From contig JBEKVV010000001.1 of assembly GCA_049513715.1 (NCBI GenBank), forward strand, positions 64,001-128,000: DNA of 64,000 bases, given 5' to 3'. The position numbers and the translations under genes are program-made. How positions within the stretch are numbered: the first letter of the stretch is position 1; each line of letters opens with the position of its first letter. The DNA comes from Candidatus Bathyarchaeia archaeon. Lineage in GTDB: Archaea > Thermoproteota > Bathyarchaeia > 40CM-2-53-6. Under the pieces are notes generated by a model. It made no database searches. It worked only from the letters and a program-made list of their open reading frames with translations, and had not been told where the DNA came from. Of this stretch, positions 1 through 64,000 are shown piece by piece.

Positions 1-740
1 ATGAGTCTTTCGCATTGTGCGGAGAGGGCGATCATTTTCTCGTAGCTTCTGATGAACGTGCCGAGGTCGCCGCCGGGCAGGTGGGTGTAGATTGCGCCCG
101 TGTAGAACATGTCCCCCGTCCAGAATAGTCTGGCGTCCTTGTCAAGGAGGCATATGGAGTCGGGGCTGTGGCCTGGCGTGTGAAAGACCTCCAGCTCTCT
201 ATCGCCCAGATCAATGACATCGCCGTCTTGCAGCCACCGGGTCGGTGTGAAGGAAGGCACGTGGTAGTTTGCTCGGTCAAAATTGGGAGGCAAGGGTTTC
301 CACAGCAGCCCATCCGCGAGGAGCCTTGCCATCTGTTCTCTAGTACGACCTTTCTTAGCGGCTTGCCTAGAGTAAGGACAATCGAATATTGCGACTTCAT
401 CGAACAAGTAGTTCTGTGCGATATGGTCGTAGTGGCTGTGCGTGTTCACGACCATGATGGGCAGTTTCGTGAATTCCTCTGCCAGCCTCTTCACGTCACC
501 AATTCCACATCCCGTGTCGATCAGAGCGGCCTTCTCTGTTCCGAGGATTAGGTATGAGATGACTTCTTCAGCTTGGCCTGGTTCGTAGAACACGTAGACT
601 TCTGGGTCAACTGTGTAAACCTCGAACCATGGTTGGTTGGATTCGAGCCTTCGAAGCTCTGAGAAAGCCTTACGGGGTAGATTCTTCCACCACTCAACCG
701 GTACGACAAGGTTTCCGTGTTCAGACTTCTTTGCAGGCAC
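1..740 (-). CDS. MBL-fold metallo-hydrolase (3' end runs off window)
   Basis: Hand translation from GTG at 740: MPAKKSEH...LIDTGCG...NTHSHYDHI...HTPGHSPDS...WTGDMFY; HxHxDH motif. Absent from the ORF track because no stop lies in the window. Confidence 0.85.
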   Translation of the reverse strand, partial: MPAKKSEHGNLVVPVEWWKNLPRKAFSELRRLESNQPWFEVYTVDPEVYVFYEPGQAEEVISYLILGTEKAALIDTGCGIGDVKRLAEEFTKLPIMVVNTHSHYDHIAQNYLFDEVAIFDCPYSRQAAKKGRTREQMARLLADGLLWKPLPPNFDRANYHVPSFTPTRWLQDGDVIDLGDRELEVFHTPGHSPDSICLLDKDARLFWTGDMFYTGAIYTHLPGGDLGTFIRSYEKMIALSAQCERL

Positions 741-832
741 AGCTCAGCACAGGTTGGCAGAGTGTTAGTCGTGCATATTACGGTGACCCCGGAATCTGGG
801 CCTGAACCTAGCCGAGTCGTCTGCGTGGGGGG

Positions 833-1855
833 TTAGGGCGTGACAGTGTTAGTCGGCATGTTACCGCCTACCAAGTTCTCCAAAGCCTTCAAGTTCTCAT
901 TCAGGGACCTGATCCTTTGGTCATCCGCCGCGATTGCCTGGGTAAGTTCAGCTTTCTGTGCGGCGAAGGGTCGAGTTCTTTCGCGTTTGTACCATGGGGT
1001 CCTATCCAACGCTTCGAGCTGTTCTTGGCGAATGTTTCTAGTGGTGATGATCTCTCGGAGATTTCTCTTCACTTCGGCAAGCTTCGAGCGCAAATTGACA
1101 AACCCTTCCAAGCCATTGAGGGTAGCCGCCAGTTCTTCTATGTTCCCTCGAGAACCTGTAACGCTGAAGACGATTTTCTCGGGTGAGACGGAGTAGGTCG
1201 TGTGATCCAAAGAGAGTCCAAATTGCGCGATGCGTTTGGCCAACTCCGCATTCCAGTCATCCTTTCCATCATACCGACCGATGAACGTGTGAGTTGCCTT
1301 AGCACCGGCCCCTTTTCTCCTATGCAGGGTTTTGGCAGGTCGGCCATTCTTTCTCGCTGTTGGCTTCGTGTCGTGCTTCGTCTGCTGAATTCTGGTGGTC
1401 AATGATTCTATTTTGGTGGTGAGTTCGTGCTTCATGTTCGTTAAGGATTCAACCTCAATTGTCAACGGGTGCAAAGTGTTTGCCAGGGCTCTCTTCTTCC
1501 CTTCCAATGATTCTATTTCGGTGGTGAGTTCGTGCTTCATGTTCGTTAAGGATTCAACCTCAATTGTCAACGGGTGCAAAGTGTTTGCCAGGGCTCTCTT
1601 CTTCCCTTCCCATGATTCAATTTCCTTTAGCAACGCGGCCCTCTGGCTATCCAACGACTGGAGCGCAACATTCAACGAATCGACGTTTTGCTGGATTTCA
1701 GAACGGACTTGGTAAACTTGGCTTATGTCGTGAGGGGTTCCGCAAATGTCACAAAAGAGTGCGTTAGGATCCAGCACACTGTGACAGAAAGAACAGACCG
1801 AGCGCTGCTTCATCTGCAAAGGTGACTTTTCCATCTGCAACCGACTGGCAGCCAT
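833..1855 (-). CDS. Zinc-ribbon + coiled-coil protein (paralog of 4132-5175)
   Basis: CSFC..CDICG N-terminus, heptad repeats, C-terminal domain shared with 4132-5175. Confidence 0.8.
   Translation of the reverse strand: MAASRLQMEKSPLQMKQRSVCSFCHSVLDPNALFCDICGTPHDISQVYQVRSEIQQNVDSLNVALQSLDSQRAALLKEIESWEGKKRALANTLHPLTIEVESLTNMKHELTTEIESLEGKKRALANTLHPLTIEVESLTNMKHELTTKIESLTTRIQQTKHDTKPTARKNGRPAKTLHRRKGAGAKATHTFIGRYDGKDDWNAELAKRIAQFGLSLDHTTYSVSPEKIVFSVTGSRGNIEELAATLNGLEGFVNLRSKLAEVKRNLREIITTRNIRQEQLEALDRTPWYKRERTRPFAAQKAELTQAIAADDQRIRSLNENLKALENLVGGNMPTNTVTP
1084..1255. repeat. 172-bp inverted repeat, copy 1 (copy 2 at 4747-4918)
   Basis: Identical by eye to the reverse complement of 4747-4918; flanks diverge. 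Confidence 0.9.
1401..1610. repeat. Intragenic tandem duplication, 2 x 105 bp (35 aa = 5 heptads)
   Basis: 1401-1505 vs 1506-1610 differ at one position; KKRALANTLHPLTIEVESLTNMKHELTT appears twice. Confidence 0.9.
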
Positions 1856-2251
1856 GATAGATCACATTGACCATGTCGCGCGTCATCGCTAGTATTTATT
1901 CAGAATGGATGATTCGTCCTTATTATGATCCGCAATGAGCGCCTATAAGATGTTGCCTTGTTCCAAAATCGGAACTACATGCCATAGCTGAGGCTATGCG
2001 CCGTAGTTATGGATGATTCATCAAGTTCTGCCTCTCAGAGACCTGCTGCTTCCGCTGTGGTACACAAAACGACTAGGCGGGAGGATGGTCAGCCGGGAAA
2101 TGGCAACGCGTCTCCAACATGTCACCAGGGTGTATGATAGGAGGAGAAACCGTAATGTTTCTTCTGAGATTCGGACTGCTCTCTTTTCAATACTCCGGCA
2201 TGGGTTTCATTTTTGAGAATCTATCTAGATTTGCCATCGAGGTTCCGGTCT

Positions 2252-3109
2252 TCATGGGGGACCTGGGAAGAGTGATGCACCGCAACTTGAGCAGAAGATT
2301 GCATCGACACGATTATTGAAACCACATGCTGCGCACTTCCTTTCTGGATGTAGTTTTGTTCTGGGAATCCGGCTTGACAGATAGTTCTTAAGCGACTTTG
2401 CCCTGTTGATCAAATCTGACTTAGGCCTCTTTGAGGCAGGTTCGCGGTGACCTCCCGGATGACCACGGGTTAGGTCACGTAGGTTCTCCTCGACAGTTTG
2501 TGGATGAACTTCTGATTCCACCAGTTTAGAGGCGGGCGTACTTTGGAGAGCTTCCGCTAAGTCGGCACTGAGTTTCTGGATTCTGGCTTCTAACTGTGCC
2601 TTGTCATCTCTTAGCCTTGAGAGTTCGATTCGTAGATTTTCCGTCTCGGATTGCTCAGCTTCAAGCCTAGTTCTTGAGACTGATTTGACTAGCTGTGCTT
2701 CGAGATCTCGAACTCTCTCCATTAGGTTGCCCTTATCTTGCGTGAGATTCTCAGTCTCAGATTCTTTGATTTCGAGTTCAGCTCTTGGAACAATCTCAGC
2801 CAGTTTTGATTTCTTGCGAACTTTTCCAGTAAGTCTGGTCGAGTCGGCCTGGGTTCTAGTTGTGATTGCATCAGGTTTCAACTGCGGAACCAGCACAGAG
2901 AGCCTTGTTTCGAGACTTGTTCGTTCCGTGAAAGCCTTTTCAGTTTTCTTTTGCTCGTCTAGGGCCATCTGCTGGACAGGTTTTCGAAGTAATGACTGGT
3001 TCTCCAGAAATTTGAGGGTGCTCCAGAAATTTGAGATATCCTTTCCACATCTATCACAGACTCTTGCGTCTAACTGTATGGGCCCTTTTCCACAAAATGG
3101 GCAGAGCAC
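2252..3109 (-). CDS. Coiled-coil protein with zinc ribbons at both ends
   Basis: CPFCG..CDRCG at N-terminus, CAACG..CSSCG at C-terminus, central heptads. Confidence 0.8.
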   Translation of the reverse strand: MLCPFCGKGPIQLDARVCDRCGKDISNFWSTLKFLENQSLLRKPVQQMALDEQKKTEKAFTERTSLETRLSVLVPQLKPDAITTRTQADSTRLTGKVRKKSKLAEIVPRAELEIKESETENLTQDKGNLMERVRDLEAQLVKSVSRTRLEAEQSETENLRIELSRLRDDKAQLEARIQKLSADLAEALQSTPASKLVESEVHPQTVEENLRDLTRGHPGGHREPASKRPKSDLINRAKSLKNYLSSRIPRTKLHPERKCAACGFNNRVDAIFCSSCGASLFPGPP

Positions 3110-3464
3110 TGACGCAGTCGAGATTACCCCGCTCCTGCTGAATCGATTGATTACCGAATTACGTGGCTAAAACCTTTTTCTTCCACTGGACCTTCACTAA
3201 TTCACGCGCAAACTGCTGCCTCCACCTAAGCGCTCCGGATCTCGTGGATCGTTTGGAGTAACTCACCGCCGGATTTTTCATCCTCGAAAGGGGAATTCTT
3301 CCTGAGATGCGAGTTCACGCGCATGTTACGCAAATGTTCTTCGCGCCTCACCTTGAACGAAGAAGAGCACCATGGGGGAGGCAAGTGCATGGGCGTGAAG
3401 GAGCGCGTCGTCGACATGGGCGCGAGCCGCCCGTTGTGCAGGCCTCTCCGGTCGGACTCTGCCT

Positions 3465-3566
3465 GTTAGCCAACACCTGGCGGAGAACGACATGAAAATT
3501 AAGACTCTAGCTGAAGAATTGGAAGCTGTAAGAAACTTAATCGGCTCTATCGAGACTACCATTTGA
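3465..3566 (+). pseudogene. C-terminal remnant of a third zinc-ribbon/coiled-coil paralog
   Basis: QHLAENDMKIKTLAEELEAVRNLIGSIET aligns with QELAADELKIKALTEAMKAIENLLGSEET of 4132-5175; upstream in-frame stop at 3396. Confidence 0.6.
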
Positions 3567-4131
3567 GTTGTCCCTCATGGAGAATGGAATGGGTATACCG
3601 CTGAGCAGGTGGCCTATCGGACTACACGATTTCTCTCGTGTCAATGTCACTGTCCTTCAGCTCTCATGATGCTTTCACCCATGGCCCATCCCATCCATAA
3701 TATGCAAGGCGCCCAATTCTCCTGAAAATGACTCGTATCGATTACGTTCAGTTCGATTGCGCACGAGCTTATTTCATGTCGTGTATGTGATTATCGGAAC
3801 GCGTTCTGCTATTGGGACCCTTGAGGGCCGCTTAAGATACCTGTCCGATATTCATTGCCACCTTTGCTGGCGCTACGTATTCCACTCTGCGTCTTCCAAA
3901 GCAATATTTCCACGATTTCCAGACATTCCTTGCCACAGGAATTGCATTTTGTGGGTAATGGTTAAGTTCCCGCTCAACAGGCTGCCTCTATCCTGTGTGG
4001 GCATTTGGAGGATTGCGGTTGGAGGAAGTATTTTCGCAAATACAGCAACTAGTTTGTTCTTCATTAAACGATGTGACAGATCGTAGCGCGCTCGCTCGTG
4101 GCGCATTACAGTAAGGAGCCTAGAGAACAAG

Positions 4132-5175
4132 ATGAATTCTGCAATTCCAACGCAACAGGCATTCTGTTACAATTGCCATGCTCCGCTTGTAAGTCCTGGT
4201 ACTGCTTTCTGCGATACCTGTGGTGCTCCTCAAAAGAGCTTTACGGCGCTTTCTGAAACCTTGCGCACTCAAAGTTCTCAGGTAAGGTCGCTGGAAGAAC
4301 AAAAGAATATTCTCGGGAATCAAATACAAGAATTAATGGAATCTGAAACTAAACGAAACATCACTTTGCAAACTTTGGAGAGCAAAAGAGCCGAACTGCT
4401 GGCGGAAGTTAAAGAATTCGAGAACAAGAAACTTGAGCTTACGAACGAAGTCGAAGGCCTCACTAGTCAAATACAACAGTTAGAGAATTCCCTTGAAACA
4501 ACAAAGTCGACACAACTCACGGAACTTGAGTCTCTGGAAAGCAAGAGAAGGGCCTTGGCAGAAGTGATGAAATCCGAAGAGGCAACCATCGAGGTCCTGC
4601 GTAGAGAGAAGCTTGAACTTGAGCACCAAGTCAAACCGAGAGTGAAGAAGAACAGCCGACCCCACAAGACGCAGCACAAGAAAAAGACCCACGGCGTTGA
4701 GCAGGAAACGCACACATTCATCGGCAAATACGAAGGAAAAGAGGATTGGAATGCGGAGTTGGCCAAACGCATCGCGCAATTTGGACTCTCTTTGGATCAC
4801 ACGACCTACTCCGTCTCACCCGAGAAAATCGTCTTCAGCGTTACAGGTTCTCGAGGGAACATAGAAGAACTGGCGGCTACCCTCAATGGCTTGGAAGGGT
4901 TTGTCAATTTGCGCTCGAGGCTGGCGGAAACAAGGAGAAGTCTTCGAGAGGTCATTGATGCTAGAAATGCTCGCCAAGAGCAACTGGATGCTGTGAACAA
5001 GGCTCCTTGGTACAGGAGCGGAACGACGAAAAGCCTAACCACGCAGAAGGCTGAACTTAACCAAGAACTAGCAGCGGATGAACTGAAAATTAAGGCTCTA
5101 ACTGAGGCTATGAAAGCGATTGAAAACCTGCTCGGCTCCGAGGAAACTAAGAGTGGTGCTTTTGGGCGTTCTTGA
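4132..5175 (+). CDS. Zinc-ribbon + coiled-coil protein (paralog of 833-1855)
   Basis: CYNC..CDTCG, heptads, shared C-terminal domain. Confidence 0.8.
   Translation: MNSAIPTQQAFCYNCHAPLVSPGTAFCDTCGAPQKSFTALSETLRTQSSQVRSLEEQKNILGNQIQELMESETKRNITLQTLESKRAELLAEVKEFENKKLELTNEVEGLTSQIQQLENSLETTKSTQLTELESLESKRRALAEVMKSEEATIEVLRREKLELEHQVKPRVKKNSRPHKTQHKKKTHGVEQETHTFIGKYEGKEDWNAELAKRIAQFGLSLDHTTYSVSPEKIVFSVTGSRGNIEELAATLNGLEGFVNLRSRLAETRRSLREVIDARNARQEQLDAVNKAPWYRSGTTKSLTTQKAELNQELAADELKIKALTEAMKAIENLLGSEETKSGAFGRS
4747..4918. repeat. 172-bp inverted repeat, copy 2
   Basis: Reverse complement of 1084-1255. Confidence 0.9.
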
Positions 5176-5361
5176 GTATATTTCGACTAGTACTTGGAGT
5201 TCTGATTGCTGTGGTAACTAGTAGTAGCTGTAGTAGTAGAGATTATTCATCCATTCCAATTATAAGTAAGCTTATTGGAACTTACTGCCAATGATTGCCA
5301 TACGGTGGTTTGATTGAGTAGACGTGCAGCTGCAAAACGTGAGTCGATTATAGAAGTCTTC

Positions 5362-5952
5362 ATGCCACTTGGCATGCGCCTATTCACGGGCTTGTATTGG
5401 ATTGCAGGATTGTCCGGCATGATGCTGGGCATACTGGTCGTTAACCAAGGCTTCTTTGAAAGCTACTTTGACATCCAAACTCTGCTAATCACCCAAGGCG
5501 CGGCCTTACTCATTCTAGCGAGCGTCATGTTCCTGGTAGCCGTCGGTATGATTACTGGCGCAAAATGGAGCTTGGACGTCGCAAAACGAATAGCCGCAGT
5601 ATCTGTCGCATGGTCAGCCGTGGGAATCGTCTTGGCAGTTTACAGCGCCTCTAACCTAACCGGAGTAGAGTACATGCTCGTCCTATACGGAATCGTAGGA
5701 TGGCTTTTCGGATTCGGGTTAGTTGTTGGCTTGATGGGGTTACGCTATCTCACCGTTTCAGGAGGAACTGTGAGAAGGTATGCAGAGTACGTAACCACAG
5801 AGCCTCTCTCGTTCCAATACAGTGAACAGCCCAAACAACTTCCCGTGATACGACGTTCCCACCTGCGTTGCATAGATTGCGGCAGCGAGCTGAAAGCAGG
5901 AGCCACTGTATGCCCCGAGTGTGGAGCCGCACAACCCCAAGGAGCTGTTTAA
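5362..5952 (+). CDS. Membrane protein (about 4 TM) with C-terminal zinc ribbon
   Basis: Hydrophobic helices then CIDCG..CPECG; start may be TTG 5314. Confidence 0.75.
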   Translation: MPLGMRLFTGLYWIAGLSGMMLGILVVNQGFFESYFDIQTLLITQGAALLILASVMFLVAVGMITGAKWSLDVAKRIAAVSVAWSAVGIVLAVYSASNLTGVEYMLVLYGIVGWLFGFGLVVGLMGLRYLTVSGGTVRRYAEYVTTEPLSFQYSEQPKQLPVIRRSHLRCIDCGSELKAGATVCPECGAAQPQGAV

Positions 5953-5953
5953 C

Positions 5954-7576
5954 ATGCGGACCCCACAATTCGCAATCCTACTGTTAGTAGTGATGATCGC
6001 AAGCATCATTATCCCAGTCAAACTCGCCAATGCGCAGACAGCTGATTTCCAGGTTAGCGCATCTCCACCCCGTGTCTCCGTTGGAAGCGACGGGACAGCA
6101 CACTACGTGGTTACTGTCGTCTCAATAAACGGCTTCACGGGCACCGTTCAATTAACCGCCACAGGCGTCTCCAACGTGGGGTTGCAAGCAGCATACTTCG
6201 CCTTTAGCCCCAGCCTGATAAACGTGGCAGCGAACGGACAAGCATTCTCAGAGTTAACTCTGACGACCAACTACCAATACACCAGCACGGGGCTCGGAAT
6301 CACAACCATAAACTTCCAAGTCACAGCCAGCGCTAATGGCATAACACACACTGCTCCACTGGCGGCTGATCTCTTCTACGGTGATTCGCCAACGGTTCAA
6401 CTAACCAGCGTGAGCGTGAACCTACAACCGAACACTCTGCTAGTATCAGGCGACATAACGAAGTCTCAGAATCAAACTCTCCAATTGACGCTTACGTCGC
6501 AAGCCACGACGCAACTCGGCCAACTACTGTTCACTGGCGCCCTGCAGGCCTACGACATACCAAGTGGGTTTTACATTTCATTCAACCCGAGCACTGTGAA
6601 CATCTTGGGGGGCCAATCAGCACAGGTCACAGTTAGCATTCTCATGACCCCACAATTTCTGCAGAACGGTGGAACGTACAAATTCGCAATCGGAATAAAC
6701 GCGCTAATGCAAGGTTCGCTCCTCAACAGCTACAATACATACGGTAACTATTTCCTCTCCAAGATCGGCGTGCTAACCATAATTATTCCACCATCCTTCA
6801 ACATTGCAATCAACCCATCCGTTCTGAACGTACCAATTGGTGGCGGCGATCAACAATTCGCAATCGTAGTCACCCCACTGACCAAAGGCCTCACTGAGCC
6901 AATTGTGCTGTCTGCGCAAGGGGTTCCTGCTGGAATAATAATGAACTTCCAGGCAAGCACGCTCATCGCCAACGGAATCCAGCCTTTGTCTACAAACCTG
7001 GTCCTCAACGCGCCGACAGGTACATGGCCTACCACTACAACTATTCGCATTACAGCTCAGGCTGCTGGTGCAAGCAGCTATGCGGATGTTTCATTGAACG
7101 TCGAACCCCAAGGGGACTACTCTGTGCAGGCAGATCAAACGACACTTCAATTCAGCGGTCCTGGTCAATCTCGATCAGTCACTTTGACGATCACTCCTGA
7201 AAGCGGGTTCAAGTCAGCTATTTCGTTCTCAGTCACGAACCTACCCGCCGGCATGACAGCGACATTCAGCACGGCGAACGTGACAGTGCAACAAACCAGC
7301 GCAATGAACGTCATTCTCACGCTGACTGCTGGCTCGAACGTTCAAGCAGGAACATACGACGTCTCAATAATGAGTAACACTGGGTTCTCGCAGAAGAATT
7401 TGGTCTTGACAGTTCTCGTTAGGTCAGGTGGCTCAGAGATTTGGCCCGTCGTACTGGTCATGGTTGTCGTACTGGCCGTCGTCAGCCTAATCGTCTTTGT
7501 GGGAATGCCTAAAGGCAGGGAGCTTCGTCGAATACCTGAGAGAGATCGCGACCGTCAACAGCGCCTGCCGCCGTAG
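5954..7576 (+). CDS. Cell-surface protein with Ig-like repeats, signal peptide and C-terminal TM anchor
   Basis: N-terminal hydrophobic signal, S/T-rich beta repeats (DFQVSASP, SFNIAINP, DYSVQAD), C-terminal TM plus basic tail. Confidence 0.8.
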   Translation: MRTPQFAILLLVVMIASIIIPVKLANAQTADFQVSASPPRVSVGSDGTAHYVVTVVSINGFTGTVQLTATGVSNVGLQAAYFAFSPSLINVAANGQAFSELTLTTNYQYTSTGLGITTINFQVTASANGITHTAPLAADLFYGDSPTVQLTSVSVNLQPNTLLVSGDITKSQNQTLQLTLTSQATTQLGQLLFTGALQAYDIPSGFYISFNPSTVNILGGQSAQVTVSILMTPQFLQNGGTYKFAIGINALMQGSLLNSYNTYGNYFLSKIGVLTIIIPPSFNIAINPSVLNVPIGGGDQQFAIVVTPLTKGLTEPIVLSAQGVPAGIIMNFQASTLIANGIQPLSTNLVLNAPTGTWPTTTTIRITAQAAGASSYADVSLNVEPQGDYSVQADQTTLQFSGPGQSRSVTLTITPESGFKSAISFSVTNLPAGMTATFSTANVTVQQTSAMNVILTLTAGSNVQAGTYDVSIMSNTGFSQKNLVLTVLVRSGGSEIWPVVLVMVVVLAVVSLIVFVGMPKGRELRRIPERDRDRQQRLPP

Positions 7577-7594
7577 ACTCAAGAGGCGTCGTGC

Positions 7595-7792
7595 TTGGCA
7601 AACGTGGCCCCAGTCAGGATCAGTAAATCTGAGACTAAGACAGGGAAAATCTGTCGACTCACGATCCCAAAGGTATTGCTGGAAGACGAGGAGTTCCCAC
7701 TCGACCTCAGCAAACAAATATACATTCGGATCGTTCGGGGCGGGTTGCTGCTAGCCAATAACTCCGACGGGAACGGCACGTGGAAAGCGTGA
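7595..7792 (+). CDS. Small AbrB/SpoVT-like protein
   Basis: RLTIPKVLL swapped-hairpin-like motif; overlaps the dnaJ-like start. Confidence 0.45.
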
Positions 7793-8748
7793 CTGAGACC
7801 GGACCGAAAGGGGAATGGTACGAGGTCTTAGGTCTACCAGAAAATGCTACAAGGGAACAGGTGAGAAGTGTTTACCGGCAACTTGCGCTTCGCTACCATC
7901 CTGACAGAAACAAAAGCCCTGAGGCTCTAGAGAAATTTAAGGAGATTTCACAAGCCTACGCTGAAGCTTGCGCCATCCTAGACGAAGAAGCAGAAGACGC
8001 ATATGAACAGGACGAGGGAACAGAAACACTCGACCAAAACCCCTATCCAACTGCTCCGCAACCCTCAGAACAGGAAACAGAAACACTCGACCAAAACCCC
8101 TATCCAACTGCTCCGCAACCCTCAGAACAGGAAACAGAAACACTCGACCAAAACCCCTATCCAACTGCTCCGCAACCCTCAGAAGAGGAAACTTCCAACC
8201 TAATTCTCCGCGACGGCGAGAAAGTACTCAAGGAAGTCAAGGAAGAAGGAAACGTCAGGTGCAATCTAGAAGTCTCGCTTGAGGAAGTGGCGCAGGGATC
8301 GAGAAAGCGCATCACAACCACTCAGAAGAGCGTATGCGAGTTCTGCAGAGGGGGCATTGGGAAAGCCACATGCCGACATTGTCATGGAATTGGCATCAGG
8401 GAAGAAGTGAGTGAGATTCCGTTGACGATTCCTCCGGGCATTGAGGATGGCATGCAGCTGAAACTAGCAGGGCGCGGCCATTTTGGGGGAAATGTCTACG
8501 TCGAGGTCACAGTAAAGCCTCACCCGCTCTTTCAACGAGACCTAGACAACGTTTACTATGAACTGTTGATCTCATCGGCTCAACTAAGACGCGGAAAGCA
8601 AGTCGACATTCCCACCCTCGATGGCTCAATCGCTGTCTTGCGGATTCCGCCAAAAACTCGCAAGGGCACAATATTCGTGTTGCAGGGGAGAGGGCTCCCG
8701 AAGTATGGAACATCGGCGAAGGGTGATCTCATGATCAAAATAGTTTGA
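7780..8748 (+). CDS. DnaJ-class chaperone with repeat linker and shortened zinc finger
   Basis: J domain with [18 protein letters not shown]-terminal DnaJ domain ([19 protein letters not shown]). Confidence 0.9.
8019..8189 (+). repeat. 3 x 57-bp tandem repeat ([19 protein letters not shown])
   Basis: Copies start at 8019, 8076 and 8133; near-identical DNA. Confidence 0.9.
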
Positions 8749-8785
8749 AGCTAAACTGGGCCGATCAAGAACCAGTTTCTCCACC

Positions 8786-9352
8786 TCAACCCACATTCAG
8801 GACTTTGTCGTGGAATTGGGTTGTGCTCGCGATGGCTCCTTTCATTGTATCCTCATGCAGTGAGAAGAATACGCCGTGTATGTTATGCGCCCTCACACGC
8901 CCCGCTATTGTGTGCAGAAATCTGGCGACCGTGTTCGGGTCATTGTAGATCAGGAACGTGGAAATCGAATCCAGAAATAAGATGGTCTTCTCTTCCTTAC
9001 CCTTGAGTTGGTCGGAGGACAGCAATTTCGAGAGTGTAATACTGAGTTCCGTTAGGTTTGTGGGGCCGCTTAGTATGTAGGTTTTCTCAAACTCCTGAGG
9101 CGTCTTACCCATCAAACCCGACGCACAATCCAGAAAATACATGTTCCGCGTAGGGATCTTCTGGCTCTGCATGATCTCCTCCAAAGAGAAGTACGGTTTG
9201 TTAACTGAGATATAGACACCAATGGATTCAGGGGTCACCACGTTGCGGAGAACCGAGAGAATCATCGGAACGTAATTTTCAGGAGAACTAGTAACCATGA
9301 TCAAGTATCGGGATGGAAGCCCCATGAACCCTTCCCTGACGACCTCGTCCAT
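8786..9352 (-). CDS. Inactivated KaiC/RecA-like ATPase domain protein
   Basis: VYISVNKP, YFLDC, LFLDSISTFLIYN; no Walker A. Confidence 0.7.
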   Translation of the reverse strand: MDEVVREGFMGLPSRYLIMVTSSPENYVPMILSVLRNVVTPESIGVYISVNKPYFSLEEIMQSQKIPTRNMYFLDCASGLMGKTPQEFEKTYILSGPTNLTELSITLSKLLSSDQLKGKEEKTILFLDSISTFLIYNDPNTVARFLHTIAGRVRAHNIHGVFFSLHEDTMKGAIASTTQFHDKVLNVG

Positions 9353-9373
9353 CGTGACTTGCGTCGTTGCAGC

Positions 9374-9662
9374 TCACCGTATGACCAATGCGCCTTTGAG
9401 GAAGCAGGCGATGGCCGCAATGTCAAATATCCGATCGAAATTAGTGACGAACTGAAGTTCAAACTGAAGAGAGAATACAATCCAGTTGAAGATCGTAGCC
9501 GCAAGCATCGCGGCAAGGCCTAGGGAATACCAGAACAGCACCTTGCCAATCACTGCCGCTGAACCGGCGCCTAGTCCTTATCTGGTAGTAGTTGGCGAGA
9601 AGGATCAGTACGAGGATTATTGCGCCAGTGCCGATGTTGTAAAGTAAATCGAAAGAGAGCAT
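9374..9662 (-). pseudogene. Frameshifted small membrane protein
   Basis: MLSFDLLYNIGTGAIILVLILLANYY...FSGS continues in another frame near 9552 as VIGKVLFWYSLGLAAMLAATIFNWIVF...ACFLKGALVIR*. Confidence 0.6.
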
Positions 9663-9758
9663 GTGAATCCATACTCAAGGAACCGGATAAATGCCTAACG
9701 AATTCCAATTCTTATCGCTTGCAGTTCGTATTCAGCGAGATTGGTACGAATGCGAACG

Positions 9759-10988
9759 CTATTTTGCAGGGTGATGTGTCCTCTTCACCCGCGTTTCACA
9801 GCTGACCCTACCGTTCCTGATGACGTAGAGTGGTTCGGTGTGGTATGTCAAGGCGGTCCTAAGATCCTTGGCGTCAAGAATGACTAGGTTCGCGGCGTTG
9901 CCCCTCACTAGGCCGTAGCCGTCGATACCCATGACTTTGGCTGCGTTCTTGGTGATCATGTCATAGAGTATTTCGCGGTCTTGGTTTGATGTCATCCACA
10001 GTAGGTGGGCCGCGAGGAAGGCGATTTCAAGCATGTTGCACCTACCGTACGGATAGTATGCGTCGTAAACGTCGTCTTGACTGAGCGCCACGGTCACGCC
10101 AGCGTTCAGAAGCTCCTTCACGCGCACATGCAAGGGGCCTGTGTGTGGGTCGGTAACGATTCCAACACCCGCCTTCTTCAGTAGGGCGGCGAACTTTCTG
10201 TGGTAAACATCATTGTACAGCGCCGTTGCCCTAGCATGACAGGCGGTCACTCTTCCCACCCAACCATTCTTAATCGCGGAGGTGGCCAGGTACTCTGTTG
10301 TCCTGAGCTCGGGGTCGCCGGCATCGTCAGTTAGCATCGCTACGTCGGCATCATACTTTTTCGCAATCTCGAATGCAATGTCGATGTGCCTCTTCGAATC
10401 TTCCTCGGTCAATTCTATCCAAGGGATTCCTCCTACCAAATCTGCACCTAGGGCCATTGATTTGTAGAGCAGTTCTTCTGCGCCGGGTTCTCTGATGATT
10501 CCGTCTTGCGGAAAAGCAACTATCTGAATGTCAATCCGGTTCTTGAATTCGTCTTTAGCTTTCAGAAGTGCCTTGACACCGGTTAGTTTTGCTTTGGTGT
10601 CGACGTCGGCGAAGGCTCTGAGGTGGCTTACTCCGTAGTATTCAGCGTCAGTTAGCACGGTCCGAACGCGTTCTAGGATTTCGGATTCTACATAGTGTTC
10701 CTTCACTTTGGATGCGAGTTCAATAGCGGTCATCGCACCGCCCATAGACGACCCTTCGTACTCAGCCAGTACGGCTTCTTCCGCAAACGCGCCAGTCATG
10801 ACCTTATCAAGGTGTAAGTGGGCAACTGCAAAGGATTCAGTTGCTAAGCTACCGTTAGCGTCTATCACCTCCCCTGCTGAGGCGGCGAGATGTTCGCCTA
10901 TAGCGTCGAATCGTCCATCACTGATCGAAATGTCGCATACTTTTCCTGAACGCAATCTCGCGTTTCGGATTAATAGGTCGGGGCTCAT
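9759..10988 (-). CDS. Amidohydrolase, cytosine/creatinine deaminase (CodA-like) family
   Basis: HLHLDK, VAFPQDG, ACHA, SQDD...YYPYG motifs; start taken at MSPDLLIRNA. Confidence 0.85.
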   Translation of the reverse strand: MSPDLLIRNARLRSGKVCDISISDGRFDAIGEHLAASAGEVIDANGSLATESFAVAHLHLDKVMTGAFAEEAVLAEYEGSSMGGAMTAIELASKVKEHYVESEILERVRTVLTDAEYYGVSHLRAFADVDTKAKLTGVKALLKAKDEFKNRIDIQIVAFPQDGIIREPGAEELLYKSMALGADLVGGIPWIELTEEDSKRHIDIAFEIAKKYDADVAMLTDDAGDPELRTTEYLATSAIKNGWVGRVTACHARATALYNDVYHRKFAALLKKAGVGIVTDPHTGPLHVRVKELLNAGVTVALSQDDVYDAYYPYGRCNMLEIAFLAAHLLWMTSNQDREILYDMITKNAAKVMGIDGYGLVRGNAANLVILDAKDLRTALTYHTEPLYVIRNGRVSCETRVKRTHHPAK

Positions 10989-11055
10989 ATGCGTCGCACT
11001 CAGCATTGTGCACTTTAGTGTGATGGCCGCATACCGCGTGAAGTAACGAGAAGCC

Positions 11056-11994
11056 TCAATCTTCCCTCTTATATGAGAGCAACAGCGCGGCCGGAGCTCT
11101 CGCCCGTCGGGAGACCGCAACCAAAGCCACTATCGTCAACACGTAAGGAAGCATGAGGAACAATTGGTAAGGTATGTTCCAACCAATTCCTTGCAGTGAC
11201 AGTTGCAACGCGTCTATTCCACCGAACAGTATGGCCCCGGCTAGGACTCTGTATGGCATCCAATTTGCGAAAACAACCAACGCTATACACACCCATCCCC
11301 GCCCTTGGGTAAGCCCTGGGAGGAACATGCCTGACTCACCTAACGAGAGCCAAGCGCCACCGACGGAGCTAAGAACGCCGGCTATGATGAGGCTGATGTA
11401 CCTCATCCTGAACACGTCGATGCCTGCGGACGCGGCAGCACTTGGGTTCTCACCGACAGCTCGCAAAGAAAGACCAAACCTAGTCCTGAAGAGTACGAAA
11501 GCCGAGATGGGGACGAGAATCAACCCCAGGTACGCCAACGCATGCTGGTCGAACAACACCTCGCCTAAGATAGGTATCTGACTCAGGTAAGGAATAGGAA
11601 TCGTGGAGAACGGTTCGACGTGTGGTGGAACACCTCCAACGTTGCCGATGGTTACTCGGTAGATGTAGAAGCTGAAACCTGAGCAGGCAATCGTGAGTCC
11701 GAGACCCGCAACATGTTGTTGGGCACCTATAGTCACTGTGAGGAAGGCCATTATCAGACCCAGCAGGACTCCTGTAACTGCCGCCGCGGCGACGCCCAGC
11801 CAGAGGTTTCCCGTGCTGAATCCAAAGAGAAAGCCTATGCTCGCGCCCATCAGCATCATTCCCTCTATTCCAAGGTTGAGGGTCCCTGCCCGCTCGGAGA
11901 ACGTTTCTCCTATCGTCCCGTAAATCAGGGGCGTAGCCATCCTCAGCGTCATCGCAAGGACGCCGGTGATTAGGGTAGCGTCGAGTAGTGACAA
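11056..11994 (-). CDS. Nucleoside ABC transporter permease
   Basis: SERAGTLNLGIEGMM, LRAVGENP, GRGW motifs. Confidence 0.92.
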   Translation of the reverse strand: MSLLDATLITGVLAMTLRMATPLIYGTIGETFSERAGTLNLGIEGMMLMGASIGFLFGFSTGNLWLGVAAAAVTGVLLGLIMAFLTVTIGAQQHVAGLGLTIACSGFSFYIYRVTIGNVGGVPPHVEPFSTIPIPYLSQIPILGEVLFDQHALAYLGLILVPISAFVLFRTRFGLSLRAVGENPSAAASAGIDVFRMRYISLIIAGVLSSVGGAWLSLGESGMFLPGLTQGRGWVCIALVVFANWMPYRVLAGAILFGGIDALQLSLQGIGWNIPYQLFLMLPYVLTIVALVAVSRRARAPAALLLSYKRED

Positions 11995-11997
11995 TTA

Positions 11998-13056
11998 TCA
12001 GCGCCTCTTGCCTCTCTTTAGGCTATATTTCGTGAAGAAGATGCCCATCAATAGGCAGAGGAGTATGATTCCTTGTATGCCCTCCGCCAGCGCCCATGGG
12101 ACGCCTGTCGTGCGGTTCATTGCTTGTGTGCCCTGAGTTACGACGGCCATGAGCAAGGATGCTAGCACTACACCAATTGGCGCAAGGCCACCCACCATTG
12201 CAATTACCACACCCGTGTAGCCATATCCGGGTGAGAGGTCAGTTTTCATGTGAAATTCGATCCCTGCCACCTGCCCCACCCCCGCTAGGCCCGCTATCCC
12301 GCCGCTGACAATTGCAGCGAGAATAATTTGTCTCGGGACGTTGATGCCGGCTGCATACGAAGCAGTTTGGTTGCCGCCGATTCCGAGGAGTTCGAATCCC
12401 CATTTTGTTTTCTTGATTATGACATAGAACGCGACTGCAACGAGCAACGCGAGGATTATGCCGAAATGGAATCTGGAGCCCGCAATAAGGATTGGAAATC
12501 TAGTTGTGTCGGAAATTACTGGCGATTCATGCCATCCGGTAACTGGATTCTTCCAAGGGCCGAAGAGAATTGCCTCCACCGCGTAGGTCATGACCCAGTT
12601 ACCAAGCAGGGTCGTCACAACCTCATCCACTTTCAATTTCACCTTGAGAATTGCGGGAATCGCGGCCCAACCTGCTCCTCCCAGAAAACCTACCAGCAAC
12701 ATCACTGGAATCGCTAAGATGGAAGGAATTGATGTTGCGTAGACCGCGAATAGTGATGCGAATAATCCACCTGAGTAGAGTTGTCCTTCTGCTCCGATGT
12801 TCCAAAACTTGCATGTGAACGCAAGTGCGACCGCTAAGCCGCAGAGCAGCAGTGGTGCGAACAACACGAAGGTTTCTGTTATTGCGAGTTTGTTGCCTAG
12901 GGCGCCATACAAGAGCTCGCTGTAGCCGTATAGCGGATTGACTCCACCCACGTATATTGGGACCGCTGAAATGAGCAAAGCAACTAACGTTGATACTACC
13001 GGTGCAGCGATGTTAAGACGCCGTGACGGAAGTAAGCGCTTCTCAACTGTAAACAG
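11998..13056 (-). CDS. Nucleoside ABC transporter permease (probable CTG start)
   Basis: WNIGAEGQ, GIAGLAG, GYGYTG; frame extends upstream of 12978 through FTVEKR and a first TM helix. Confidence 0.9.
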   Translation of the reverse strand: MFTVEKRLLPSRRLNIAAPVVSTLVALLISAVPIYVGGVNPLYGYSELLYGALGNKLAITETFVLFAPLLLCGLAVALAFTCKFWNIGAEGQLYSGGLFASLFAVYATSIPSILAIPVMLLVGFLGGAGWAAIPAILKVKLKVDEVVTTLLGNWVMTYAVEAILFGPWKNPVTGWHESPVISDTTRFPILIAGSRFHFGIILALLVAVAFYVIIKKTKWGFELLGIGGNQTASYAAGINVPRQIILAAIVSGGIAGLAGVGQVAGIEFHMKTDLSPGYGYTGVVIAMVGGLAPIGVVLASLLMAVVTQGTQAMNRTTGVPWALAEGIQGIILLCLLMGIFFTKYSLKRGKRR

Positions 13057-13065
13057 AGGGAACTA

Positions 13066-14595
13066 TTACACCTCCATTCTCTTGGAACCCGCCATCATCA
13101 TTCCAATATCCTCCAATCTTGCATTTTCGGCTCGAACGATCCCCATGATTTCTCCCTCAAAGATCACGGCGATCCTATCGCTTAGCGAAAAGATCTCGTC
13201 AAGGTCTTCTGAGATGAGCAGGACGCCGCGGCCTTGTGATTGTTCTTCAAGCAATTTGGAGCGTATCTCTTCCGTGGCGCCAACGTCTAATCCTCGCGTG
13301 GGTTGGCAGGCAATTAGTAGCCGCGGGTTCCTTGCAAGTTCGCGTGCCAATATGAGCTTCTGAAGATTACCGCCCGAGAGTGTCTTTGTCGGGTAGTGCA
13401 TGTTGGGGGTTTTAACGCTGAACTCTTTGATTATTCGTGCCGTGTACTCGGAAGCGGTGGCATAATCCAATAAAGGTCCTTTTGAGAAATCTCGATATTC
13501 CTTTAGAACTGCGTTGTTGAGAATGGGGAGATTCATCACCAAGCCAACTCCCACTCGGTCCTCGGGAATGAACCCAACCTTCATGTCGGCCATCTCTCTG
13601 GGGTTCGTGTTCGTTACATCTACGCCACCAACTTTGACGCATCCACCCGTGACTTTTCTGAGGCCGATGAGGACGTCAGCAAGTTCTCTCTGCCCGTTTC
13701 CTGAGACCCCCGCGAGGCCCAGAATTTCACCTTCCCGAACCGTAAATGAGACTTTCTTGAGCGCAGCCAATTTCCTATCATTCAGGGCGGAGACGTCTTG
13801 CACCTCAAGAATCGGCTTCCCGATCTTGGCTGGTGTCTTCGAGAGCCTAAAGATCACTTCCCTGCCCACCATCAAACGGGCGAGCTCTACTTTGCTCGTC
13901 TCTTTCGTCGACACCTCAGCAACTACTTTGCCGAGCCGCAGAACCGAAATCCTATCACTGACGTCCATTACCTCATCGAGTTTGTGACTAATGTAGACGA
14001 TTGATTTTCCTTCATCCTTCATTTTGCGTAGGATTCGAAACAGGTCTTTGATCTCTGGGGGCGTCAACACTGCGGTAGGCTCGTCGAGAATCAGAATGCT
14101 GGCTTCCCTGTAGATTGCTTTCAGGATCTCGACTCGTTGCTGTTCGCCAACGCTCAGTTGCCAAATGTAACTATGCGGGGCAACTTTCAGGCTGTACGCG
14201 TCAGCGAGCTCTTGGATTCGCTCTTGTGCTGAGACCTCGTCTAACACGACCCTGTTAGACTTCAACCCCAAGATTACGTTGTCGACAACATTCATCGCTT
14301 GGACAAGCATGAAGTGTTGATGTATCATCCCAATTCTCATGGCAATGGCGTCTTGGGGAGAGTTAAAGGCAACATGTTTGCCGTCGACTAGGATTTCGCC
14401 TTCGTCGGGCCTGTACATGCCGTAGAGCACGTTCATCAAGGTAGTCTTGCCTGCTCCATTCTCCCCGAGCAGGGCGTGTATCTCGCCACGTCGCAACTGC
14501 AGGTTGACATTGTCGTTGGCTACTACGCCGGGGAACGTCTTTACGATGCCCTTCATCTCTACTACGCATTCTTGAGTGCCCATTCCGCACATCAT
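13066..14595 (-). CDS. Nucleoside/sugar ABC transporter ATP-binding protein (two NBDs)
   Basis: GENGAGKTT, LSVGEQQR, LDEPT, LSGGNLQK. Confidence 0.95.
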   Translation of the reverse strand: MMCGMGTQECVVEMKGIVKTFPGVVANDNVNLQLRRGEIHALLGENGAGKTTLMNVLYGMYRPDEGEILVDGKHVAFNSPQDAIAMRIGMIHQHFMLVQAMNVVDNVILGLKSNRVVLDEVSAQERIQELADAYSLKVAPHSYIWQLSVGEQQRVEILKAIYREASILILDEPTAVLTPPEIKDLFRILRKMKDEGKSIVYISHKLDEVMDVSDRISVLRLGKVVAEVSTKETSKVELARLMVGREVIFRLSKTPAKIGKPILEVQDVSALNDRKLAALKKVSFTVREGEILGLAGVSGNGQRELADVLIGLRKVTGGCVKVGGVDVTNTNPREMADMKVGFIPEDRVGVGLVMNLPILNNAVLKEYRDFSKGPLLDYATASEYTARIIKEFSVKTPNMHYPTKTLSGGNLQKLILARELARNPRLLIACQPTRGLDVGATEEIRSKLLEEQSQGRGVLLISEDLDEIFSLSDRIAVIFEGEIMGIVRAENARLEDIGMMMAGSKRMEV

Positions 14596-14663
14596 CCTAC
14601 GCTAAAGCAAGAAGAAAAGAAAAATGAAAAAAAGGTGGAGATTCGCGTTTCTTTACTGCCCCT

Positions 14664-15779
14664 CTAGCCCGATACTGGTTCCGACTCGTCCATTGGGACA
14701 GTAAGGGCTCCAGACATTATCTGGGCCGTGACTGTGTCCACCATCTGTGTGACTCCAGCCTTCTTCATCATCGCAACGATGTCCGGATTTAGTCTTGTTT
14801 CCCAGTCATGCCACGGCGCTAGCATTGCACCGCTCTTCCCCATCATTGAGTAGAATCTGAGATCCTCGGCCACCCATTTCTGTTGCATTACTAGGTCGAT
14901 TTCGTGTTTGACTGTGGGCCACATGTCCCACACGGGGCCTGTTATGACTACGTTGGGTGCTAGTTGCCATTGGTCTTGTAGGCTGCCGAATACAGGAATG
15001 TTTTTCTCCTGTGCTGCCTCGATTCCTCCCTGCCTTTCACTGTATAGAACGTCCGCGCCAGCGTTGATTTCTGCTAGTGCAGCTTCCTTTGCTTTGGGCG
15101 GGTTGAACCATTCACCCATGAATGTGATGAGGACTTTGACATTGGGGTTCACTGACTTTGCTCCATCTTTGAACGCGTTGATGAGTCTGTTGACCTCGGG
15201 GTCGGCTACGCCTCCAACGACTCCGATTATGTTGCTCTTCGTTATGTTGCCTGCAATCATTCCGCACATGTACGCTGGTTCATGAATCCAGTCGTCGAAC
15301 ACGGCCACATTGTCCCCGAAGACGTGGTTGTCTGTTCCGAGAACGAAGTATGTGTTCGGAAAGTCCTTTGCAGCGGCCCGTGCGGTGTCATCTGCTCCGA
15401 ACGCATCAACGAAAATAAGGTTGAAGCCATTCGTAGCAAATTCGCGCATAACTCTTGGTGTGTCGGAGTACAGCACGTTTTCACTCCACTTGTAGGTGAT
15501 TTTGTCTGCGCCGTAGTATTGGATCGAGTAGTTGATGGCTTTGTTTATGACGGAGGTCCAAGGTTCCTCCATGGGAGCATTGCTGATGAAAGCAATTTTG
15601 AGTGCCCCCGCTTGAGTGGACATCATCGTCTCTGATGATGACTCAGTCACAGATGTCATCGGCGTTTGTTTCGGTGTGTATAAGTAAACGCCCGCTCCAA
15701 TTGCAATGACGAGAATAACGATTATTCCTATTCCGATGTACATGTTGTTGCGAGACTTTGGTTTTTGTGTAGAACTCAA
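14664..15779 (-). CDS. BMP-family substrate-binding protein
   Basis: N-terminal TM anchor; AYMCGMIAG, IGVVGG, WFNPPKAKEAA. Confidence 0.9.
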   Translation of the reverse strand: MSSTQKPKSRNNMYIGIGIIVILVIAIGAGVYLYTPKQTPMTSVTESSSETMMSTQAGALKIAFISNAPMEEPWTSVINKAINYSIQYYGADKITYKWSENVLYSDTPRVMREFATNGFNLIFVDAFGADDTARAAAKDFPNTYFVLGTDNHVFGDNVAVFDDWIHEPAYMCGMIAGNITKSNIIGVVGGVADPEVNRLINAFKDGAKSVNPNVKVLITFMGEWFNPPKAKEAALAEINAGADVLYSERQGGIEAAQEKNIPVFGSLQDQWQLAPNVVITGPVWDMWPTVKHEIDLVMQQKWVAEDLRFYSMMGKSGAMLAPWHDWETRLNPDIVAMMKKAGVTQMVDTVTAQIMSGALTVPMDESEPVSG

Positions 15780-15933
15780 GGTATTTTCCCAGACAGGGAG
15801 CTATTCGCAGCACTAATAACAATATGGCCGTGTTTTCTCCTGAGACAGTTACGACTGGAACCTTAAATCGTCTGGAAGTTCGGACACGGTTGCACTGCGG
15901 CTGCTCCGCAGGAAAATCTGGAAGTGATAACGG

Positions 15934-17859
15934 GTGGCAACTATCCCAGGCTATGCGGGCAAAATTCTGCGAGTCAATCTTTCAACGGGAAAAGCTGTTG
16001 TGCGAGAACTGCAAAGAGATTTGGCGTACGATTTCTTGGGCGGGAGCGGTTTCGGAACCAAGATCCTTTGGGACGAAGTGGGGCCGAACGTGGAACCATT
16101 TTCAGGCGATAACCGGCTTGTCTTCGCCGTCGGACCACTGACAGGCACCATCTACCCAACTGCGGGCAGATTTGAGGTTGTAGGCAAGTCGCCTCTCACG
16201 GGCATTTACGGAGACGCCAACTCGGGCGGTCACTTTGCTCCAAAGCTGAAACAGGCAGGCTTCGACGCGGTCGTTTTCCAGGGAAGATCACCCAAACCTG
16301 TCTACTTATTCTTGAACGATGGTAAAGCGGAACTCCGAGACGCCGAGTCCCTGTGGAATCATGGAACAGAGGAAACAGAAAGGATTCTGCGAGAGGAAAT
16401 CGGAGATCCAAGGATAGAAACCGCGTGCATTGGGCAGGCAGGTGAAAACCTTGTCAGGTACGCGGCGGTAATGACACATGGTTGCGCCGCCGCCAGGTCA
16501 GGCCTGGGCGCGTTAATGGGTTTCATGAGACTGAAAGCTATAGCCGCGCAGGGAGACAAGCGCACAGATCCGGCTAAACCACAAGATTTCATCAAAGACA
16601 GCTTGACGGCCCAGAAACAGGTTCTCGGTAACCCCTTCACCCCCGGCCTTTCAAAGTATGGCACCGCTCAACTGGTTGCACCGATGAGCACAGTTGGAAG
16701 ATTCCCAACAAAGAACTTCCAGCAAGGCCACTTCGAGTTCGTAGATGAGATAAGCGCCGAAGAGATCATCGACAAACATTTCATTCGAAGGATCGCCTGC
16801 GCTTCATGCCCTATCGGTTGCCACCACATAGTCCAAGTGAAAGAGGGCAAGTACGCGGGAAGCCCCAACATGGTTATAGAATATGAGTCAATCAACGCCC
16901 TCGGCTCCAGAGTCTGGAACAGAAACCTCCCCTCAATTCTTGAGGCGGATCGACTCTGCGACGACTACGGACTGGACACTATCTCCACAGGGGCATGCAT
17001 AGCCTTCGCCATGGAGCTGCACGAGAAGAACATTCTGACCGGTAATGATACGGACGTAGATCTCACCTGGGGAAACAGTGACTCGGTACTGGAATTAGTT
17101 ACAAGGATTGCCTACCGAAAGGAACTTGGCAACCTACTGGCCGAAGGTGTAAGGCGAGCAGCTGAGAGAATTGGAAAGGGCTCAGAGTATTACGCTATGC
17201 ACATCAAAGGTCAGGAGATTCCTTCACAGGACGGAAGGTCGCAACAGTCGATGGGGCTTGCGCAGGCAACCTCGAGCCGAGGCGCCGACCATCTCAAAGG
17301 ATTTCCAACCATTGATGAGATGGGCTACCCCACTGAGGCCGTCCAACGCTACGGCGACAAATACCTCCCGGAGATAGTTGACGGCATACAAACAAAATAC
17401 AAGGCAATGGTCGTAAAGGACGGCGAAGAGTTCGGGACAGTGATTGATTCAATAGGGATATGCAAGTTTGGAACGTTTTTCCCACCAGCGCTTTACTGGG
17501 ACCGAATAGCCACAGCGCTCACACTGGTCACCGGGTTCGATATCGATGTTCTTAGACTGAAAATGATTGGTGAGCGCATCGTAAACCTTCAGCGAATGTT
17601 CAACGTGCGAGAAGGAATCACACGAAAAGATGATACTCAACCCCGGAGACTCCTCGAAGAAAAGTCGCCCTCTCCAGGACGAGCAAACGGACATGTCGTC
17701 TACCTCAAGCCTATGTTAGACGAATACTACCAGCTGAGGAACTGGGACGTGGAAACGGGCGTCCCCACACACCAGAAACTCCAACAACTTGGCCTAGAGT
17801 ACACCGTACCCGTAGCAGAAAAAATGCGGAAAAGGGAAATCGAAAAGCTACGCGGGTGA
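15934..17859 (+). CDS. Tungsten aldehyde:ferredoxin oxidoreductase family protein
   Basis: GYAGKILRVNLS, KSPLTG, CASCPIGC, EYES, DDYGLDTIS, RGADH. Confidence 0.95.
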   Translation: MATIPGYAGKILRVNLSTGKAVVRELQRDLAYDFLGGSGFGTKILWDEVGPNVEPFSGDNRLVFAVGPLTGTIYPTAGRFEVVGKSPLTGIYGDANSGGHFAPKLKQAGFDAVVFQGRSPKPVYLFLNDGKAELRDAESLWNHGTEETERILREEIGDPRIETACIGQAGENLVRYAAVMTHGCAAARSGLGALMGFMRLKAIAAQGDKRTDPAKPQDFIKDSLTAQKQVLGNPFTPGLSKYGTAQLVAPMSTVGRFPTKNFQQGHFEFVDEISAEEIIDKHFIRRIACASCPIGCHHIVQVKEGKYAGSPNMVIEYESINALGSRVWNRNLPSILEADRLCDDYGLDTISTGACIAFAMELHEKNILTGNDTDVDLTWGNSDSVLELVTRIAYRKELGNLLAEGVRRAAERIGKGSEYYAMHIKGQEIPSQDGRSQQSMGLAQATSSRGADHLKGFPTIDEMGYPTEAVQRYGDKYLPEIVDGIQTKYKAMVVKDGEEFGTVIDSIGICKFGTFFPPALYWDRIATALTLVTGFDIDVLRLKMIGERIVNLQRMFNVREGITRKDDTQPRRLLEEKSPSPGRANGHVVYLKPMLDEYYQLRNWDVETGVPTHQKLQQLGLEYTVPVAEKMRKREIEKLRG

Positions 17860-17991
17860 GCCGTTCACCCCTGCAATTCGCGGCCTGTGATTATTGCCTG
17901 AAAGCCACTTAGGGTGTCTCTACCCACCCTGCCTCTGTTGGGTTAGCTATTTCTATGAGTTCCCGTCTACGGTAGGCTCCTGTTTTCCGAG

Positions 17992-19062
17992 ATGGCTATA
18001 GTGGAACAGGCAGCAGCAACCGTAGCGGACTCTCTGATTCAAGAATACGGCGTCAACATCAACGCCACAAAACCCGCGAAACTCAAGAGAACCAAGCTCG
18101 CTGAAAACGTACGAGTCTACGAAGTTGAACACTCGTCTCTCAACGCGTACGTCATTGATACTCCTATGACTCGAACCATAGCGTGCCACCCTCATGTAGT
18201 TGGAGACGAAATCCGGAATCTTACATTGAAAGCTGCTGACCTCAGTCTACCTGCAATGCTCGAACTCGCCGAAATTAAGGGCATTAAGAAGAATGGCGAG
18301 ATTGTGTTCGAGCAAATACTTCGGGCAGCACCCGGGTACCAGCTTCACGAAGCAGCGGCCAAACTGATTCCTGACTCTTTCAAAACAGTATACATCCGGC
18401 CAAGGTACACCCACACATCCTACCGCGACCACGATGGAATGATTCACCGGCAACTAGACGTAGTCTACGAGGACTTTTCGCAACTACCCTCAAACAAGAA
18501 CCTCTTCCTAATAATGCAAGACACAGTAGCGAGCAGCCGCTCTGCAGAAATCAGCATAGAAGCCATGATCGACCGCTGCGAAAAAGTAGGCTCGCGGATT
18601 AGCCTCTGGGTTCTTTATGGGTTCATTTCATTGGAAGGGCTCAAGCTGCTCGAAAAAGTTGCTCAAAAGCATGGGATTCCGTTGGTTGCTTTCGCGATGG
18701 GTAACCTAACTGCCCTGTGCGCAAACAACTACGACATGCCCCTATACGGCGTGGACGAATGGTTGTGGCGTCGGGACCATAGGATCAGCAAGCTCGGCGC
18801 TTTAGTCGATCGAACAACCTTCTCCGAGTACATTCAAGAATTCGTTCCCGGGTCGGATCAACCTGGCGATTGGTCAGCTCGACAAGACCGGCTCTTCACA
18901 GGAACGGGCTACGAAGGCGGCAACATTCAGGGGCACTTGGAGAACAGCATTAGGCTCCTCAATGGTCTACTCGAAATAGGCGGCTTTAATGAGTGGCAGA
19001 AGCTACTCGCACTCAACGAACTCAAATTACTTGAGCAAGAGCTGGCGAAAACCAAACCTTAG
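17992..19062 (+). CDS. Divergent type I phosphoribosyltransferase (UPRT-like)
   Basis: ILRAAPG, PRPP-loop-like IMQDTVASSRS, PGDW near C-terminus; pyrimidine salvage context. Confidence 0.55.
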   Translation: MAIVEQAAATVADSLIQEYGVNINATKPAKLKRTKLAENVRVYEVEHSSLNAYVIDTPMTRTIACHPHVVGDEIRNLTLKAADLSLPAMLELAEIKGIKKNGEIVFEQILRAAPGYQLHEAAAKLIPDSFKTVYIRPRYTHTSYRDHDGMIHRQLDVVYEDFSQLPSNKNLFLIMQDTVASSRSAEISIEAMIDRCEKVGSRISLWVLYGFISLEGLKLLEKVAQKHGIPLVAFAMGNLTALCANNYDMPLYGVDEWLWRRDHRISKLGALVDRTTFSEYIQEFVPGSDQPGDWSARQDRLFTGTGYEGGNIQGHLENSIRLLNGLLEIGGFNEWQKLLALNELKLLEQELAKTKP

Positions 19063-19087
19063 CTTCGAAACCCGTTTAACCTGTCGC

Positions 19088-19540
19088 TCACAGTTTTCCT
19101 ATGTCCTCTTTCCAGATCTCAGGTTTTGTGAGGATGAATTCCTTCATTATCTTCTTGCATTCCTCAATGTTGAGGTCGATTACCTCAACGCCATTTGCCT
19201 CTAAGAACTTCCTTGAGCCAGAGAGATTCTCAGACTCGCCCGCCACCACTCTCTTGATTCCAAATTGCACGACGGCGCCTCCGCACAAGTAGCACGGCAT
19301 GAGCGTCGAGAAGACTGTAGTCCCCTTGTAGCTGCCTACCCTGCCCGCGTTTCGGAGGCACTCAATTTCAGCATGCGCCAGTGGATCGTTCTTTTGCGCC
19401 CGCATATTATGGCCTCTACCGATGATCCTTTCCTCCTTCACCAAGACAGAACCTATAGGAATCCCGCCCTCACGAAGGCCTAGTTTTGCTTCTTCAATCG
19501 CTTCGGCCATGAATCTGCGAAGAGCTCTCTCATCTTCCAT
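19088..19540 (-). CDS. Zinc-dependent nucleoside/cytosine deaminase
   Basis: GGIPIG, HAE, PCYLC. Confidence 0.9.
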   Translation of the reverse strand: MEDERALRRFMAEAIEEAKLGLREGGIPIGSVLVKEERIIGRGHNMRAQKNDPLAHAEIECLRNAGRVGSYKGTTVFSTLMPCYLCGGAVVQFGIKRVVAGESENLSGSRKFLEANGVEVIDLNIEECKKIMKEFILTKPEIWKEDIGKL

Positions 19541-19765
19541 GCTGCGCCTATTACCCCTTAGGGAGTTCCGAGAGTTCGACGGAAGGGAATTTCTGCTTTG
19601 GGGTGGACGTGGAGTGCCGCGCAAGGGCGCACTCAACTTGTTGTGAGATCTAATGCCGAGGGGAACGATGCGGGATACTTACCTTACATACTACTTTCTA
19701 AAATAGCAAACCCGCTGAACTGCCCGCGTCTTCTATTACGGATCGCCATCTTTGAGGTGTTCGAT

Positions 19766-21286
19766 TTGGTTGCAGGAGAGGCCGTGTCGACGTTGCTCTT
19801 CATCAGTGCTCTCGGAATCTACGTGCACGCCTTCTTCCTCTCGATCTCTCTCGGCCTACCCTTCGTGATTGGAGCTCTGCTCTACAAATGGTGGAGAACG
19901 AAGGACAAGGATTACTATGAAGCCGTCAAAACCACAACAGGAGTTCTGGGACTCAACTTCGCGCTTGGAGCCATTACCGGAACTCTTGTGGAATTCGGCC
20001 TAGTTCAAGCATGGCCTGGTTCGATTTTCGTTATCGCGACTTTCGGATTCATGCCGCTCGCCCTCGAACTAATCGCTTTCATCGGCGAAATCGTCATCCT
20101 AATAATCTTCATCGTAACGCTAGGGAGGGTTAAACCTCAGTCCAGTTTGGGAATAATCGCGCTCTACGCTATGATGGCAGTCCTTTCTGGCTTACTGATA
20201 ACCACGGCCAATAGTTGGTTGAACGTTCCCTGGGGAACAGGAAACCTCGCGCAAAGTCTCTACCCGTTTCTGCCGCAGTACGGGCCGCTTGCAGCGGACC
20301 CACAGGCCCTGGTCAGGTTGAAGGTGCAATTCCTTACACGGTCGACGCCCGGTTCACCAGCACAGGCTTTGCAGGATCCGTCTTTTGCGCAAAAGGTGGG
20401 GCTGACTCTCTGGGACCCGTTCGTGGCGTTCGGTTCTCCATACGCCATAGCGAGCATGATACACAACGTCAACGCCGGAATTATAGTGGGAATGGCCTTC
20501 GCGCTTGCGGGATATGGTTACAGGTTCTTCAAGTCAAGCAATAAGAAGAACTTGAAAATCATCCGTGCCTTCTTGCCAATCCTCTTGGTTTCGCTGGTTC
20601 TCCAACCAACCGTCTTCGGCGATTTCATGGGCAAAATGGTGGCAGCCAACCAACCGACCAAATTCGCTCTCATGGAAAACGCTCAGACCACAATCACTAA
20701 CCCACTCATCTCATTCCTGGCGTACGGGGACCCATCAAGACCAATCGTTGGCTTCGATACTTTCGCCAAGGCATGCAACAGCCTCGGGTCAAACACATTG
20801 GCTTCGACGAAACTGAGCAGTGTCTGCTTGTCTGACCTGGCTCTGGCTGAGTCAAGAATTGGCGTTATCAACGCTGCATACTATGCGAAAATTGCTTTCG
20901 GCGTATTGGCTTTGGTTTCTTTAGTTGCACTCACAGCCTACACATTCAAGATTCCCATCTTATCCAAGATCGCGGCGGTTATTTTCAGACGTCTCGGCAA
21001 TAGGGGAACAATTCTACTCCTATCCATCTTGCTCCTTGTATCCACTATCACACCAGCATCGCTGGGCTGGTTCATTCGCGAAAACGGAAGAAAACCTTGG
21101 ACAGTTTACGGTCTGCTCTATCCTTCGGAGATCTCAACCCCTGTCCCAATCAACCCGGTAGTCCTCGCGGCATTCACAATTACGTTCGTGGTTATGGCTG
21201 TGGTTGGCATCTATGGAATGTACGTTGTGTCAACGAAACGCCTGAGGTTCATTGAGCTTCTCAGGAAGGGCGCAGGTGTGGAGTAG
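19766..21286 (+). CDS. cydA: Cytochrome bd-type oxidase subunit I
   Basis: HAFF, NFALGAITG..EFG, ANSWLNVP, QPTKFALME, GWFIRENGRKPW; TTG start after GAGGTG. Confidence 0.88.
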   Translation: MVAGEAVSTLLFISALGIYVHAFFLSISLGLPFVIGALLYKWWRTKDKDYYEAVKTTTGVLGLNFALGAITGTLVEFGLVQAWPGSIFVIATFGFMPLALELIAFIGEIVILIIFIVTLGRVKPQSSLGIIALYAMMAVLSGLLITTANSWLNVPWGTGNLAQSLYPFLPQYGPLAADPQALVRLKVQFLTRSTPGSPAQALQDPSFAQKVGLTLWDPFVAFGSPYAIASMIHNVNAGIIVGMAFALAGYGYRFFKSSNKKNLKIIRAFLPILLVSLVLQPTVFGDFMGKMVAANQPTKFALMENAQTTITNPLISFLAYGDPSRPIVGFDTFAKACNSLGSNTLASTKLSSVCLSDLALAESRIGVINAAYYAKIAFGVLALVSLVALTAYTFKIPILSKIAAVIFRRLGNRGTILLLSILLLVSTITPASLGWFIRENGRKPWTVYGLLYPSEISTPVPINPVVLAAFTITFVVMAVVGIYGMYVVSTKRLRFIELLRKGAGVE

Positions 21287-21287
21287 C

Positions 21288-22433
21288 ATGAATGATTTCG
21301 CGTTCCTAGGCTTCTCGGTTCTAGGCATAGCTGTGATTGTTCACCTGATAATTGTGAACATCACGATTGGAACCGGTTGGATTTCAGCGGTCGCACGGTT
21401 CCTCGGCTGGAGACGCAACGCCCCTGAGCTGGAGATAATGTCTCGCAAGGTTTTCAAAATCCTCGTGATTCACGAACTATTCAGCGGAGTCTGGGGCACG
21501 ATCATAACCGTCGTTTTGGCAGGCTTCTTTCCTACATTGACAGCTATTGCAACAGACATAATGTTCTACCCAATTCTACTGGCCCTATCAGCCATCTTCG
21601 TCAGAATTCCTTCAATCGCCCTCTTCTGGTACACTTGGGGAAAGCTGAGGCCAGCAATTCACTCTCTACTCGGCTTCGTTATGGCACTTTCAGGGTTCGG
21701 CATACCACTCGGATTCAGGTACATCTTCGCCGAGTTGACCCATCCCTTTGGCCTCGCCTTGGCTCTCCAAGGCTCACGAGACCTAGCCAGAGTTGCGGTC
21801 TTCTTCAACCCACTATACCTTCCACTTATCTTTCACACTTGGTTCGGCGCAATGTCCATCGGGGGTTTCGTTGTTGCATCATTCTTCGCAATCAAGGCAA
21901 ATGTGAACGCGAAGTTCGCTTGGATAGGACTATGGCACGGTGTGCTCTTCCTCGCGCTCCAGGGTCTAATAGGTCCAACCTATCTTGTAACTCTCTCCGG
22001 GATGGCACCGATTCTTTTCAATAACATCACTGGTGCAGCCCAATCCAACTTCAACATCCTGCCGATTTTTGCCACCAAGATAGTTGTCATTGGGTTGCTG
22101 CTCGTGGTTTCCGCGGCAGCCTGGAGCAAGATTAGAAGAGGCGCCGGGCAAGTTCCTAGGTACGCGCTCACTCTAGGCCCGGTAGCTGTGGTGGTCGCGA
22201 TGATTGGCGAGTTCATGAACGATGGCGGACGATACCCGTTCATGGTTCTAATGGGCCAGACTGGCATTAGCCCTGAAGCCTTCATGAATCTCTACTTGCA
22301 GGTTCCAACAGGCATCGCATATGCAATTGTCGGAACCCTACTTGCCTTCGTCGCATTGTTCATGGCAACGGCCTACTATGCTTTGAATCGGAGATTCCTC
22401 TCAGACCTGCCAGACGAGACCTTTAGTCCCTAG
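21288..22433 (+). CDS. CydA-homologous second subunit (CydA') in place of CydB
   Basis: HLIIVNITIG, SGVWG, HTWFGAMSIGG, GEFMNDGGRYPF resemble CydA motifs. Confidence 0.7.
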   Translation: MNDFAFLGFSVLGIAVIVHLIIVNITIGTGWISAVARFLGWRRNAPELEIMSRKVFKILVIHELFSGVWGTIITVVLAGFFPTLTAIATDIMFYPILLALSAIFVRIPSIALFWYTWGKLRPAIHSLLGFVMALSGFGIPLGFRYIFAELTHPFGLALALQGSRDLARVAVFFNPLYLPLIFHTWFGAMSIGGFVVASFFAIKANVNAKFAWIGLWHGVLFLALQGLIGPTYLVTLSGMAPILFNNITGAAQSNFNILPIFATKIVVIGLLLVVSAAAWSKIRRGAGQVPRYALTLGPVAVVVAMIGEFMNDGGRYPFMVLMGQTGISPEAFMNLYLQVPTGIAYAIVGTLLAFVALFMATAYYALNRRFLSDLPDETFSP

Positions 22434-22573
22434 GCGTCTGGCTTAGGGAGGAGCCGTTGGTACTCGGCGTCCGCCTTGAAGTCGATAGAGTAGTCAGCGA
22501 AGTAGTCCTCCAAGTTTCTGAGGTCGCGTAAGAGCAACGGTTTCGCTTCCTCAACTGGTCTGACAGGTTCCAC
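22430..22573 (-). CDS. Small hypothetical protein (47 aa)
   Basis: Hand-translated open frame MEPVRPVEEAKPLLLRDLRNLEDYFADY... fills the intergenic gap. Confidence 0.3.
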   Translation of the reverse strand: MEPVRPVEEAKPLLLRDLRNLEDYFADYSIDFKADAEYQRLLPKPDA

Positions 22574-22625
22574 AGACTACTTAATTACTGGAAACCTAAT
22601 TTCGGCCGCTTTACTGTAGGAAAGA

Positions 22626-23600
22626 GTGTACGTGTCAACAGCTGAGCATCAAATTGCGGGTATTCACCACGTTACCGCAATTGCTAGCGACCCACAAAGG
22701 AACATCGACTTCTACGTGGGCCTTCTAGGCCTTCGCTTGGTCAAACTGACCGTGAATTTTGACGACCCCAAAAGTTACCATCTCTATTATGGTGACAAAG
22801 TGGGTCACCCAGGGACTATCCTAACGTTCTTCGCTTGGCCGTATGGGCCGCAAGGGCGGCCCGGGACAGGGCAGCTCACGACCACCTCGTTCTCGATACC
22901 GGAGGGTTCAATGGAGTTCTGGATGGAACAATTCCGGCGCCACGGTATCCCGTTTCATGGCCCAACAGCAAAATTCGGGGAGCAAATCCTTACGTTCAAC
23001 GATCCGGATGCCCTGCAACTGGAACTCGTCACCTGCCAAGATACTCATGAGGGCGAGCTCTGGGAAGATGGACCGATACCCGCGAAGTACGCGATCAGGC
23101 GTTTTCGCGGCGTCACACTCACTGAATCCAACTACGACCGAACAGCATCACTCCTCACCCAAACACTGGGGTTCCGAAAGAGTCAGGAGCATAATGCCTC
23201 AACTAGATTCGTAACTGTCAACGGAACCACTGTGGATCTCCTCGTCCCACGTGATCTCTTCCGTGGGGAAGTCAGCGTTGGCACGGTTCATCATGTCGCG
23301 TGGAGGACGCCGGACGATGACCAACAGAAGACTTGGCGCGAAAGGCTGGTGAAGCTGGGGCTCAACGTAACGCCGGTAATTGACCGACAGTATTTTCACT
23401 CGATCTACTTCCGTGAGCCTGGCGGCGCACTCTTCGAGATCGCAACGGACCCGCCCGGATTCACCGTGGACGAGCCCGCCGAACAACTCGGCATGCAACT
23501 AAGACTCCCCCCTTGGTTGGAACCACAAAGGCAGGAATTGATGGAGGCGTTGCCACATGTGCAAAATCCGACCATCGTGAGAATTCCAGAGGAAAGCTAA
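22626..23600 (+). CDS. Ring-cleaving dioxygenase, VOC family (MhqO/LinE-like)
   Basis: GIHHVT, VNFDDP..YHLYYGD, HHVAW, DRQYFHSIYFREPGG..FEIATD. Confidence 0.93.
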   Translation: MYVSTAEHQIAGIHHVTAIASDPQRNIDFYVGLLGLRLVKLTVNFDDPKSYHLYYGDKVGHPGTILTFFAWPYGPQGRPGTGQLTTTSFSIPEGSMEFWMEQFRRHGIPFHGPTAKFGEQILTFNDPDALQLELVTCQDTHEGELWEDGPIPAKYAIRRFRGVTLTESNYDRTASLLTQTLGFRKSQEHNASTRFVTVNGTTVDLLVPRDLFRGEVSVGTVHHVAWRTPDDDQQKTWRERLVKLGLNVTPVIDRQYFHSIYFREPGGALFEIATDPPGFTVDEPAEQLGMQLRLPPWLEPQRQELMEALPHVQNPTIVRIPEES

Positions 23601-23672
23601 TTCCAATTTCAGGAACTGGTCGAAGGATTCTAGTCCTGATAGTTCTTGTTTGAGCTTGGGGTTGAAATCAGA

Positions 23673-23873
23673 ATGACTTCTATGGGGACAAAGGTAATTG
23701 GAACAATCGTGGTCGGCGTTGCTTGGTTCTCCTTCATAGTGCTTTACTTGGCGTTCTTCGCTGAGAGTTCTAACATCTGGCAGAAGGCAGCCATATTCCT
23801 AGCATCAGGGGCTATCGCTAGTGGAATAGTCGTGGTCATTTGGATAAAATGGGCGTTCAAGAAATTAGGCTAG
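23673..23873 (+). CDS. Small two-TM membrane protein
   Basis: Two hydrophobic helices. Confidence 0.6.
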   Translation: MTSMGTKVIGTIVVGVAWFSFIVLYLAFFAESSNIWQKAAIFLASGAIASGIVVVIWIKWAFKKLG

Positions 23874-23921
23874 AGCGAGGAATCATAGGCTCGCCAATCA
23901 GTGGGTGGATGGATTGCGGGC

Positions 23922-24077
23922 CTAGTGCCCTGCTTTGCGTTCCAATGTTCTTACTCGCGCATCCAGTTCCTTGACGCGTTTTGAGAGCCCATCGATTGCT
24001 CGGTGGTGGCCATAGCTATGGTCTACAAGCTCACCCAGTAGCCGCTTCAGTTCCTTTGCAGTTTTCGCTTCTACCAA
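23922..24077 (-). CDS. Small coiled-coil protein (51 aa)
   Basis: Hand translation MVEAKTAKELKRLLGELVDHSYGHHRAIDGLSKRVKELDARVRTLERKAGH. Confidence 0.45.
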   Translation of the reverse strand: MVEAKTAKELKRLLGELVDHSYGHHRAIDGLSKRVKELDARVRTLERKAGH

Positions 24078-24364
24078 CTACCACATCCCCAATTCAGATC
24101 AGGAAACAACCGCTCCCCATAAATCAATTACCCCTTTTCTTGCGCTTATACAACCGCTTATGATTCGCTTTTCGGGACTCGCCGAGATTTCTGAGCATAA
24201 ATGAAGTACAAGTACGTCGTATTAACGAAAACGGCCTTGCTCGTTTATGTCTCAGCTCGCCGGGAACATAGTAGTAGAATTTCTCCGATTCTTTCAAATG
24301 CATTGCCTAAAGACCTAAGGCTGTGCGGTTCTCTTTAGCGAGCAGAGAGAGTGCAGATTCTCCT

Positions 24365-25969
24365 ATGAAGGTCGCCGAGCTCCTAGTTCGTTGTCTCGAG
24401 AACGAAGGCGTCAAGTTCGCATTCGGCATACCGGGGGAAGAGAACCTCGATTTGATGGACGCGCTTCACGACAGCACGATTCGTTTCATTCCAACCCGCC
24501 ATGAAGAAGCGGCCGCTTTCATGGCCGACGCCTTCGGCCGTACCACGGGACAGGCAGGGGTTTGCTTGGCAACTCTAGGGCCGGGAGCAACAAACCTTGT
24601 CACCGGCATAGCAGACGCCTTCTTGGATAGGGCTCCATTGGTTGCGATAACTGCACAGGAGCCCTTGTCTCAGATCCACAAGGAATCGCACCAATACATC
24701 GACATCCTCGAGGTCTTCAAACCCATAACTAAATGGAACGCCCGCCTTGAGAACGCAGTAAGCTGCACTGAAATTGTGCGAAAGGCGTTCAAAACCGCTC
24801 AGGCTGAAAAGCCAGGGTCGACACACATCGAGCTTCCAGACGACGTAGCCAAGACCGAGACCGAAGGAGAGCCGATACCTTGGGAGCGGACGCGTCGGCC
24901 ATCACCCGACCGTCAGAGTATCCAGAAGGCCGCCGCGCTCATTTCCGAAGCCAAAAGCCCAATGATTCTGGCCGGGAACGGAGTAATCAGAGGGGCTGCC
25001 TCAAATGAGCTTGCGCATTTTGCTGAGGAACACTGCATACCCGTCGCCCACACGTTAATGGGCAAAGGGGCAATTCCTTGGGACTCTCCAATGAGCCTGC
25101 TCACGATAGGATTACGGTCAAATGATTATCAGAACCTAGGGTTCGACACAGCCGACCTTGTCATCTGCATTGGATACGATTTTGTGGAATATGACCCGAG
25201 GTTCTGGAACCCCCATAACGACAAGAAAGTTATTCATATCGATTTCACGCCGGCTGAAGTTTCAGCGAATTACGAGACCACGGTTGAGATCGTGGCTGAC
25301 ATACGCGAATCAATCCAAATACTGCAAGAGAATTGCCGGACCTCAAGGAATGCCGCTAGGGTTCAGGCTCTCCGATCCTCTATCATGTCAGAACTGAAGG
25401 CTTGGGTCGAAGCAGGATCAGGGTCGATGAAGCCACCAGCGATTCTGAAGGAGCTGAGGGAGACAATGGCCCCCGAGGACATCCTCGTGTCTGATGTGGG
25501 TGCCCACAAGATTTGGCTCGGACGTTTCTTCGAAGCCTACAAACCCAAGACGGTTTTCATCTCAAACGGACTTTCGCCGATGGGATTCGCATTGCCTGCT
25601 GGGTTAGCGGTTAAATTGGCACAGCCCGAGCGGCGGGTTGTCACGTTGAGCGGGGACGGAGGTTTCATGATGAGCGTGCATGAACTCGAAACCGCCCGCC
25701 GCGAACGTTTAGCGACCGTAAACATTGTTTTTCGAGACGGAGGGTTCGGCAGCATTCGGTGGAAGCAACTCAATAAGTTCGGGCGCACTACCGGCGTCGA
25801 CTTCCTAAACCCTGATCTCCCAGAACTGGCAAAGGCATTCGGACTTCGGGGATTTCAGGTGACTTCCCCCAAAGACCTAGCCTCTGTCCTCGAGGAGGCT
25901 ATGGAGCTGAAGGAACCGTCTCTAGTGGACGTTCCAGTCGACTATAGTGACAACCCATTTTCTGGCTAG
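24365..25969 (+). CDS. Acetolactate synthase large-subunit family TPP enzyme
   Basis: FGIPGEEN, RHEEAA, TLGPGATN, GDGGF TPP motif. Confidence 0.93.
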   Translation: MKVAELLVRCLENEGVKFAFGIPGEENLDLMDALHDSTIRFIPTRHEEAAAFMADAFGRTTGQAGVCLATLGPGATNLVTGIADAFLDRAPLVAITAQEPLSQIHKESHQYIDILEVFKPITKWNARLENAVSCTEIVRKAFKTAQAEKPGSTHIELPDDVAKTETEGEPIPWERTRRPSPDRQSIQKAAALISEAKSPMILAGNGVIRGAASNELAHFAEEHCIPVAHTLMGKGAIPWDSPMSLLTIGLRSNDYQNLGFDTADLVICIGYDFVEYDPRFWNPHNDKKVIHIDFTPAEVSANYETTVEIVADIRESIQILQENCRTSRNAARVQALRSSIMSELKAWVEAGSGSMKPPAILKELRETMAPEDILVSDVGAHKIWLGRFFEAYKPKTVFISNGLSPMGFALPAGLAVKLAQPERRVVTLSGDGGFMMSVHELETARRERLATVNIVFRDGGFGSIRWKQLNKFGRTTGVDFLNPDLPELAKAFGLRGFQVTSPKDLASVLEEAMELKEPSLVDVPVDYSDNPFSG

Positions 25970-26564
25970 AGAAGAGGGGCAGTTGTTGCGCCCTGCTGAA
26001 CACCAAACGCCCCTCTTTCGATGAGTTATAGAGAGGTTTTTCGTTCATGTAAGTCGCGACAAAGGCGGTCGTTAGGCGTAGAATTGCACGCTGAGCGGGG
26101 GATTACTTCCTGAGTACTTTCACCCGAAAACGGGGTTATCTGACCTGGGATTTGCACTTAATCTTCCCCGTGCGTTCATTGACATAGGTGCATAATTCTC
26201 GAAGATTTCGAGGAGGGGGTTGACTGCCTGAGTTGACTTGATTGTGCATGAGTCGACATCTAGTATTAGCGGAGACCGCGTGCTGGCTCTCTTGGTTGAA
26301 TCACTTTCAGCCATGTCTCCTGATTATTCTGACAAACGTGGATTCTATGGGTTGGTGATAATTGTGAGGAAATTCGATGTTGTCAAGGTCTGCAAGCACC
26401 TAAGGAAGATTCGTTTTCTTTTCAGAGACGAACGGTACGAGTTTCTTAGGTGTGAGGGCTGCGGGCAGATTGTTCGCCTGCCCCTCTAACCCTTCCTTTA
26501 CCTTGAACTTGTGGCGTAAGGCGTATTAGCCAACGCGCCGCAGCTTTCATTAGGGTTAGTTGGT

Positions 26565-26888
26565 TTGGTGGAGGTCGAACTAGGCGACCTCAAAAAGGTC
26601 GGTAAGGATATTGCTGAAATTCTAGGCCAAAGACTGAAGGCGCAGGTCGAAGTGAAAGGAAGATCGCTCATTGTGCCTGACAGCGTCAACGGAAAGCACT
26701 ACAGCGTGAAGGACATGAAGCCACACGTGAAGCATGCGCTGCACCAACTTGGCCTTTCTGAAGAATACCGGGTCCTAGCAGAGCACCACAAAATCCGCAT
26801 AGTCAAAGTTGAGGAGAAAGTCAAGTACGCGGAGCGGGAAGGCGGAGCACCACCACCCACACAGTCGCTACCCTACTTCTTCCCCTGA
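26565..26888 (+). CDS. Ribosomal protein eL22-like protein
   Basis: Size and the pattern YSVKDMKPHVKHALHQLGLSEEYRVLA resemble eL22 [27 protein letters not shown] (recalled from memory). Confidence 0.55.
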   Translation: MVEVELGDLKKVGKDIAEILGQRLKAQVEVKGRSLIVPDSVNGKHYSVKDMKPHVKHALHQLGLSEEYRVLAEHHKIRIVKVEEKVKYAEREGGAPPPTQSLPYFFP

Positions 26889-26930
26889 AGTCAGCACGAC
26901 CAAGATGTGTTCAAGCGGTAACTTTGGATT

Positions 26931-27509
26931 TCAACCCAAATCTGATACCGTAATCCGCTTGGCGCCCTTCGACGCCATTTCCTGCAACGCTTGGTCTGAG
27001 TCGTCGAGTTTCACGTTGACGCCTTTCGACGCGTCGTCTAGGTGGTACACTCTGAAGCCGAACTTCAATCCGTCCAGAACGGTCTCTCTCACGCAGTAAT
27101 CAGTTGCAAGGCCACCAACCAGTAGCGTAGTGATTCCTTGCCGCCGCAGCCTCTCCGCCATATCTGTTCCTTGAAAGAACGAGTACGCCTCGTCTTTCTC
27201 GTCGGCCTTCGAGATGACTTCTCCTGGAGCGGGTGGTATTAGGTCGGGGTGGAACTTCGCTCCGTCTGTTCCTTGAACACAATGGGGTGGCCACGGGCCG
27301 CCTTCCGCTTTGAAGGAGCTGTGGTCCTGTGGATGCCAATCTCGAGTGTAGAAGATCGGTGCACCCGCCTTACGGAATAGTTGGATGTACTTGTTGAGGA
27401 CAGGCACAACTTTATCGCCGTTTGAAACGGCGAGCGCGCCGCCTGGGCAGAAGTCATTCTGAATATCCACAACAACTAGCGCAGTGTACTTATCGATTGC
27501 AAGAGTCAA
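26931..27509 (-). CDS. pncA: Nicotinamidase/pyrazinamidase
   Basis: VDIQNDFCPGGAL, DWHP, WPPHCVQ, GLATDYCV. Confidence 0.93.
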   Translation of the reverse strand: MTLAIDKYTALVVVDIQNDFCPGGALAVSNGDKVVPVLNKYIQLFRKAGAPIFYTRDWHPQDHSSFKAEGGPWPPHCVQGTDGAKFHPDLIPPAPGEVISKADEKDEAYSFFQGTDMAERLRRQGITTLLVGGLATDYCVRETVLDGLKFGFRVYHLDDASKGVNVKLDDSDQALQEMASKGAKRITVSDLG

Positions 27510-27684
27510 TTCTTTGTCGTTGTTCGTGGGACGGCGGTCGAAATTAAGGGTTCCTTGAATTCACAGCGTTTCCAGTGTACTGCGATTTGTGGATGATAGT
27601 AATCCCAACCGTAATCCTAATTTATCTTCATTTGGTTCACCGGCGGGTTCGAAGAGCGCATAGGATATGCCTGCTTGAGGGTGC

Positions 27685-28458
27685 TTGGCTTTGGATTATC
27701 TGAGTGCGATCATACTGGCGGTTGTTGAAGGGCTTACTGAGTTTCTACCTGTGTCGTCTACGGGCCACTTGATTCTAGCCGCGACGCTACTGGGTTTACA
27801 GCAGACAGCATTTGTGAAGAGTTTTGAGCTTGCTTTGGAATTTGGTTCAATTCTAGCCGTGGTCGTTCTGTATTGGAGGCTTTTTCTGAGTTTTGAGGTT
27901 CTGAAACGTTTGGCCGTGGCTTTCATTCCAACAGGGATAGTGGGGCTATTGATCTACCGCATTTTCAAGGACGTGTTGTTGGGGAACGAGCAAGTTGTCT
28001 TGTGGGCTTTGCTGCTGGGTGGCATATTCATTATCATCTTCGAGTGGCGATACAAGGAACGTTCGGAAATCGACGACATAGCCAAAATCCCCTACGTTCA
28101 CTGTTTGCTTATCGGTATTTGTCAATCCATCTCAGTCGTACCCGGAGTTTCAAGGTCTGCCCCAACAATCATGGCTGGGTTGGCTTTGGGTATGAAACGG
28201 CAAACAATCGTCTTGTTCTCGTTCCTACTCGCCGTACCCACGATGGTCGCCGCTTCCGGGTTTGACCTGCTAATGTCCTACAGCGAGTTTTCGTCAGGAC
28301 AAATCGATTTTCTTGCCGTTGGGTTTGTGGTATCGTTTTTGGTTGCGTTGCCCGCCCTCAAATACTTCCTTGAGTACGTGAAGAAGAACAATTTCATTCC
28401 ATTTGGGGTCTACAGGATTCTCCTGGTTGTGTTGTTTTTCTTTCTAGTGATCCTGTAA
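27685..28458 (+). CDS. uppP: Undecaprenyl-diphosphate phosphatase (BacA family)
   Basis: EGLTEFLPVSSTGH, PGVSRS, FSFLLAVP. Confidence 0.93.
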   Translation: MALDYLSAIILAVVEGLTEFLPVSSTGHLILAATLLGLQQTAFVKSFELALEFGSILAVVVLYWRLFLSFEVLKRLAVAFIPTGIVGLLIYRIFKDVLLGNEQVVLWALLLGGIFIIIFEWRYKERSEIDDIAKIPYVHCLLIGICQSISVVPGVSRSAPTIMAGLALGMKRQTIVLFSFLLAVPTMVAASGFDLLMSYSEFSSGQIDFLAVGFVVSFLVALPALKYFLEYVKKNNFIPFGVYRILLVVLFFFLVIL

Positions 28459-28743
28459 GCCATCGAGCAGACTCGCCAATAGTTAGTCAAGCTATATCAG
28501 CCGCGTCTGCATTTCGTAGCGTTGCCGGGGGTTGCCAAATTCCCGAAGGATTTCCCCAAATGACTGCGGGTGCAATTTCTCCAAACAGAGAAGAAAGTTT
28601 CATCATGCTCCTCAAGTTTGATTCGGTTTCGTTCACCCATATCGAACCACATACCTCGGCGTTGTCGAACTAGCACGTCGAGGTCACGGCTTGCCATGGG
28701 AGCAGAAGTGAAGATAGTGATTGTGTGCTTTGTACGAATCTAT

Positions 28744-30159
28744 TCAGTAATTTTCGGAGGGGATTGCAGACATTCCAATCAGGTAGGCTCCGAACGTGAT
28801 GAACCAGATTGACTCGGGCAGCAGAATTATTCTCTCTGTGAAGCCTTTCCCTAAAGCGAAGAAGATAGATGCGATAGGAGAGACAAAGAAAGCAGCGTAT
28901 AGTATGACCATTCCGATTAGCATCATTAAACCGAGGATTAGGGACAAGTACCTGAACAGGCCTTTGACGAGCCTTATGGAAACGAGGAGGGAGGAGATTG
29001 CACCAAAGGCGAATGCCAGCAACGACAACACGAGATGCGCATCGTAGAACGTATTCTCATTGAACGCTGCAACGCCCAATAGGCCCACGCCCGTTAGGCC
29101 GAAGGTGATGAGTAGCTCTCTATGTCCTCTGCCAAAATCGGACAGGGCAAGACCAGCTATGATCACTAGTACTCCTGTGACGAGCACACTCGCAGTCCAT
29201 ACGATCGCGGATTGCGGTTGGACGCCTAAGTCGCTTACAAGATTCAGTTGCAAGTTGTAGTTCGGGTACAGGCCTTCCGCTATCGAAGTGAAGAAGATCG
29301 ATTGTATCCAAGCAACAAGAAAGAAGGCGCCCGCCAGCTTACGGTTTCTATTCTGGCTGTCAATCGTTCTTTTCTTTGAGATTCTATCCGACTCCAGAGT
29401 TGGGGCGGTTTCGGGATGAGTGGCTTGGTCATATTTGGAGTACGGCGAGAGCCTCCAGCTCACCGCAGCGGCTACCGCTTCACTTCCCGCAGGAGCGGTG
29501 CCCTTCCCAAAATAGGATTTCACCCTTCCCCTAGTCAAGTAGAAGATGAAGAATGCGTAGATTACAACCCCTACCAATCCGAACCCAATAATCAGGCCTG
29601 CAGCGGATACTATGAGGCCAAGGATTGAGGAAATGAGTGTCCAGGTCCAAGCCCAGCTACGGCCCTTCCAGAGTCCAAAGCCGAGCACGAATGAAATTAT
29701 CGCAAATATCAGAGGTATAATTGAGAGAAGCAAGAGCAAAGTCCCTGCCAATTGTAGACTGGGCAGGAGAGCCAGCGTAGGGAGGGTGACTGTTCCAAGA
29801 AAAAGGAACAAAGCTGATGTGCCAATGTCCACGGCTCCTCCGAGAAACATTAGAATCGAAAGTACCGCGACGCCAGTGGGCCTTTGGCTGCCCTGCTCTG
29901 GCGGCGTAAGCATTGGCTGTGGCATCACAGGTTCTGCAGGAGGTGCGAACGGCCGTTGTGGTTCTGGAAGTGGGACCTCACGAGATTCAGGAGTGGGATA
30001 AGAAGAGAGGGCAACAGGAGGGCGGATAACAGTTCGCGTCGGCTCAGGGCGCAGCGAGGGTTGTGGGTAAAATGGTTGAAGTGTTCGTCCACAGTTAAAG
30101 CAGAAATTCTGGTTGGCCGAGATCGGTTTTCCGCACCCGTCGCAAAAAGGCGTAATCAT
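28744..30159 (-). CDS. Zinc-ribbon, Pro-rich, multi-TM protein with DUF998-like C-terminal domain
   Basis: CDGCG..CFNCG, RPTGVAVL TM block, YPNY..NLVSDLG and GFTER motifs. Confidence 0.7.
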   Translation of the reverse strand: MITPFCDGCGKPISANQNFCFNCGRTLQPFYPQPSLRPEPTRTVIRPPVALSSYPTPESREVPLPEPQRPFAPPAEPVMPQPMLTPPEQGSQRPTGVAVLSILMFLGGAVDIGTSALFLFLGTVTLPTLALLPSLQLAGTLLLLLSIIPLIFAIISFVLGFGLWKGRSWAWTWTLISSILGLIVSAAGLIIGFGLVGVVIYAFFIFYLTRGRVKSYFGKGTAPAGSEAVAAAVSWRLSPYSKYDQATHPETAPTLESDRISKKRTIDSQNRNRKLAGAFFLVAWIQSIFFTSIAEGLYPNYNLQLNLVSDLGVQPQSAIVWTASVLVTGVLVIIAGLALSDFGRGHRELLITFGLTGVGLLGVAAFNENTFYDAHLVLSLLAFAFGAISSLLVSIRLVKGLFRYLSLILGLMMLIGMVILYAAFFVSPIASIFFALGKGFTERIILLPESIWFITFGAYLIGMSAIPSENY

Positions 30160-30646
30160 CCCTTCCAGAACATCACCGCGGGGCCCAGAATAAAAACCAT
30201 GGCTCCATGCATTTAGGTTGTGATTTCTCTTGGTAGCGCGTGGGGGTAGAAACCGAGTAACTGGAGAAACCCAAAATGAAGTTCTAAGAAAACCGACAGA
30301 ACAAGACCTCCAATTGCACTTCCAAGTGCTCCAGTCGAATTGGGGTCTGAGAAAATCATGACCTGATTGGTTCACAGACTTTGTGTCCGCGATTAAGCAG
30401 TAGACTCGACCAGTTGAGTTTCGAACGGTACGATAACTTGGGGGTCAGTTCCTCGGAGGCCACGATCTTACGCGTTCGAGAGACGGTGAGATTCCGTGAA
30501 GTAAGGGTAGATAGAAATCATGCTAAACCCACGATGTAGTGGGTTCGTTCCGACCGGCTCCATCACACGCGCCGTTACCCTTGTGAAAGAATGCTGGCTA
30601 CGGGCAAATCGATAAGCAGCACGTTGTCCGAGGCTATTCTAGTTGG

Positions 30647-30665
30647 TTCGGTAACGATATTTAGT
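30647..30665 (+). promoter_or_regulatory. Putative BRE/TATA promoter of the original tRNA-Leu locus
   Basis: TTCGGTAACGATATTTAGT, identical to 60504-60522 and at nearly the same distance from the tRNA 5' end. Confidence 0.7.
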
Positions 30666-30756
30666 GAGTGCGGGGTAGATTGATTGATGCGAGGTGTGAG
30701 ACGCGACGGACTTGCCGAAGTGGCGGCCGTAGGGTCTCACCCCCGTGCAAAAATAT

Positions 30757-30774
30757 GCGGGGGTTGCCAAACCT
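30757..30774 (+). repeat. attL: 18-bp direct repeat (tRNA-Leu nt 1-14 + first 4 nt of intron 1)
   Basis: GCGGGGGTTGCCAAACCT identical to 60615-60632; lies 60 bp upstream of the integrase. Confidence 0.9.
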
Positions 30775-30833
30775 GAGCCCAAAAATGGACGGGGGTAAAC
30801 CATTTATCAGCCACTCGTCCTTCTGGTTGGTTC

Positions 30834-32330
30834 ATGGTTCATGAAGGGTGGATCAAGAAGCAGTGCGTCCAGTGGTGGCTGAACGAGAATCCCAGCGTTA
30901 AGAGGTGGCTGACCGAGGTGGTCACGAAGCCCAACACCCAGTACGATTACGGCTACAATCTGATGCGTTTCTGCGAGGGCGTGGGCGAGACGCCAGAGCA
31001 TCTGAGAGGCATTCGCCTAAGCAAGGACAGCGCTGTTCTTGCCGAATTCCGCAAAAAGCATGAGATACCAACGCAGGCCCGCGCCGACGAGGACGGGTCG
31101 TACGTAGTCCTAGACCTGCTGAAGAAGTTCGTCCGCAGCGGAAAGCTCGTTGACTTGTCTCCGCACAACCTCGGAGCGGAGATCAGTGTCGCCGCGTTGA
31201 GCAAGGCGAAACGGAGCGGCCTCCACAACGCTGTGAGGGCGTACTTCAAGTCCGAGATCGTCCGAGCGGCCCTTCCAGACGAGGCTTTCAAGATTGATGA
31301 GGGAAGCCGCGTCCGCCGGAGCAGGGACTTCAGCATGGAGGGCAGCGAGGGCATCGAGCAGGCGAAGAGGATTGTCCTCGCCACTAAGGAGCCCTACAGG
31401 ACGCTGTACTGGGCGGCATTGTACGGCTGCATGGGGAACGCCGAACTGTGCGCCCTGAACGAGGAGTGGCCGCAAATCCGCGAGCAACTGCAGAGCGGGA
31501 AAGACCCTGTTCGAGTTAGCTTCGAGTACCGCAAGGAGAACGAGCTTCCCTACTACACATTCGTTCCGGCACGAATCCTCCGGCCCTACATGCCGCACGG
31601 CGAGAACCCGTTCATCAACGCGAGCAGGAAGAAGGACGGCGTTGTGGTCGGGGGGAATCCGGTCAACGACGGGAACCTGATAAAGAAGTGGCGCGACGGG
31701 AGGACGCGGGCGAAGGTCGATCTGGCCGTTGGAGTCCACAACATCCGCGACCTGTGGCGGACGTACGCCGTCAAGGCGGGTCTCGAGTCCTCCACGGCAG
31801 AGTTCCTGATGGGCCACTCGCTCAATACGATTGACCCGAACCGCTACAACCAGATCTACCGTGACATCGCGTACACGAGGGGGCAGTGGGAGAAGATGAG
31901 GAAGCTCATCGACGGAGAAAGCCAAGAGTGGAGGAAGGATGTCGATGAGCTGAAGCAGAGGCTCGACAAGACCGAATACGAAAGAAAGGACGATCAGCGG
32001 CAGGCCAACAGGCAGTTCCTCATAGCCCTACAGTTCTCCCCGAAGGCGATCAAGAGGATAGCGGAGCAGCACAACGGTGATCTGGCGAACCTGACGAGGG
32101 ATGAGAAGCGGAAGTTTGCGGAGCAGGCCAAGATGAGGCTGGGGCAGTCAAGGCCAGCGGGGAAAGAGAGCAAGCCCCCCGCCCGGCTGAGAGTGACGAA
32201 GGAGGAGGCAGAGCTTCTTCAGGAGCAGGGATGGGAGAAGATAGAGGTCTTCGAGAGCGGGAGGGTTCTGCTCGAGTGGCGGTACTCTACCCCTCCTCCA
32301 AAGCGGCAGTTACTAGCTCCCAGTAAATGA
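30834..32330 (+). CDS. Tyrosine recombinase/integrase
   Basis: HNIR (HxxR), FLMGH, downstream Tyr (NRYNQIY); adjacent to attL. Confidence 0.88.
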   Translation: MVHEGWIKKQCVQWWLNENPSVKRWLTEVVTKPNTQYDYGYNLMRFCEGVGETPEHLRGIRLSKDSAVLAEFRKKHEIPTQARADEDGSYVVLDLLKKFVRSGKLVDLSPHNLGAEISVAALSKAKRSGLHNAVRAYFKSEIVRAALPDEAFKIDEGSRVRRSRDFSMEGSEGIEQAKRIVLATKEPYRTLYWAALYGCMGNAELCALNEEWPQIREQLQSGKDPVRVSFEYRKENELPYYTFVPARILRPYMPHGENPFINASRKKDGVVVGGNPVNDGNLIKKWRDGRTRAKVDLAVGVHNIRDLWRTYAVKAGLESSTAEFLMGHSLNTIDPNRYNQIYRDIAYTRGQWEKMRKLIDGESQEWRKDVDELKQRLDKTEYERKDDQRQANRQFLIALQFSPKAIKRIAEQHNGDLANLTRDEKRKFAEQAKMRLGQSRPAGKESKPPARLRVTKEEAELLQEQGWEKIEVFESGRVLLEWRYSTPPPKRQLLAPSK

Positions 32331-32478
32331 GAAGTTTTTCGATGGTCGCGGATGTCAGCGGCAGCTCGTCCGGCGTGTCCGCTATCTCTTTGAGGATTGC
32401 CGGGTGGTTCTGCAGTTTTTCTCTCACTAGGCGCTTGATCTCCACCATGCTCACCACGCCTTCCCCCCAGCCGGACAA
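32287..32478 (-). CDS. Small hypothetical protein
   Basis: ORF follows 32492-32752 on the same strand. Confidence 0.4.
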   Translation of the reverse strand: MSGWGEGVVSMVEIKRLVREKLQNHPAILKEIADTPDELPLTSATIEKLLIYWELVTAALEEG

Positions 32479-32491
32479 CTCCGCGTCCCCC

Positions 32492-32752
32492 TCAGTCGGA
32501 CGGCTTTCCTTTGAACGTCTTGAAGTCTGGCCGGTCGCGTGCGACTTCTTCGAAGGTCTTGATCTCCTCGAGCTTGGCGGTCAGCAAAGCCTTGACATGG
32601 GCGGGGCTCACGAGCGAGAGGTCTCCCAGCAAGGCGATTTCGTAGTCGGGATAATGCACCGCCCTCAAAAACGCCTCGGCAAACTCTCCTCGCGCTTGGG
32701 CTCGCTCGGAATCTCGCGCTTCAGACATGATATACCACCACCCTATGTCCAT
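32492..32752 (-). CDS. Small hypothetical protein
   Basis: ORF only. Confidence 0.45.
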   Translation of the reverse strand: MDIGWWYIMSEARDSERAQARGEFAEAFLRAVHYPDYEIALLGDLSLVSPAHVKALLTAKLEEIKTFEEVARDRPDFKTFKGKPSD

Positions 32753-32882
32753 TGAGCCCTTTTTCTCATTTTCTCTCTGCCTCCAGTGTTTTATGAAGTA
32801 GTTTACATATACTGCAGATTCAAATCATGATTTTTCTTGGGCTGGCCTTTTTAAACGCCATGAACAGGCTGAACGATGTCCC

Positions 32883-33104
32883 TTGACTGCTAGAGGAAAG
32901 TTAGAGCATGAAGTGATGTTCAAGCGGCACCTGCTGGCGTCGGGCCCCGTCAGCAAGGTGGTCGCGGTTCCGCCGAAATTTCTCCGAGAGCTGGGGCTTA
33001 AGGAGGGTGACCCAGTCTTGTGGAATTGGCCAATGCATTCGAAATCCATTCGACTGGTCGCTCCAAGGAAGGAGGATCCAAAGCGTGGCACCGCCAAGTC
33101 CTAA
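32883..33104 (+). CDS. AbrB/MazE/SpoVT-family DNA-binding protein
   Basis: VVAVPPKFLRELGLKEGDPV motif. Confidence 0.8.
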   Translation: MTARGKLEHEVMFKRHLLASGPVSKVVAVPPKFLRELGLKEGDPVLWNWPMHSKSIRLVAPRKEDPKRGTAKS

Positions 33105-33855
33105 ACCCGCCTGGGTTACTGGGCGAGTCAGTAAGATAACGAGCGAACACAAAGCGGAGAAACTTCGAGTCCTGGCCTACGTTGACGGCGGGAAGGTGCC
33201 TATCGCTTTCGACTCCTACCCGAAGGGGCTAGCGACGCAATGCGAACTTTCCGTATTCGTCGTCAACCACGGAAATTTCTGCTACCCTCTGAACGATTCT
33301 CCCGTTACCATTACTCCAACTGGCCAAATCAGACTGGCGAATGCTCCTCTACCGCGAATGGCGTGTAGGGTTAGCGACGTCAGCATCGACGGGGCCGTCC
33401 TTCGTCTTCGAGTCTTGGAGCTTAACAAGCCCGTGTCCGTAATTGGCTACGTGGGCAGGGTTCCGCGTGAGGGTGAACATGTCTCTTTCGATCTGAGCCG
33501 GGAGGACACAAATGAGTTCGTCGTGGTGAATTTCCGCAGGGAGGCTTACATGGTTCCTAACAGGTTTGGCTCCGGGGTGAAGGATGAAGTGAAGCACATC
33601 TTCACGACCGCAATCTTCGCTCAGCCCGGCCATGAAGGCGTAGTCGGCGACTGCGATGGCGAACTCAAAGCATCACTGGGACTCAATGACCATGGAGGAG
33701 CAGGCGGGCCAATTCGTGAGTTAGAAAAAGCCGGCTTCATCGAGCCGGTGTTGGGGAGTGACGGCCAGCAGAAGAGGCGATTGCCGCCACCAGATATTGC
33801 ACGAAGAAACCACAACCGTTCGCAACCAGTTTGGCGTGTTTTGAAGATCTGGTAG
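33085..33855 (+). CDS. Hypothetical protein, possible OB-like domains + C-terminal wHTH
   Basis: Beta-rich segments; IRELEKAGFIE...QPVWRV; GTG after GGAGG. Confidence 0.55.
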   Translation: MAPPSPKPAWVTGRVSKITSEHKAEKLRVLAYVDGGKVPIAFDSYPKGLATQCELSVFVVNHGNFCYPLNDSPVTITPTGQIRLANAPLPRMACRVSDVSIDGAVLRLRVLELNKPVSVIGYVGRVPREGEHVSFDLSREDTNEFVVVNFRREAYMVPNRFGSGVKDEVKHIFTTAIFAQPGHEGVVGDCDGELKASLGLNDHGGAGGPIRELEKAGFIEPVLGSDGQQKRRLPPPDIARRNHNRSQPVWRVLKIW

Positions 33856-34066
33856 GCATTGAAAACTCCGACATAAGGATTGACGAGAGTCACGCCCTAC
33901 GCTCCCGGGGTAGTCGTTTATGGATACCTTACGAAGTTCAACATCACACGCATAGATTCTTTGCTGTTTCCCCGTTGTTGGCCTATTTTGGAACGGAACT
34001 TTGTCCACAACTTTACTCTTGATCATGCTATTTTTGTCTGCTTTAATACGGTACAAAGTTATGAAA

Positions 34067-36181
34067 CTAGTCGCTTTGACCCTCGGTAGCGGATGTATCA
34101 CTTGTATCAGATACGTACGAATCCATTGCGGGTGATACTGTACCTGATACATCCGATTTATCTGATTCAGGTCGAAAATCGTATTCTGCCTTCAAACGGT
34201 CTAGAAGTTTGCGGTTCACCTTCCAGTGGCGTTTCGTCGTTCTCTTACTGGTTTTCGGGTCTATGGTTGGAACCTGTACCTTCTCGAACCTTAGCCGCGA
34301 TAGAACCCTGCCTATTGCGATCGGAGATATGTTCTGGTCGGATAGTTCCTCTCTTACCTGTTCTGTTGAGACCGATTTGTCGCCTGCCGGCAATTTGGCA
34401 ACGGCATCAGAGTAAGCCGCCAAGACCTTATACTCTATTGTTTCCTCGATTCTCTCGCGGCGCGTCGCCTCTTCTTGCTCAAGAATACTTTCAAGGATCG
34501 GTCGGTATTTGTCGGGGGTTATTGCGATCAACGGTTCTAGAACGTCCGCAAGGCGCGGGTCATGCGTTACAACCTCGCTTGTCAAAGGTTGATGCCTTGA
34601 CAGGCAATCAATTCTATATTGAACGAGCTTGGCGCGTATCTCCTCAGCTTCCTCTTTCGTCAGCCGAGGATATCTCTTAGGAGATTTCGGCAAGATAATT
34701 TGGATACTGCGATCAGCAATGGTTTCGAAGATCTCTTTTCTGGACGCAATGACTTTGTAGCCAAAAGCATCCAAGAACATCGGCTCGTTATCTTCATTGC
34801 ATAGTAGTGCTGGAGACCCGCGTTGAACTCCGGCATTGAGACAAGCCATCAACTCCTTGTCTCCGCCGAACTTGTCCTCGGGGTTGATGTATGCTTCAGC
34901 TTCATCTAAGATGAGTGTGGCGTTGCTGTCATTAATAGCGCGTAGTATCGCGGCTCTTGTCGCAATACTCGCAAGTATTGGCCGGCGAGTCATCTGTCGG
35001 ATTATGTCGCAGAGCCAAGTCTTCGCGTGACCTTTGGGTGCCGTGACATAAAGGATAGTGGCGAAATTCGTGTCCTCGATTCGCCACGTCGCCATCACCC
35101 ATGCCGTCAGAATGTTGTAATGCTCGGGTTTCCATAACAAGACGTGACGTTTGAATGCGCTAAGGATGAACTCGTAGAGTTCAAGTTCTGTCCCATAGGG
35201 CTGTGGCGGGGGAACAGGTGCATAGATTGCCGCGACTTGGTCGGCAAAGACTTCGTCTTTCTTCTTTGTCTCTGATGGTTTTGCAAGGAGCCCAAGCTCA
35301 TAGGCTCGTTGAAACGTTTGGAATCCTTTGTCTTTGTTCTTGCCTTTGAGAGCGCCGGGGAGGGCTTCACTGCAGTCGATTATACCCTCTCGAACAGCCA
35401 ACCAAAGTAGCGGGCCTCCGCCCGTGTCGCATCTAAAACAGTACCAACAATTCTTGGCAGTATTGACGCTGAAATTATTTCCGGTAGTGCTATCGTGGAT
35501 CGGGTGCGAGCCCTGATATTGGTCGCCTCCCTTTGGTGTTAAGGCGTTTATGTCAACGACTGATTCTATTCGAAGTTCCCGATTTTTGGGGAACAGTTGT
35601 TTCTCGTGCGTTGCCTCTGTTTCAACTTGACTCTCTTTCTTGATGATCCATGGCTCCAATACTTGGAACAGTTCGACCGCAGATATGCTGGCGATCGGCG
35701 TGTCTCTCACGACTGTGTATCGTCCGCCATTCGGATGGATAGAATTGGGGCCGACGACGTAGCTTCGCTCGCCTTTGATGTGTCCTACGTTCGACTTACT
35801 TTTCTTGTCTCTGAGTTGTTTGATGCCTCCGTAGCCGAAACATAGGTAAGCGTAATGATGGCCCATGCTTCCAGGGCTTTGAACAGTTAGTGTTGGCGGA
35901 AGTTCTGCGTCGATTTTGGCAATAACTTCAGGTTCGTCGGCGTCAATCCAAATCAGGCCGGCTCCTCCTGCCACACCATAGTTACCGCCTTTCGCAAGGT
36001 GCGTCTGAAGTTCTGCGTCGTCCGCTTTCTTGAGTTTCTCCTGCCAGCCCTTTTCAATCGCACCCTTCGACCGTTCAGCTAACAGAACGAAACGTGGCCC
36101 CAGATTCTCAAGTCTTTTGATTAGGATGTCCGGAACGCTAACGAGGTCATTTTTGGTGCTGTTCAAATGGGCGTCCAGCAA
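34067..36181 (-). CDS. Primase-polymerase + zinc-binding domain + P-loop helicase-like replication protein
   Basis: GNYGV..WIDAD, GHH, YVVGPNSIHPNGGRY (Prim-Pol); HPIH..CFRC; APKGHAKT and ILDEAE. Confidence 0.85.
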   Translation of the reverse strand: MLDAHLNSTKNDLVSVPDILIKRLENLGPRFVLLAERSKGAIEKGWQEKLKKADDAELQTHLAKGGNYGVAGGAGLIWIDADEPEVIAKIDAELPPTLTVQSPGSMGHHYAYLCFGYGGIKQLRDKKSKSNVGHIKGERSYVVGPNSIHPNGGRYTVVRDTPIASISAVELFQVLEPWIIKKESQVETEATHEKQLFPKNRELRIESVVDINALTPKGGDQYQGSHPIHDSTTGNNFSVNTAKNCWYCFRCDTGGGPLLWLAVREGIIDCSEALPGALKGKNKDKGFQTFQRAYELGLLAKPSETKKKDEVFADQVAAIYAPVPPPQPYGTELELYEFILSAFKRHVLLWKPEHYNILTAWVMATWRIEDTNFATILYVTAPKGHAKTWLCDIIRQMTRRPILASIATRAAILRAINDSNATLILDEAEAYINPEDKFGGDKELMACLNAGVQRGSPALLCNEDNEPMFLDAFGYKVIASRKEIFETIADRSIQIILPKSPKRYPRLTKEEAEEIRAKLVQYRIDCLSRHQPLTSEVVTHDPRLADVLEPLIAITPDKYRPILESILEQEEATRRERIEETIEYKVLAAYSDAVAKLPAGDKSVSTEQVREELSDQNISPIAIGRVLSRLRFEKVQVPTIDPKTSKRTTKRHWKVNRKLLDRLKAEYDFRPESDKSDVSGTVSPAMDSYVSDTSDTSATEGQSD

Positions 36182-36294
36182 CCTTCACGTACTCCACAAC
36201 TCTGAGAATTGTGTCTTTCTGTATGCCCTACGGTCAGAAGCGAATGGAAGACCTGGCCGAGATGACCCTATGATACCATTTGGGGACATATCTG

Positions 36295-36969
36295 TCACTT
36301 TTCCCAAGGTTGACCGTAATGCACCGCGGCCAGAAATGCGCCTATGACGATTGAGTAAGCAGCATTTACAACGTACAGCTCCAGCATTGTTCGATTGTAC
36401 TGGAGACCCTTCACCTGTCTGAGTTCCAAATCGATGGGAATCTCTCTCCTCAAAGTTTCGATCACTTGATCTTTTGGCCCTCTGACGGAGATCTTCATTT
36501 CATGGAGAGGGATGGTGAATGTTCTGCTTAACACGTCAACGACATTCTTCAAATCATAAGACGCGTGAGTCGTGTAGGTGTAGTATTGTCTAAGGGCTCC
36601 TTCGGTGAAGCAGTTTTCGAACCATCTGAGTTGCTCCAGGCCCTCGATTTGCTTCTTCCGGGGTGCTCCATCGTATGGTGGGATGGCTATCCTAGTTGGG
36701 AGTGGAGAACGAGTCTTCCTGAGTTTGACGAAGAACTTATCGACGCCTTCTTCCAATTCGAGGTGTTGAAGTCCCTGTTCAAGTTCCTCCGCGAATCGTG
36801 GTTCCCTGCTTTGTGCAACGTATTCCACCAGGGTTCGCGGTGATCTAATGCTTTGCCTCAAGAAATCGAGGAGGTTGAAATCCAATGGATATCCGAGTAC
36901 TACATGGAACCCCGCAATACTTAAATATATCCATAGCCCGTAATGTACGTGGGGGCCCGCGAAGACCAT
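36295..36969 (-). CDS. Hypothetical protein (start uncertain)
   Basis: Long ORF upstream of primpol on the same strand. Confidence 0.5.
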   Translation of the reverse strand: MVFAGPHVHYGLWIYLSIAGFHVVLGYPLDFNLLDFLRQSIRSPRTLVEYVAQSREPRFAEELEQGLQHLELEEGVDKFFVKLRKTRSPLPTRIAIPPYDGAPRKKQIEGLEQLRWFENCFTEGALRQYYTYTTHASYDLKNVVDVLSRTFTIPLHEMKISVRGPKDQVIETLRREIPIDLELRQVKGLQYNRTMLELYVVNAAYSIVIGAFLAAVHYGQPWEK

Positions 36970-37243
36970 GGGAGACCACAATTCTAAACCAGATGACGGA
37001 GCCATCGACGAGGTCGAATCATTAAACCGGAGACTTTCGGAGATGGGGTTCGGAAGATGCCGATTCGAAGTTGACGAGGACGGTATGGTCTTCTTCATCG
37101 ATGACTCCAGCCAGGACTGCTTCACCGTGTCCACCGCATCCCGAGCCGAACAAATTCTTGAGGAACTCGGCGACTACATCTTCCATACCGAACATGAGCG
37201 ACATTGTCGAAGAGAACACTGCTCAATCTGCGGGAGGCCATAA
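36968..37243 (+). CDS. Small acidic protein with C-terminal Cys/His cluster
   Basis: HERHCRREHCSICG. Confidence 0.5.
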   Translation: MGDHNSKPDDGAIDEVESLNRRLSEMGFGRCRFEVDEDGMVFFIDDSSQDCFTVSTASRAEQILEELGDYIFHTEHERHCRREHCSICGRP

Positions 37244-37345
37244 CTTCTTGAGGGAAGGAAGGCAAGTCGGCGACCGCGATGGACGACCAACTCACAAAGA
37301 GGATGGAGAGAAAGAACCGCTTCAGTTAAGACATAAAAAATGTGA

Positions 37346-37822
37346 GTGCGGCTGGATGCTCTTTCCTGTGCCGCCTCCATCCCACTGCATAAACAAACAT
37401 TGCCGAAACTATCGGTCTCCTCAACTCGGCCTCTGGCGAGGCGACTAACCTTCTCACAGCCCTATGTCCAGGCAAGCCAAGCGAAGCGTGAGGGTCGATG
37501 GCCTCAGAGCTTCAATCGGGTCGTTCGAATCGAGGACTCTACTGGGCTCGTCTGGCAGTCAAGCAGAGTGATTCACGACCGGGTTCTCCTGGCGTCAAGC
37601 ACCATCGGAAAGAAGGCTAACATCGAGGGGCATAAGGGTTACGAGGCAAAATTCACCGACAGATTGACCGGGGAAGTGTGCGTGGAAGTATTCTTCGACG
37701 CGAACGCGGCCTGCTTGTGGTGCTATGACTGCGAGCTTGCCGCGCTCAAAAGATCCCAGAAGTCCGCTCTGACTCAGCCCCCTTTCCACACGATGCACTT
37801 CGGCATCGGAAGAAGACGCTGA
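37346..37822 (+). CDS. Hypothetical protein (start uncertain)
   Basis: ORF within a run of small + strand genes. Confidence 0.35.
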   Translation: MRLDALSCAASIPLHKQTLPKLSVSSTRPLARRLTFSQPYVQASQAKREGRWPQSFNRVVRIEDSTGLVWQSSRVIHDRVLLASSTIGKKANIEGHKGYEAKFTDRLTGEVCVEVFFDANAACLWCYDCELAALKRSQKSALTQPPFHTMHFGIGRRR

Positions 37823-37844
37823 GGAAGTGGCCTAGATAGTTGAG

Positions 37845-38216
37845 GTGGCGGGGCGTGAGTACGCGGATGGCGAAGTGATCTGGAAGGGCCTAGCATGCGA
37901 AGTGGATGAGGCTTTTGGGTACCGTCAGCCTGTGTACGCGGACATTTGTGGCTGGGATGGGGAGATTCGTGCGGTCGTTGACTCGAAATATGCAGGCAGC
38001 GTGCGCGTACAAAGGTGGAGCATGTTCGACGGTGAGTGGATTACGATGGAGTTTGGTTTAAGTTTGAACACAAGCCACCCTCCAAGTGCGGACGAAATAG
38101 TTCGGCTTGTGGTGGCAGGGCGTCTGACCGAGCTGAGAAATAAGCGGCCAAGATGGCGCCTGCGCCTGGCTTTTTCTCGTGTTGCGTTTCGACTTCTCCC
38201 TAGGAAGACCAAGTAG
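37845..38216 (+). CDS. Hypothetical protein
   Basis: ORF only. Confidence 0.45.
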   Translation: MAGREYADGEVIWKGLACEVDEAFGYRQPVYADICGWDGEIRAVVDSKYAGSVRVQRWSMFDGEWITMEFGLSLNTSHPPSADEIVRLVVAGRLTELRNKRPRWRLRLAFSRVAFRLLPRKTK

Positions 38217-38663
38217 GATCTTCGGATACTGCGCCGTTGCGGTGAATAGATTTCGGCCCGCGATCAGCGTTTGCCTCGTGCCGGCGTCGCTCACGACCAC
38301 CCCGATGTAGGAGGGCGTGTCACGGCATGGAGAAGTCTAGACGGCATTTGCTACGCTGTAGATGTGGGCGGCTGCCTGCGTTGCTTTCGCGCTCGGTAGA
38401 CCAAGGGGCCCCAGCCATGCGGTAAGAGCGGAGAGTATGACCGGCCGAGCGGCTTTGTCCAGTCGGATTTCTTTCCAAGGTCGCCGACCTTTGAGAACTC
38501 CGATGTAGGGTATGGGTTCCGCTTCGTAAGTCCACGCGGCCACCGAATATCCTTTTGTTACGCGGAGTCGTCCGATTAAAGTTGCTTTTCGTGGCGGCAA
38601 AAGGACTAATCTCCGAGGCCGGTTGCGGTCGCGGATCCTAGAGTGGCCAACTGCGGGAGACAT
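38058..38663 (-). pseudogene. Two-repeat protein interrupted by in-frame TAG
   Basis: 38337-38663 and 38058-38300 share a frame; YSVAAWTYEAEPIPYIGV repeats as YSVANAV*TSPCRDTPSYIGV. Confidence 0.4.
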
Positions 38664-38883
38664 GATGATCCCGCTTACAAAAATGATGCCCCCTTATTGA
38701 ACCTGACTATTTTGTCATATTATCATGACATCGTCATCATGATGATGCGATTCTTTGTTTTCGCGGGATAACGCGCTTCCGAGAAAGGCTTGGCCGGGCA
38801 TCCGGATGCCTTGCGTTATTATCGGTTCGCTAGGCGAACTAACCCGTTCCTTAAATTCGCAGCGAAGGGGGAGGGTGAGAGCC

Positions 38884-39312
38884 TTGACAGGCGAACCGAC
38901 CAGGGCATTCAGCCAGAAGGCCGACCTTCTTGAGGTCTTTCGCTGGGAACCGTCGACATATTTCACCAATCTGCAGGCCGAGGTAGCGGAGGAGATAGTC
39001 CTCTTCATTCGCAATAACGGTAAGGACACAGGGCAGGAAACTTTCACCCATTGGAGAAGCGGTGATGTGTGGAGACTTGTCAGGGTTTCTCGTGCAGCTT
39101 TTCGCCAGTTTGCAGAGTCGCAGAAGTTGTGCAGCTCACGGTACGTCTGGAAAGTTATGAGAAAATTGGTTGACCTGGGTTACGTTCGAGTGTTCACTCC
39201 AAAGGGTCAGAAAGGCTACGGCCTCGTTGTCGACGTAATCAAGCGACACAAAGTATCAGCGAGCCGCTACGAGAAGTTCATGGAACCTTTGAGAAAAACG
39301 GCGAATCGCTGA
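38884..39312 (+). CDS. Winged-helix DNA-binding protein
   Basis: SSRYVWKVMRKLVDLGYVR; TTG after GAGGGTGA. Confidence 0.6.
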   Translation: MTGEPTRAFSQKADLLEVFRWEPSTYFTNLQAEVAEEIVLFIRNNGKDTGQETFTHWRSGDVWRLVRVSRAAFRQFAESQKLCSSRYVWKVMRKLVDLGYVRVFTPKGQKGYGLVVDVIKRHKVSASRYEKFMEPLRKTANR

Positions 39313-39362
39313 GAGAGTAGGCAGCAGATAATGCTCTTATGGCTTGACATCCATCAAGACCT

Positions 39363-40283
39363 ATGGAATCCGCTGCCGACTTTGCCGGCGAATTTTGGAA
39401 CCGTGATGAGGCTAGAAGAGATCAAATGCTCTACACGGCCTTTTGCCTAGTCGAGGCCGGGTTGCTGAATTATGCGTTGGGCCGATTCCTTGCCAGACGA
39501 AATGTGTACGATTGGGCCTCAACCTCACTGTACTATTCATTACTCTACTCAGCAAGACTGATCATATTCTTAGGGGTCGGCGACTTCCCACTGGGCCATT
39601 CGCACATCGGAGCTCTGTTCACAGAGTCAGAGATTAAAGACAAAGCTTGGTTTCGGGATCTCGCAAAGAAAGTTGATCCAGAATTAGGATCTCTCAATCC
39701 ACGTCAAACTTTCCAGAAAGACGTGCTTAGCTCAAGGCTTCTAAGCCGAGGCGCTACCCAGCAGAATATTGACAATGCCTTCGATTTCTTTGCGAGAAAC
39801 TTGAAGGAGGCAACGAAGCTTAGAAACGATTCAAGCTATGAATCGTTGTTGGTTGCACACGCATACAATCACAGGCGTGTCACAGAAGCTTTTGAAGATC
39901 TGTCAGCAGGTCTCCAGATGCTCTCGCTCAGAGCGAACACAATCGCAATTGGGGTGCTGACGCAGGTCGCCAAAGCGAATACAAGACTTGCCTACTTCAC
40001 TGCATTCCTTAATGACCGGAAGAATAGAGAAGGACTCTACTATTTTGAAGACCATCTCAAGCATCGATTCTCAAATGAACAAGACATCAGTGACCACGGA
40101 GAAATAATCAACGAGTGTATCGCACTTGTGGAACCGCTTAGGATGGATGGCAGGTCAGACCCTGAAAAAGCCGACTCCTTCCGGCGGAATGTCAGCCTTG
40201 AGAGTTTTGACTCGAAGAGCCGGCTCATGAACGACTTTCGAAACAGAAGCAGAAGGCTCAGAATGGTCGGCGAAGAAGCATGA
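39363..40283 (+). CDS. HEPN-like domain protein
   Basis: YDWASTSLYYSLLYSARL, GH, LRNDSSY (Rx4Y) match the HEPN/UPF0332 pattern. Confidence 0.6.
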   Translation: MESAADFAGEFWNRDEARRDQMLYTAFCLVEAGLLNYALGRFLARRNVYDWASTSLYYSLLYSARLIIFLGVGDFPLGHSHIGALFTESEIKDKAWFRDLAKKVDPELGSLNPRQTFQKDVLSSRLLSRGATQQNIDNAFDFFARNLKEATKLRNDSSYESLLVAHAYNHRRVTEAFEDLSAGLQMLSLRANTIAIGVLTQVAKANTRLAYFTAFLNDRKNREGLYYFEDHLKHRFSNEQDISDHGEIINECIALVEPLRMDGRSDPEKADSFRRNVSLESFDSKSRLMNDFRNRSRRLRMVGEEA

Positions 40284-40942
40284 ATTGGCGCTTGCTAATC
40301 AAAGCGGGGAAAGCCTTTGACGAGATAGAACAAACATTTCCAGATCCAAGCGCATACGACTCAACGATGCGGTCTCTAAATTCTGGCTCTCTCCCACAGA
40401 AGGAAGAGGTAAGGAAGATCTACGCCTTCATGAACAAATGGTTCAGCCGCGCCGCCTGGAAGAGTTTTGACACGTTCTGTGAACGATATCAGATGGCCTG
40501 GAACAACTTATCGGCATTATCGTCCCTAGCGCTCGAAAATACATCCCCAGAAGACGTGATTAGAATCAACGGCGAACAAATCAGAGTGACAAGGGCCATC
40601 CACTTCTGTTTTGATTGTCTGTCGCTCGTTTGGAAGGTTGGATCAACACCCGCATCCAAGGCACTCCACATGACGGCCCCCGGTCTACTCGTTATGTGGG
40701 ACACGCCTATTCGTAACAGGATTGCCCACGGAAGCTCCGGCTATCACTACGCCTACATTTTTCTGCCCACAATGAAGCGAAACGTCGATGATGTGATTCA
40801 ATCTTACATTAGGGAGACGAATTGCGATAGTAAAGAGGCAGTGGCCCAGATACAGAAGGAAAGAGGCAAGAACTACACCTTGGCCAAAATGATTGATGAG
40901 TTCAACTGGGTAACGATCACCAAAGGTCGAAGACTGGGCTGA
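40280..40942 (+). CDS. Putative HhH-superfamily DNA glycosylase
   Basis: VGSTPASKALHMTAPGLLVMWD motif; ATGA overlap with the upstream gene. Confidence 0.55.
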   Translation: MNWRLLIKAGKAFDEIEQTFPDPSAYDSTMRSLNSGSLPQKEEVRKIYAFMNKWFSRAAWKSFDTFCERYQMAWNNLSALSSLALENTSPEDVIRINGEQIRVTRAIHFCFDCLSLVWKVGSTPASKALHMTAPGLLVMWDTPIRNRIAHGSSGYHYAYIFLPTMKRNVDDVIQSYIRETNCDSKEAVAQIQKERGKNYTLAKMIDEFNWVTITKGRRLG

Positions 40943-41074
40943 TTCGAAAGTAACACTTGAAGTCGTCAAATCGCCCTCGCTATCGTGGTCAGCCACTTTA
41001 CGAAACCGTGTAACAAGCGATTTATTCACAGTCTGCAAACTACTAGGTAGAAATTCTGTGAGGAGGGTGTCAAA

Positions 41075-42613
41075 ATAACACAACGCGAACTAGCGCCCAA
41101 GAAGATCACTAGAAATGAACTGAATTCTCTTGTCGATCGAGCTGCTGATCTAATCAGAACGGCTGTAGACTACAAGTTCATTCTCGTTCTGCTCTTCCTG
41201 AAGAGAGTCAATGACTTCTGGAAGACTGAAAGGCGCCAGTACGAGGAACGGCTGTCAAAAGAGGCAAAGATGTCTGGAAAGGAGGCCCAAGAACAAGCGG
41301 AAAAACTCGATTACACATTCAAGATTCCAAAACAGTACCTCTGGGACGAGATAACAAAGGACGTCAAAACTCTACCGGAAAAACTGGGGACAGCGATAAG
41401 CGAGATTGCAAAGGTAAACACCGAACTCCAAGGCGTTATCAACAGAGTCGACTTCTTGGAGTTCGCAAGAAATCAAGAAAACAGAGAACTCTTGAGACAG
41501 CTAGTAGAACTTTTCAACAAATATGACCTGGGGGGCGATGAAGTCTCACCAGACGTTCTTGGCGATGCGTACGAACATATTCTCATGAAATTCGCACCCG
41601 AGCGAGCAAAGGAGGGAGAGATCTACACACCTAGAGAAGTCATCAAACTCATGGTTGAGGCCCTAGATCCGAAACCAGGGGAGAAAGTGTACGATCCTTG
41701 TTGTGGCTCTGGAGGTATGCTCATAATCTCGTATTTGCATGTCCTAGAAAAATACGGAGAGAAGGAAGTCAAGAAGCTTTTCCTCTACGGCCAAGAGAAA
41801 AATCCCGAGATCTACGCAATAGGCGAAATGAACCTGCTGCTGCATGACATCAAAAACGCAAATTTGGAAAATGGTGACACACTTGACTTTCCGAGGTTCG
41901 AAGAAGATGGAAGACTGCAACAGTTCACCGTAGTCATCGCAAACATACCATGGAACCAGGACGGCTACAACGAGGGCCGTCTCAAAGCAGTGAAATTCAA
42001 GGATAGGTTCAGTCTTGGATACCCGCCTCAAAGTTCAGCCGACTGGGCATGGATTCAGCACATGATTGCTTCTACTATGGATGGTGGAAGAGCAGCAGTG
42101 GTGGTCGACAACGGAGCCCTATTCAGAGGTGGCCAAGAAAGAGTTGTAAGAAGCAAGATAGTGGCGAAGGAGAGAGACTGGATTGAGTGTGTCATTCTGC
42201 TTCCCGAAAAGCTCTTCTACAATACCGGAGCCCCGGGGGCAATTGTAGTTTTCAAAAGGAACAAAAAGGACGAAAGGAAAAACAAAATTCTCTTTATCAA
42301 CGCTTCGAACGAGTTCATACAGCATCCATCGATTAGAAGATTGAACACGCTATCTTCGGACAACATGAACAAGATAGTCGAAGCATACAACAACTTCTCC
42401 GAAGTTTCTGGTTTCTCTAGGGTCGTTGACGTCAAAGAGGTTGTCAAGAACGATTACACTCTGAATGTTTCTCTCTACGTGATGCCTGTTGCAGAGGGAG
42501 AACCGGTCAACATCTCTCAAGTGTATTCAGAGTTGAAGGAACTGGAGCAAAGAAGAAACGAACTCAGCAGGCAACTAGATGAGGTATTGACGAAAGTACT
42601 AGAGTTAGAGTAG
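41075..42613 (+). CDS. hsdM: Type I R-M methyltransferase subunit (probable ATA start)
   Basis: AADLIR..DYK..LLFLKR N-domain upstream of the first ATG; GEIYTP, DPCCGSGG, ANIPW. Confidence 0.93.
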   Translation: MTQRELAPKKITRNELNSLVDRAADLIRTAVDYKFILVLLFLKRVNDFWKTERRQYEERLSKEAKMSGKEAQEQAEKLDYTFKIPKQYLWDEITKDVKTLPEKLGTAISEIAKVNTELQGVINRVDFLEFARNQENRELLRQLVELFNKYDLGGDEVSPDVLGDAYEHILMKFAPERAKEGEIYTPREVIKLMVEALDPKPGEKVYDPCCGSGGMLIISYLHVLEKYGEKEVKKLFLYGQEKNPEIYAIGEMNLLLHDIKNANLENGDTLDFPRFEEDGRLQQFTVVIANIPWNQDGYNEGRLKAVKFKDRFSLGYPPQSSADWAWIQHMIASTMDGGRAAVVVDNGALFRGGQERVVRSKIVAKERDWIECVILLPEKLFYNTGAPGAIVVFKRNKKDERKNKILFINASNEFIQHPSIRRLNTLSSDNMNKIVEAYNNFSEVSGFSRVVDVKEVVKNDYTLNVSLYVMPVAEGEPVNISQVYSELKELEQRRNELSRQLDEVLTKVLELE

Positions 42614-42614
42614 C

Positions 42615-43175
42615 ATGGTTCAAGTTTTCTTTCTTGACACCAACGTAATATTGGATTACTTGGAGGGCAGAAACGAAGAAGTAAGAGCGATAGTAGAACG
42701 CCTCATCAACCTGCACAAGAATGGCAGAGTTGTCTTAGCGACCTCGATATTGAATATTGCTGAGTCCATTTACAACGAGCTTGATCTACACTTCGGCAAG
42801 TGGGGTCTTGGCCAGAAGTTCGCTTTCGATGAGATTCGGAAGAAAAGAAAAAACTGGGATTTATTTGCCGATGTTGCAAAGGATAACAACGTGATGGAGA
42901 AAATCCAAGCTTTTGCTTACAAAAACGGAGTAGCCCTATACTCGGTTCCGCCCGAAGTCGAAGAATGTGACCGACTCTACGAGCTGATTTTCAGGCATCA
43001 GTTAGAGTCACAAGACGCTCTTATTGTTGCAGCTGCACTAACGAACAACGCGACCTATTTCCTGTCCGATGATTCTACCTTGATTAAGAAAACCAGTGAC
43101 ATATTGTACGGTTACGACCTTCAAAATGAACAGTCACGTAACGCCTTCCTGAGGGATGTTCTGGAGGCGATTTGA
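42615..43175 (+). CDS. PIN-domain (VapC-like) nuclease inside the hsd operon
   Basis: FLDTNV, AE, QDALIVAAA, LSDD acidic residues. Confidence 0.85.
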   Translation: MVQVFFLDTNVILDYLEGRNEEVRAIVERLINLHKNGRVVLATSILNIAESIYNELDLHFGKWGLGQKFAFDEIRKKRKNWDLFADVAKDNNVMEKIQAFAYKNGVALYSVPPEVEECDRLYELIFRHQLESQDALIVAAALTNNATYFLSDDSTLIKKTSDILYGYDLQNEQSRNAFLRDVLEAI

Positions 43176-44446
43176 AAGTGAAGTCGCTAGCCTTCTACAG
43201 AGAAGAAAATCTCGCGCAAACAGCTATCGGAAGGATACCGAGGGATTGGACTGTTGTTACCATAGGAGAAATCGCTGAAACCATGAGTGGAGGGACTCCA
43301 AGCAGGATAAAGAAGGAATACTATGGCGGAAATATCCCTTGGGTCAAATCTGGAGAACTGAAGGACAATAATATCTACAATACGAGTGAGACCATCACGG
43401 AAGAGGGATTACGAAATTCTTCAGCGAAATTGCTTCGCAAGGGCACATTGCTGGTTGCGTTGTATGGCGCGACCGTCGGAAAGACCGGTATTCTAGGAAT
43501 AGACGCCACGACAAACCAAGCCATCTGTGCAATCACGCCAAAAGAGAATAAGCTTGAGCCCTACTATCTCAAGTATCAAATAATCGCAAGAAGAAACGAG
43601 CTTGTTTCTGCAAGTTCTGGTGGAGCTCAACCAAACATAAGCCAAGGCATCATAAGAGCTGTCAGAATTCCACTGCCAGCATTGGAAGAGCAACATGAGA
43701 TCGCTGAGGTTCTCTCAAACGTCGATCAGACGATTCGCACGACCGATCAAATCATCGCAAAGACGGAACTTCTCAAGAAAACTCTGATGCAGCAGCTTCT
43801 CACGAGGGGAATAGGGCATAAGGAGTTCAGGGATTCTGAGATCGGAAGGATTCCGAAATCTTGGAATGTCTCTAGACTGGGCGATGTCGCAAAAGTAGAG
43901 CGTGGTAAGTTTTCGCACAGGCCTAGAAATGCACCCGAGTTCTATGGTGGGAAGATACCATTCATTCAAACAGGTGATATCGCAAAAACTAAGGGAATTA
44001 TCCGAAACTACTCCCAGACGTTGAACGAAAAAGGGCTGAAGATTAGCAGGCTATTCAAGAAAGGCACGATTGTCGTTTCAATAGCAGGTAATATCGGCGA
44101 CATCGGAATGCTCGGCTTTGATGCGTGTTTTCCTGACAGTGTCGTGGGTATTTCGGCTCATGATGAAATGCATAGCATGTTCCTCATGTACTTGCTCCAG
44201 ATCTATCAACAGGAGCTAAGTGGCAGAGCCCCCCGGAGTACACAGAAAAACATCAATCTACAAATCCTGAAGTCTATCAGAATTCCAGTTCCATCTGCTG
44301 ATGAACAGCGTCAGATTGCTAGCGTTCTTTCAAGCATTGACGGAAAGCTCGAAGTTGAGAGGAACGAGGGAGCAAGTCTGGAAAAGGCCAAGCAAGGACT
44401 AATGAATTTACTTCTTACAGGGAAAATCAGAATCAAGGTAGATTGA
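43172..44446 (+). CDS. hsdS: Type I R-M specificity subunit
   Basis: Two TRDs; IGRIPxxW repeats, GGAQPNI, PxPxxxEQ, KQGLMNLLLTGK. Confidence 0.95.
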   Translation: MKVKSLAFYREENLAQTAIGRIPRDWTVVTIGEIAETMSGGTPSRIKKEYYGGNIPWVKSGELKDNNIYNTSETITEEGLRNSSAKLLRKGTLLVALYGATVGKTGILGIDATTNQAICAITPKENKLEPYYLKYQIIARRNELVSASSGGAQPNISQGIIRAVRIPLPALEEQHEIAEVLSNVDQTIRTTDQIIAKTELLKKTLMQQLLTRGIGHKEFRDSEIGRIPKSWNVSRLGDVAKVERGKFSHRPRNAPEFYGGKIPFIQTGDIAKTKGIIRNYSQTLNEKGLKISRLFKKGTIVVSIAGNIGDIGMLGFDACFPDSVVGISAHDEMHSMFLMYLLQIYQQELSGRAPRSTQKNINLQILKSIRIPVPSADEQRQIASVLSSIDGKLEVERNEGASLEKAKQGLMNLLLTGKIRIKVD

Positions 44447-47400
44447 ATGAGTTATAGTGAAAAGGGCACAGTCGAAGATTTCATCATTCAAGAGCTTCAG
44501 AAACTTGGATGGAAGTTCCTGAACCAGAAGGAAATGGAGGCAAAGCGCAAGGGCAGGCTTGACGAACCGCTGGTTCTGGAAGACCTTAGGATTTCTATTA
44601 GAAAGCTGAATCCCGATATAGATTTCACAGATGCCGACCTTGATTTTGTCGCTGTCTCCCTTAGGACGATGCCATCGAACCTCGAAGGAATCAGGAGATT
44701 TCTTGACATTTTCAGAAATGGCATCGTCGTCCCGATACAGAAGGAGAACAAGGAGAAGGTCGTCGGACTTTTCGACTTAGCTAGCACTGACAACAACGAG
44801 TTTGTTGTTACAAATCAATTCAAGCTTGAAGGCTCGAAAGCCAACATCAGGGCGGACATCATTCTTCTGGTAAACGGCATCCCTCTGGTTTGCATCGAAT
44901 GCAAGAGCCCCACTCAGGAGAATGTAGATTGGACAACCGGTTATACGAAGATAAAGAGATACGAGCGAGACGCACCTGAGCTCTTCAAGTACGTCCAGTA
45001 TTCAATCGCAACCGACGGAATGAAGACGAAATATTTCCCAAACGGCTTCAACGACGAGAGCACAGATTTCATCAGCGAATGGAAAGACCCGCACCCGTTC
45101 AAAGCGTCAGAGTTCAAAGATGACATTTTGAAAGCCACCGTGTACGGGCTACTGTCGAGGTCGAACCTTCTCGACCTCATCGAGAATTTCACTTTCATCA
45201 GGAAAGAGACGGACAAGTCCACCAAGATAATGACTCGCTATATGCAGTTCAGGGCTACGGAGAAGATCTGCAAGCGAGTAATTCAGACTCTGAAAGGCAA
45301 GGAAAACAGCAAGTTCGGTCTGATATGGCACTGGCAGGGTTCCGGTAAGACTTACACTATGGCGTTCACTGCCTGGAAGCTCTACTTTTCCTCTGCAACA
45401 GAAAGGCCGAGCATCTTTGTGCTTGTCGACAGGAAAGACCTGGAGGAGCAGATCGAGAAGGATTTCGGCTTCATCGAGGTGCCGTTGGAGAGAATCCACT
45501 CCATCAGGGAACTCGTCGAAGTCTTGAGGCACGGCAAGGAAGGCAAGAGAGGAGTATTCCTCGTCACGATAGAGAAGTTCAGCCCGAAGGAGTTCAAGGA
45601 ACTTGCGAAAGAAAGCGGCGAGATAGAAATCAAGCGAGAGAATGTGATAGTCCTCGCCGACGAGGTTCACAGGACACAGTACGGCAAGTTCTCGACGCTG
45701 ATGAGACACATTTTCAAGAAAGCGTTCATCTTCGGCTTCACCGGCACGCCTCTCTCGAAGTTGGAGCGCAACACCTTCTCGAAATTCTGCCCCAGAGGCG
45801 AACTCTACCTCGACAGGTACTCGATGCTTGATGCCCTAAAAGACGGTTTCACAGTCGAACTTTCCTACCAGCCGAAGCTCCCTGAGTATCACCTGAATGA
45901 GAAGCAATACAAACAGTTTGTCAAGTTCGAGGAGGAAGAAATCAAGACTCTGTCCAAAGTGGAGCAGAAGGAACTCAGAAAGAAGATCAGGGTAATCACT
46001 GCATTTGTGAAGAAGCCGGAACGAGTGAGCGCAATCACTGCCGACATAGCCCAGCATTTCAAGGATGTCGTCGAACCGACTGACCTCAAGGCTATGGTCG
46101 TTACAATTGACAGGGATGCGTGCGTCCAATACAAGACCGCACTGGATAAGGCCCTTCCGCCGGATTTCTCCGAAATAGTGATGACATTCACTCCTGACGA
46201 CAAGCAAGACATCAGGTCATACTTTGACAAGCTGTGCGAGAAGTACGGCACCAAGGACATGAAGGACATTCACGACAAGATTATTGACAGCTTCAAGACG
46301 GGCAAACAGCCGAAAATCCTCATCGTCACTGACATGCTGATAACGGGCTTCGACGCCCCAGTCCTCTGGACGATGTACCTCGACAAACCGCTGAAAGAGC
46401 ATAGAGTTCTCCAAGCCATAGCAAGGACGAACAGGCCGTTCTTAAACAAGAAATTCGGTTTGATTGAAGATTACATTGGAGTCCTAGCGGAACTTCAGAA
46501 GGCGTTCCAGAAGTTCGAGGCAAGCGACGCGAAAGACTTGCGTGTTGTCATAAGACAGCTTGACAAGGAAAAGGAAGAATTCAAGGGCCTCCTTCAGAAA
46601 GCGCTGAGAATTTTCGAATCGGTAAAGAAAGAGGACACCCGTGAAAGTCTAGAGAGTGCGATGGACGTTCTGGTCAATCCGGAGACGGCAAAACAGTTCG
46701 AAGCGGTCATGCGGTCGCTCATGAAATCCTATGAAATGCTCAGAGGCGAGGCGTTTCTGGCTCCATACCTGTCGGACTATACTTGGCTCACCAAGATGCT
46801 CGTAGCCTATAACAAGCGCTTCAAGAAGAAGGACGTGGACGAGCTCAAGATACAGGAATTATCAAGGAAGACATATCAGCTCATACAGCAGACTATTGAC
46901 GTAAAAGAGATCGAAGATACATACCCAACTCTAAGCATCAACGCCGAGTATGTGGAGGCGCTCAAGAAATCGAAACCCAAGACAATGGGCGCCGCAATCG
47001 ACGTCATTGCTGACATCCGGCACGAGGCGAGCATCCATCCGAGTTCGCCTTTCTTCCTCAACCTAAGCAGAGAAATCGAGACGGCTTACGAAGACCTCAG
47101 GACGAAAAAGGTCGACATAGAGGAGGCCGTACACAAAGCCATCGATTTCTCTGAGAAAATCGCCGCCTGGAAGACGGAAGAGAACGAGATAGGGAAGGAC
47201 AAATATCCGCTCTACGAGGCCGTGAAGACAGTACTGCCTGACGTCGAAAAACAGAAGGCGGTCTCATTTGTCAACCGTCTCACAGAGCACCTGCAGGAAC
47301 TGGGTTTGCTCTTCGAAGGCTGGCAACTGCAGAGAGACGTACGCCGGAAAGTAAAATCCGAGACAAGATTCCTCCTCCTGTCTGACTACAAGGAACACCA

Positions 47401-47458
47401 TGACAAGATAGACGAACTCACCGAGCAACTGTTCGGAGCAATGGAGGGAATGCAATGA
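44447..47458 (+). CDS. hsdR: Type I R-M restriction subunit
   Basis: ADIILLVNGIPLVCIECK, WHWQGSGKT, DEVHR, FTGTP, MLITGFDAP, QAIARTNR. Confidence 0.96.
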   Translation: MSYSEKGTVEDFIIQELQKLGWKFLNQKEMEAKRKGRLDEPLVLEDLRISIRKLNPDIDFTDADLDFVAVSLRTMPSNLEGIRRFLDIFRNGIVVPIQKENKEKVVGLFDLASTDNNEFVVTNQFKLEGSKANIRADIILLVNGIPLVCIECKSPTQENVDWTTGYTKIKRYERDAPELFKYVQYSIATDGMKTKYFPNGFNDESTDFISEWKDPHPFKASEFKDDILKATVYGLLSRSNLLDLIENFTFIRKETDKSTKIMTRYMQFRATEKICKRVIQTLKGKENSKFGLIWHWQGSGKTYTMAFTAWKLYFSSATERPSIFVLVDRKDLEEQIEKDFGFIEVPLERIHSIRELVEVLRHGKEGKRGVFLVTIEKFSPKEFKELAKESGEIEIKRENVIVLADEVHRTQYGKFSTLMRHIFKKAFIFGFTGTPLSKLERNTFSKFCPRGELYLDRYSMLDALKDGFTVELSYQPKLPEYHLNEKQYKQFVKFEEEEIKTLSKVEQKELRKKIRVITAFVKKPERVSAITADIAQHFKDVVEPTDLKAMVVTIDRDACVQYKTALDKALPPDFSEIVMTFTPDDKQDIRSYFDKLCEKYGTKDMKDIHDKIIDSFKTGKQPKILIVTDMLITGFDAPVLWTMYLDKPLKEHRVLQAIARTNRPFLNKKFGLIEDYIGVLAELQKAFQKFEASDAKDLRVVIRQLDKEKEEFKGLLQKALRIFESVKKEDTRESLESAMDVLVNPETAKQFEAVMRSLMKSYEMLRGEAFLAPYLSDYTWLTKMLVAYNKRFKKKDVDELKIQELSRKTYQLIQQTIDVKEIEDTYPTLSINAEYVEALKKSKPKTMGAAIDVIADIRHEASIHPSSPFFLNLSREIETAYEDLRTKKVDIEEAVHKAIDFSEKIAAWKTEENEIGKDKYPLYEAVKTVLPDVEKQKAVSFVNRLTEHLQELGLLFEGWQLQRDVRRKVKSETRFLLLSDYKEHHDKIDELTEQLFGAMEGMQ

Positions 47459-47832
47459 AGAGGACAATCGAAACCACCGATGACCCTCAGATTGAGGCGC
47501 TATATTCGAGACTTTCCAACGTTTATGATCAGATACGAAAAGAGAGAAGAGTCGAAGTTTTCGGCACGCTTGATTTCGAGGTCGTCAAAAGCATAGATGG
47601 CAAGAAACAGAGAATTGCAAAACTCAAAGGAAACAAGATATTAGTTCACATAAAGGCAAGGAGATTGCCGAAGAATGCTCTCAGATATATCATCGCCCAT
47701 GAAATCGCACACACGCTCACAAAGCGACACACAAAGAGATTTTGGAAAGTCGTCGGAGCAATTTACCCGACGTATGAAACGGGACAGAGCCTTCTCATGA
47801 AATATGGCAGTGAAGTTAGCTTTCCAGATTAG
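47455..47832 (+). CDS. YgjP/M48-like zinc metallopeptidase associated with type I R-M
   Basis: YIIAHEIAH..HTKRFW. Confidence 0.85.
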   Translation: MKRTIETTDDPQIEALYSRLSNVYDQIRKERRVEVFGTLDFEVVKSIDGKKQRIAKLKGNKILVHIKARRLPKNALRYIIAHEIAHTLTKRHTKRFWKVVGAIYPTYETGQSLLMKYGSEVSFPD

Positions 47833-48315
47833 TATCGCTAAATCATTGATTTGCTTGAGTTACTCTCGACTTGTGCCGACGACTTGCCGCACTTAGCTGA
47901 TCCACTCTCACCAGGGAATACATTCACGGGTAACATGAAAGCGCTTGGATCTCCTCAGACGATTTTCGAAATATGGCCCATACTCCACATACCTCCTAAC
48001 GGAAATCGGGAATCCAAGAAACTCCTAACGTTCGAATCCGCTCCATCTCTGTCGATCCGTGCGTAGAAAGACTGAAGAGTTACCCCTTTGTCATCGTGGC
48101 TTGCCAATTCAGGTCGTGCAGAATCCTTGACAGCTGCTGGGAATCCTAGTCTCGGTGCAACATCTACCTTCATCTACCTTCTAACTTCCAGCCCGTCAGC
48201 ACGGATTCGACACTAAAATTCCTGAATTGTGTACAGGGACTTGATGAGACTCGTTCCATCAACCAGTCGCTTTGCCCATAAGCAGATTACAAATAGTGAA
48301 GAGATCTATTATCAG

Positions 48316-49149
48316 ATGAAGAGAGCAAGACCGATAATGGCTCAGCAAGCACAACTTATCAACCGGTTGAATGACCTCAGTGGCAAAGAATGGATGCTAT
48401 TTACGAAGTCATGGTTCATTCTGAATCCATCTCCGAGAGGTCTTAAGGCATTACACCCGGCCTGCTACCCAGAAGAACTGGCATCGGCCTTCATCCAGTT
48501 TTTCACTAAAAGGGATGACTGGATCCTTGACCCTTTCCTCGGATCGGGCACCACTCTTGTCGCGGCTAAGCGGGCGGGACGAAATTCGGTGGGGATAGAG
48601 GTTTACAAGAAATATGCTCAACTCACGAAAGATCGGCTATCACAGATCGATGGTAACGGCACAAAGAGTCAAGTCTATGCGGGAGATTCAAGAAACATAA
48701 CATCAATCTTCAAAGCGAACAAACTGCCGTTCATAGACTTCTGTCTCACTTCGCCACCCTATTGGAATCAACTGCGACAGAATCACAGAAGACAAAGATC
48801 GAGAACAGAAATGGGCTTGTCGACTAGCTATGGAAAGTCAAAGCTCGACCTAGCCAACATTGATGACTATGATGAGTTCCTTCGAGCTGTCGTAGGTATC
48901 TTTGACGGTGTCCACAATGTAATGGCGAAAAACTCCTATCTCGTATTAGTTTGCAACAACGTATATCGTAATGGAAGAGTCTTCCCGCTGGCGTATGATC
49001 TGTTTCGTATGCTATCAAAAAAATGGATACCGAAAGACGAGCGCATTTGGTGTCAGGACAATAAGTCACTTTATCCATTTGGAATCTATTGCGCATGGGT
49101 AGCAAACCGTTGTCATCATTACTGTTTTGTTTTCAAGAGGGCTGACTGA
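48316..49149 (+). CDS. Orphan amino-DNA methyltransferase (probably m4C)
   Basis: HPACYP, LDPFLGSGTT (motif I) precedes TSPPYW (motif IV); start could be 48229 or 48337. Confidence 0.9.
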   Translation: MKRARPIMAQQAQLINRLNDLSGKEWMLFTKSWFILNPSPRGLKALHPACYPEELASAFIQFFTKRDDWILDPFLGSGTTLVAAKRAGRNSVGIEVYKKYAQLTKDRLSQIDGNGTKSQVYAGDSRNITSIFKANKLPFIDFCLTSPPYWNQLRQNHRRQRSRTEMGLSTSYGKSKLDLANIDDYDEFLRAVVGIFDGVHNVMAKNSYLVLVCNNVYRNGRVFPLAYDLFRMLSKKWIPKDERIWCQDNKSLYPFGIYCAWVANRCHHYCFVFKRAD

Positions 49150-49868
49150 TCTCCCATCTTGATGCCAATCTGCCCGTCTCTTTTTCCGCCCTTATGAGGC
49201 GGAAGGTTCATCACCAGAGTCATGACGACGTCATGCTCTATTTCATCAAGTCTCTTTGATAAGAGGCTTCCAATGGTCGAGTACGGCATCTCGATCGCAA
49301 TGGCACTAATTGTGCCATCGACTACTGATAGTTTGCTAAGTCTGACAGGTCGGGCAAGATCGAGTCTGAAGTTCCTCATTTCCTCGCTATTTTCATTTGA
49401 AACCCAGAGAATCTCTCCGACTAATTTGCGTGTCACTTTGTTGGCATAGAGGCTTCGCTCGATGGGTGTCTGAATAGTCAAAGTGACCTCGTTTATGGAC
49501 TCCTGTTTGAAGAAACCCTTGTCTTTTAGCTTGATAGTCTTGACTTTTCTCTTACGTGAGGTAATCACTTCAAAGTGATCATCGGCTAAGTCAGTTTCAA
49601 TTCCTCCTGGAGGTGTGTATTGTATTAGGATGTCAGCATTCAACGGTGGTTCGTAGAGTTTCAAACGCTGATATGGAAAAAGCCGTGTTCCCCAGTTTAA
49701 GGCACATTTTAGCACCTGTATTCTACGAAGAGTAAAATCGTCTATGTAGACGTCCTGATCCGAGTTGGTAGACTTTGGTTTTTCATATGCAGCGTATCCC
49801 AACCAGCCGACAATGGCCGTACCAATAATGCCGACAATACCGATCATAATGGATGTGACATCTGTCAA
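49119..49868 (-). CDS. N-terminally membrane-anchored beta-rich protein
   Basis: Single TM (IMIGIVGIIGTAIVGWLGY) then soluble domain; third gene of a minus-strand operon. Confidence 0.7.
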   Translation of the reverse strand: MTDVTSIMIGIVGIIGTAIVGWLGYAAYEKPKSTNSDQDVYIDDFTLRRIQVLKCALNWGTRLFPYQRLKLYEPPLNADILIQYTPPGGIETDLADDHFEVITSRKRKVKTIKLKDKGFFKQESINEVTLTIQTPIERSLYANKVTRKLVGEILWVSNENSEEMRNFRLDLARPVRLSKLSVVDGTISAIAIEMPYSTIGSLLSKRLDEIEHDVVMTLVMNLPPHKGGKRDGQIGIKMGDQSALLKTKQ

Positions 49869-49891
49869 TCTATGTCTACTCGAAGCATGGT

Positions 49892-51154
49892 TCAGCGAAA
49901 ACCTTCACGAGTGATTACGTGCTTCACATAATCAGCGTCGATAGTCGCACGTGTGTCTGATGCCAGGTTTTCTATACACAGTCTGCAGAGTGTCACCACT
50001 TTAGAAACCGTTCCCTTGGTTGTCGAGAAGATCTCGTCCAACGCGGCTATTGTGAATGGGAAGATCGAGGCTTCGATGGTCGAACGTGTATCGGTAGTCT
50101 CAGACTTCTTTGCAGAGCCAGATATCCTCGATGTCAACAAATAGCGCTGAACTAGTTCAAGAACTTCTTTCTTGCTGAACGGCGCTAAATCGATTACTGA
50201 ACCAGCGAGCCGCCTTTCAAGCGCACTCGGTACCTCAGTGAGTTCCTCCCATTCAGCAGGTGTTATTGCAAACATGATTGCGAGGCCGCCCGGGTTACCG
50301 TCTATGAGATGACGGAGAGCATCCTGGTAGAGCCCTCTTGACATTCGGGTTATCAGGGTGATTGCTTCTAACTCATCGATTAGAACAACCAATCCCGAGA
50401 GTCCAATCACGTGAAGTAGCTTGAGAAATGCGTTTAGGGCCCGCTCTGCAATAGATTGGTCATCGATAGTCGAATCTATTCCAAGTGTCTTATGTTCGTC
50501 TCGCGAGAGAGATGAACCGACAAACCAACGCCATGCTATGGAACCAAGCTCAGGGTGTGGCAGAATCAGAAAGGCTCTAACCAAGTCTGGATTCTTGGCT
50601 GCCGCAAGACGAGGCAGCATATCATTTACCAACTCCAGTGATCTCGCGATGCTTAGATATTTCGGAACATCCGAGTAACTATTCAAGACGTACGACTGTT
50701 TTTGAGCAAGGTACTTCTGAGTTTCTGCTTTCGAGAGATTCTGAAATATCCAGCGAACCGCAAGATCTGTCAGCAATTCTCGTCCGAGATCGTCAACTAT
50801 GTATAGGAAAAGATCCCGCATGCTTCTCCCAGGAGACTTGGCGTAGATGGCTAGTGCAGGGTTGTCTCCTGTCGAGAGTTTTCTATTTACGCTTAGTTTG
50901 AAAAGCTTAAGCAGATGGCTCTTTCCTGACCCATAATCGCCTAACAGAACAGTCACAGAGCTGGAATTATCAGTGCGCAATACTGTAAGAACATCAAGAA
51001 AACGTCTAATGGCAGCCTGTCTATCTGCAGTTGTAAGCGGTAAATCGGAGGGAACTGCTGTAGAGGGAAATGGGTTCCTGGTCAAGAGCAGTTTTGAATA
51101 GTTCTTCTTCTGAAGATTACTGAGATCTATGAAACCTTGCTCATCCAGACTCAA
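49892..51154 (-). CDS. P-loop ATPase, BrxD/DUF2791-like
   Basis: NPF, GDYGSGKSHLL, AWRWFVG, VLIDELE, ALERRL. Confidence 0.75.
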   Translation of the reverse strand: MSLDEQGFIDLSNLQKKNYSKLLLTRNPFPSTAVPSDLPLTTADRQAAIRRFLDVLTVLRTDNSSSVTVLLGDYGSGKSHLLKLFKLSVNRKLSTGDNPALAIYAKSPGRSMRDLFLYIVDDLGRELLTDLAVRWIFQNLSKAETQKYLAQKQSYVLNSYSDVPKYLSIARSLELVNDMLPRLAAAKNPDLVRAFLILPHPELGSIAWRWFVGSSLSRDEHKTLGIDSTIDDQSIAERALNAFLKLLHVIGLSGLVVLIDELEAITLITRMSRGLYQDALRHLIDGNPGGLAIMFAITPAEWEELTEVPSALERRLAGSVIDLAPFSKKEVLELVQRYLLTSRISGSAKKSETTDTRSTIEASIFPFTIAALDEIFSTTKGTVSKVVTLCRLCIENLASDTRATIDADYVKHVITREGFR

Positions 51155-51990
51155 CTGCTCAACCTCAAGGAAAGATATGCATACCGTCGCTTGTGGTAAC
51201 GGAAGCCTCTGAAGTCACTTTCGCTCTGTGGCGGAGCACCGTGAAGATAGATAGCATTGCCAACTTTACTGTTCACTGTTTTCTCGAGATAGGCGTCAAA
51301 AAGTTCCGGAGAATCCAAACCGAGATCCAAGGACACAGCATCCCTCAGTGTATCTATTGAAGCGTATATCAAAGGCGCGGTTCGGGTTGATTTGTCTTGG
51401 ATATCAGAATAGGCACGAGTCAAAGCAGAGTAGAATTCGGGAATGCTCACAAATGTCTTTGTAGGCCCTGATTTTACAACTCCGCCATAGCTAACCGCTA
51501 ACCCTGCCTCAACACAAAACGCGATAAGTGTCTTCGCGGGAACCTCCTTGAACTCCTTTTGTATATCTTGCAGTTCTCTTGACACATCAGTATACTCAAG
51601 AAACCTCTTGAAAAGAGGCCCCTTATCGTCATTGCTCAGAATCAATCCCTTCAAATATCGTCTGTAAGTTTTCTTCTTTGAAATATCATCCTTCACCCCA
51701 CAGATTTTCTCACAAAGTGGAGTTATCCTATACTTGTGAGTGGGTCGGTCAACTTCTTTGATGAGTTTGAATATATTGGCGGTGTAAAAGTAAGTGTCTC
51801 TGGTTTTTACATGTATGTGGCCCTTCTTGGTTAATGAGGCTAATACTTGTCGGTACTCCTCTGCGTCGAACCTTCGCTCCGCCATCGCACATAGCGATGC
51901 GAAGAACTTCTGTACATCGTCAACGAGCATCAAGCCCTCCCTAGAACGTCCATATTTCGTATGTCTCAAATTCAGTAACTCCCGCGTCAC
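51151..51990 (-). CDS. Basic protein with probable winged-helix domains
   Basis: FKLIKEV..YRITPL and EAGLAV wing-like segments; 4-nt overlap with the ATPase start. Confidence 0.6.
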   Translation of the reverse strand: MTRELLNLRHTKYGRSREGLMLVDDVQKFFASLCAMAERRFDAEEYRQVLASLTKKGHIHVKTRDTYFYTANIFKLIKEVDRPTHKYRITPLCEKICGVKDDISKKKTYRRYLKGLILSNDDKGPLFKRFLEYTDVSRELQDIQKEFKEVPAKTLIAFCVEAGLAVSYGGVVKSGPTKTFVSIPEFYSALTRAYSDIQDKSTRTAPLIYASIDTLRDAVSLDLGLDSPELFDAYLEKTVNSKVGNAIYLHGAPPQSESDFRGFRYHKRRYAYLSLRLSS

Positions 51991-52325
51991 CTAGCTCCAG
52001 GAGTACAGCCGCACTGCACAATATGCAAGAAAGATATTGTGGATTAATATCTACATAAGAATTGACTACACCAGACGTATGTGTAGGTCGTCTTACATAT
52101 GTAACGCCCTCTCGCGGCCAGCCTAAAGCGCAGGAAGAGCAATGGAACAGAGTCAATCTGACAAGGATCGCTGTACTAGTGAGAGAGAGCTGGTGCGCAC
52201 ACACACAAAATGAGTGGTTCAGACTTAGGAGCCCGTCCGTATTGTTGTAAGTCGGCATGCAACCGTTCGGGCCCGCTGGACAGATTTCTGGCCCGCTTTT
52301 ATACCTTGTGAAGTATGAGAAGTAA

Positions 52326-52601
52326 GTGAAAGTCGTGGCGAAGCGGATACTGGTCCTCGACGAGGGGGTGCCCGGAGATCAGAAAGGTCGGCGCGAATGG
52401 CGGGTGCATCAACATCACCCTGCGGCAGAGTGGTGCGGCGATCTCGGCATCGCGCAGGGGGACTATGTCGTCCTGTGGCGAGGAGTCTACGAGGGCACAA
52501 AGTACGGGTCAGTTGTGGTTATCCAGAAGCTGAACGCCGGGGCCGCGCACCGTGACGGCCGGCAAACCCAAACTCAGGTGAAGGTTGGGGCGAGTGGCTG
52601 A
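52326..52601 (+). CDS. AbrB-like small protein
   Basis: PAAEWCGDLGIAQGDYVVL. Confidence 0.5.
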   Translation: MKVVAKRILVLDEGVPGDQKGRREWRVHQHHPAAEWCGDLGIAQGDYVVLWRGVYEGTKYGSVVVIQKLNAGAAHRDGRQTQTQVKVGASG

Positions 52602-53502
52602 CCAACGCAAAGTTACAACGAGCCTCGTCACTACCATCTACGATGACCTGAAGTCGCTGGCCGATGAGCGCGGGCTTTCCGTCGCCGCGATGCTCCGGCA
52701 ACTGACAGTGATGGGAGTCGCCGAGGAGAAGACGCCTGTGATGCCGCTCGGAATCGAGGCTGGCTTCGGGCCTCCACATCTTTACTTCTTCGGCACTACC
52801 GGCCAGGGCAAGTCAACCGTCATCGACGAGTACGTGATCCCACGCCTCGGACGCGGACGGCGGACGGTTGTCTTGACCGACAGCAGCGACGACATCAGGA
52901 AGATCTACCGTGACGCGTTCAAGGTAGTCCCCCTCGCTTCGAGCCGGAAGTTTCCGTCATTCGACAACGAACGCTACGAGGAGATCAAGGCACTGCAGGC
53001 CGAACCGGAGTTTGAGGCGGAGGTCAGCGGGGCGATTAATGCCGTGATGGCCTCAAGACATCGGAAGATCATCGTCGCGGTTAATGCGCCTGACAAAAGG
53101 GCGAAGAAGTGGCTTGTGAACTCCTTCATAACGGAGGTAGTCGGCCGCGATTGGGGCAACCCCGGACTGCTCTTCGTCGTCGAGGACGCCCACAAATACG
53201 ACTGCGAGGAGCTAGTCGGCAGCGGCCGAAAGAACGGCATAGTTGCTATCCTCGCCGGCGTCAAGGAGCCCGACGAAGACACCTCGCGGAACACTCGCCT
53301 CGTCCTCGGCCCAGTCGGAACCGCCACGGCAAGCCGAATCGACCCGACAATCGCGGCGATGGCGAAGAGGCTCGGATGCGGAGAATTCCTCTGGCAGTAC
53401 TCGGCGGGGCGCTGGGCGAGGTTCAAGCACAAGAAACGCGGAGTGTCGAAGCAAAGAACCGGCCGAGAGCCCACGCCTCAGAATAGCGGGAACCCAAGGT
53501 AA
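52585..53502 (+). CDS. RHH-fused HerA/FtsK-superfamily ATPase
   Basis: VTTSL..YDDLKSLADERGLSVAAMLR; HLYFFGTTGQGKS, VVEDAH, GRKNG. Confidence 0.7.
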   Translation: MGRVADQRKVTTSLVTTIYDDLKSLADERGLSVAAMLRQLTVMGVAEEKTPVMPLGIEAGFGPPHLYFFGTTGQGKSTVIDEYVIPRLGRGRRTVVLTDSSDDIRKIYRDAFKVVPLASSRKFPSFDNERYEEIKALQAEPEFEAEVSGAINAVMASRHRKIIVAVNAPDKRAKKWLVNSFITEVVGRDWGNPGLLFVVEDAHKYDCEELVGSGRKNGIVAILAGVKEPDEDTSRNTRLVLGPVGTATASRIDPTIAAMAKRLGCGEFLWQYSAGRWARFKHKKRGVSKQRTGREPTPQNSGNPR

Positions 53503-53754
53503 TTCCGCGCATATCAGACCTTTTTTCTTCGGTTCGTTTAGCTATAAGAAACTTGACGACACTTCAGTCTGCGCCGCCAAACAGGTTCGACAACAGTCAG
53601 GAATATTCGTTGGAGCAACGTCCACAGGATGGATGTGAGAGAGACTTAGCCCTGCCAAGAAAACTCCTACAGATTGAGACAAATCGCGTGTGATCAGAAT
53701 GTTGCGCTCAACTTAATTTGCTTCTTCAACTTCAACGTGAGGTGAGGAGAGCGA

Positions 53755-54918
53755 TTGCCACCAGCCATTAGTCAGCGACCGGTTAATGAGAAATTGGATG
53801 CACTCACCAAGGCATTACTTCAAGCAATGGCCGCTGACATAAGTGACGATTTAAGCATCAAAGTAATTCTTTACGGGCAGTCAATCGACAACGTTCTTTC
53901 TGCTCTAATCCCGAAAAGTACGCATGACCATAATGCTAAAGTCCAACAATTCAAGGCGCTTTTCCCCGCTTATGCAAAACTAGAAGACCTTGACAAAGCG
54001 AAAAATCTGTGGATGAATAGACGGTATGGCAGTTCTGAACCCCCGGGGAGCGATTTTGGAATCCAAGCCTTGTGCACAGACCTGTTGGACTTTGCTGTCA
54101 AGACGATGGCCGCAGAAAGGAAATGTGCCCAGACAGTGCTGTGGGCCGAGGTAGCAACTAGAGCAGAGCTAATCTATTCACATTCCATCCGGCAATGGAG
54201 GCCTGATACGATTCCTGGCTACATTGACTTTGACGCATTCAGATTCATTGGGAAGATTAGAGAAGATTGTAGGCGTCGGGGCCTCGCGGGGGAATATGAC
54301 TTGGGAACCATATCTGGACTGATCCATGTTCAGCTGTTTGGTTTGCCTGAAGTATCGACGATGACAGAACTTGAGCGGGCGCGCTTTTCAAACACATTCG
54401 GAAAATTGCGCCGAGATTTCGACGAGTTGGTTGGATTAAGAGACCGCATCGAATATCGAAATGTAACCGCTCATGAAGTTAGGTCGGAAAGTGATCTCTC
54501 AATGTGGGTTCTCAAACGAGGCCTGGCTGCAGACGTCAACTCAGCGAAAGACGAGGATATTCACAGAATCGGATTGGTGATAACTCCTTCTCCACGAGCA
54601 ATGGATAGCTTTGCTGGAAGGATTGAGAATCTGCTCAACGACCTGTGGGGAGACTTTCCATTGGACAAAGTGAAGGAGGCGCTGGAAGGTGAGGCTTTGG
54701 GAAAAGAAAACCTTGTTTGGATGCAAAAATGCGATGGTGTTAGGGCACCCTTCCTAGGTTTACGTGATGTGGCGCAATTCTATGTGAGAAGAGAACTCAC
54801 AGCAGAGGAACTAGACCGTCTAAGGGGATGGGATTGGTTCGTTGTCAGGGCAGGCACTGATGGCTCAGAGCGACTAAAAAGATTCATGGACGAGGCACGA
54901 AAGTCTCGGCTGGGCTGA
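53755..54918 (+). CDS. Hypothetical protein with HEPN-like N-terminus
   Basis: QSIDNVLSAL..KSTHDH..NRRYG pattern; SD GAGGTGA. Confidence 0.5.
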   Translation: MPPAISQRPVNEKLDALTKALLQAMAADISDDLSIKVILYGQSIDNVLSALIPKSTHDHNAKVQQFKALFPAYAKLEDLDKAKNLWMNRRYGSSEPPGSDFGIQALCTDLLDFAVKTMAAERKCAQTVLWAEVATRAELIYSHSIRQWRPDTIPGYIDFDAFRFIGKIREDCRRRGLAGEYDLGTISGLIHVQLFGLPEVSTMTELERARFSNTFGKLRRDFDELVGLRDRIEYRNVTAHEVRSESDLSMWVLKRGLAADVNSAKDEDIHRIGLVITPSPRAMDSFAGRIENLLNDLWGDFPLDKVKEALEGEALGKENLVWMQKCDGVRAPFLGLRDVAQFYVRRELTAEELDRLRGWDWFVVRAGTDGSERLKRFMDEARKSRLG

Positions 54919-54957
54919 CGATGACTACTAACAACTCGCAACACATATGTCCAAACG

Positions 54958-55638
54958 ATGCCCTATCACAATGGACGGCAATTGTCGAGTACGGAAGTCA
55001 AGAGGGCGGCGCGGGTAGTTTTCGAGAAGTTCAAGAGCATTCAAGATTTGCAGCAACGAGAGTCAGGCCCCAATCTATTGAGCCCACGGAGTTTCGTGCA
55101 AATCAACCATGATGTTGCGCAAGAAGCCTTCCATATCCTAGAACTACGAAACCTGCTAATGAGAGCCTTGGATCAGGAGTCGTTATATCAATTGACCAGC
55201 CTGGGTAACTCGACTAATGTCGATGATATTTTTGAGAAGACAGTAGACCGAGCCTTCATCTCGAAAATCTCAGAAATCCTAGACGGTGAGCTGAATCGTG
55301 CTTGCCTTGACAAGTCCTACGAAGACGCCATCACATCGGCTTTCCGCATCCTTGAAGTGCGCGTAAGGACTAGGATCAACGCCGGCGCCGACCGCATTGG
55401 AACGGATCTGATGGACGACGCCTTCCACCCTGAAAGGGGAAAGCTGGTTTTTGGAGAGACTGCCTCTGAGAGACAAGCGGTTCATCAAGTGTTTCGGTCA
55501 GCCTACATGATGCTCCGGAACCCACCTTCTCATCGATATCTACAGGAGTTTGCAGGCGCCGAGATAGTTGAGATCGTCATGTTTGTTGACTTCCTGTTGA
55601 AGATCCTGAGAAAGGCGACGGACAGAGCACCGAACTGA
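54958..55638 (+). CDS. TIGR02391 (Ymh-like) HEPN-type protein
   Basis: YEDAITSAFRILEVRVR, GTDLMDDAF, RNPPSH (Rx4H). Confidence 0.8.
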   Translation: MPYHNGRQLSSTEVKRAARVVFEKFKSIQDLQQRESGPNLLSPRSFVQINHDVAQEAFHILELRNLLMRALDQESLYQLTSLGNSTNVDDIFEKTVDRAFISKISEILDGELNRACLDKSYEDAITSAFRILEVRVRTRINAGADRIGTDLMDDAFHPERGKLVFGETASERQAVHQVFRSAYMMLRNPPSHRYLQEFAGAEIVEIVMFVDFLLKILRKATDRAPN

Positions 55639-55733
55639 AAAATCACTACGATTGAATAGTCCTTCCACCTAGTCAATGGATCCCAGGTTCTCTTTGATCA
55701 ATTCCTCGATTTCAGAAATCTCTTACTTGGTTT

Positions 55734-56432
55734 CTAGACCATCAAGAACTTGCGATAGCCATCAATCTCGGGGACACCATAAGTTGCCTTTTGGTTGTCT
55801 CTGAATTGCTTCTCTTCTTTTCTGGGTAATAGTCTGTTCCTGCGTGTTTCAAGATATCGCGCACGGATTTCAATCGGACCATGGATGAAATCCGTGTCTA
55901 TCGGTGTCGAATCCCTAGGCGAAATTTTGGTCTTTGTAATGGAGCACTTTATTCGAATTGTTTCCGATGAATTACCTTGAAGAGAAACTACGAGGGGGGC
56001 CTGAACTGCGTCCTCTGTTTCAAATCTAAAGTTGAAGAGGCAAGATTCTTCTCCGACTTTACTTTTGGCTCTAAAGCGCGGATCTGGATTCAACAACTCC
56101 AGTTTTAGTTGGCTAATAGCCCCGCTCTTGGAGCTCCGGTTCAGTAGGAGTAGACTAAGAGTGAAGAAGATTGCAACTTCCATCCTTCCAGCTGCTCTGT
56201 CGAGTTGCGATGTCAAGTAGTGTGGTCCAACATACGCTAACCTTTCGTCAGCAAAATACAGTTTCAGATCAGGGCCTCTAATCGACTCCCGCAGCTGTAA
56301 GCCAGCAATGGTTGCTGCCACCACGGTGAAAAAGGCGATTATCAGATTTGAGTAGGAGTCGAGTATGTCCACAAGTCCTTTTAGAACACTCAAGAAATCT
56401 ACTACTGGCAAATTCAAGTCAATCGATCTCAT
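55734..56432 (-). CDS. N-terminally membrane-anchored Ig-like protein
   Basis: LIIAFFTVVAATIAGL TM, GPDLKL, LLNRSSKSGAI. Confidence 0.6.
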   Translation of the reverse strand: MRSIDLNLPVVDFLSVLKGLVDILDSYSNLIIAFFTVVAATIAGLQLRESIRGPDLKLYFADERLAYVGPHYLTSQLDRAAGRMEVAIFFTLSLLLLNRSSKSGAISQLKLELLNPDPRFRAKSKVGEESCLFNFRFETEDAVQAPLVVSLQGNSSETIRIKCSITKTKISPRDSTPIDTDFIHGPIEIRARYLETRRNRLLPRKEEKQFRDNQKATYGVPEIDGYRKFLMV

Positions 56433-57360
56433 GCTTGAGTGTCTAATGGTCTGGACTCTCAGATTTGAACCGTCGTTATGGAGTTTTTGCGTGCGCGCCA
56501 CTCGACTCAGGCACATCGGACTATGGATGCAAAAGCTCGTCTGCTTTGGCTAGATAATCAGGGCAACGTGGCGTCCGCAGTGAAAATGACCGAAGCGCCT
56601 GATATTGAAGCGTTTAGCGTTACAGCCAGAGACCGCGATGACGATAAACTATGTGTGGTAGAACATCCAACACAAAACTCTGATCGGAAAGTGTAGTCAA
56701 TCGACCTGTTACTCACCAATCGTGGCGATTACGCGCATTTTCGGGCATTCGAATTCGTGATTGCGGGCCTATACGTTCGTTGGGAGGAGCCGAAAGGGCC
56801 AAGGTACTTCGACATGGTCTACTATCGCTCTTCTAGCTTGCGTCTCGCAACTTAGCGATGTCTCCGATGGATCCTAGTCGACATGAATGGCGGCGAGAGA
56901 CAACGCGAGCGAGTCTTGCGACACCGAAGAACGCTGAGTTCAGCGACGCCACTACTCGCCGGTTGCCCCGATCGGATACAGACAGTAGCGCTCAGCTTTA
57001 GCCTCTTACAGGTCTGCTGTTAGCGCATCCACTCTCCACATTTAGTATTAAAAGACGGGAGGAATTTTCGCATCTGTGATTTGGGACAGCGAGGCGCAAA
57101 CTGTTCAACTCATTTGTGTCTCTACCGACATTTGGGGGCGGCCGCCTGAAATTTGGGCCGGGTTGGGGATGGAGCGGTAGCGGCCTAGGGCTGAAAGTGA
57201 AAGGGATTGGAAAGTGGGGGCCGCTGCCGAAACAAAGGGCAGTGGGTTGCGAAAGCGAAACAGAGCCAAAGGGTCAAAGCGGAGAGGGGGCTGGTCTGTC
57301 TGCTGCTATTATAGCAGCGATGGCCAAGATAAACAAAGCGCCAAAAAAGGGGATAAAGGG

Positions 57361-57567
57361 TCAGCCGCGACGGCCGGCTCTTCTGGACTTCTCGTAAGAT
57401 TTCAACAGTCGGCGGAGTTTCTTCAAGTCTTCCTCGATCGTCGGCATGTTCTGCCTGGCCCGCGTCACCATCGCCCGCATGCTGCTCGTTCGTTCGCCGT
57501 CCTTGCTCACGTATTCGTCTATCTGGTTCCGTTCAGTTTCCGTCAGGATACGCGTGTACATTCGCAT
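57361..57567 (-). CDS. Small basic helical protein, possible regulator
   Basis: ORF flanked by two related palindromes. Confidence 0.5.
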   Translation of the reverse strand: MRMYTRILTETERNQIDEYVSKDGERTSSMRAMVTRARQNMPTIEEDLKKLRRLLKSYEKSRRAGRRG

Positions 57568-57706
57568 TCACAGTCCAGTCGTACCGCTACAGCCACAGCA
57601 ACGTTTATTTCTGCCGCTTCTGATATAACAGCACGTCTGCTGCTGTGACAGCAGCACACTTATCCATCCAAAACGAGGGAGAAAGAAAGAGGAGGCGAGC
57701 CAGAAG

Positions 57707-58555
57707 ATGGCTTTGACCGTGAGGTTTCGGGTGCGTATTAGCAGAAAGGTTGAGTCGATACTGGCTGCGTCGTGGGGTGGACTTGAGGGTTTTCTGAAAC
57801 AAGCCTGTAGCTGCTGGCTCTACGTCGAGCCCAACCGAAAATTCATCGGTGGAAAATGGGTGGAGAACGGAACCCGGCAGGTCATGTTGGCTGGTTTCGC
57901 AAAACTGGTTCTTGTAGCTCGCTCCGACCGGAGGTGGCAGTGGGACGCCACAGACATCTACCACGCGGGGAAGAACGACTGGGTGGCTGCCATCGCAGGC
58001 CAGGAGGCCGAGGCCGAATTTCTATCGTCCGATGCCGCGTGCATGGAAACCGTAGGAAAAGAAGTCGAGGCTGCGCCGACAGTTCAGCCGATTGCTCCCG
58101 TGTCTTCGGAAGCTCCGAAGACGCCGATCAGAAAATGTGCGAAGTGCGGGGTCAAACTAAAAGAAGACGCGAAATTCTGCGATGGTTGCGGGGCGCAACT
58201 TCCCGAATTCCCTGTCCGGGAGTTCGCCATAGTGTTCTTCGACGGCCGTGAAAAACTGGCAGAGTTTCAGGACGCGAGGGTCAATGCGACCCTTGTTCGC
58301 GCAGAGAGGGGTAGGAAGATCAGCCGACAAGTCATATTCGACGACCGCTACGCCGTTCTTCTCCGTGCTTCGGCCAAAGATGCGAGTTCGGCAGCGGACT
58401 TGGACACTCTTCGAGCAGTATTCGCAGAGTTCGAGGCCGGAACGAAAACGAAGTACGGCGAAGTCCTTACGGACGCTTACGAACTAAAAACACTGCGCAA
58501 GATGCTGCTCGAAAAATATCCCGAGTCGGAGCTGTGGCGCGGGGACGAAGAGTAG
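57707..58555 (+). CDS. Hypothetical protein with internal zinc ribbon
   Basis: CAKCG..FCDGCG; SD GAGGAGG. Confidence 0.7.
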   Translation: MALTVRFRVRISRKVESILAASWGGLEGFLKQACSCWLYVEPNRKFIGGKWVENGTRQVMLAGFAKLVLVARSDRRWQWDATDIYHAGKNDWVAAIAGQEAEAEFLSSDAACMETVGKEVEAAPTVQPIAPVSSEAPKTPIRKCAKCGVKLKEDAKFCDGCGAQLPEFPVREFAIVFFDGREKLAEFQDARVNATLVRAERGRKISRQVIFDDRYAVLLRASAKDASSAADLDTLRAVFAEFEAGTKTKYGEVLTDAYELKTLRKMLLEKYPESELWRGDEE

Positions 58556-58766
58556 TTGCGGGAGGTGACTTGACCTGTTCAGAAATAGGGTTGGTCTGGC
58601 CGGCGTCGGCGCCGTAATCGCGGGGGTATGGCTTCTCTGCTTCGCGGTTGCTTCGGCAATCGTGTCCGCGTACCAGTCGGCCTACTGGCCTGCCTTCTAC
58701 GCGATGGCTGTCGGAGCTTCCCTCGTTTCTTCCGGCACGGTGTTGGCCAGAACGTTCAGGTAGGGG

Positions 58767-59012
58767 CTACTTGTTCGGCCCCCCCAGACTTGGCCCGATG
58801 GCTCTGGGGTTTTGGAGCCACCGCATGGCTGCCTTCTTGGTTTTGAACTCCTCGACAAAACAGTCAGATGTGGTGTTGTCCACGCCAACCAACCATCGGC
58901 CCTCCTTGGTTAAGTACAGCGCTCGATAGCGCTCCAGCTCCCACCACTCGCTGTGCCCAAGTAGGCGGTGAATGAACCGCTCCGAGACCCGTCTGACTAT
59001 TCGTTTCTTCAA
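58767..59012 (-). CDS. Small hypothetical protein
   Basis: SD GGAGGTGA upstream; same-strand run with DUF932. Confidence 0.55.
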   Translation of the reverse strand: MKKRIVRRVSERFIHRLLGHSEWWELERYRALYLTKEGRWLVGVDNTTSDCFVEEFKTKKAAMRWLQNPRAIGPSLGGPNK

Positions 59013-59048
59013 AGTTTTTTCACCTCCTTCCCGCAGGAATCGGAGCGC

Positions 59049-59435
59049 TTAGTCGAACTCGGCAAAGAGCGCGCCCTTCCGAATTGCTTCCGGAATGTCG
59101 CTTTCCGATTCGAGCTGCTGGTCGGTCAGGTTCTTCTGGTCGGTGGAGTCGATCAGGTTGAGCACGCACCAGCGGCCGCTCTTGTGCCAGACGTGCTTGC
59201 TCGATCTGATTCCTCCGGCGAAGAGGAGAAAGACGCTGACTCCTTCGGATTGTGAGGCGAGCGTCTGGAGTTCTTGGATTGTTTCGATTCTTGGCTTGGC
59301 GGCCTTCAGTTGTCGAGCGAAGGTGTCGAGCAGCTTGGCTTCTTGAGGATAGTCTTCCGGATTCGTATCGAAGTCGCAAAACCAGTCACAGGCGAACCGA
59401 TAGGCTTCGGGGTCGAGTTCGATCTGCATTTTCAT
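59049..59435 (-). CDS. Hypothetical protein
   Basis: ATGA overlap with the DUF932 gene; SD GAGGTGA. Confidence 0.65.
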   Translation of the reverse strand: MKMQIELDPEAYRFACDWFCDFDTNPEDYPQEAKLLDTFARQLKAAKPRIETIQELQTLASQSEGVSVFLLFAGGIRSSKHVWHKSGRWCVLNLIDSTDQKNLTDQQLESESDIPEAIRKGALFAEFD

Positions 59436-60274
59436 AGACGCTCACCTCCTCTTCGGGCGGTCATTGTGGGCGCGACCAACACTCTTCGGGCCGCGTCCTC
59501 GTACCTTTCTCGGGCCAATGGCTGAGTCCGAAGTTCGTGCGTAGCGTATCCGGTCAGAGCATTCGCCAAGTCATATCGGGTGATCTCTGTAGTCCGCTCC
59601 AGCCTCGCAACGATTTTCTCGGAGACCCGAGGGCCGATGTCGAGGCGCTTCAGGACTGCGCTGGCGTCCTCTTCGATTCTCTCCGTCGCGGCTCTCTGAA
59701 CCATCTTCTCAAATTCTGGTCTTTGCTGCCTGATTCTGCGTATGGCGAATCGCACCCAGTTTCGTACGTTGCTGCTTCCTGTGTGGATTTTTCGGGCGGC
59801 CAGTTCGCGTGTCCAGGCGTGGAGTCCGTTCTGGCAGATTTTGCGCCAGGCATAGTACGCGGCGGTGACCGCGCTGGATCCGTCCAGGCTGTTTCCGAAG
59901 ACGACCCCGTCGCGGTAGGTGTCTCCCGGAAGCGGCAGGAATTCCTCTGGGGATAGGGCGGTAACCCAGATTCGCCCCTCCATGCTCCAGCAGTCGACTC
60001 TTCCGCGTGAGCCGTCGAGTCCGAGTTCGGCGAACTGTGTGACGACTGCTTTCACAAGGTCTCTGTGCTGGACTACTCGGTAGTTTTTCCCGGCGACCTG
60101 CCATATGTGGTCGGCAGTACAGATGGCTCTGTAGTCGCCGCTGTTGCTCCACCTTCGTGCTCCCGCGAGCCTCGATAGCGGAACTGCTTCGGCGACGGGC
60201 AGACGGTCGGCCACCGCGAGAAGCTGATCCAGGCTCTCGAACTCGTAGCTGGAAAACTTCGCTGCACTATTCAA
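59432..60274 (-). CDS. DUF932 (TIGR03299-like) phage/plasmid protein
   Basis: YRVVQH, NSLDGS, RKICQNG, IHTG. Confidence 0.8.
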   Translation of the reverse strand: MNSAAKFSSYEFESLDQLLAVADRLPVAEAVPLSRLAGARRWSNSGDYRAICTADHIWQVAGKNYRVVQHRDLVKAVVTQFAELGLDGSRGRVDCWSMEGRIWVTALSPEEFLPLPGDTYRDGVVFGNSLDGSSAVTAAYYAWRKICQNGLHAWTRELAARKIHTGSSNVRNWVRFAIRRIRQQRPEFEKMVQRAATERIEEDASAVLKRLDIGPRVSEKIVARLERTTEITRYDLANALTGYATHELRTQPLARERYEDAARRVLVAPTMTARRGGERL

Positions 60275-60503
60275 TTCGGCTCCACCTCCACACTCGTTTC
60301 TTCGCAGTCGTTCGTTCGGTCGGATGGGACGCGGCTTGTACTAGCAGCCTCCCAAATTCTCGATTCATTCATTTCCCAAACACCTCCTTGGTGCGGGCGG
60401 TCAGCGTTCACAAAATTTCGTTTGTCCGGCAGAGCTTCCGCTGACCAGAGGAAGCCTGCACGGTTTTAGGAATTAGCGTGAAACGATCGTCTATCTCGGC
60501 TAC

Positions 60504-60522
60504 TTCGGTAACGATATTTAGT
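60504..60522 (+). promoter_or_regulatory. Element-borne copy of the tRNA promoter
   Basis: Identical 19-mer to 30647-30665. Confidence 0.7.
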
Positions 60523-60614
60523 CGCGTGGAACGGATAGTGTGCTTGGCGAGGAGTAGCGTCCGGCGGCGTCGTGGGCGACCCGTTCGGGGATGCTAACCT
60601 TCGTCCAATATTGG

Positions 60615-60632
60615 GCGGGGGTTGCCAAACCT
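60615..60632 (+). repeat. attR: 18-bp direct repeat
   Basis: Identical to 30757-30774. Confidence 0.9.
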
Positions 60633-60746
60633 TCAGTTCGATTTGAAGGGGCGAGGCCAGGTCAAAGGCGCAGAGCACGTAAGCGCGGAAGGCTTAGGAC
60701 CCTGTCCCGTAGGGGTTCCGGGGTTCGAATCCCCGCCCCCGCACCA
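60615..60746 (+). tRNA. tRNA-Leu(TAG) with two non-canonical introns (60629-60655 at 14/15; 60674-60690 at 29/30), CCA encoded
   Basis: Splicing gives an 88-nt cloverleaf: GCGGGGG/CCCCCGC acceptor, CAGGG-CTTAGGA-CCCTG anticodon arm, long variable arm, CGGGG-TTCGAAT-CCCCG T arm. Confidence 0.92.
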
Positions 60747-61248
60747 TTCGCGTATAACATATGCTAGACGTAATTTTCATGGGACGACGCGTGCGTTTCA
60801 ATATGCGGTGTAGTTTTGGGGGGGGGAAAAACACGTTACCCGTCCCTAATCGTGGTGGAGAACTGCGTTATCACAAACAGCTGCACACATGTACCGGCAA
60901 GTTGGGGTCAAAGTCCCCTGACCCATCTCTGAATACGAATTATGTGAAACAGCGTCCGTTAGCATGTCCGCCATCCGGCCCACGCGAGCTTTCTCCCAAC
61001 CTATTCAGGTTCTCTTGCTTCCGTAATTTCAGCCAACTATCAACTTACGCACGAGGTCGCTGAGCGCCCATCTCTCCTTCTGGGCGACGCCCTTCACATG
61101 TGCGAAGAGCAAGCGCGGGACACGAATCGACCACCGCCTATAACGCATGATCGACGCCGCCGCTCCGTGCTCATGCTGTTCTGGGAGGCGGCCTTAACGG
61201 GTCTTTCAATGGAAGATATTACGTGATTTCTGCGGCATTGGACACTTG

Positions 61249-61740
61249 CTAAAACAAATCTTTCGTAGTGTAAGGTTTCTCTTTCATCACAGCCTTAGCG
61301 AGTCTCTCCCCCAAGTCAGCCGCATGTGCTTTGTCTACTTCCCATGGGAGGGCACGTCCAGGCACGGTTTCTATTGCTATGCCGGGTCTCACAAATTCCG
61401 GATTAAAGACTCCAACAATTCGCTCGATATTCTCTAGGGCCGCCGCTTGATCCCCCGATCCAGTTGTGAACACAGCTGCCGGCTTGCCCGCCATATTGTC
61501 CCGTACCGGATAGATGTCGGTCAGGGCTGTCAGAATCTTGCCAGACATAATGCCAAAATGAGATGGAGAGCCAAACGCGCAACCGTCCGCCGCGATGACA
61601 TCCTGCGCGGTGACCGAGTCGGCAGTCTTCAATTCTACTGTAACCTTTGAGGCTCTTCTTGCTCCTTCAGCCACAACGTCAGCAACTTTCTTAGTCATGC
61701 CGTCTCGGGAGTCATAAATTATGAGGATCTTAGAAGGCGT
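61249..61740 (-). CDS. Flavodoxin/WrbA-like protein (probable ACG start)
   Basis: KILIIYDSRDGMTKKVA, FGSPSHFG, GKPAAVFTTG. Confidence 0.85.
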   Translation of the reverse strand, partial: TPSKILIIYDSRDGMTKKVADVVAEGARRASKVTVELKTADSVTAQDVIAADGCAFGSPSHFGIMSGKILTALTDIYPVRDNMAGKPAAVFTTGSGDQAAALENIERIVGVFNPEFVRPGIAIETVPGRALPWEVDKAHAADLGERLAKAVMKEKPYTTKDLF

Positions 61741-61943
61741 CTATGTCACCCACGGAATGTGGTTGTTTGTCGGTCTCGATAAATGTTGCTCAAATAGCCA
61801 CCCGACCCACGCGCAATAGACCGTGATTGTTCATGCTAGTTATGGGAAGGATCCCCAACAACTTCTCTTATCTATTCAAGCCGAGCATGGCGTGTGATCT
61901 TTCATGACCTGACGCGCCCCCACGGACGCGGATGGAGCAGTAG

Positions 61944-62135
61944 ATGCCAACTTTAATTCGGAACACCACCTGTTCTCTTTGTTTTGAGCGGGGCGACTTA
62001 GTCGCTGTTCTGCGCAGGTACACGTCGCCTGTGGATGGGGCGGAACGGTTGTACGAGTACAGGCGGTTCTATCACTGTGAGGACGGCGGCTTGCAAGTAT
62101 GCCACTTGTGCGGCAGCGGTCGACTACTTCAGTGA
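61944..62135 (+). CDS. Small Cys-rich (zinc-finger-like) protein
   Basis: CSLC...CHLCG. Confidence 0.45.
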   Translation: MPTLIRNTTCSLCFERGDLVAVLRRYTSPVDGAERLYEYRRFYHCEDGGLQVCHLCGSGRLLQ

Positions 62136-62509
62136 GAAGGTATAGGGCGTTAAGGGGGCTAATGCTCAGGAAATGTTCCGTTTCCACGTAGAAACACACT
62201 GCTTCAGTGAGATCCGCGGTAGCTGAAACCTGCAGAAGTCTATCTGCCTAGTACCTTCTCTACTGTCAGCAGCTATCATGGAGAGCGTAGACACTGTGCC
62301 GGGTGGTATAGATGACTGAGGTATTATTCGGTTTCATGAAACATAACACGAGATGCGTGTTAAGCCACTGTTTTTGTTTTCAGGGATTGACTCTGTTCGT
62401 TTTTTGTTGTGGGTAGTTCGATTATTCCACTTTGCAACTAGTTAGAGCAATTCGCTTGAGGTATATGTAGACGCAAAGGGTGAAATAGCACCGTTTTTCT
62501 TCATTAGGC

Positions 62510-64000
62510 ATGCTAGCTAGGTCGAAGATTGCAGCCTTACTTGTAGTCGTTATCTCATCCGTGATGCTTGTCCACTCAGTTGCTGGGGTTAACCCGGTTC
62601 ACCTAGGGATTGTGTGTGGTGGATGTCCTGCAGGTGGCCCCGTACCCGCCGGTTCAACGTTCCATATCACGTTCTATACTGATGTCGGGGAAAACGGGCA
62701 CATCAACATCTATGATCGACCGTCCGGCGATCCTACTCACATTTGGAACAGCGGATCGTTAGCGATTAGTGGCGGGCTTGCCTACGACGTGGTTCCCACG
62801 GTCATAAACACACCTGGGACTTACATAGCCGGCGCCACGTTCACAGACGCGAGCGCAACCACCTACTCGATGGAAAGGACTTTCCTAGTGACCGGTTCTG
62901 GCTCTGGGTTGACGGACTGGGCCGTGCTGTCCGTTTCGCTAAGCCCAACTAACCCACATGTTGGGGATCCAGTTATTTTCAAGATGGATATGACGGCGCT
63001 CTCGTCATCCGCACCGTTCCCGCAAAACTTCAACGCTCAATGCCAAATTGATGGAGCAGACTGTGGTGGTGGATTTGTCAGCTATCCCGGCCCAGCAGGA
63101 ACTCCGGCAACTGTGAGTGCCGGGACGCCGTGGATGGCGACGCCTGGAACGCACATACTTACTTGGTCCATTTCCACAGCCGACGATTCAAACCCGAGTA
63201 ACAACGTGATGAGCCAAAGCTTCACAGTGACCTCCCCAACCCCCTTTGACTTCTCAATTGCCGCCTCACCGCCTCAGCAGACTGTGACTCCGGGAGGGGG
63301 TGTGGTTTTCACTGTGAGCGTAACAATGGTATCTGGGGCAGCGCAGAGCATCATACTATCCTTAACCGGAGCACCCGCGGGAGTTACTGGTACTTTCAGC
63401 CCCGCCTCAGGCACGCCCTCGTTCACTTCCACACTAAGTATCGTGACCACTTCATCGGCTCCTCCGGGAACGTTTCCGTTGACCATTACTGGAAGTGGGG
63501 GAGGTGTAACCCACTCTGCTCAAGTGATCTTGATAATCTCGCAGGCTCCGCCTCCACCCGACTTTTCAATCGCGGTGAGCCCCACAAGTCAAAGTGGGCT
63601 GCAGGGACAGGCGGTTTCGTACTCGGTGAATGCAGCACCCCTGAATGGGTTCAACTCAATAGTCGCATTGTCAGTAACAGGGTTGCCTTCCGGCTCCACC
63701 GGAGCCTTCAGCCCTGCCTCTGGAATTCCTAACTTCGTCTCAACGCTCACTATTCTGCTCCCCCCGGGAGTTACACCAGGTTCATTCACTTTGACAGTGA
63801 CTGGGACAGGCGGTGGGCTAAGCAGAATGGCGACCATAGCCCTAATCGTCAACCAAACCCCAGCAACGCAGACATCCTCAACTGAAGCATCAAGCACAAC
63901 AAGTACGTCGAGCACGCAGGCTGTCACCAATCTGCCGGCCATGAGTGACCTGATGAGTATGCTGCAGCAGAATCCCCTACTCCTAGTCGGAGGCATCGTT
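62510..64000 (+). CDS. Cell-surface protein with CARDB/Ig-like domains (runs off window)
   Basis: Signal peptide MLARSKIAALLVVV; DWAVLSVSLSP..VGD, DSNPSNN, DFSIAASP repeats, S/T linker. Confidence 0.85.
   Translation, partial: MLARSKIAALLVVVISSVMLVHSVAGVNPVHLGIVCGGCPAGGPVPAGSTFHITFYTDVGENGHINIYDRPSGDPTHIWNSGSLAISGGLAYDVVPTVINTPGTYIAGATFTDASATTYSMERTFLVTGSGSGLTDWAVLSVSLSPTNPHVGDPVIFKMDMTALSSSAPFPQNFNAQCQIDGADCGGGFVSYPGPAGTPATVSAGTPWMATPGTHILTWSISTADDSNPSNNVMSQSFTVTSPTPFDFSIAASPPQQTVTPGGGVVFTVSVTMVSGAAQSIILSLTGAPAGVTGTFSPASGTPSFTSTLSIVTTSSAPPGTFPLTITGSGGGVTHSAQVILIISQAPPPPDFSIAVSPTSQSGLQGQAVSYSVNAAPLNGFNSIVALSVTGLPSGSTGAFSPASGIPNFVSTLTILLPPGVTPGSFTLTVTGTGGGLSRMATIALIVNQTPATQTSSTEASSTTSTSSTQAVTNLPAMSDLMSMLQQNPLLLVGGIV

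What the first reader, a model, noticed from the sequence alone, without database searches (positions are those of the whole stretch)
30647..60746. Element integrates at the 5' end of a tRNA and supplies a replacement promoter
Seen: the att core is tRNA nt 1-14 plus 4 intron nt, so integration separates the tRNA body from its native promoter by ~30 kb. An identical 19-bp TATA-containing box ends 92 bp (left) and 93 bp (right) before each att copy. Established: most tRNA-targeting elements duplicate the 3' part and leave the promoter in place. Inference: this element rescues the tRNA with its own promoter copy, which could also give it control over tRNA-Leu expression.
Basis: partly seen in the sequence, partly recalled or inferred. 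Interest (0 to 1): 0.8.

Follow-up and report, generated by a model that had tools for sequence, protein, structure and literature searches.

The report
Portable promoter module for front-targeted tRNA
A 30-kb island sits at the very start of this archaeon's only detected leucine (UAG) tRNA gene and ends in a 107-base module, shared by dozens of related insertions, that likely serves as a replacement promoter with a predicted hairpin leader; the matching left copy is likely left over from an older insertion rather than being the host's own promoter.

Summary
In detail: an 18-bp att core (tRNA-Leu(TAG) nt 1-14 plus 4 intron nt) lies at 30757 and 60615, an identical 19-mer precedes each, and an intact divergent tyrosine integrase follows the left copy.

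The interpretation needs one correction. A third, decayed att at 28524 lies 65 bp after uppP, where 10 of 17 relatives carry the tRNA. So the left 19-mer is not the host promoter. It ends an older 2.2-kb insert.

Both 19-mers head a conserved ~107-nt module: promoter-like box, ~65-nt hairpin, A-rich linker, att. I recovered 75 copies (73 distinct); 42 sit directly on the tRNA, behind varied cargo. A host tRNA-promoter matrix picks the box in 68 of 73. Near relatives show the left module joined straight to the tRNA, the empty site.

Against or open: no RNA data, no excision seen, weak hairpin covariation, and the module search required the box.

5′-tRNA integration with promoter replacement is published for pTN3-like split integrases. 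A dedicated, portable promoter-hairpin-att module with an intact integrase was not found in my searches. Verdict: new variant of a known kind.

The parts
27685..28458 (+). uppP/bacA, the host gene that marks the native tRNA-Leu(TAG) locus
   Evidence: Pfam BacA E=1e-66; tRNA follows uppP by 52-98 bp in 10 of 17 same-genus loci and by 616 bp in 2 more
28488..28503 (+). Likely stranded native tRNA promoter (TATA-like TATATCAG at 28493-28500)
   Evidence: Lies at -37 from the old att, the usual position; matrix score only 3.4 bits; inference from synteny
28524..28539 (+). Degenerate oldest att copy (one extra C) at the original tRNA start
   Evidence: exact equivalents behind a native-type upstream region in L195/L102 and L093
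28540..30756 (.). Older 2.2-kb insert with no integrase; carries a DUF998 membrane-protein ORF (28744-30375, minus strand)
   Evidence: bounded by att copies at 28524 and 30757
30526..30570 (+). Decayed tRNA-3'-end (T-arm-like) repeat upstream of module A
30647..30665 (+). Module A box (BRE/TATA-like 19-mer)
   Evidence: matrix score 5.2 bits
30688..30749 (+). Module A predicted hairpin leader
   Evidence: z=-2.9; z=-3.5 for the identical copy L097
30757..30774 (+). att core: left end of the 30-kb island and right end of the older insert
30796..30811 (+). Predicted own promoter of the integrase gene
   Evidence: matrix score 6.1 bits at -38 from the ATG; GGGGGTAAA also precedes the homolog in G015
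30834..32330 (+). Intact divergent tyrosine integrase, 498 aa, not split by att
   Evidence: PHROG integrase E=2e-4; family profile matches XerA 5hxy E=3e-11 and lambda Int; K234, R305, G327, H328, Y338 invariant in 71 of 71; no Arg at the box-I position
34067..36181 (-). Primase-polymerase with zinc ribbon (predicted replication protein)
   Evidence: Pfam Prim-Pol E=1.5e-12
41270..47832 (+). Type I restriction-modification operon with PIN and YgjP-like genes (cargo)
48229..51154 (.). N6/N4 DNA methylase (+) and BrxD-like ATPase (-) cargo
59432..60274 (-). DUF932 backbone gene
   Evidence: Pfam E=3.5e-14; paralogous segment at G000 C1:500529-501570
60504..60522 (+). Module B box; likely the current tRNA promoter
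   Evidence: matrix score 7.8 bits
60544..60608 (+). Module B predicted hairpin leader; its 3' arm holds AACCTTCG (60596-60603), complementary to tRNA nt 3-9
   Evidence: z=-2.4, z=-2.0 with flanks
60615..60746 (+). tRNA-Leu(TAG) with two introns (60629-60655, 60674-60690); nt 60615-60632 are the right att core
   Evidence: no second TAG isoacceptor found in G000

Best explanation
The 30-kb island is bounded by repeats of the first 18 bases of the tRNA-Leu(TAG) gene and ends in a conserved 107-base module that likely acts as a replacement promoter with a predicted hairpin leader, while the left copy likely marks an older insertion at the same site. Proposed steps: (1) A tyrosine integrase recombines at a core made of tRNA exon 1 plus the first intron bases. 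This core reads like a T-arm (GGGGTT-GCCA-AACCT); the exact crossover is inferred. (2) Because nearly the whole tRNA ends up downstream of the island, the donor site carries its own box about 107 nt upstream. Transcription would start at the base of the hairpin, and RNase P would remove the ~70-nt leader at the A-rich linker. (3) The leader's 3' arm (AACCYYC) resembles an integrase half-site and is complementary to the tRNA's 5' strand. The 5' arm likely ties it up so the acceptor stem can fold. (4) Each new insertion lands at the tRNA start, so inserts stack. The newest module drives the tRNA, and it would be kept after the rest of the island decays. In this window the order is: native promoter, old att (28524), 2.2-kb insert with module A, att, 30-kb island with module B, tRNA.
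For: Synteny: the tRNA lies 52-98 bp after uppP in 10 of 17 same-genus loci; this window has a degenerate att 65 bp after uppP. Same stacking elsewhere: L102/G007 shows native upstream-att-1.9 kb-module-att-1.1 kb-module-tRNA; L093 shows native att-4.6 kb-module-tRNA; L066 and L127 show uppP-1.5 to 1.8 kb-module-tRNA with no old att detected. Box-independent search of 105 genomes: of 17 tRNA-Leu(TAG) genes with this intron, 14 have a native-type upstream region, 3 have the module and none has neither (classed by eye). A matrix from 23 native tRNA upstream regions of G000 has its best hit in the box in 68 of 73 modules; median 6.7 bits on the plus strand against 0.8 on the minus strand; 1.1% of background scores as high. 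Hairpin: median z -3.45 on the top strand (60 of 73 below -2) and -2.21 on the bottom; G-U outnumbers A-C 123 to 56 in the main subfamily. Folding: mean acceptor-stem pairing has median 0.60 with the full leader, 0.04 with only its last 30 nt and 0.19 with the 5' part scrambled, n=31. The genes upstream of modules differ from locus to locus.
Against: No transcript data. The module scan required GGTAA...TATT, so conservation of those bases and much of the matrix score are built in. The matrix is insensitive: 14 native Leu promoters in relatives score only -2.5 to 2.4, so a weak proximal promoter in the module is not excluded. The TATA-like part (TATTTAGT, TATTTGGT) is G-rich for a TBP site. Folding started at offset 36, so earlier hairpin starts could not be seen. 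Covariation is weak in the main subfamily (0.222 vs 0.209 shuffled, 41 of 500 shuffles as high). RNAalifold recovered only 4 pairs there, and on the full set it paired the leader with the tRNA instead. G-U vs A-C is near even by column on all 73 (11 vs 9). The full leader still left the acceptor stem below 0.5 in 14 of 31 cases, and native 30-nt leaders give about 0.59. This integrase family lies right behind an att in only two genomes (G000, G015). Other integrases lie near other copies, so which enzyme uses which site is not shown. No excised circle or restored site was seen.
Confidence: 0.65

Rival explanations
1. The box and the inverted repeat are DNA-level accessory (arm-type) sites for the integrase at a fixed distance from the core, not a promoter and an RNA leader. 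The tRNA is transcribed from a weak or more distant promoter.
For: Box-to-core spacing is nearly fixed at about ten helical turns. The hairpin arms contain copies of the core half-sites (G-run, AACCYYC, inner GGGTTGC). A second GGTAA-like word recurs 26 nt later in many copies. Covariation is weak. 33 of 75 modules are not on a tRNA.
Against: The box matches the host's own tRNA-promoter matrix on the tRNA strand only. The top strand folds better than the bottom in 68 of 73. The module persists in integrase-less remnants, including L066 and L127 where no left att was detected. No other promoter-like site scores in the usual window (insensitive test).
Confidence: 0.15
2. The short units (1-4.6 kb) are not decayed islands but non-autonomous gene cassettes moved in trans. 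The tRNA start works as an integron-like insertion site, and each cassette brings the promoter module so the tRNA stays on. This is compatible with the promoter role.
For: Many units are short, lack an integrase and hold one or two accessory genes, often PIN or toxin-antitoxin type. Module-A-like sequences (84-98% identical) end different cargo. A tRNA-tail-like repeat lies 37-112 nt upstream of the box in 22 of 66 modules, against 0 of 41 control windows.
Against: No conserved arm downstream of the core. The left att of short units is often degenerate or not detected. The same cassette was not seen at two positions. Tandem integration followed by deletion gives the same picture.
Confidence: 0.15
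3. One reading: the left 19-mer is the host's native tRNA promoter and the island carries a copy of it.
For: The two 19-mers are identical. Module A was likely the resident promoter just before the 30-kb island arrived (L168, L117).
Against: None of the 14 native-type tRNA-Leu(TAG) upstream regions carries the box. The native site is behind uppP at 28524. Outside the 19-mer, modules A and B are only loosely alike (63 alignment points over ~108 nt), i.e. two members of one mobile family.
Confidence: 0.03
4. The left copy is the 5' piece of a split tRNA that is trans-spliced.
For: Promoter-like box, leader, exon 1 and four intron bases in a row.
Against: The right copy is a complete gene with exon 1. 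The left copy is followed by an integrase. Sequence after non-tRNA copies is not conserved.
Confidence: 0.01

Closest known systems
pTN3-like suicidal integrases of Thermococcales (PMC8371274 and PMC5495485, passages read)
   Same: Archaeal tyrosine integrase targeting the 5' part of a tRNA-Leu gene. The restored tRNA is separated from its original promoter and, per the review, expressed from the integrase promoter.
   Different: There the 41-bp att lies inside the integrase gene, which is split on integration, and the promoter swap is a by-product. Here the core is 18-22 bp and includes intron bases, the integrase is intact with its own predicted promoter, and a separate conserved box-hairpin module precedes att.
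CalSub-E1 of Ca. Caldiarchaeum subterraneum (PMC6563490, passages read)
   Same: Archaeal element recombined with the 5'-distal part of a tRNA gene (tRNA-Ser); the paper' targeting considerably less frequent.
   Different: A single case; the word 'promoter' does not occur in that paper's main text. No comparison of sequences was made here.
dusA-associated integrases (PMC4482086, passages read)
   Same: Island integrates at the 5' end of a host gene and supplies a new 5' end with putative promoter elements.
   Different: Bacterial, protein-coding target, -10/-35 promoter; no structured leader in the passages read.
Classical T-loop-targeting tRNA integrases and tandem att arrays (Williams 2002, as cited in PMC8371274; the paper itself was not available)
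   Same: Short core with dyad symmetry; repeated use of one site gives stacked elements.
   Different: They duplicate the 3' end and leave the native promoter in place.

Membership tests
Tyrosine recombinases | C-terminal catalytic K, HxxR, H/W and Y | tested here: met
   K234, H302xxR305, H328, Y338; invariant or nearly so in 71 homologs; profile hits XerA, XerD, lambda Int
Tyrosine recombinases | Box-I catalytic arginine | tested here: not met
   G at the aligned position in 56 of 71 and never R; R233 conserved in 70 of 71 may substitute
Tyrosine recombinases | Catalytic-domain fold | tested here: inconclusive
   Model from 10 sequences has pLDDT below 50 over residues 151-317; the second job had not finished
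tRNA-integrated element | Direct repeats of a tRNA segment at both ends with an integrase beside one | tested here: met
tRNA-integrated element | Empty site in relatives | tested here: met
   L168 and L117 for the 30-kb island; uppP-tRNA adjacency for the whole stack
tRNA-integrated element | Excised circle or restored site in the population | tested here: inconclusive
   No such joint listed in 7 runs kept as contigs, which drop rare forms
pTN3/SSV-type suicidal integrases | att inside the integrase reading frame; gene split on integration | tested here: not met
   The ORF starts 60 bp after att, and the frame is closed by a TGA at 30774-30776
pTN3/SSV-type suicidal integrases | Target is the 5' part of tRNA-Leu | tested here: met
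   nt 1-14 plus intron bases, shorter than the 41 bp given in PMC5495485
pTN3/SSV-type suicidal integrases | Sequence homology of the integrase | tested here: inconclusive
   No tblastn match in the plasmid or phage collections at E 0.01; I did not check that pTN3 is held there
Archaeal BRE-TATA promoter | Match to the host promoter motif on the transcribed strand | tested here: met
   with the stated circularity and low sensitivity
Archaeal BRE-TATA promoter | Transcription start about 25 nt downstream; TBP/TFB binding | not testable with these tools
   No RNA holder listed
Known structured RNA families (Rfam) | Covariance-model match of the leader | tested here: not met
   No hit in the window at gathering score; in 13 module loci 4 hits at E up to 1, all tRNA or tmRNA models
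Integrons | IntI-type integrase with attC cassettes | not tested
   Only a weak profile hit to IntI4 among many recombinases; the IntI-specific insertion was not examined

The most novel reading that the evidence does not exclude
Soil and peat Bathyarchaeia run a cassette system anchored on the front of an essential tRNA gene. Its recombination site is a T-arm mimic that exists only because of an intron at position 14/15. Every mobile unit, with or without an integrase, ends in a portable promoter-riboregulator module whose hairpin hides an integrase half-site from the tRNA, and the host cannot lose the last module without losing the tRNA.
Probability: 0.2. Interest if true: 0.8.

Novelty: new variant of a known kind. 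Interest (0 to 1): 0.55.

Why it matters
5′-end tRNA targeting is rare, and in the best-studied archaeal case it is a by-product of a split integrase. Here a mobile family seems to solve the promoter problem with a dedicated, conserved module. That gives a testable case of a host depending on mobile DNA to express an essential tRNA: CTA is 1038 of 7751 Leu codons in long open frames of the first 400 kb of C1.

It also links tRNA introns to mobile elements in the opposite way to the recalled idea that introns protect tRNA genes from integration. The att pattern (5′ exon plus intron bases) was found in 17 of 23 genomes of this genus and in 2 of 82 other genomes of the order.

Practically, the module marks insertion hotspots whose multi-intron tRNA is missed by ARAGORN and Rfam.

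Tried and rejected
ARAGORN and Rfam found no tRNA in the raw window because of the two introns. A relaxed genome-wide ARAGORN run gave mostly noise.

Viral collection: no relative of the integrase, by single protein or alignment. The loose module pattern gave 5 hits there, and none passed the stricter filter. There is no evidence that the island is a provirus.

No RNA holder listed. No attP or attB joint was listed. The loose ends at the box and att fit the contig of the other copy; one is 108 nt long, matching that contig's end.

RNAalifold on MAFFT alignments did not recover the full hairpin. The first AlphaFold model was poor in the catalytic domain, and the second was not collected. TAL-effector hits are sums of weak repeat matches and were ignored.

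My early idea that the module is the integrase promoter in the circle was dropped as unnecessary, because the integrase has its own promoter-like site. The split-tRNA reading was rejected.

Williams 2002 and Zhao and Williams 2002 were not held. Six full-text searches listed no paper describing this module; most subscription journals are not covered. Two look-ups of earlier scan findings, by words and by sequence, returned nothing.
Full report
1. Observation. The 19-mer has two exact copies in the 2.79-Mb genome. The right repeat is the start of a tRNA-Leu(TAG) with introns at 60629-60655 and 60674-60690; with both removed ARAGORN calls it. The other Leu-like genes that I found in G000 read as GAG and CAG, so this appears to be the only TAG isoacceptor. 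The host is read as Bathyarchaeia from the titles of related records that carry the module (3 archaeal records of 5 hits, two titled Bathyarchaeia or Bathyarchaeota; the 2 bacterial hits were not examined further).

2. The island. A 498-aa ORF starts 60 bp after the left att. Pfam misses it. PHROGs gives a weak integrase hit, 13 of 23 scanned relatives show a Phage_integrase match at E below 0.01, and a 71-sequence profile matches XerA, XerD and lambda Int. K234, R305, G327, H328 and Y338 are invariant, and the box-I Arg is absent. Nine full-length close homologs at 58-78% identity and one partial exist; their DNA context could not be fetched. The island also encodes a primase-polymerase, a type I R-M operon, a second methylase, a BrxD-like ATPase and DUF932. 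Its contig depth equals the chromosomal flank (248 vs 247 in X13), and no excision joint was listed.

3. Where the native promoter is. In 17 same-genus loci fetched by the tRNA body alone, uppP ends 52-98 bp before the tRNA in 10 and 616 bp before it in 2; 5 have no uppP within 1.5 kb. In this window uppP ends at 28458, and a degenerate att copy follows 65 bp later at 28524 with a TATA-like word at the usual distance. So the original tRNA start is at 28524. The stretch 28540-30756 is an earlier insert, and the left 19-mer is at its right end. G007/L102 shows the same stack with three att copies. L093 shows two copies 4.6 kb apart. L066 and L127 show uppP, about 1.5-1.8 kb of other DNA, the module and the tRNA, with no old att detected. 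L168 and L117 show a module-A-like sequence joined directly to the tRNA, the state predicted before the 30-kb island arrived.

4. The module. Of 109 distinct matches, a stricter box and att filter kept 75 loci (L060 and L142 kept by hand). These hold 73 distinct modules in 53 clusters at 90% and 24 at 80% identity. Three are this genome's own copies. 42 sit on a tRNA and 33 on other DNA. Spacing is 105-109 nt in 63 of 73. Bases not fixed by the first pattern are conserved too: T at -3 in 70 of 73 and A at -7 before att in 71 of 73. The core shared with the tRNA runs to 19-22 nt in 23 of 33 non-tRNA copies. In a search that did not use the box (28 att matches in 105 genomes) I classed 14 as tRNA-Leu(TAG) with native-type upstream, 3 as tRNA with module, 2 as another Leu isoacceptor, 1 as an old att behind a native-type upstream region, 7 as module plus att off the tRNA and 1 as unrelated. 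Of those 7, 2 have an intact box, 3 a one-base variant, 1 has lost it and 1 is masked.

5. Promoter test. A 16-column matrix from 23 native tRNA upstream regions of G000 puts its best hit on the box in 68 of 73 modules (median 6.7 bits, minus strand 0.8, background 99th percentile 6.8). It finds background-level scores at the usual -45 to -18 position (median -0.5). Limits: the scan fixed nine box bases, and native Leu promoters of relatives score only -2.5 to 2.4. Taking the integrase gene's own promoter-like site (38 nt before its ATG) as a ruler, the start would fall near offsets 37-41 from GGTAA. The hairpin begins at 36-39 in 64 of 73, though folding was started at 36. This is inference; no RNA run was listed.

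6. Hairpin. Top-strand z has median -3.45 (60 of 73 below -2) and bottom-strand -2.21 (43 of 73). A hand-drawn 20-pair structure is 75% paired in the 46-member subfamily against 38-52% when slid, but its covariation barely exceeds shuffles (41 of 500). On all 73 it exceeds every shuffle, but subfamilies are mixed and partly misaligned. G-U exceeds A-C 123 to 56 in the subfamily and 230 to 153 overall. Among nearest-neighbour pairs, paired positions change less than unpaired ones (9.7% vs 15.4%), yet only 9 of 21 double changes keep the pair. So the fold is conserved thermodynamically, with modest sequence proof. Its 3′ arm, AACCYYC at -19 to -13, is complementary to tRNA nt 3-9 and matches the core's right arm. 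For module B the acceptor stem forms at 0.87 with the full leader and 0.0 without the 5′ arm. Across 31 modules the medians are 0.95 (no leader), 0.60 (full), 0.04 (last 30 nt) and 0.19 (5′ part scrambled); 17, 10 and 4 of 31 exceed 0.5 for the last three, and native 30-nt leaders give about 0.59. I read this as partial support for a protective role.

7. Origin (inference). The core resembles a tRNA T-arm. A tRNA-tail-like repeat with a similar layout (AACCCWCR, A/T spacer, GGGTT) lies within 120 nt upstream of the box in 22 of 66 modules (0 of 41 control windows; genome background 0.5%) and just downstream of att in 7 of 31 non-tRNA copies. A T-loop-targeting system may have been retargeted to the exon-intron mimic at the 5′ end, which then required a promoter. 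An earlier scan report reads such repeats in this genome as casposon docking sites (unchecked), so this link is open. Integrases of the window's family follow att directly only in G000 and G015. More distant ones lie 0.1-2.5 kb from att in L103, L100, L089, L116 and L092, and in G123 the module lies 20 kb from a different tRNA-Leu and an integrase.

8. Literature. [quoted passage not shown] PMC5495485 (passages and supplementary legends in the main text): 41-bp att, integrase disrupted, tRNA separated from its promoter. PMC6563490 (passages): 1 of 39 tRNA-targeting elements uses the 5′ region. PMC4482086 (passages): dusA islands supply a new 5′ end and promoter. PMC10848311 and PMC11529989 (passages): nothing on this site. 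Supplements were not opened and may list att sites. Williams 2002 and Zhao and Williams 2002 were not available; I know them only as cited or recalled.

9. Verdict. Real feature, correct general idea, wrong history. The principle is known. The portable box-hairpin-att module, the intron-dependent 18-22 bp core, the intact Arg-less integrase and the stacking were not found in print in six searches. Novelty: new variant of a known kind. Confidence in the replacement-promoter reading 0.65; interest 0.55.

Noticed in passing
G000 C1:468500-513884 (outside the window): A second copy of the island backbone (71-92% identical in pieces, including DUF932) and, 12 kb further on, a third module followed by only 11 nt of the att core at a non-tRNA site. 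No integrase of this family was found there.
   Followed up: partly
window 30834-32330: The integrase family lacks the box-I catalytic arginine; R233-K234 is almost invariant.
   Followed up: partly
G000 C1:892314, C3:160087, C3:181344, C4:150377, C5:206519; G018 C2:459575-472713: Dispersed tRNA-3'-end-like repeats with a palindromic upstream arm: 5 by a strict pattern in G000 (0 in the reversed control) and 7 within 13 kb in G018.
   Followed up: partly
L203, L216, L217, L212 (G018, G014, G123): Module plus att core followed within about 60-90 nt by the 3' end of another tRNA; in G014 and G018 the tRNA-Leu(TAG) itself keeps its native upstream region. This suggests elements carrying two att sites side by side.
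   Followed up: partly
L089, L092, L115, L138: A second, unrelated-looking integrase family lies on the opposite strand just after module-att copies.
   Followed up: partly
window 41270-51990: Defence cargo: type I R-M with a PIN gene between M and S and a YgjP-like gene after R; a second methylase converging on a three-gene unit with a BrxD/SngB-like ATPase.
   Followed up: no
window 8015-8192 and 1400-1609: Tandem repeats of 57 nt (about three copies) and 105 nt (two copies).
   Followed up: no
window 866-1299 and 4703-5136: A 434-nt inverted repeat at 80% identity, from two divergent paralogous ORFs of about 340 aa.
   Followed up: no
L199 (G019), L204 (G016): A second Leu isoacceptor gene starts with the same exon and intron bases, so it could be a second target.
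   Followed up: no
L116, upstream of the module: An RNA 3'-terminal phosphate cyclase gene lies next to a module.
   Followed up: no

What the first reader, a model, noticed from the sequence alone, without database searches (positions are those of the whole stretch)
48316..51990. Candidate undescribed defence system: orphan MTase + wHTH protein + BrxD-like ATPase + membrane-anchored protein
Seen: a three-gene minus-strand operon (4-nt overlap, 23-nt gap) converges on and overlaps an SPPY-type methyltransferase by 31 nt, directly after a type I R-M locus. No PglX, PglZ or BrxHI and no clear PD-(D/E)xK or HNH nuclease is visible, so it is neither canonical BREX nor ordinary type II R-M. Inference: the MTase marks self DNA, the wHTH protein senses unmodified sites, and the ATPase drives a hidden nuclease or the membrane effector.
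Basis: partly seen in the sequence, partly recalled or inferred. Interest (0 to 1): 0.8.

Follow-up and report, generated by a model that had tools for sequence, protein, structure and literature searches.

The report
Nuclease-free methylation defence cassette in archaea

Summary
In detail: ORFs, 4-nt and 31-nt overlaps, 23-nt gap, position behind a type I R-M locus. The same four-gene layout recurs twice in a genome of another family (30-58% identity), with no type I R-M beside it. The 279-aa gene models as three winged helices whose best structural match is the FokI recognition domain, with no catalytic domain. The ATPase is an intact BrxD/SngB-like AAA+ far below family cut-offs. The gene co-transcribed with the pair changes: Csa1/Cas4 nuclease (4), SIR2 (1), second TGT (11), one-helix membrane protein (3, possibly 4). 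The window's methylase clade stands without the pair at 21 of 21 other loci opened, alone or beside restriction-type nucleases, so the trio fills the restriction slot. Not BREX, Shango, Ssp or type II R-M by membership; it is a new variant of the triple-wHTH + ORC/Cdc6 ATPase theme.

The parts
48316..49149 (+). Amino-DNA methyltransferase, SPPY type (N4-cytosine likely), motif I before motif IV (circularly permuted relative to beta class); start may be 48229 or 48337
   Evidence: PF01555 E 2.8e-29 in two stretches; PADLOC MTase_II E 1.6e-37; DPFLGSGTT at 72, SPPY at 146; 50-53% identical to the MTases of G680 (two) and G299
49119..49868 (-). 249-aa protein: one N-terminal membrane helix, then a beta-sandwich (Ig-like) domain; predicted N-out/C-in; candidate effector
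   Evidence: Hydrophobic window residues 4-22; AF2 from 3 sequences: helix 4-29, beta strands 32-170, pLDDT about 70-90 over 30-140, <50 beyond 161; Foldseek only weak beta-sandwich hits, none E<=0.001; homologues 38% and 30% in the same position in G680
49803..49859 (-). Predicted single transmembrane segment (residues 4-22), followed by a basic K/R-P-K motif
   Evidence: Kyte-Doolittle 2.03 here, 2.13 and 2.18 in the two homologues; alignment
49892..51154 (-). 420-aa stand-alone BrxD/SngB-like (ORC/Cdc6-clade) AAA+ ATPase with intact Walker A (72-79), Walker B (258-263) and arginine pair (314-315); no fused domain
   Evidence: PF10923 E 4.6e-15, 55.9 bits; PADLOC SngB 1.9e-10, BrxD 1.5e-9; NCBIfam BrxD 37 bits against cut-off 350; motifs invariant in 24 relatives; only PDB sequence hit TnsC E 0.0016
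51151..51990 (-). Triple winged-helix protein (279 aa; 259 aa from ATG 51930): wHTH1-2 resemble type IIS recognition domains, wHTH3 is the part kept with the ATPase across the family
   Evidence: AF2 pLDDT 87.6, pTM 0.82; VIA top hits FokI Z 10.9 (156 aligned, rmsd 3.2, residues 12-177), N.BspD6I Z 10.0, BpuJI binding domain Z 8.6; Foldseek FokI E 1.3e-3, SspB E 0.058; conserved columns of 52 relatives are structural
30647..60632 (.). Probable 30-kb integrated element carrying the cassette and the type I R-M locus (context)
   Evidence: 19-nt and 18-nt boxes repeated at 30647/60504 and 30757/60615, each found exactly twice in the genome; Prim-Pol 34067-36181 and DUF932 59432-60274; integrase-like ORF 30834-32330 (motif recalled; no Pfam integrase hit)

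Best explanation
The four genes are a conserved cassette on a probable mobile element and likely form a restriction-modification-like defence system in which the methylase would mark host DNA, the triple winged-helix protein would bind the same site when unmarked, and the AAA+ ATPase would assemble there and switch on the membrane protein as an abortive effector in place of a nuclease. Shown: the gene set, its recurrence, the folds, intact ATPase motifs, the lack of a nuclease domain, the changing marker and third genes around a constant reader-ATPase pair. Inferred: N4-cytosine methylation, site reading by wHTH1-2, docking of the ATPase through wHTH3, ATP-dependent oligomer on DNA (as TnsC or ORC/Cdc6 do; recalled), clustering of the one-helix membrane protein into a leak that stops the infected cell, and anti-virus or anti-plasmid function itself.
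For: (1) Same order and convergent geometry at G680:C11 and G680:C13, another family, 30-58% identity. (3) 19 of these 23 loci have a DNA-marking gene nearby: 7 MTase (at least three kinds), 11 DpdA, 1 SspD-like PAPS reductase. (4) The gene co-oriented with the pair is Csa1/Cas4 nuclease at 4 loci, SIR2 at 1 (converging on a Dam-like MTase), and a CARF-HEPN gene converges on the pair at 1: nuclease, NADase and RNase are standard defence effectors. (5) The window's MTase clade needs no such helper: 42 of 401 class genomes have it and at 21 of 21 other loci opened no wHTH, ATPase or membrane partner lay beside it; 6 had a PD-(D/E)xK-motif gene, 3 a UvrD-PDDEXK gene, 12 were solitary. (6) Best structural matches spanning two wHTHs are type IIS recognition domains. 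(7) Patchy spread: 0 of 22 other genomes of the genus, 7 of 401 in the class, on an element beside a type I R-M locus.
Against: No function is tested. The complete four-gene set is known from only 3 loci in 2 genomes. The membrane protein has no family, a half-confident model and no evidence of oligomerisation or toxicity; similar one-helix beta proteins occur as loose cargo (another at 55734-56516). At the commonest loci (11 of 23) the third gene is a TGT, normally a base-inserting enzyme, which fits a modification helper as well as an effector. 3 of 23 pair loci show no marking gene in the DNA fetched, and at G402 the pair is membrane-fused beside a glycosyltransferase, so the module is not confined to DNA marking. 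One wHTH locus has no ATPase (L034). Loci were mostly chosen by the ATPase, which inflates the pairing counts. FokI Z 10.9 is only about 1 above single-domain regulators.
Confidence: 0.55

Rival explanations
1. Defence system, but the wHTH-ATPase pair itself is the restricting unit (nicking or blocking foreign DNA, as reported for SspB; recalled) and the membrane protein is an anchor, entry sensor or accessory.
For: SspB appears among the fold matches (E 0.058); the pair occurs without the membrane gene at most loci; a membrane anchor is fused to the pair at G402.
Against: No conserved acidic or histidine catalytic set across 52 relatives; sister loci recruit a separate nuclease, which suggests the pair does not cut.
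Confidence: 0.17
2. The wHTH-ATPase pair is a scanning helper for the marking enzyme (like SspB-SspC or DndD-DndE), not a restriction unit.
For: 19 of 23 loci have a marking gene; at 11 the pair is in one operon with a TGT and no DpdB was annotated; PMC10853773 (passages read) proposes exactly this for SspB-SspC and notes that such cores recruit different modifications.
Against: The same MTase clade is found without the pair at 21 of 21 other loci and in 22 of 22 genomes of a sister genus of which only 2 have the ATPase, at unlinked places; MTase and trio are on opposite strands; SIR2, Csa1 and HEPN partners are not modification enzymes.
Confidence: 0.13
3. A maintenance device of the mobile element: addiction module, or an origin-binding wHTH plus Cdc6-like initiator tethered to the membrane, with the MTase as a timing mark.
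For: On a probable integrated element; a Rep gene lies just upstream at G680:C13; ORC/Cdc6-type ATPase lacking its own winged helix.
Against: The element has its own Prim-Pol; other copies sit among chromosomal genes; partner genes are defence effectors. Addiction and defence are not exclusive.
Confidence: 0.1
4. A Metis-like system: the membrane protein senses methylated mononucleotides released when a virus degrades the host genome.
For: Metis couples methylases to NAD-cleaving or membrane effectors (bioRxiv 10.1101/2025.11.05.686725, passages read), the same effector range.
Against: That paper's text has no ATPase or winged-helix component (0 occurrences); no MisA, MisB-type or PUA-like reader domain was detected here.
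Confidence: 0.04

Closest known systems
SspBCD (phosphorothioate) and BrxA-BrxC of BREX: triple wHTH + ORC/Cdc6-clade AAA+
   Same: Triple-wHTH FokI-like reader paired with an ORC/Cdc6-type ATPase and a DNA-marking enzyme (PMC10853773 and PMC12839542, passages read); one sister locus has an SspD-like gene.
   Different: ATPase is the short stand-alone BrxD type (420 aa), not SspC/BrxC; no match to SspB, BrxA or DUF4007 profiles; no PglZ, iSTAND, SspE; third gene is a membrane protein.
Orc/CDC6 + triple wHTH + REase-ASCH operons (Rakesh, Aravind, Krishnan 2024, PMC10853773)
   Same: Mobile operons of an Orc/Cdc6 ATPase, a DndG-like triple wHTH and an effector, proposed as anti-invader systems (passage read).
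   Different: There the effector is an REase fused to a modified-DNA reader; no cognate methylase, membrane, SIR2, Csa1 or TGT versions are named in the passages seen. Whether their set includes this family cannot be told: the supplement was unreadable.
Type 2 BREX (BrxD-BrxHI dyad) and Shango (SngB)
   Same: Weak ATPase similarity (BrxD E 1.5e-9, SngB E 1.9e-10).
   Different: No helicase partner, PglX, PglW, PglZ or TerB protein in the cassette; scores far below cut-off.
Type IIS restriction enzymes (FokI, BpuJI, N.BspD6I)
   Same: Recognition-domain fold and a cognate amino-methylase.
   Different: No PD-(D/E)xK domain; an ATPase and a membrane protein stand in its place.
Dpd (7-deazaguanine) islands of archaea
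   Same: The same reader-ATPase pair sits with a second TGT beside dpdA at most sister loci.
   Different: The window has no dpdA, TGT or que gene in the cassette; the mark is methylation.

Membership tests
BREX (any type) | PglZ gene | tested here: not met
   PF08665: 0 matches in G000 (99.4% complete); control 2 of 14
BREX type 2 | BrxD at family level, next to BrxHI helicase | tested here: not met
   37 bits against cut-off 350; no helicase among 12 neighbours scanned
BREX (any type) | PglX/PglXI methylase or PAPS reductase, BrxC ATPase | tested here: not met
   MTase is 277 aa with MTase_II models as the best 25 shown of 70 hits; BrxC only E 0.003-0.04 over the P-loop
Shango | SngA (TerB) and SngC (helicase) beside SngB | tested here: not met
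   No SngA or SngC hit among 12 neighbouring proteins; the rest of the genome was not searched
Ssp | SspD PAPS reductase, SspC, SspB by profile | tested here: not met
   None in the window cassette; SspD-like gene only at sister locus G468
Type II / IIS R-M | Cognate amino-methylase | tested here: met
   PF01555, MTase_II; activity itself not tested
Type II / IIS R-M | Endonuclease domain (PD-(D/E)xK, HNH, GIY-YIG, PLD) | tested here: not met
   No profile hit; the confident model is three wHTHs end to end; conserved columns structural; the last 90 residues of the membrane protein are not modelled
Triple-wHTH (FokI/SspB/BrxA/DndG-like) + ORC/Cdc6 AAA+ module | Three wHTH domains with FokI-like N-terminal pair | tested here: met
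   (FokI Z 10.9, 156 aligned; wHTH3 little tested by the fold search)
Triple-wHTH + ORC/Cdc6 AAA+ module | Adjacent intact ORC/Cdc6-clade ATPase | tested here: met
   clade assignment of BrxD from PMC12839542 passage
Triple-wHTH + ORC/Cdc6 AAA+ module | Physical complex of reader and ATPase on DNA | not tested
Dpd | DpdA transglycosylase | tested here: not met
   No TGT or DpdA in the cassette (only a 52-residue hit at E 0.024 in 39363-40283)
Any defence system | Protection against virus or plasmid | not testable with these tools
   Needs an experiment

The most novel reading that the evidence does not exclude
The wHTH + BrxD-like ATPase pair is the core of an unnamed, mainly archaeal family of self/non-self systems in which both the mark (methylation by several methylase kinds, 7-deazaguanine, a PAPS-reductase product) and the effector (Csa1 nuclease, SIR2 NADase, TGT, membrane protein) are swappable; this window is its nuclease-free member, an R-M system that turns absence of methylation into membrane-based cell arrest, and the second TGT of archaeal Dpd islands is a base-excising restriction effector of the same family.
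Probability: 0.35. Interest if true: 0.88.

Novelty: new variant of a known kind. Interest (0 to 1): 0.68.

Why it matters
It would be a restriction-modification-like system that kills or arrests rather than cuts, bridging R-M and abortive infection, and the smallest setting in which to learn what a BrxD-type ATPase does (described as uncharacterised in PMC12839542). One reader-motor pair serving methyl, deazaguanine and probably sulfur marks makes the long-open question 'do these triple-wHTH/AAA+ cores help write the mark or enforce it' directly testable by swapping parts, and the haloarchaeal plasmid versions are in culturable, genetically tractable hosts.

Tried and rejected
Complex prediction (wHTH + ATPase) was not available: queue full, nothing folded. 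Profile comparison of the wHTH with the C-terminal halves of the REase-like partners of the MTase: not significant (probability 0.6% and 4.8%), so no direct descent is claimed. Third gene of G468 against the 3-member membrane profile: E 0.013 only, and its membrane stretch has no ATG/GTG/TTG in front: same layout, homology not established. Atlas: wHTH nearest clusters are unnamed (0.93-0.95), nearest named DpdG 0.80, a lead only; membrane protein no usable hit. PDB sequence search for the wHTH: nothing at E<0.1. Viral contigs with the wHTH alignment: 0 confirmed; phage records with the ATPase: 0. The ATPase alignment was too diverse for the contig scans, so metagenome and genome scans used the wHTH alignment and gave 3 and 1 loci, 2 of them identical to the window. 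k-mer avoidance in G000 (CTCGAG 0.69, GATC 0.75, CCWGG 0.75) cannot be tied to this MTase. Empty-site test in G648 and G601: likeness to the window stops at 30212 and the right flank was not found in the stretches fetched, so boundaries rest on the repeats. No tRNA or Rfam hit at the element ends by default settings; an intron-mode tRNA-Ser call at window 60547-60746 is doubtful. No RNA holder listed. The ATPase tree is the quick tree only, with long branches for G299, G228, G488. My early notes called the MTase beta class; the motif order corrects this. Earlier scan findings: three look-ups, nothing returned.
Full report
Observation. The window is G000:C1:64001-128000; a related locus is titled Candidatus Bathyarchaeia. 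Three minus-strand ORFs (51151-51990, 49892-51154, 49119-49868) run head to tail with a 4-nt overlap and a 23-nt gap and converge on an MTase ending at 49149 with a 31-nt overlap. Upstream on the plus strand lie hsdM, a PIN gene, hsdS, hsdR and a YgjP-like gene. All of this lies between two pairs of repeat boxes (30647/60504 and 30757/60615) that each occur exactly twice in the genome, with a Prim-Pol and a DUF932 gene inside and an ORF that I read as a tyrosine integrase from a recalled motif (no Pfam hit). The cassette is therefore probably cargo of a 30-kb integrated element; an empty-site test was inconclusive.

The proteins. The MTase matches PF01555 in two stretches, with motif I at residue 72 ahead of SPPY at 146, so it is circularly permuted against the beta class; SPPY suggests N4-cytosine (established knowledge, untested). 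The ATPase passes Pfam BrxC_BrxD (55.9 bits) but reaches 37 bits against the NCBIfam BrxD cut-off of 350, and hits SngB and BrxD equally weakly. Walker A, Walker B and the arginine pair are invariant or nearly so in 24 and 74 relatives; 612 representatives match at E<=0.001, 66 at 1e-30. The 279-aa protein has no family. Its model (pLDDT 87.6) is three winged helices; the best matches among 48,161 chains are FokI (Z 10.9, rmsd 3.2, 156 aligned, residues 12-177 on FokI 5-270), N.BspD6I (Z 10.0) and, among those spanning two domains, the BpuJI binding domain (Z 8.6); single-domain regulators follow within about 1 Z, so this is a fold assignment, not proof of descent. Foldseek agrees weakly and also lists SspB. 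Near-invariant columns in 52 relatives are structural: no nuclease centre. The 249-aa protein has one N-terminal hydrophobic helix followed by basic residues and a beta-sandwich, modelled from only 3 sequences (mean pLDDT 60.7, last 90 residues unresolved). The hydropathy scan also flagged buried helices in the wHTH and ATPase, so the membrane call rests on position and conservation.

Recurrence. A class-wide search with the ATPase alignment hit 7 of 401 genomes at E<=1e-20 and 0 of 22 others in the genus; the close wHTH profile hit 1 of 401 phylum genomes. G680, in another family, has two complete copies in the same order and convergent geometry, with identities of 53/30% (wHTH), 58/36% (ATPase), 38/30% (membrane) and 53/53% (MTase), and no type I R-M in the DNA fetched. 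The full four-gene set is thus known from 3 loci in 2 genomes. In a quick tree these three ATPases fall in one starred set of 14 rows, apart from the G468 set and the TGT-linked set.

A constant pair with changing partners. Iterating a profile from the 10 close wHTH relatives over 874 sequences, without hand additions, recovered the genes beside more distant ATPases. Of 36 distinct genome ATPase ORFs (E<1e-10, two duplicate records dropped), 17 have such a gene within 1.5 kb; so do 6 of 6 haloarchaeal plasmid loci opened out of 10 plasmid hits. The other 19 are contig-end, more distant or SngB-like cases, some next to wHTH-like genes that my profile missed. Among the 23 pair loci, a marking gene is near 19: MTases at 7 (the window's clade at G000, G680 twice, G299; about 415-aa MTases at G558, G487; a Dam-like D12 at G690), DpdA at 11, an SspD-like PAPS reductase at G468. 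One more has only a TGT on a 4.9-kb contig; G799, G228 and G402 show none. The co-oriented third gene is Csa1/Cas4 nuclease at 4 (G299, split in two frames; G799; G558; G487), SIR2 at G690, a second TGT at 11, and the membrane protein at 3, possibly 4 (G468, E 0.013 only); at G228 a CARF-HEPN gene converges on the pair. At G402 the ATPase and the third wHTH alone are fused to membrane segments beside a glycosyltransferase, and 153-169-aa proteins with weak likeness to the third wHTH sit beside 612-614-aa ATPases at 3 loci: wHTH3 looks like the ATPase-docking part (inference). One wHTH gene lacks an ATPase (L034). Because most loci were picked by the ATPase and kin are not independent, these counts describe, they do not test.

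The MTase does not need the pair. Its clade is in 42 of 401 class genomes, including 22 of 22 of a sister genus in which only 2 have the ATPase, at unlinked places. At 21 of 21 other loci opened there was no partner of the trio; 7 were solitary beside rpoH, 5 solitary elsewhere, 6 beside genes with a D-x-E-x-K / GQ-x-x-x-Y nuclease-type motif (read from the alignment, no library hit) and 3 beside UvrD-PDDEXK. The trio therefore stands where this MTase otherwise has a restriction partner. This is the main argument for enforcement rather than help with marking.

Mechanism (0.55). Self DNA is methylated; wHTH1-2 read the unmethylated site on incoming DNA; wHTH3 recruits the ATPase, which oligomerises on DNA (the only solved relative by sequence is TnsC, E 0.0016) and activates the third protein. 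In sister systems that would cut DNA or destroy NAD; here it would cluster a one-helix membrane protein and arrest the cell. Every step after gene content and fold is inferred. Rivals: the pair restricts by itself and the membrane protein anchors or senses (0.17); the pair helps the marker, which fits the TGT loci best (0.13); element maintenance (0.10); Metis-like nucleotide sensing (0.04).

Comparison with what is known. Membership fails for BREX (no PglZ), Shango, Ssp, Dpd and type II R-M. It works like the triple-wHTH + ORC/Cdc6 ATPase modules discussed in PMC10853773 (passages read: DndG, SspB, FokI; operons of Orc/Cdc6 with a triple wHTH and REase-ASCH) and PMC12839542 (abstract, passages and sections 33 and 36 read: BrxD uncharacterised; BRC system needs PglZ and HerA). 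Neither text seen names this cassette or the Csa1, SIR2, TGT2 or membrane versions; both supplements were unreadable and may list such neighbourhoods. PMC5704561 (passages) notes solo Cas4 beside R-M genes without this architecture. Passages of bioRxiv 10.1101/2025.11.05.686725 and 10.1101/2025.09.30.679545 show no such system. Searches gave listings only for other papers and nothing describing it; the library lacks most subscription journals.

Verdict. Real, conserved, unnamed in the libraries tested; a new variant of a known kind, with a wider modular family behind it. Interest 0.68.

Noticed in passing
L062-L067 (haloarchaeal plasmids), L048, L052, L053, L141, L142: Archaeal dpdA islands carry a conserved trio: second TGT + this wHTH family + this ATPase; the second TGT keeps the DS and DSxD-region aspartates in 7 aligned copies and could be a base-excising effector or a second writer.
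   Followed up: partly
L150:6636-10847 (G690:C50): SIR2 > wHTH > ATPase converging on a Dam-like D12 methylase, next to HerA and ABC-ATPase genes: a directly testable NADase version.
   Followed up: partly
L146, L149, L151, L058: Solo Csa1/Cas4 nuclease in an operon with wHTH and ATPase, with a methylase at 3 of 4 loci; at G299 the Csa1 gene is split in two frames and an Mrr gene lies upstream.
   Followed up: partly
L099, L100, L105-L108, L110: The same methylase clade is a fixed solitary gene beside rpoH (7 loci opened; present in 22 of 22 genomes of one genus): a domesticated housekeeping methylase.
   Followed up: partly
L098, L109, L111, L102, L101, L084: Two families of nuclease-motif + helix-turn-helix genes beside this methylase with no Pfam or PADLOC family hit above cut-off: probable unannotated type II restriction enzymes.
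   Followed up: partly
L104, L113, L117: Methylase + UvrD-PDDEXK helicase-nuclease + 410-460-aa unknown gene, in two Bathyarchaeia genomes and a Haloferax plasmid.
   Followed up: no
L049:1-4350 (G402:C65): Membrane-fused ATPase of this family next to a membrane/bactofilin-like protein ending in the third wHTH domain and a glycosyltransferase: the module reused outside DNA defence.
   Followed up: no
L051:6983-13014 (G228:C6): wHTH > ATPase converging on CARF-HEPN, a second ATPase and a HEPN-motif gene; no marking gene in 19.5 kb.
   Followed up: no
window 41270-42613: hsdM reading frame is open upstream of the first ATG and the HsdM_N match lacks its first 52 profile positions: non-standard start or 5' damage. 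A PIN gene (42615-43175) sits between hsdM and hsdS.
   Followed up: no
window 53755-56516: Further cargo: 387-aa unknown, Ymh/TIGR02391-like gene, and another one-helix + beta-domain membrane protein (55734-56516).
   Followed up: no
window 39363-40942: Two unknown genes (306 and 220 aa, overlapping by 4 nt) directly before hsdM, no family above cut-off.
   Followed up: no
L059-L061: 612-614-aa ATPases of this superfamily with a 153-169-aa wHTH3-like neighbour, conserved beside a THUMP tRNA methylase in 15 of 17 genomes of one family: looks housekeeping.
   Followed up: no
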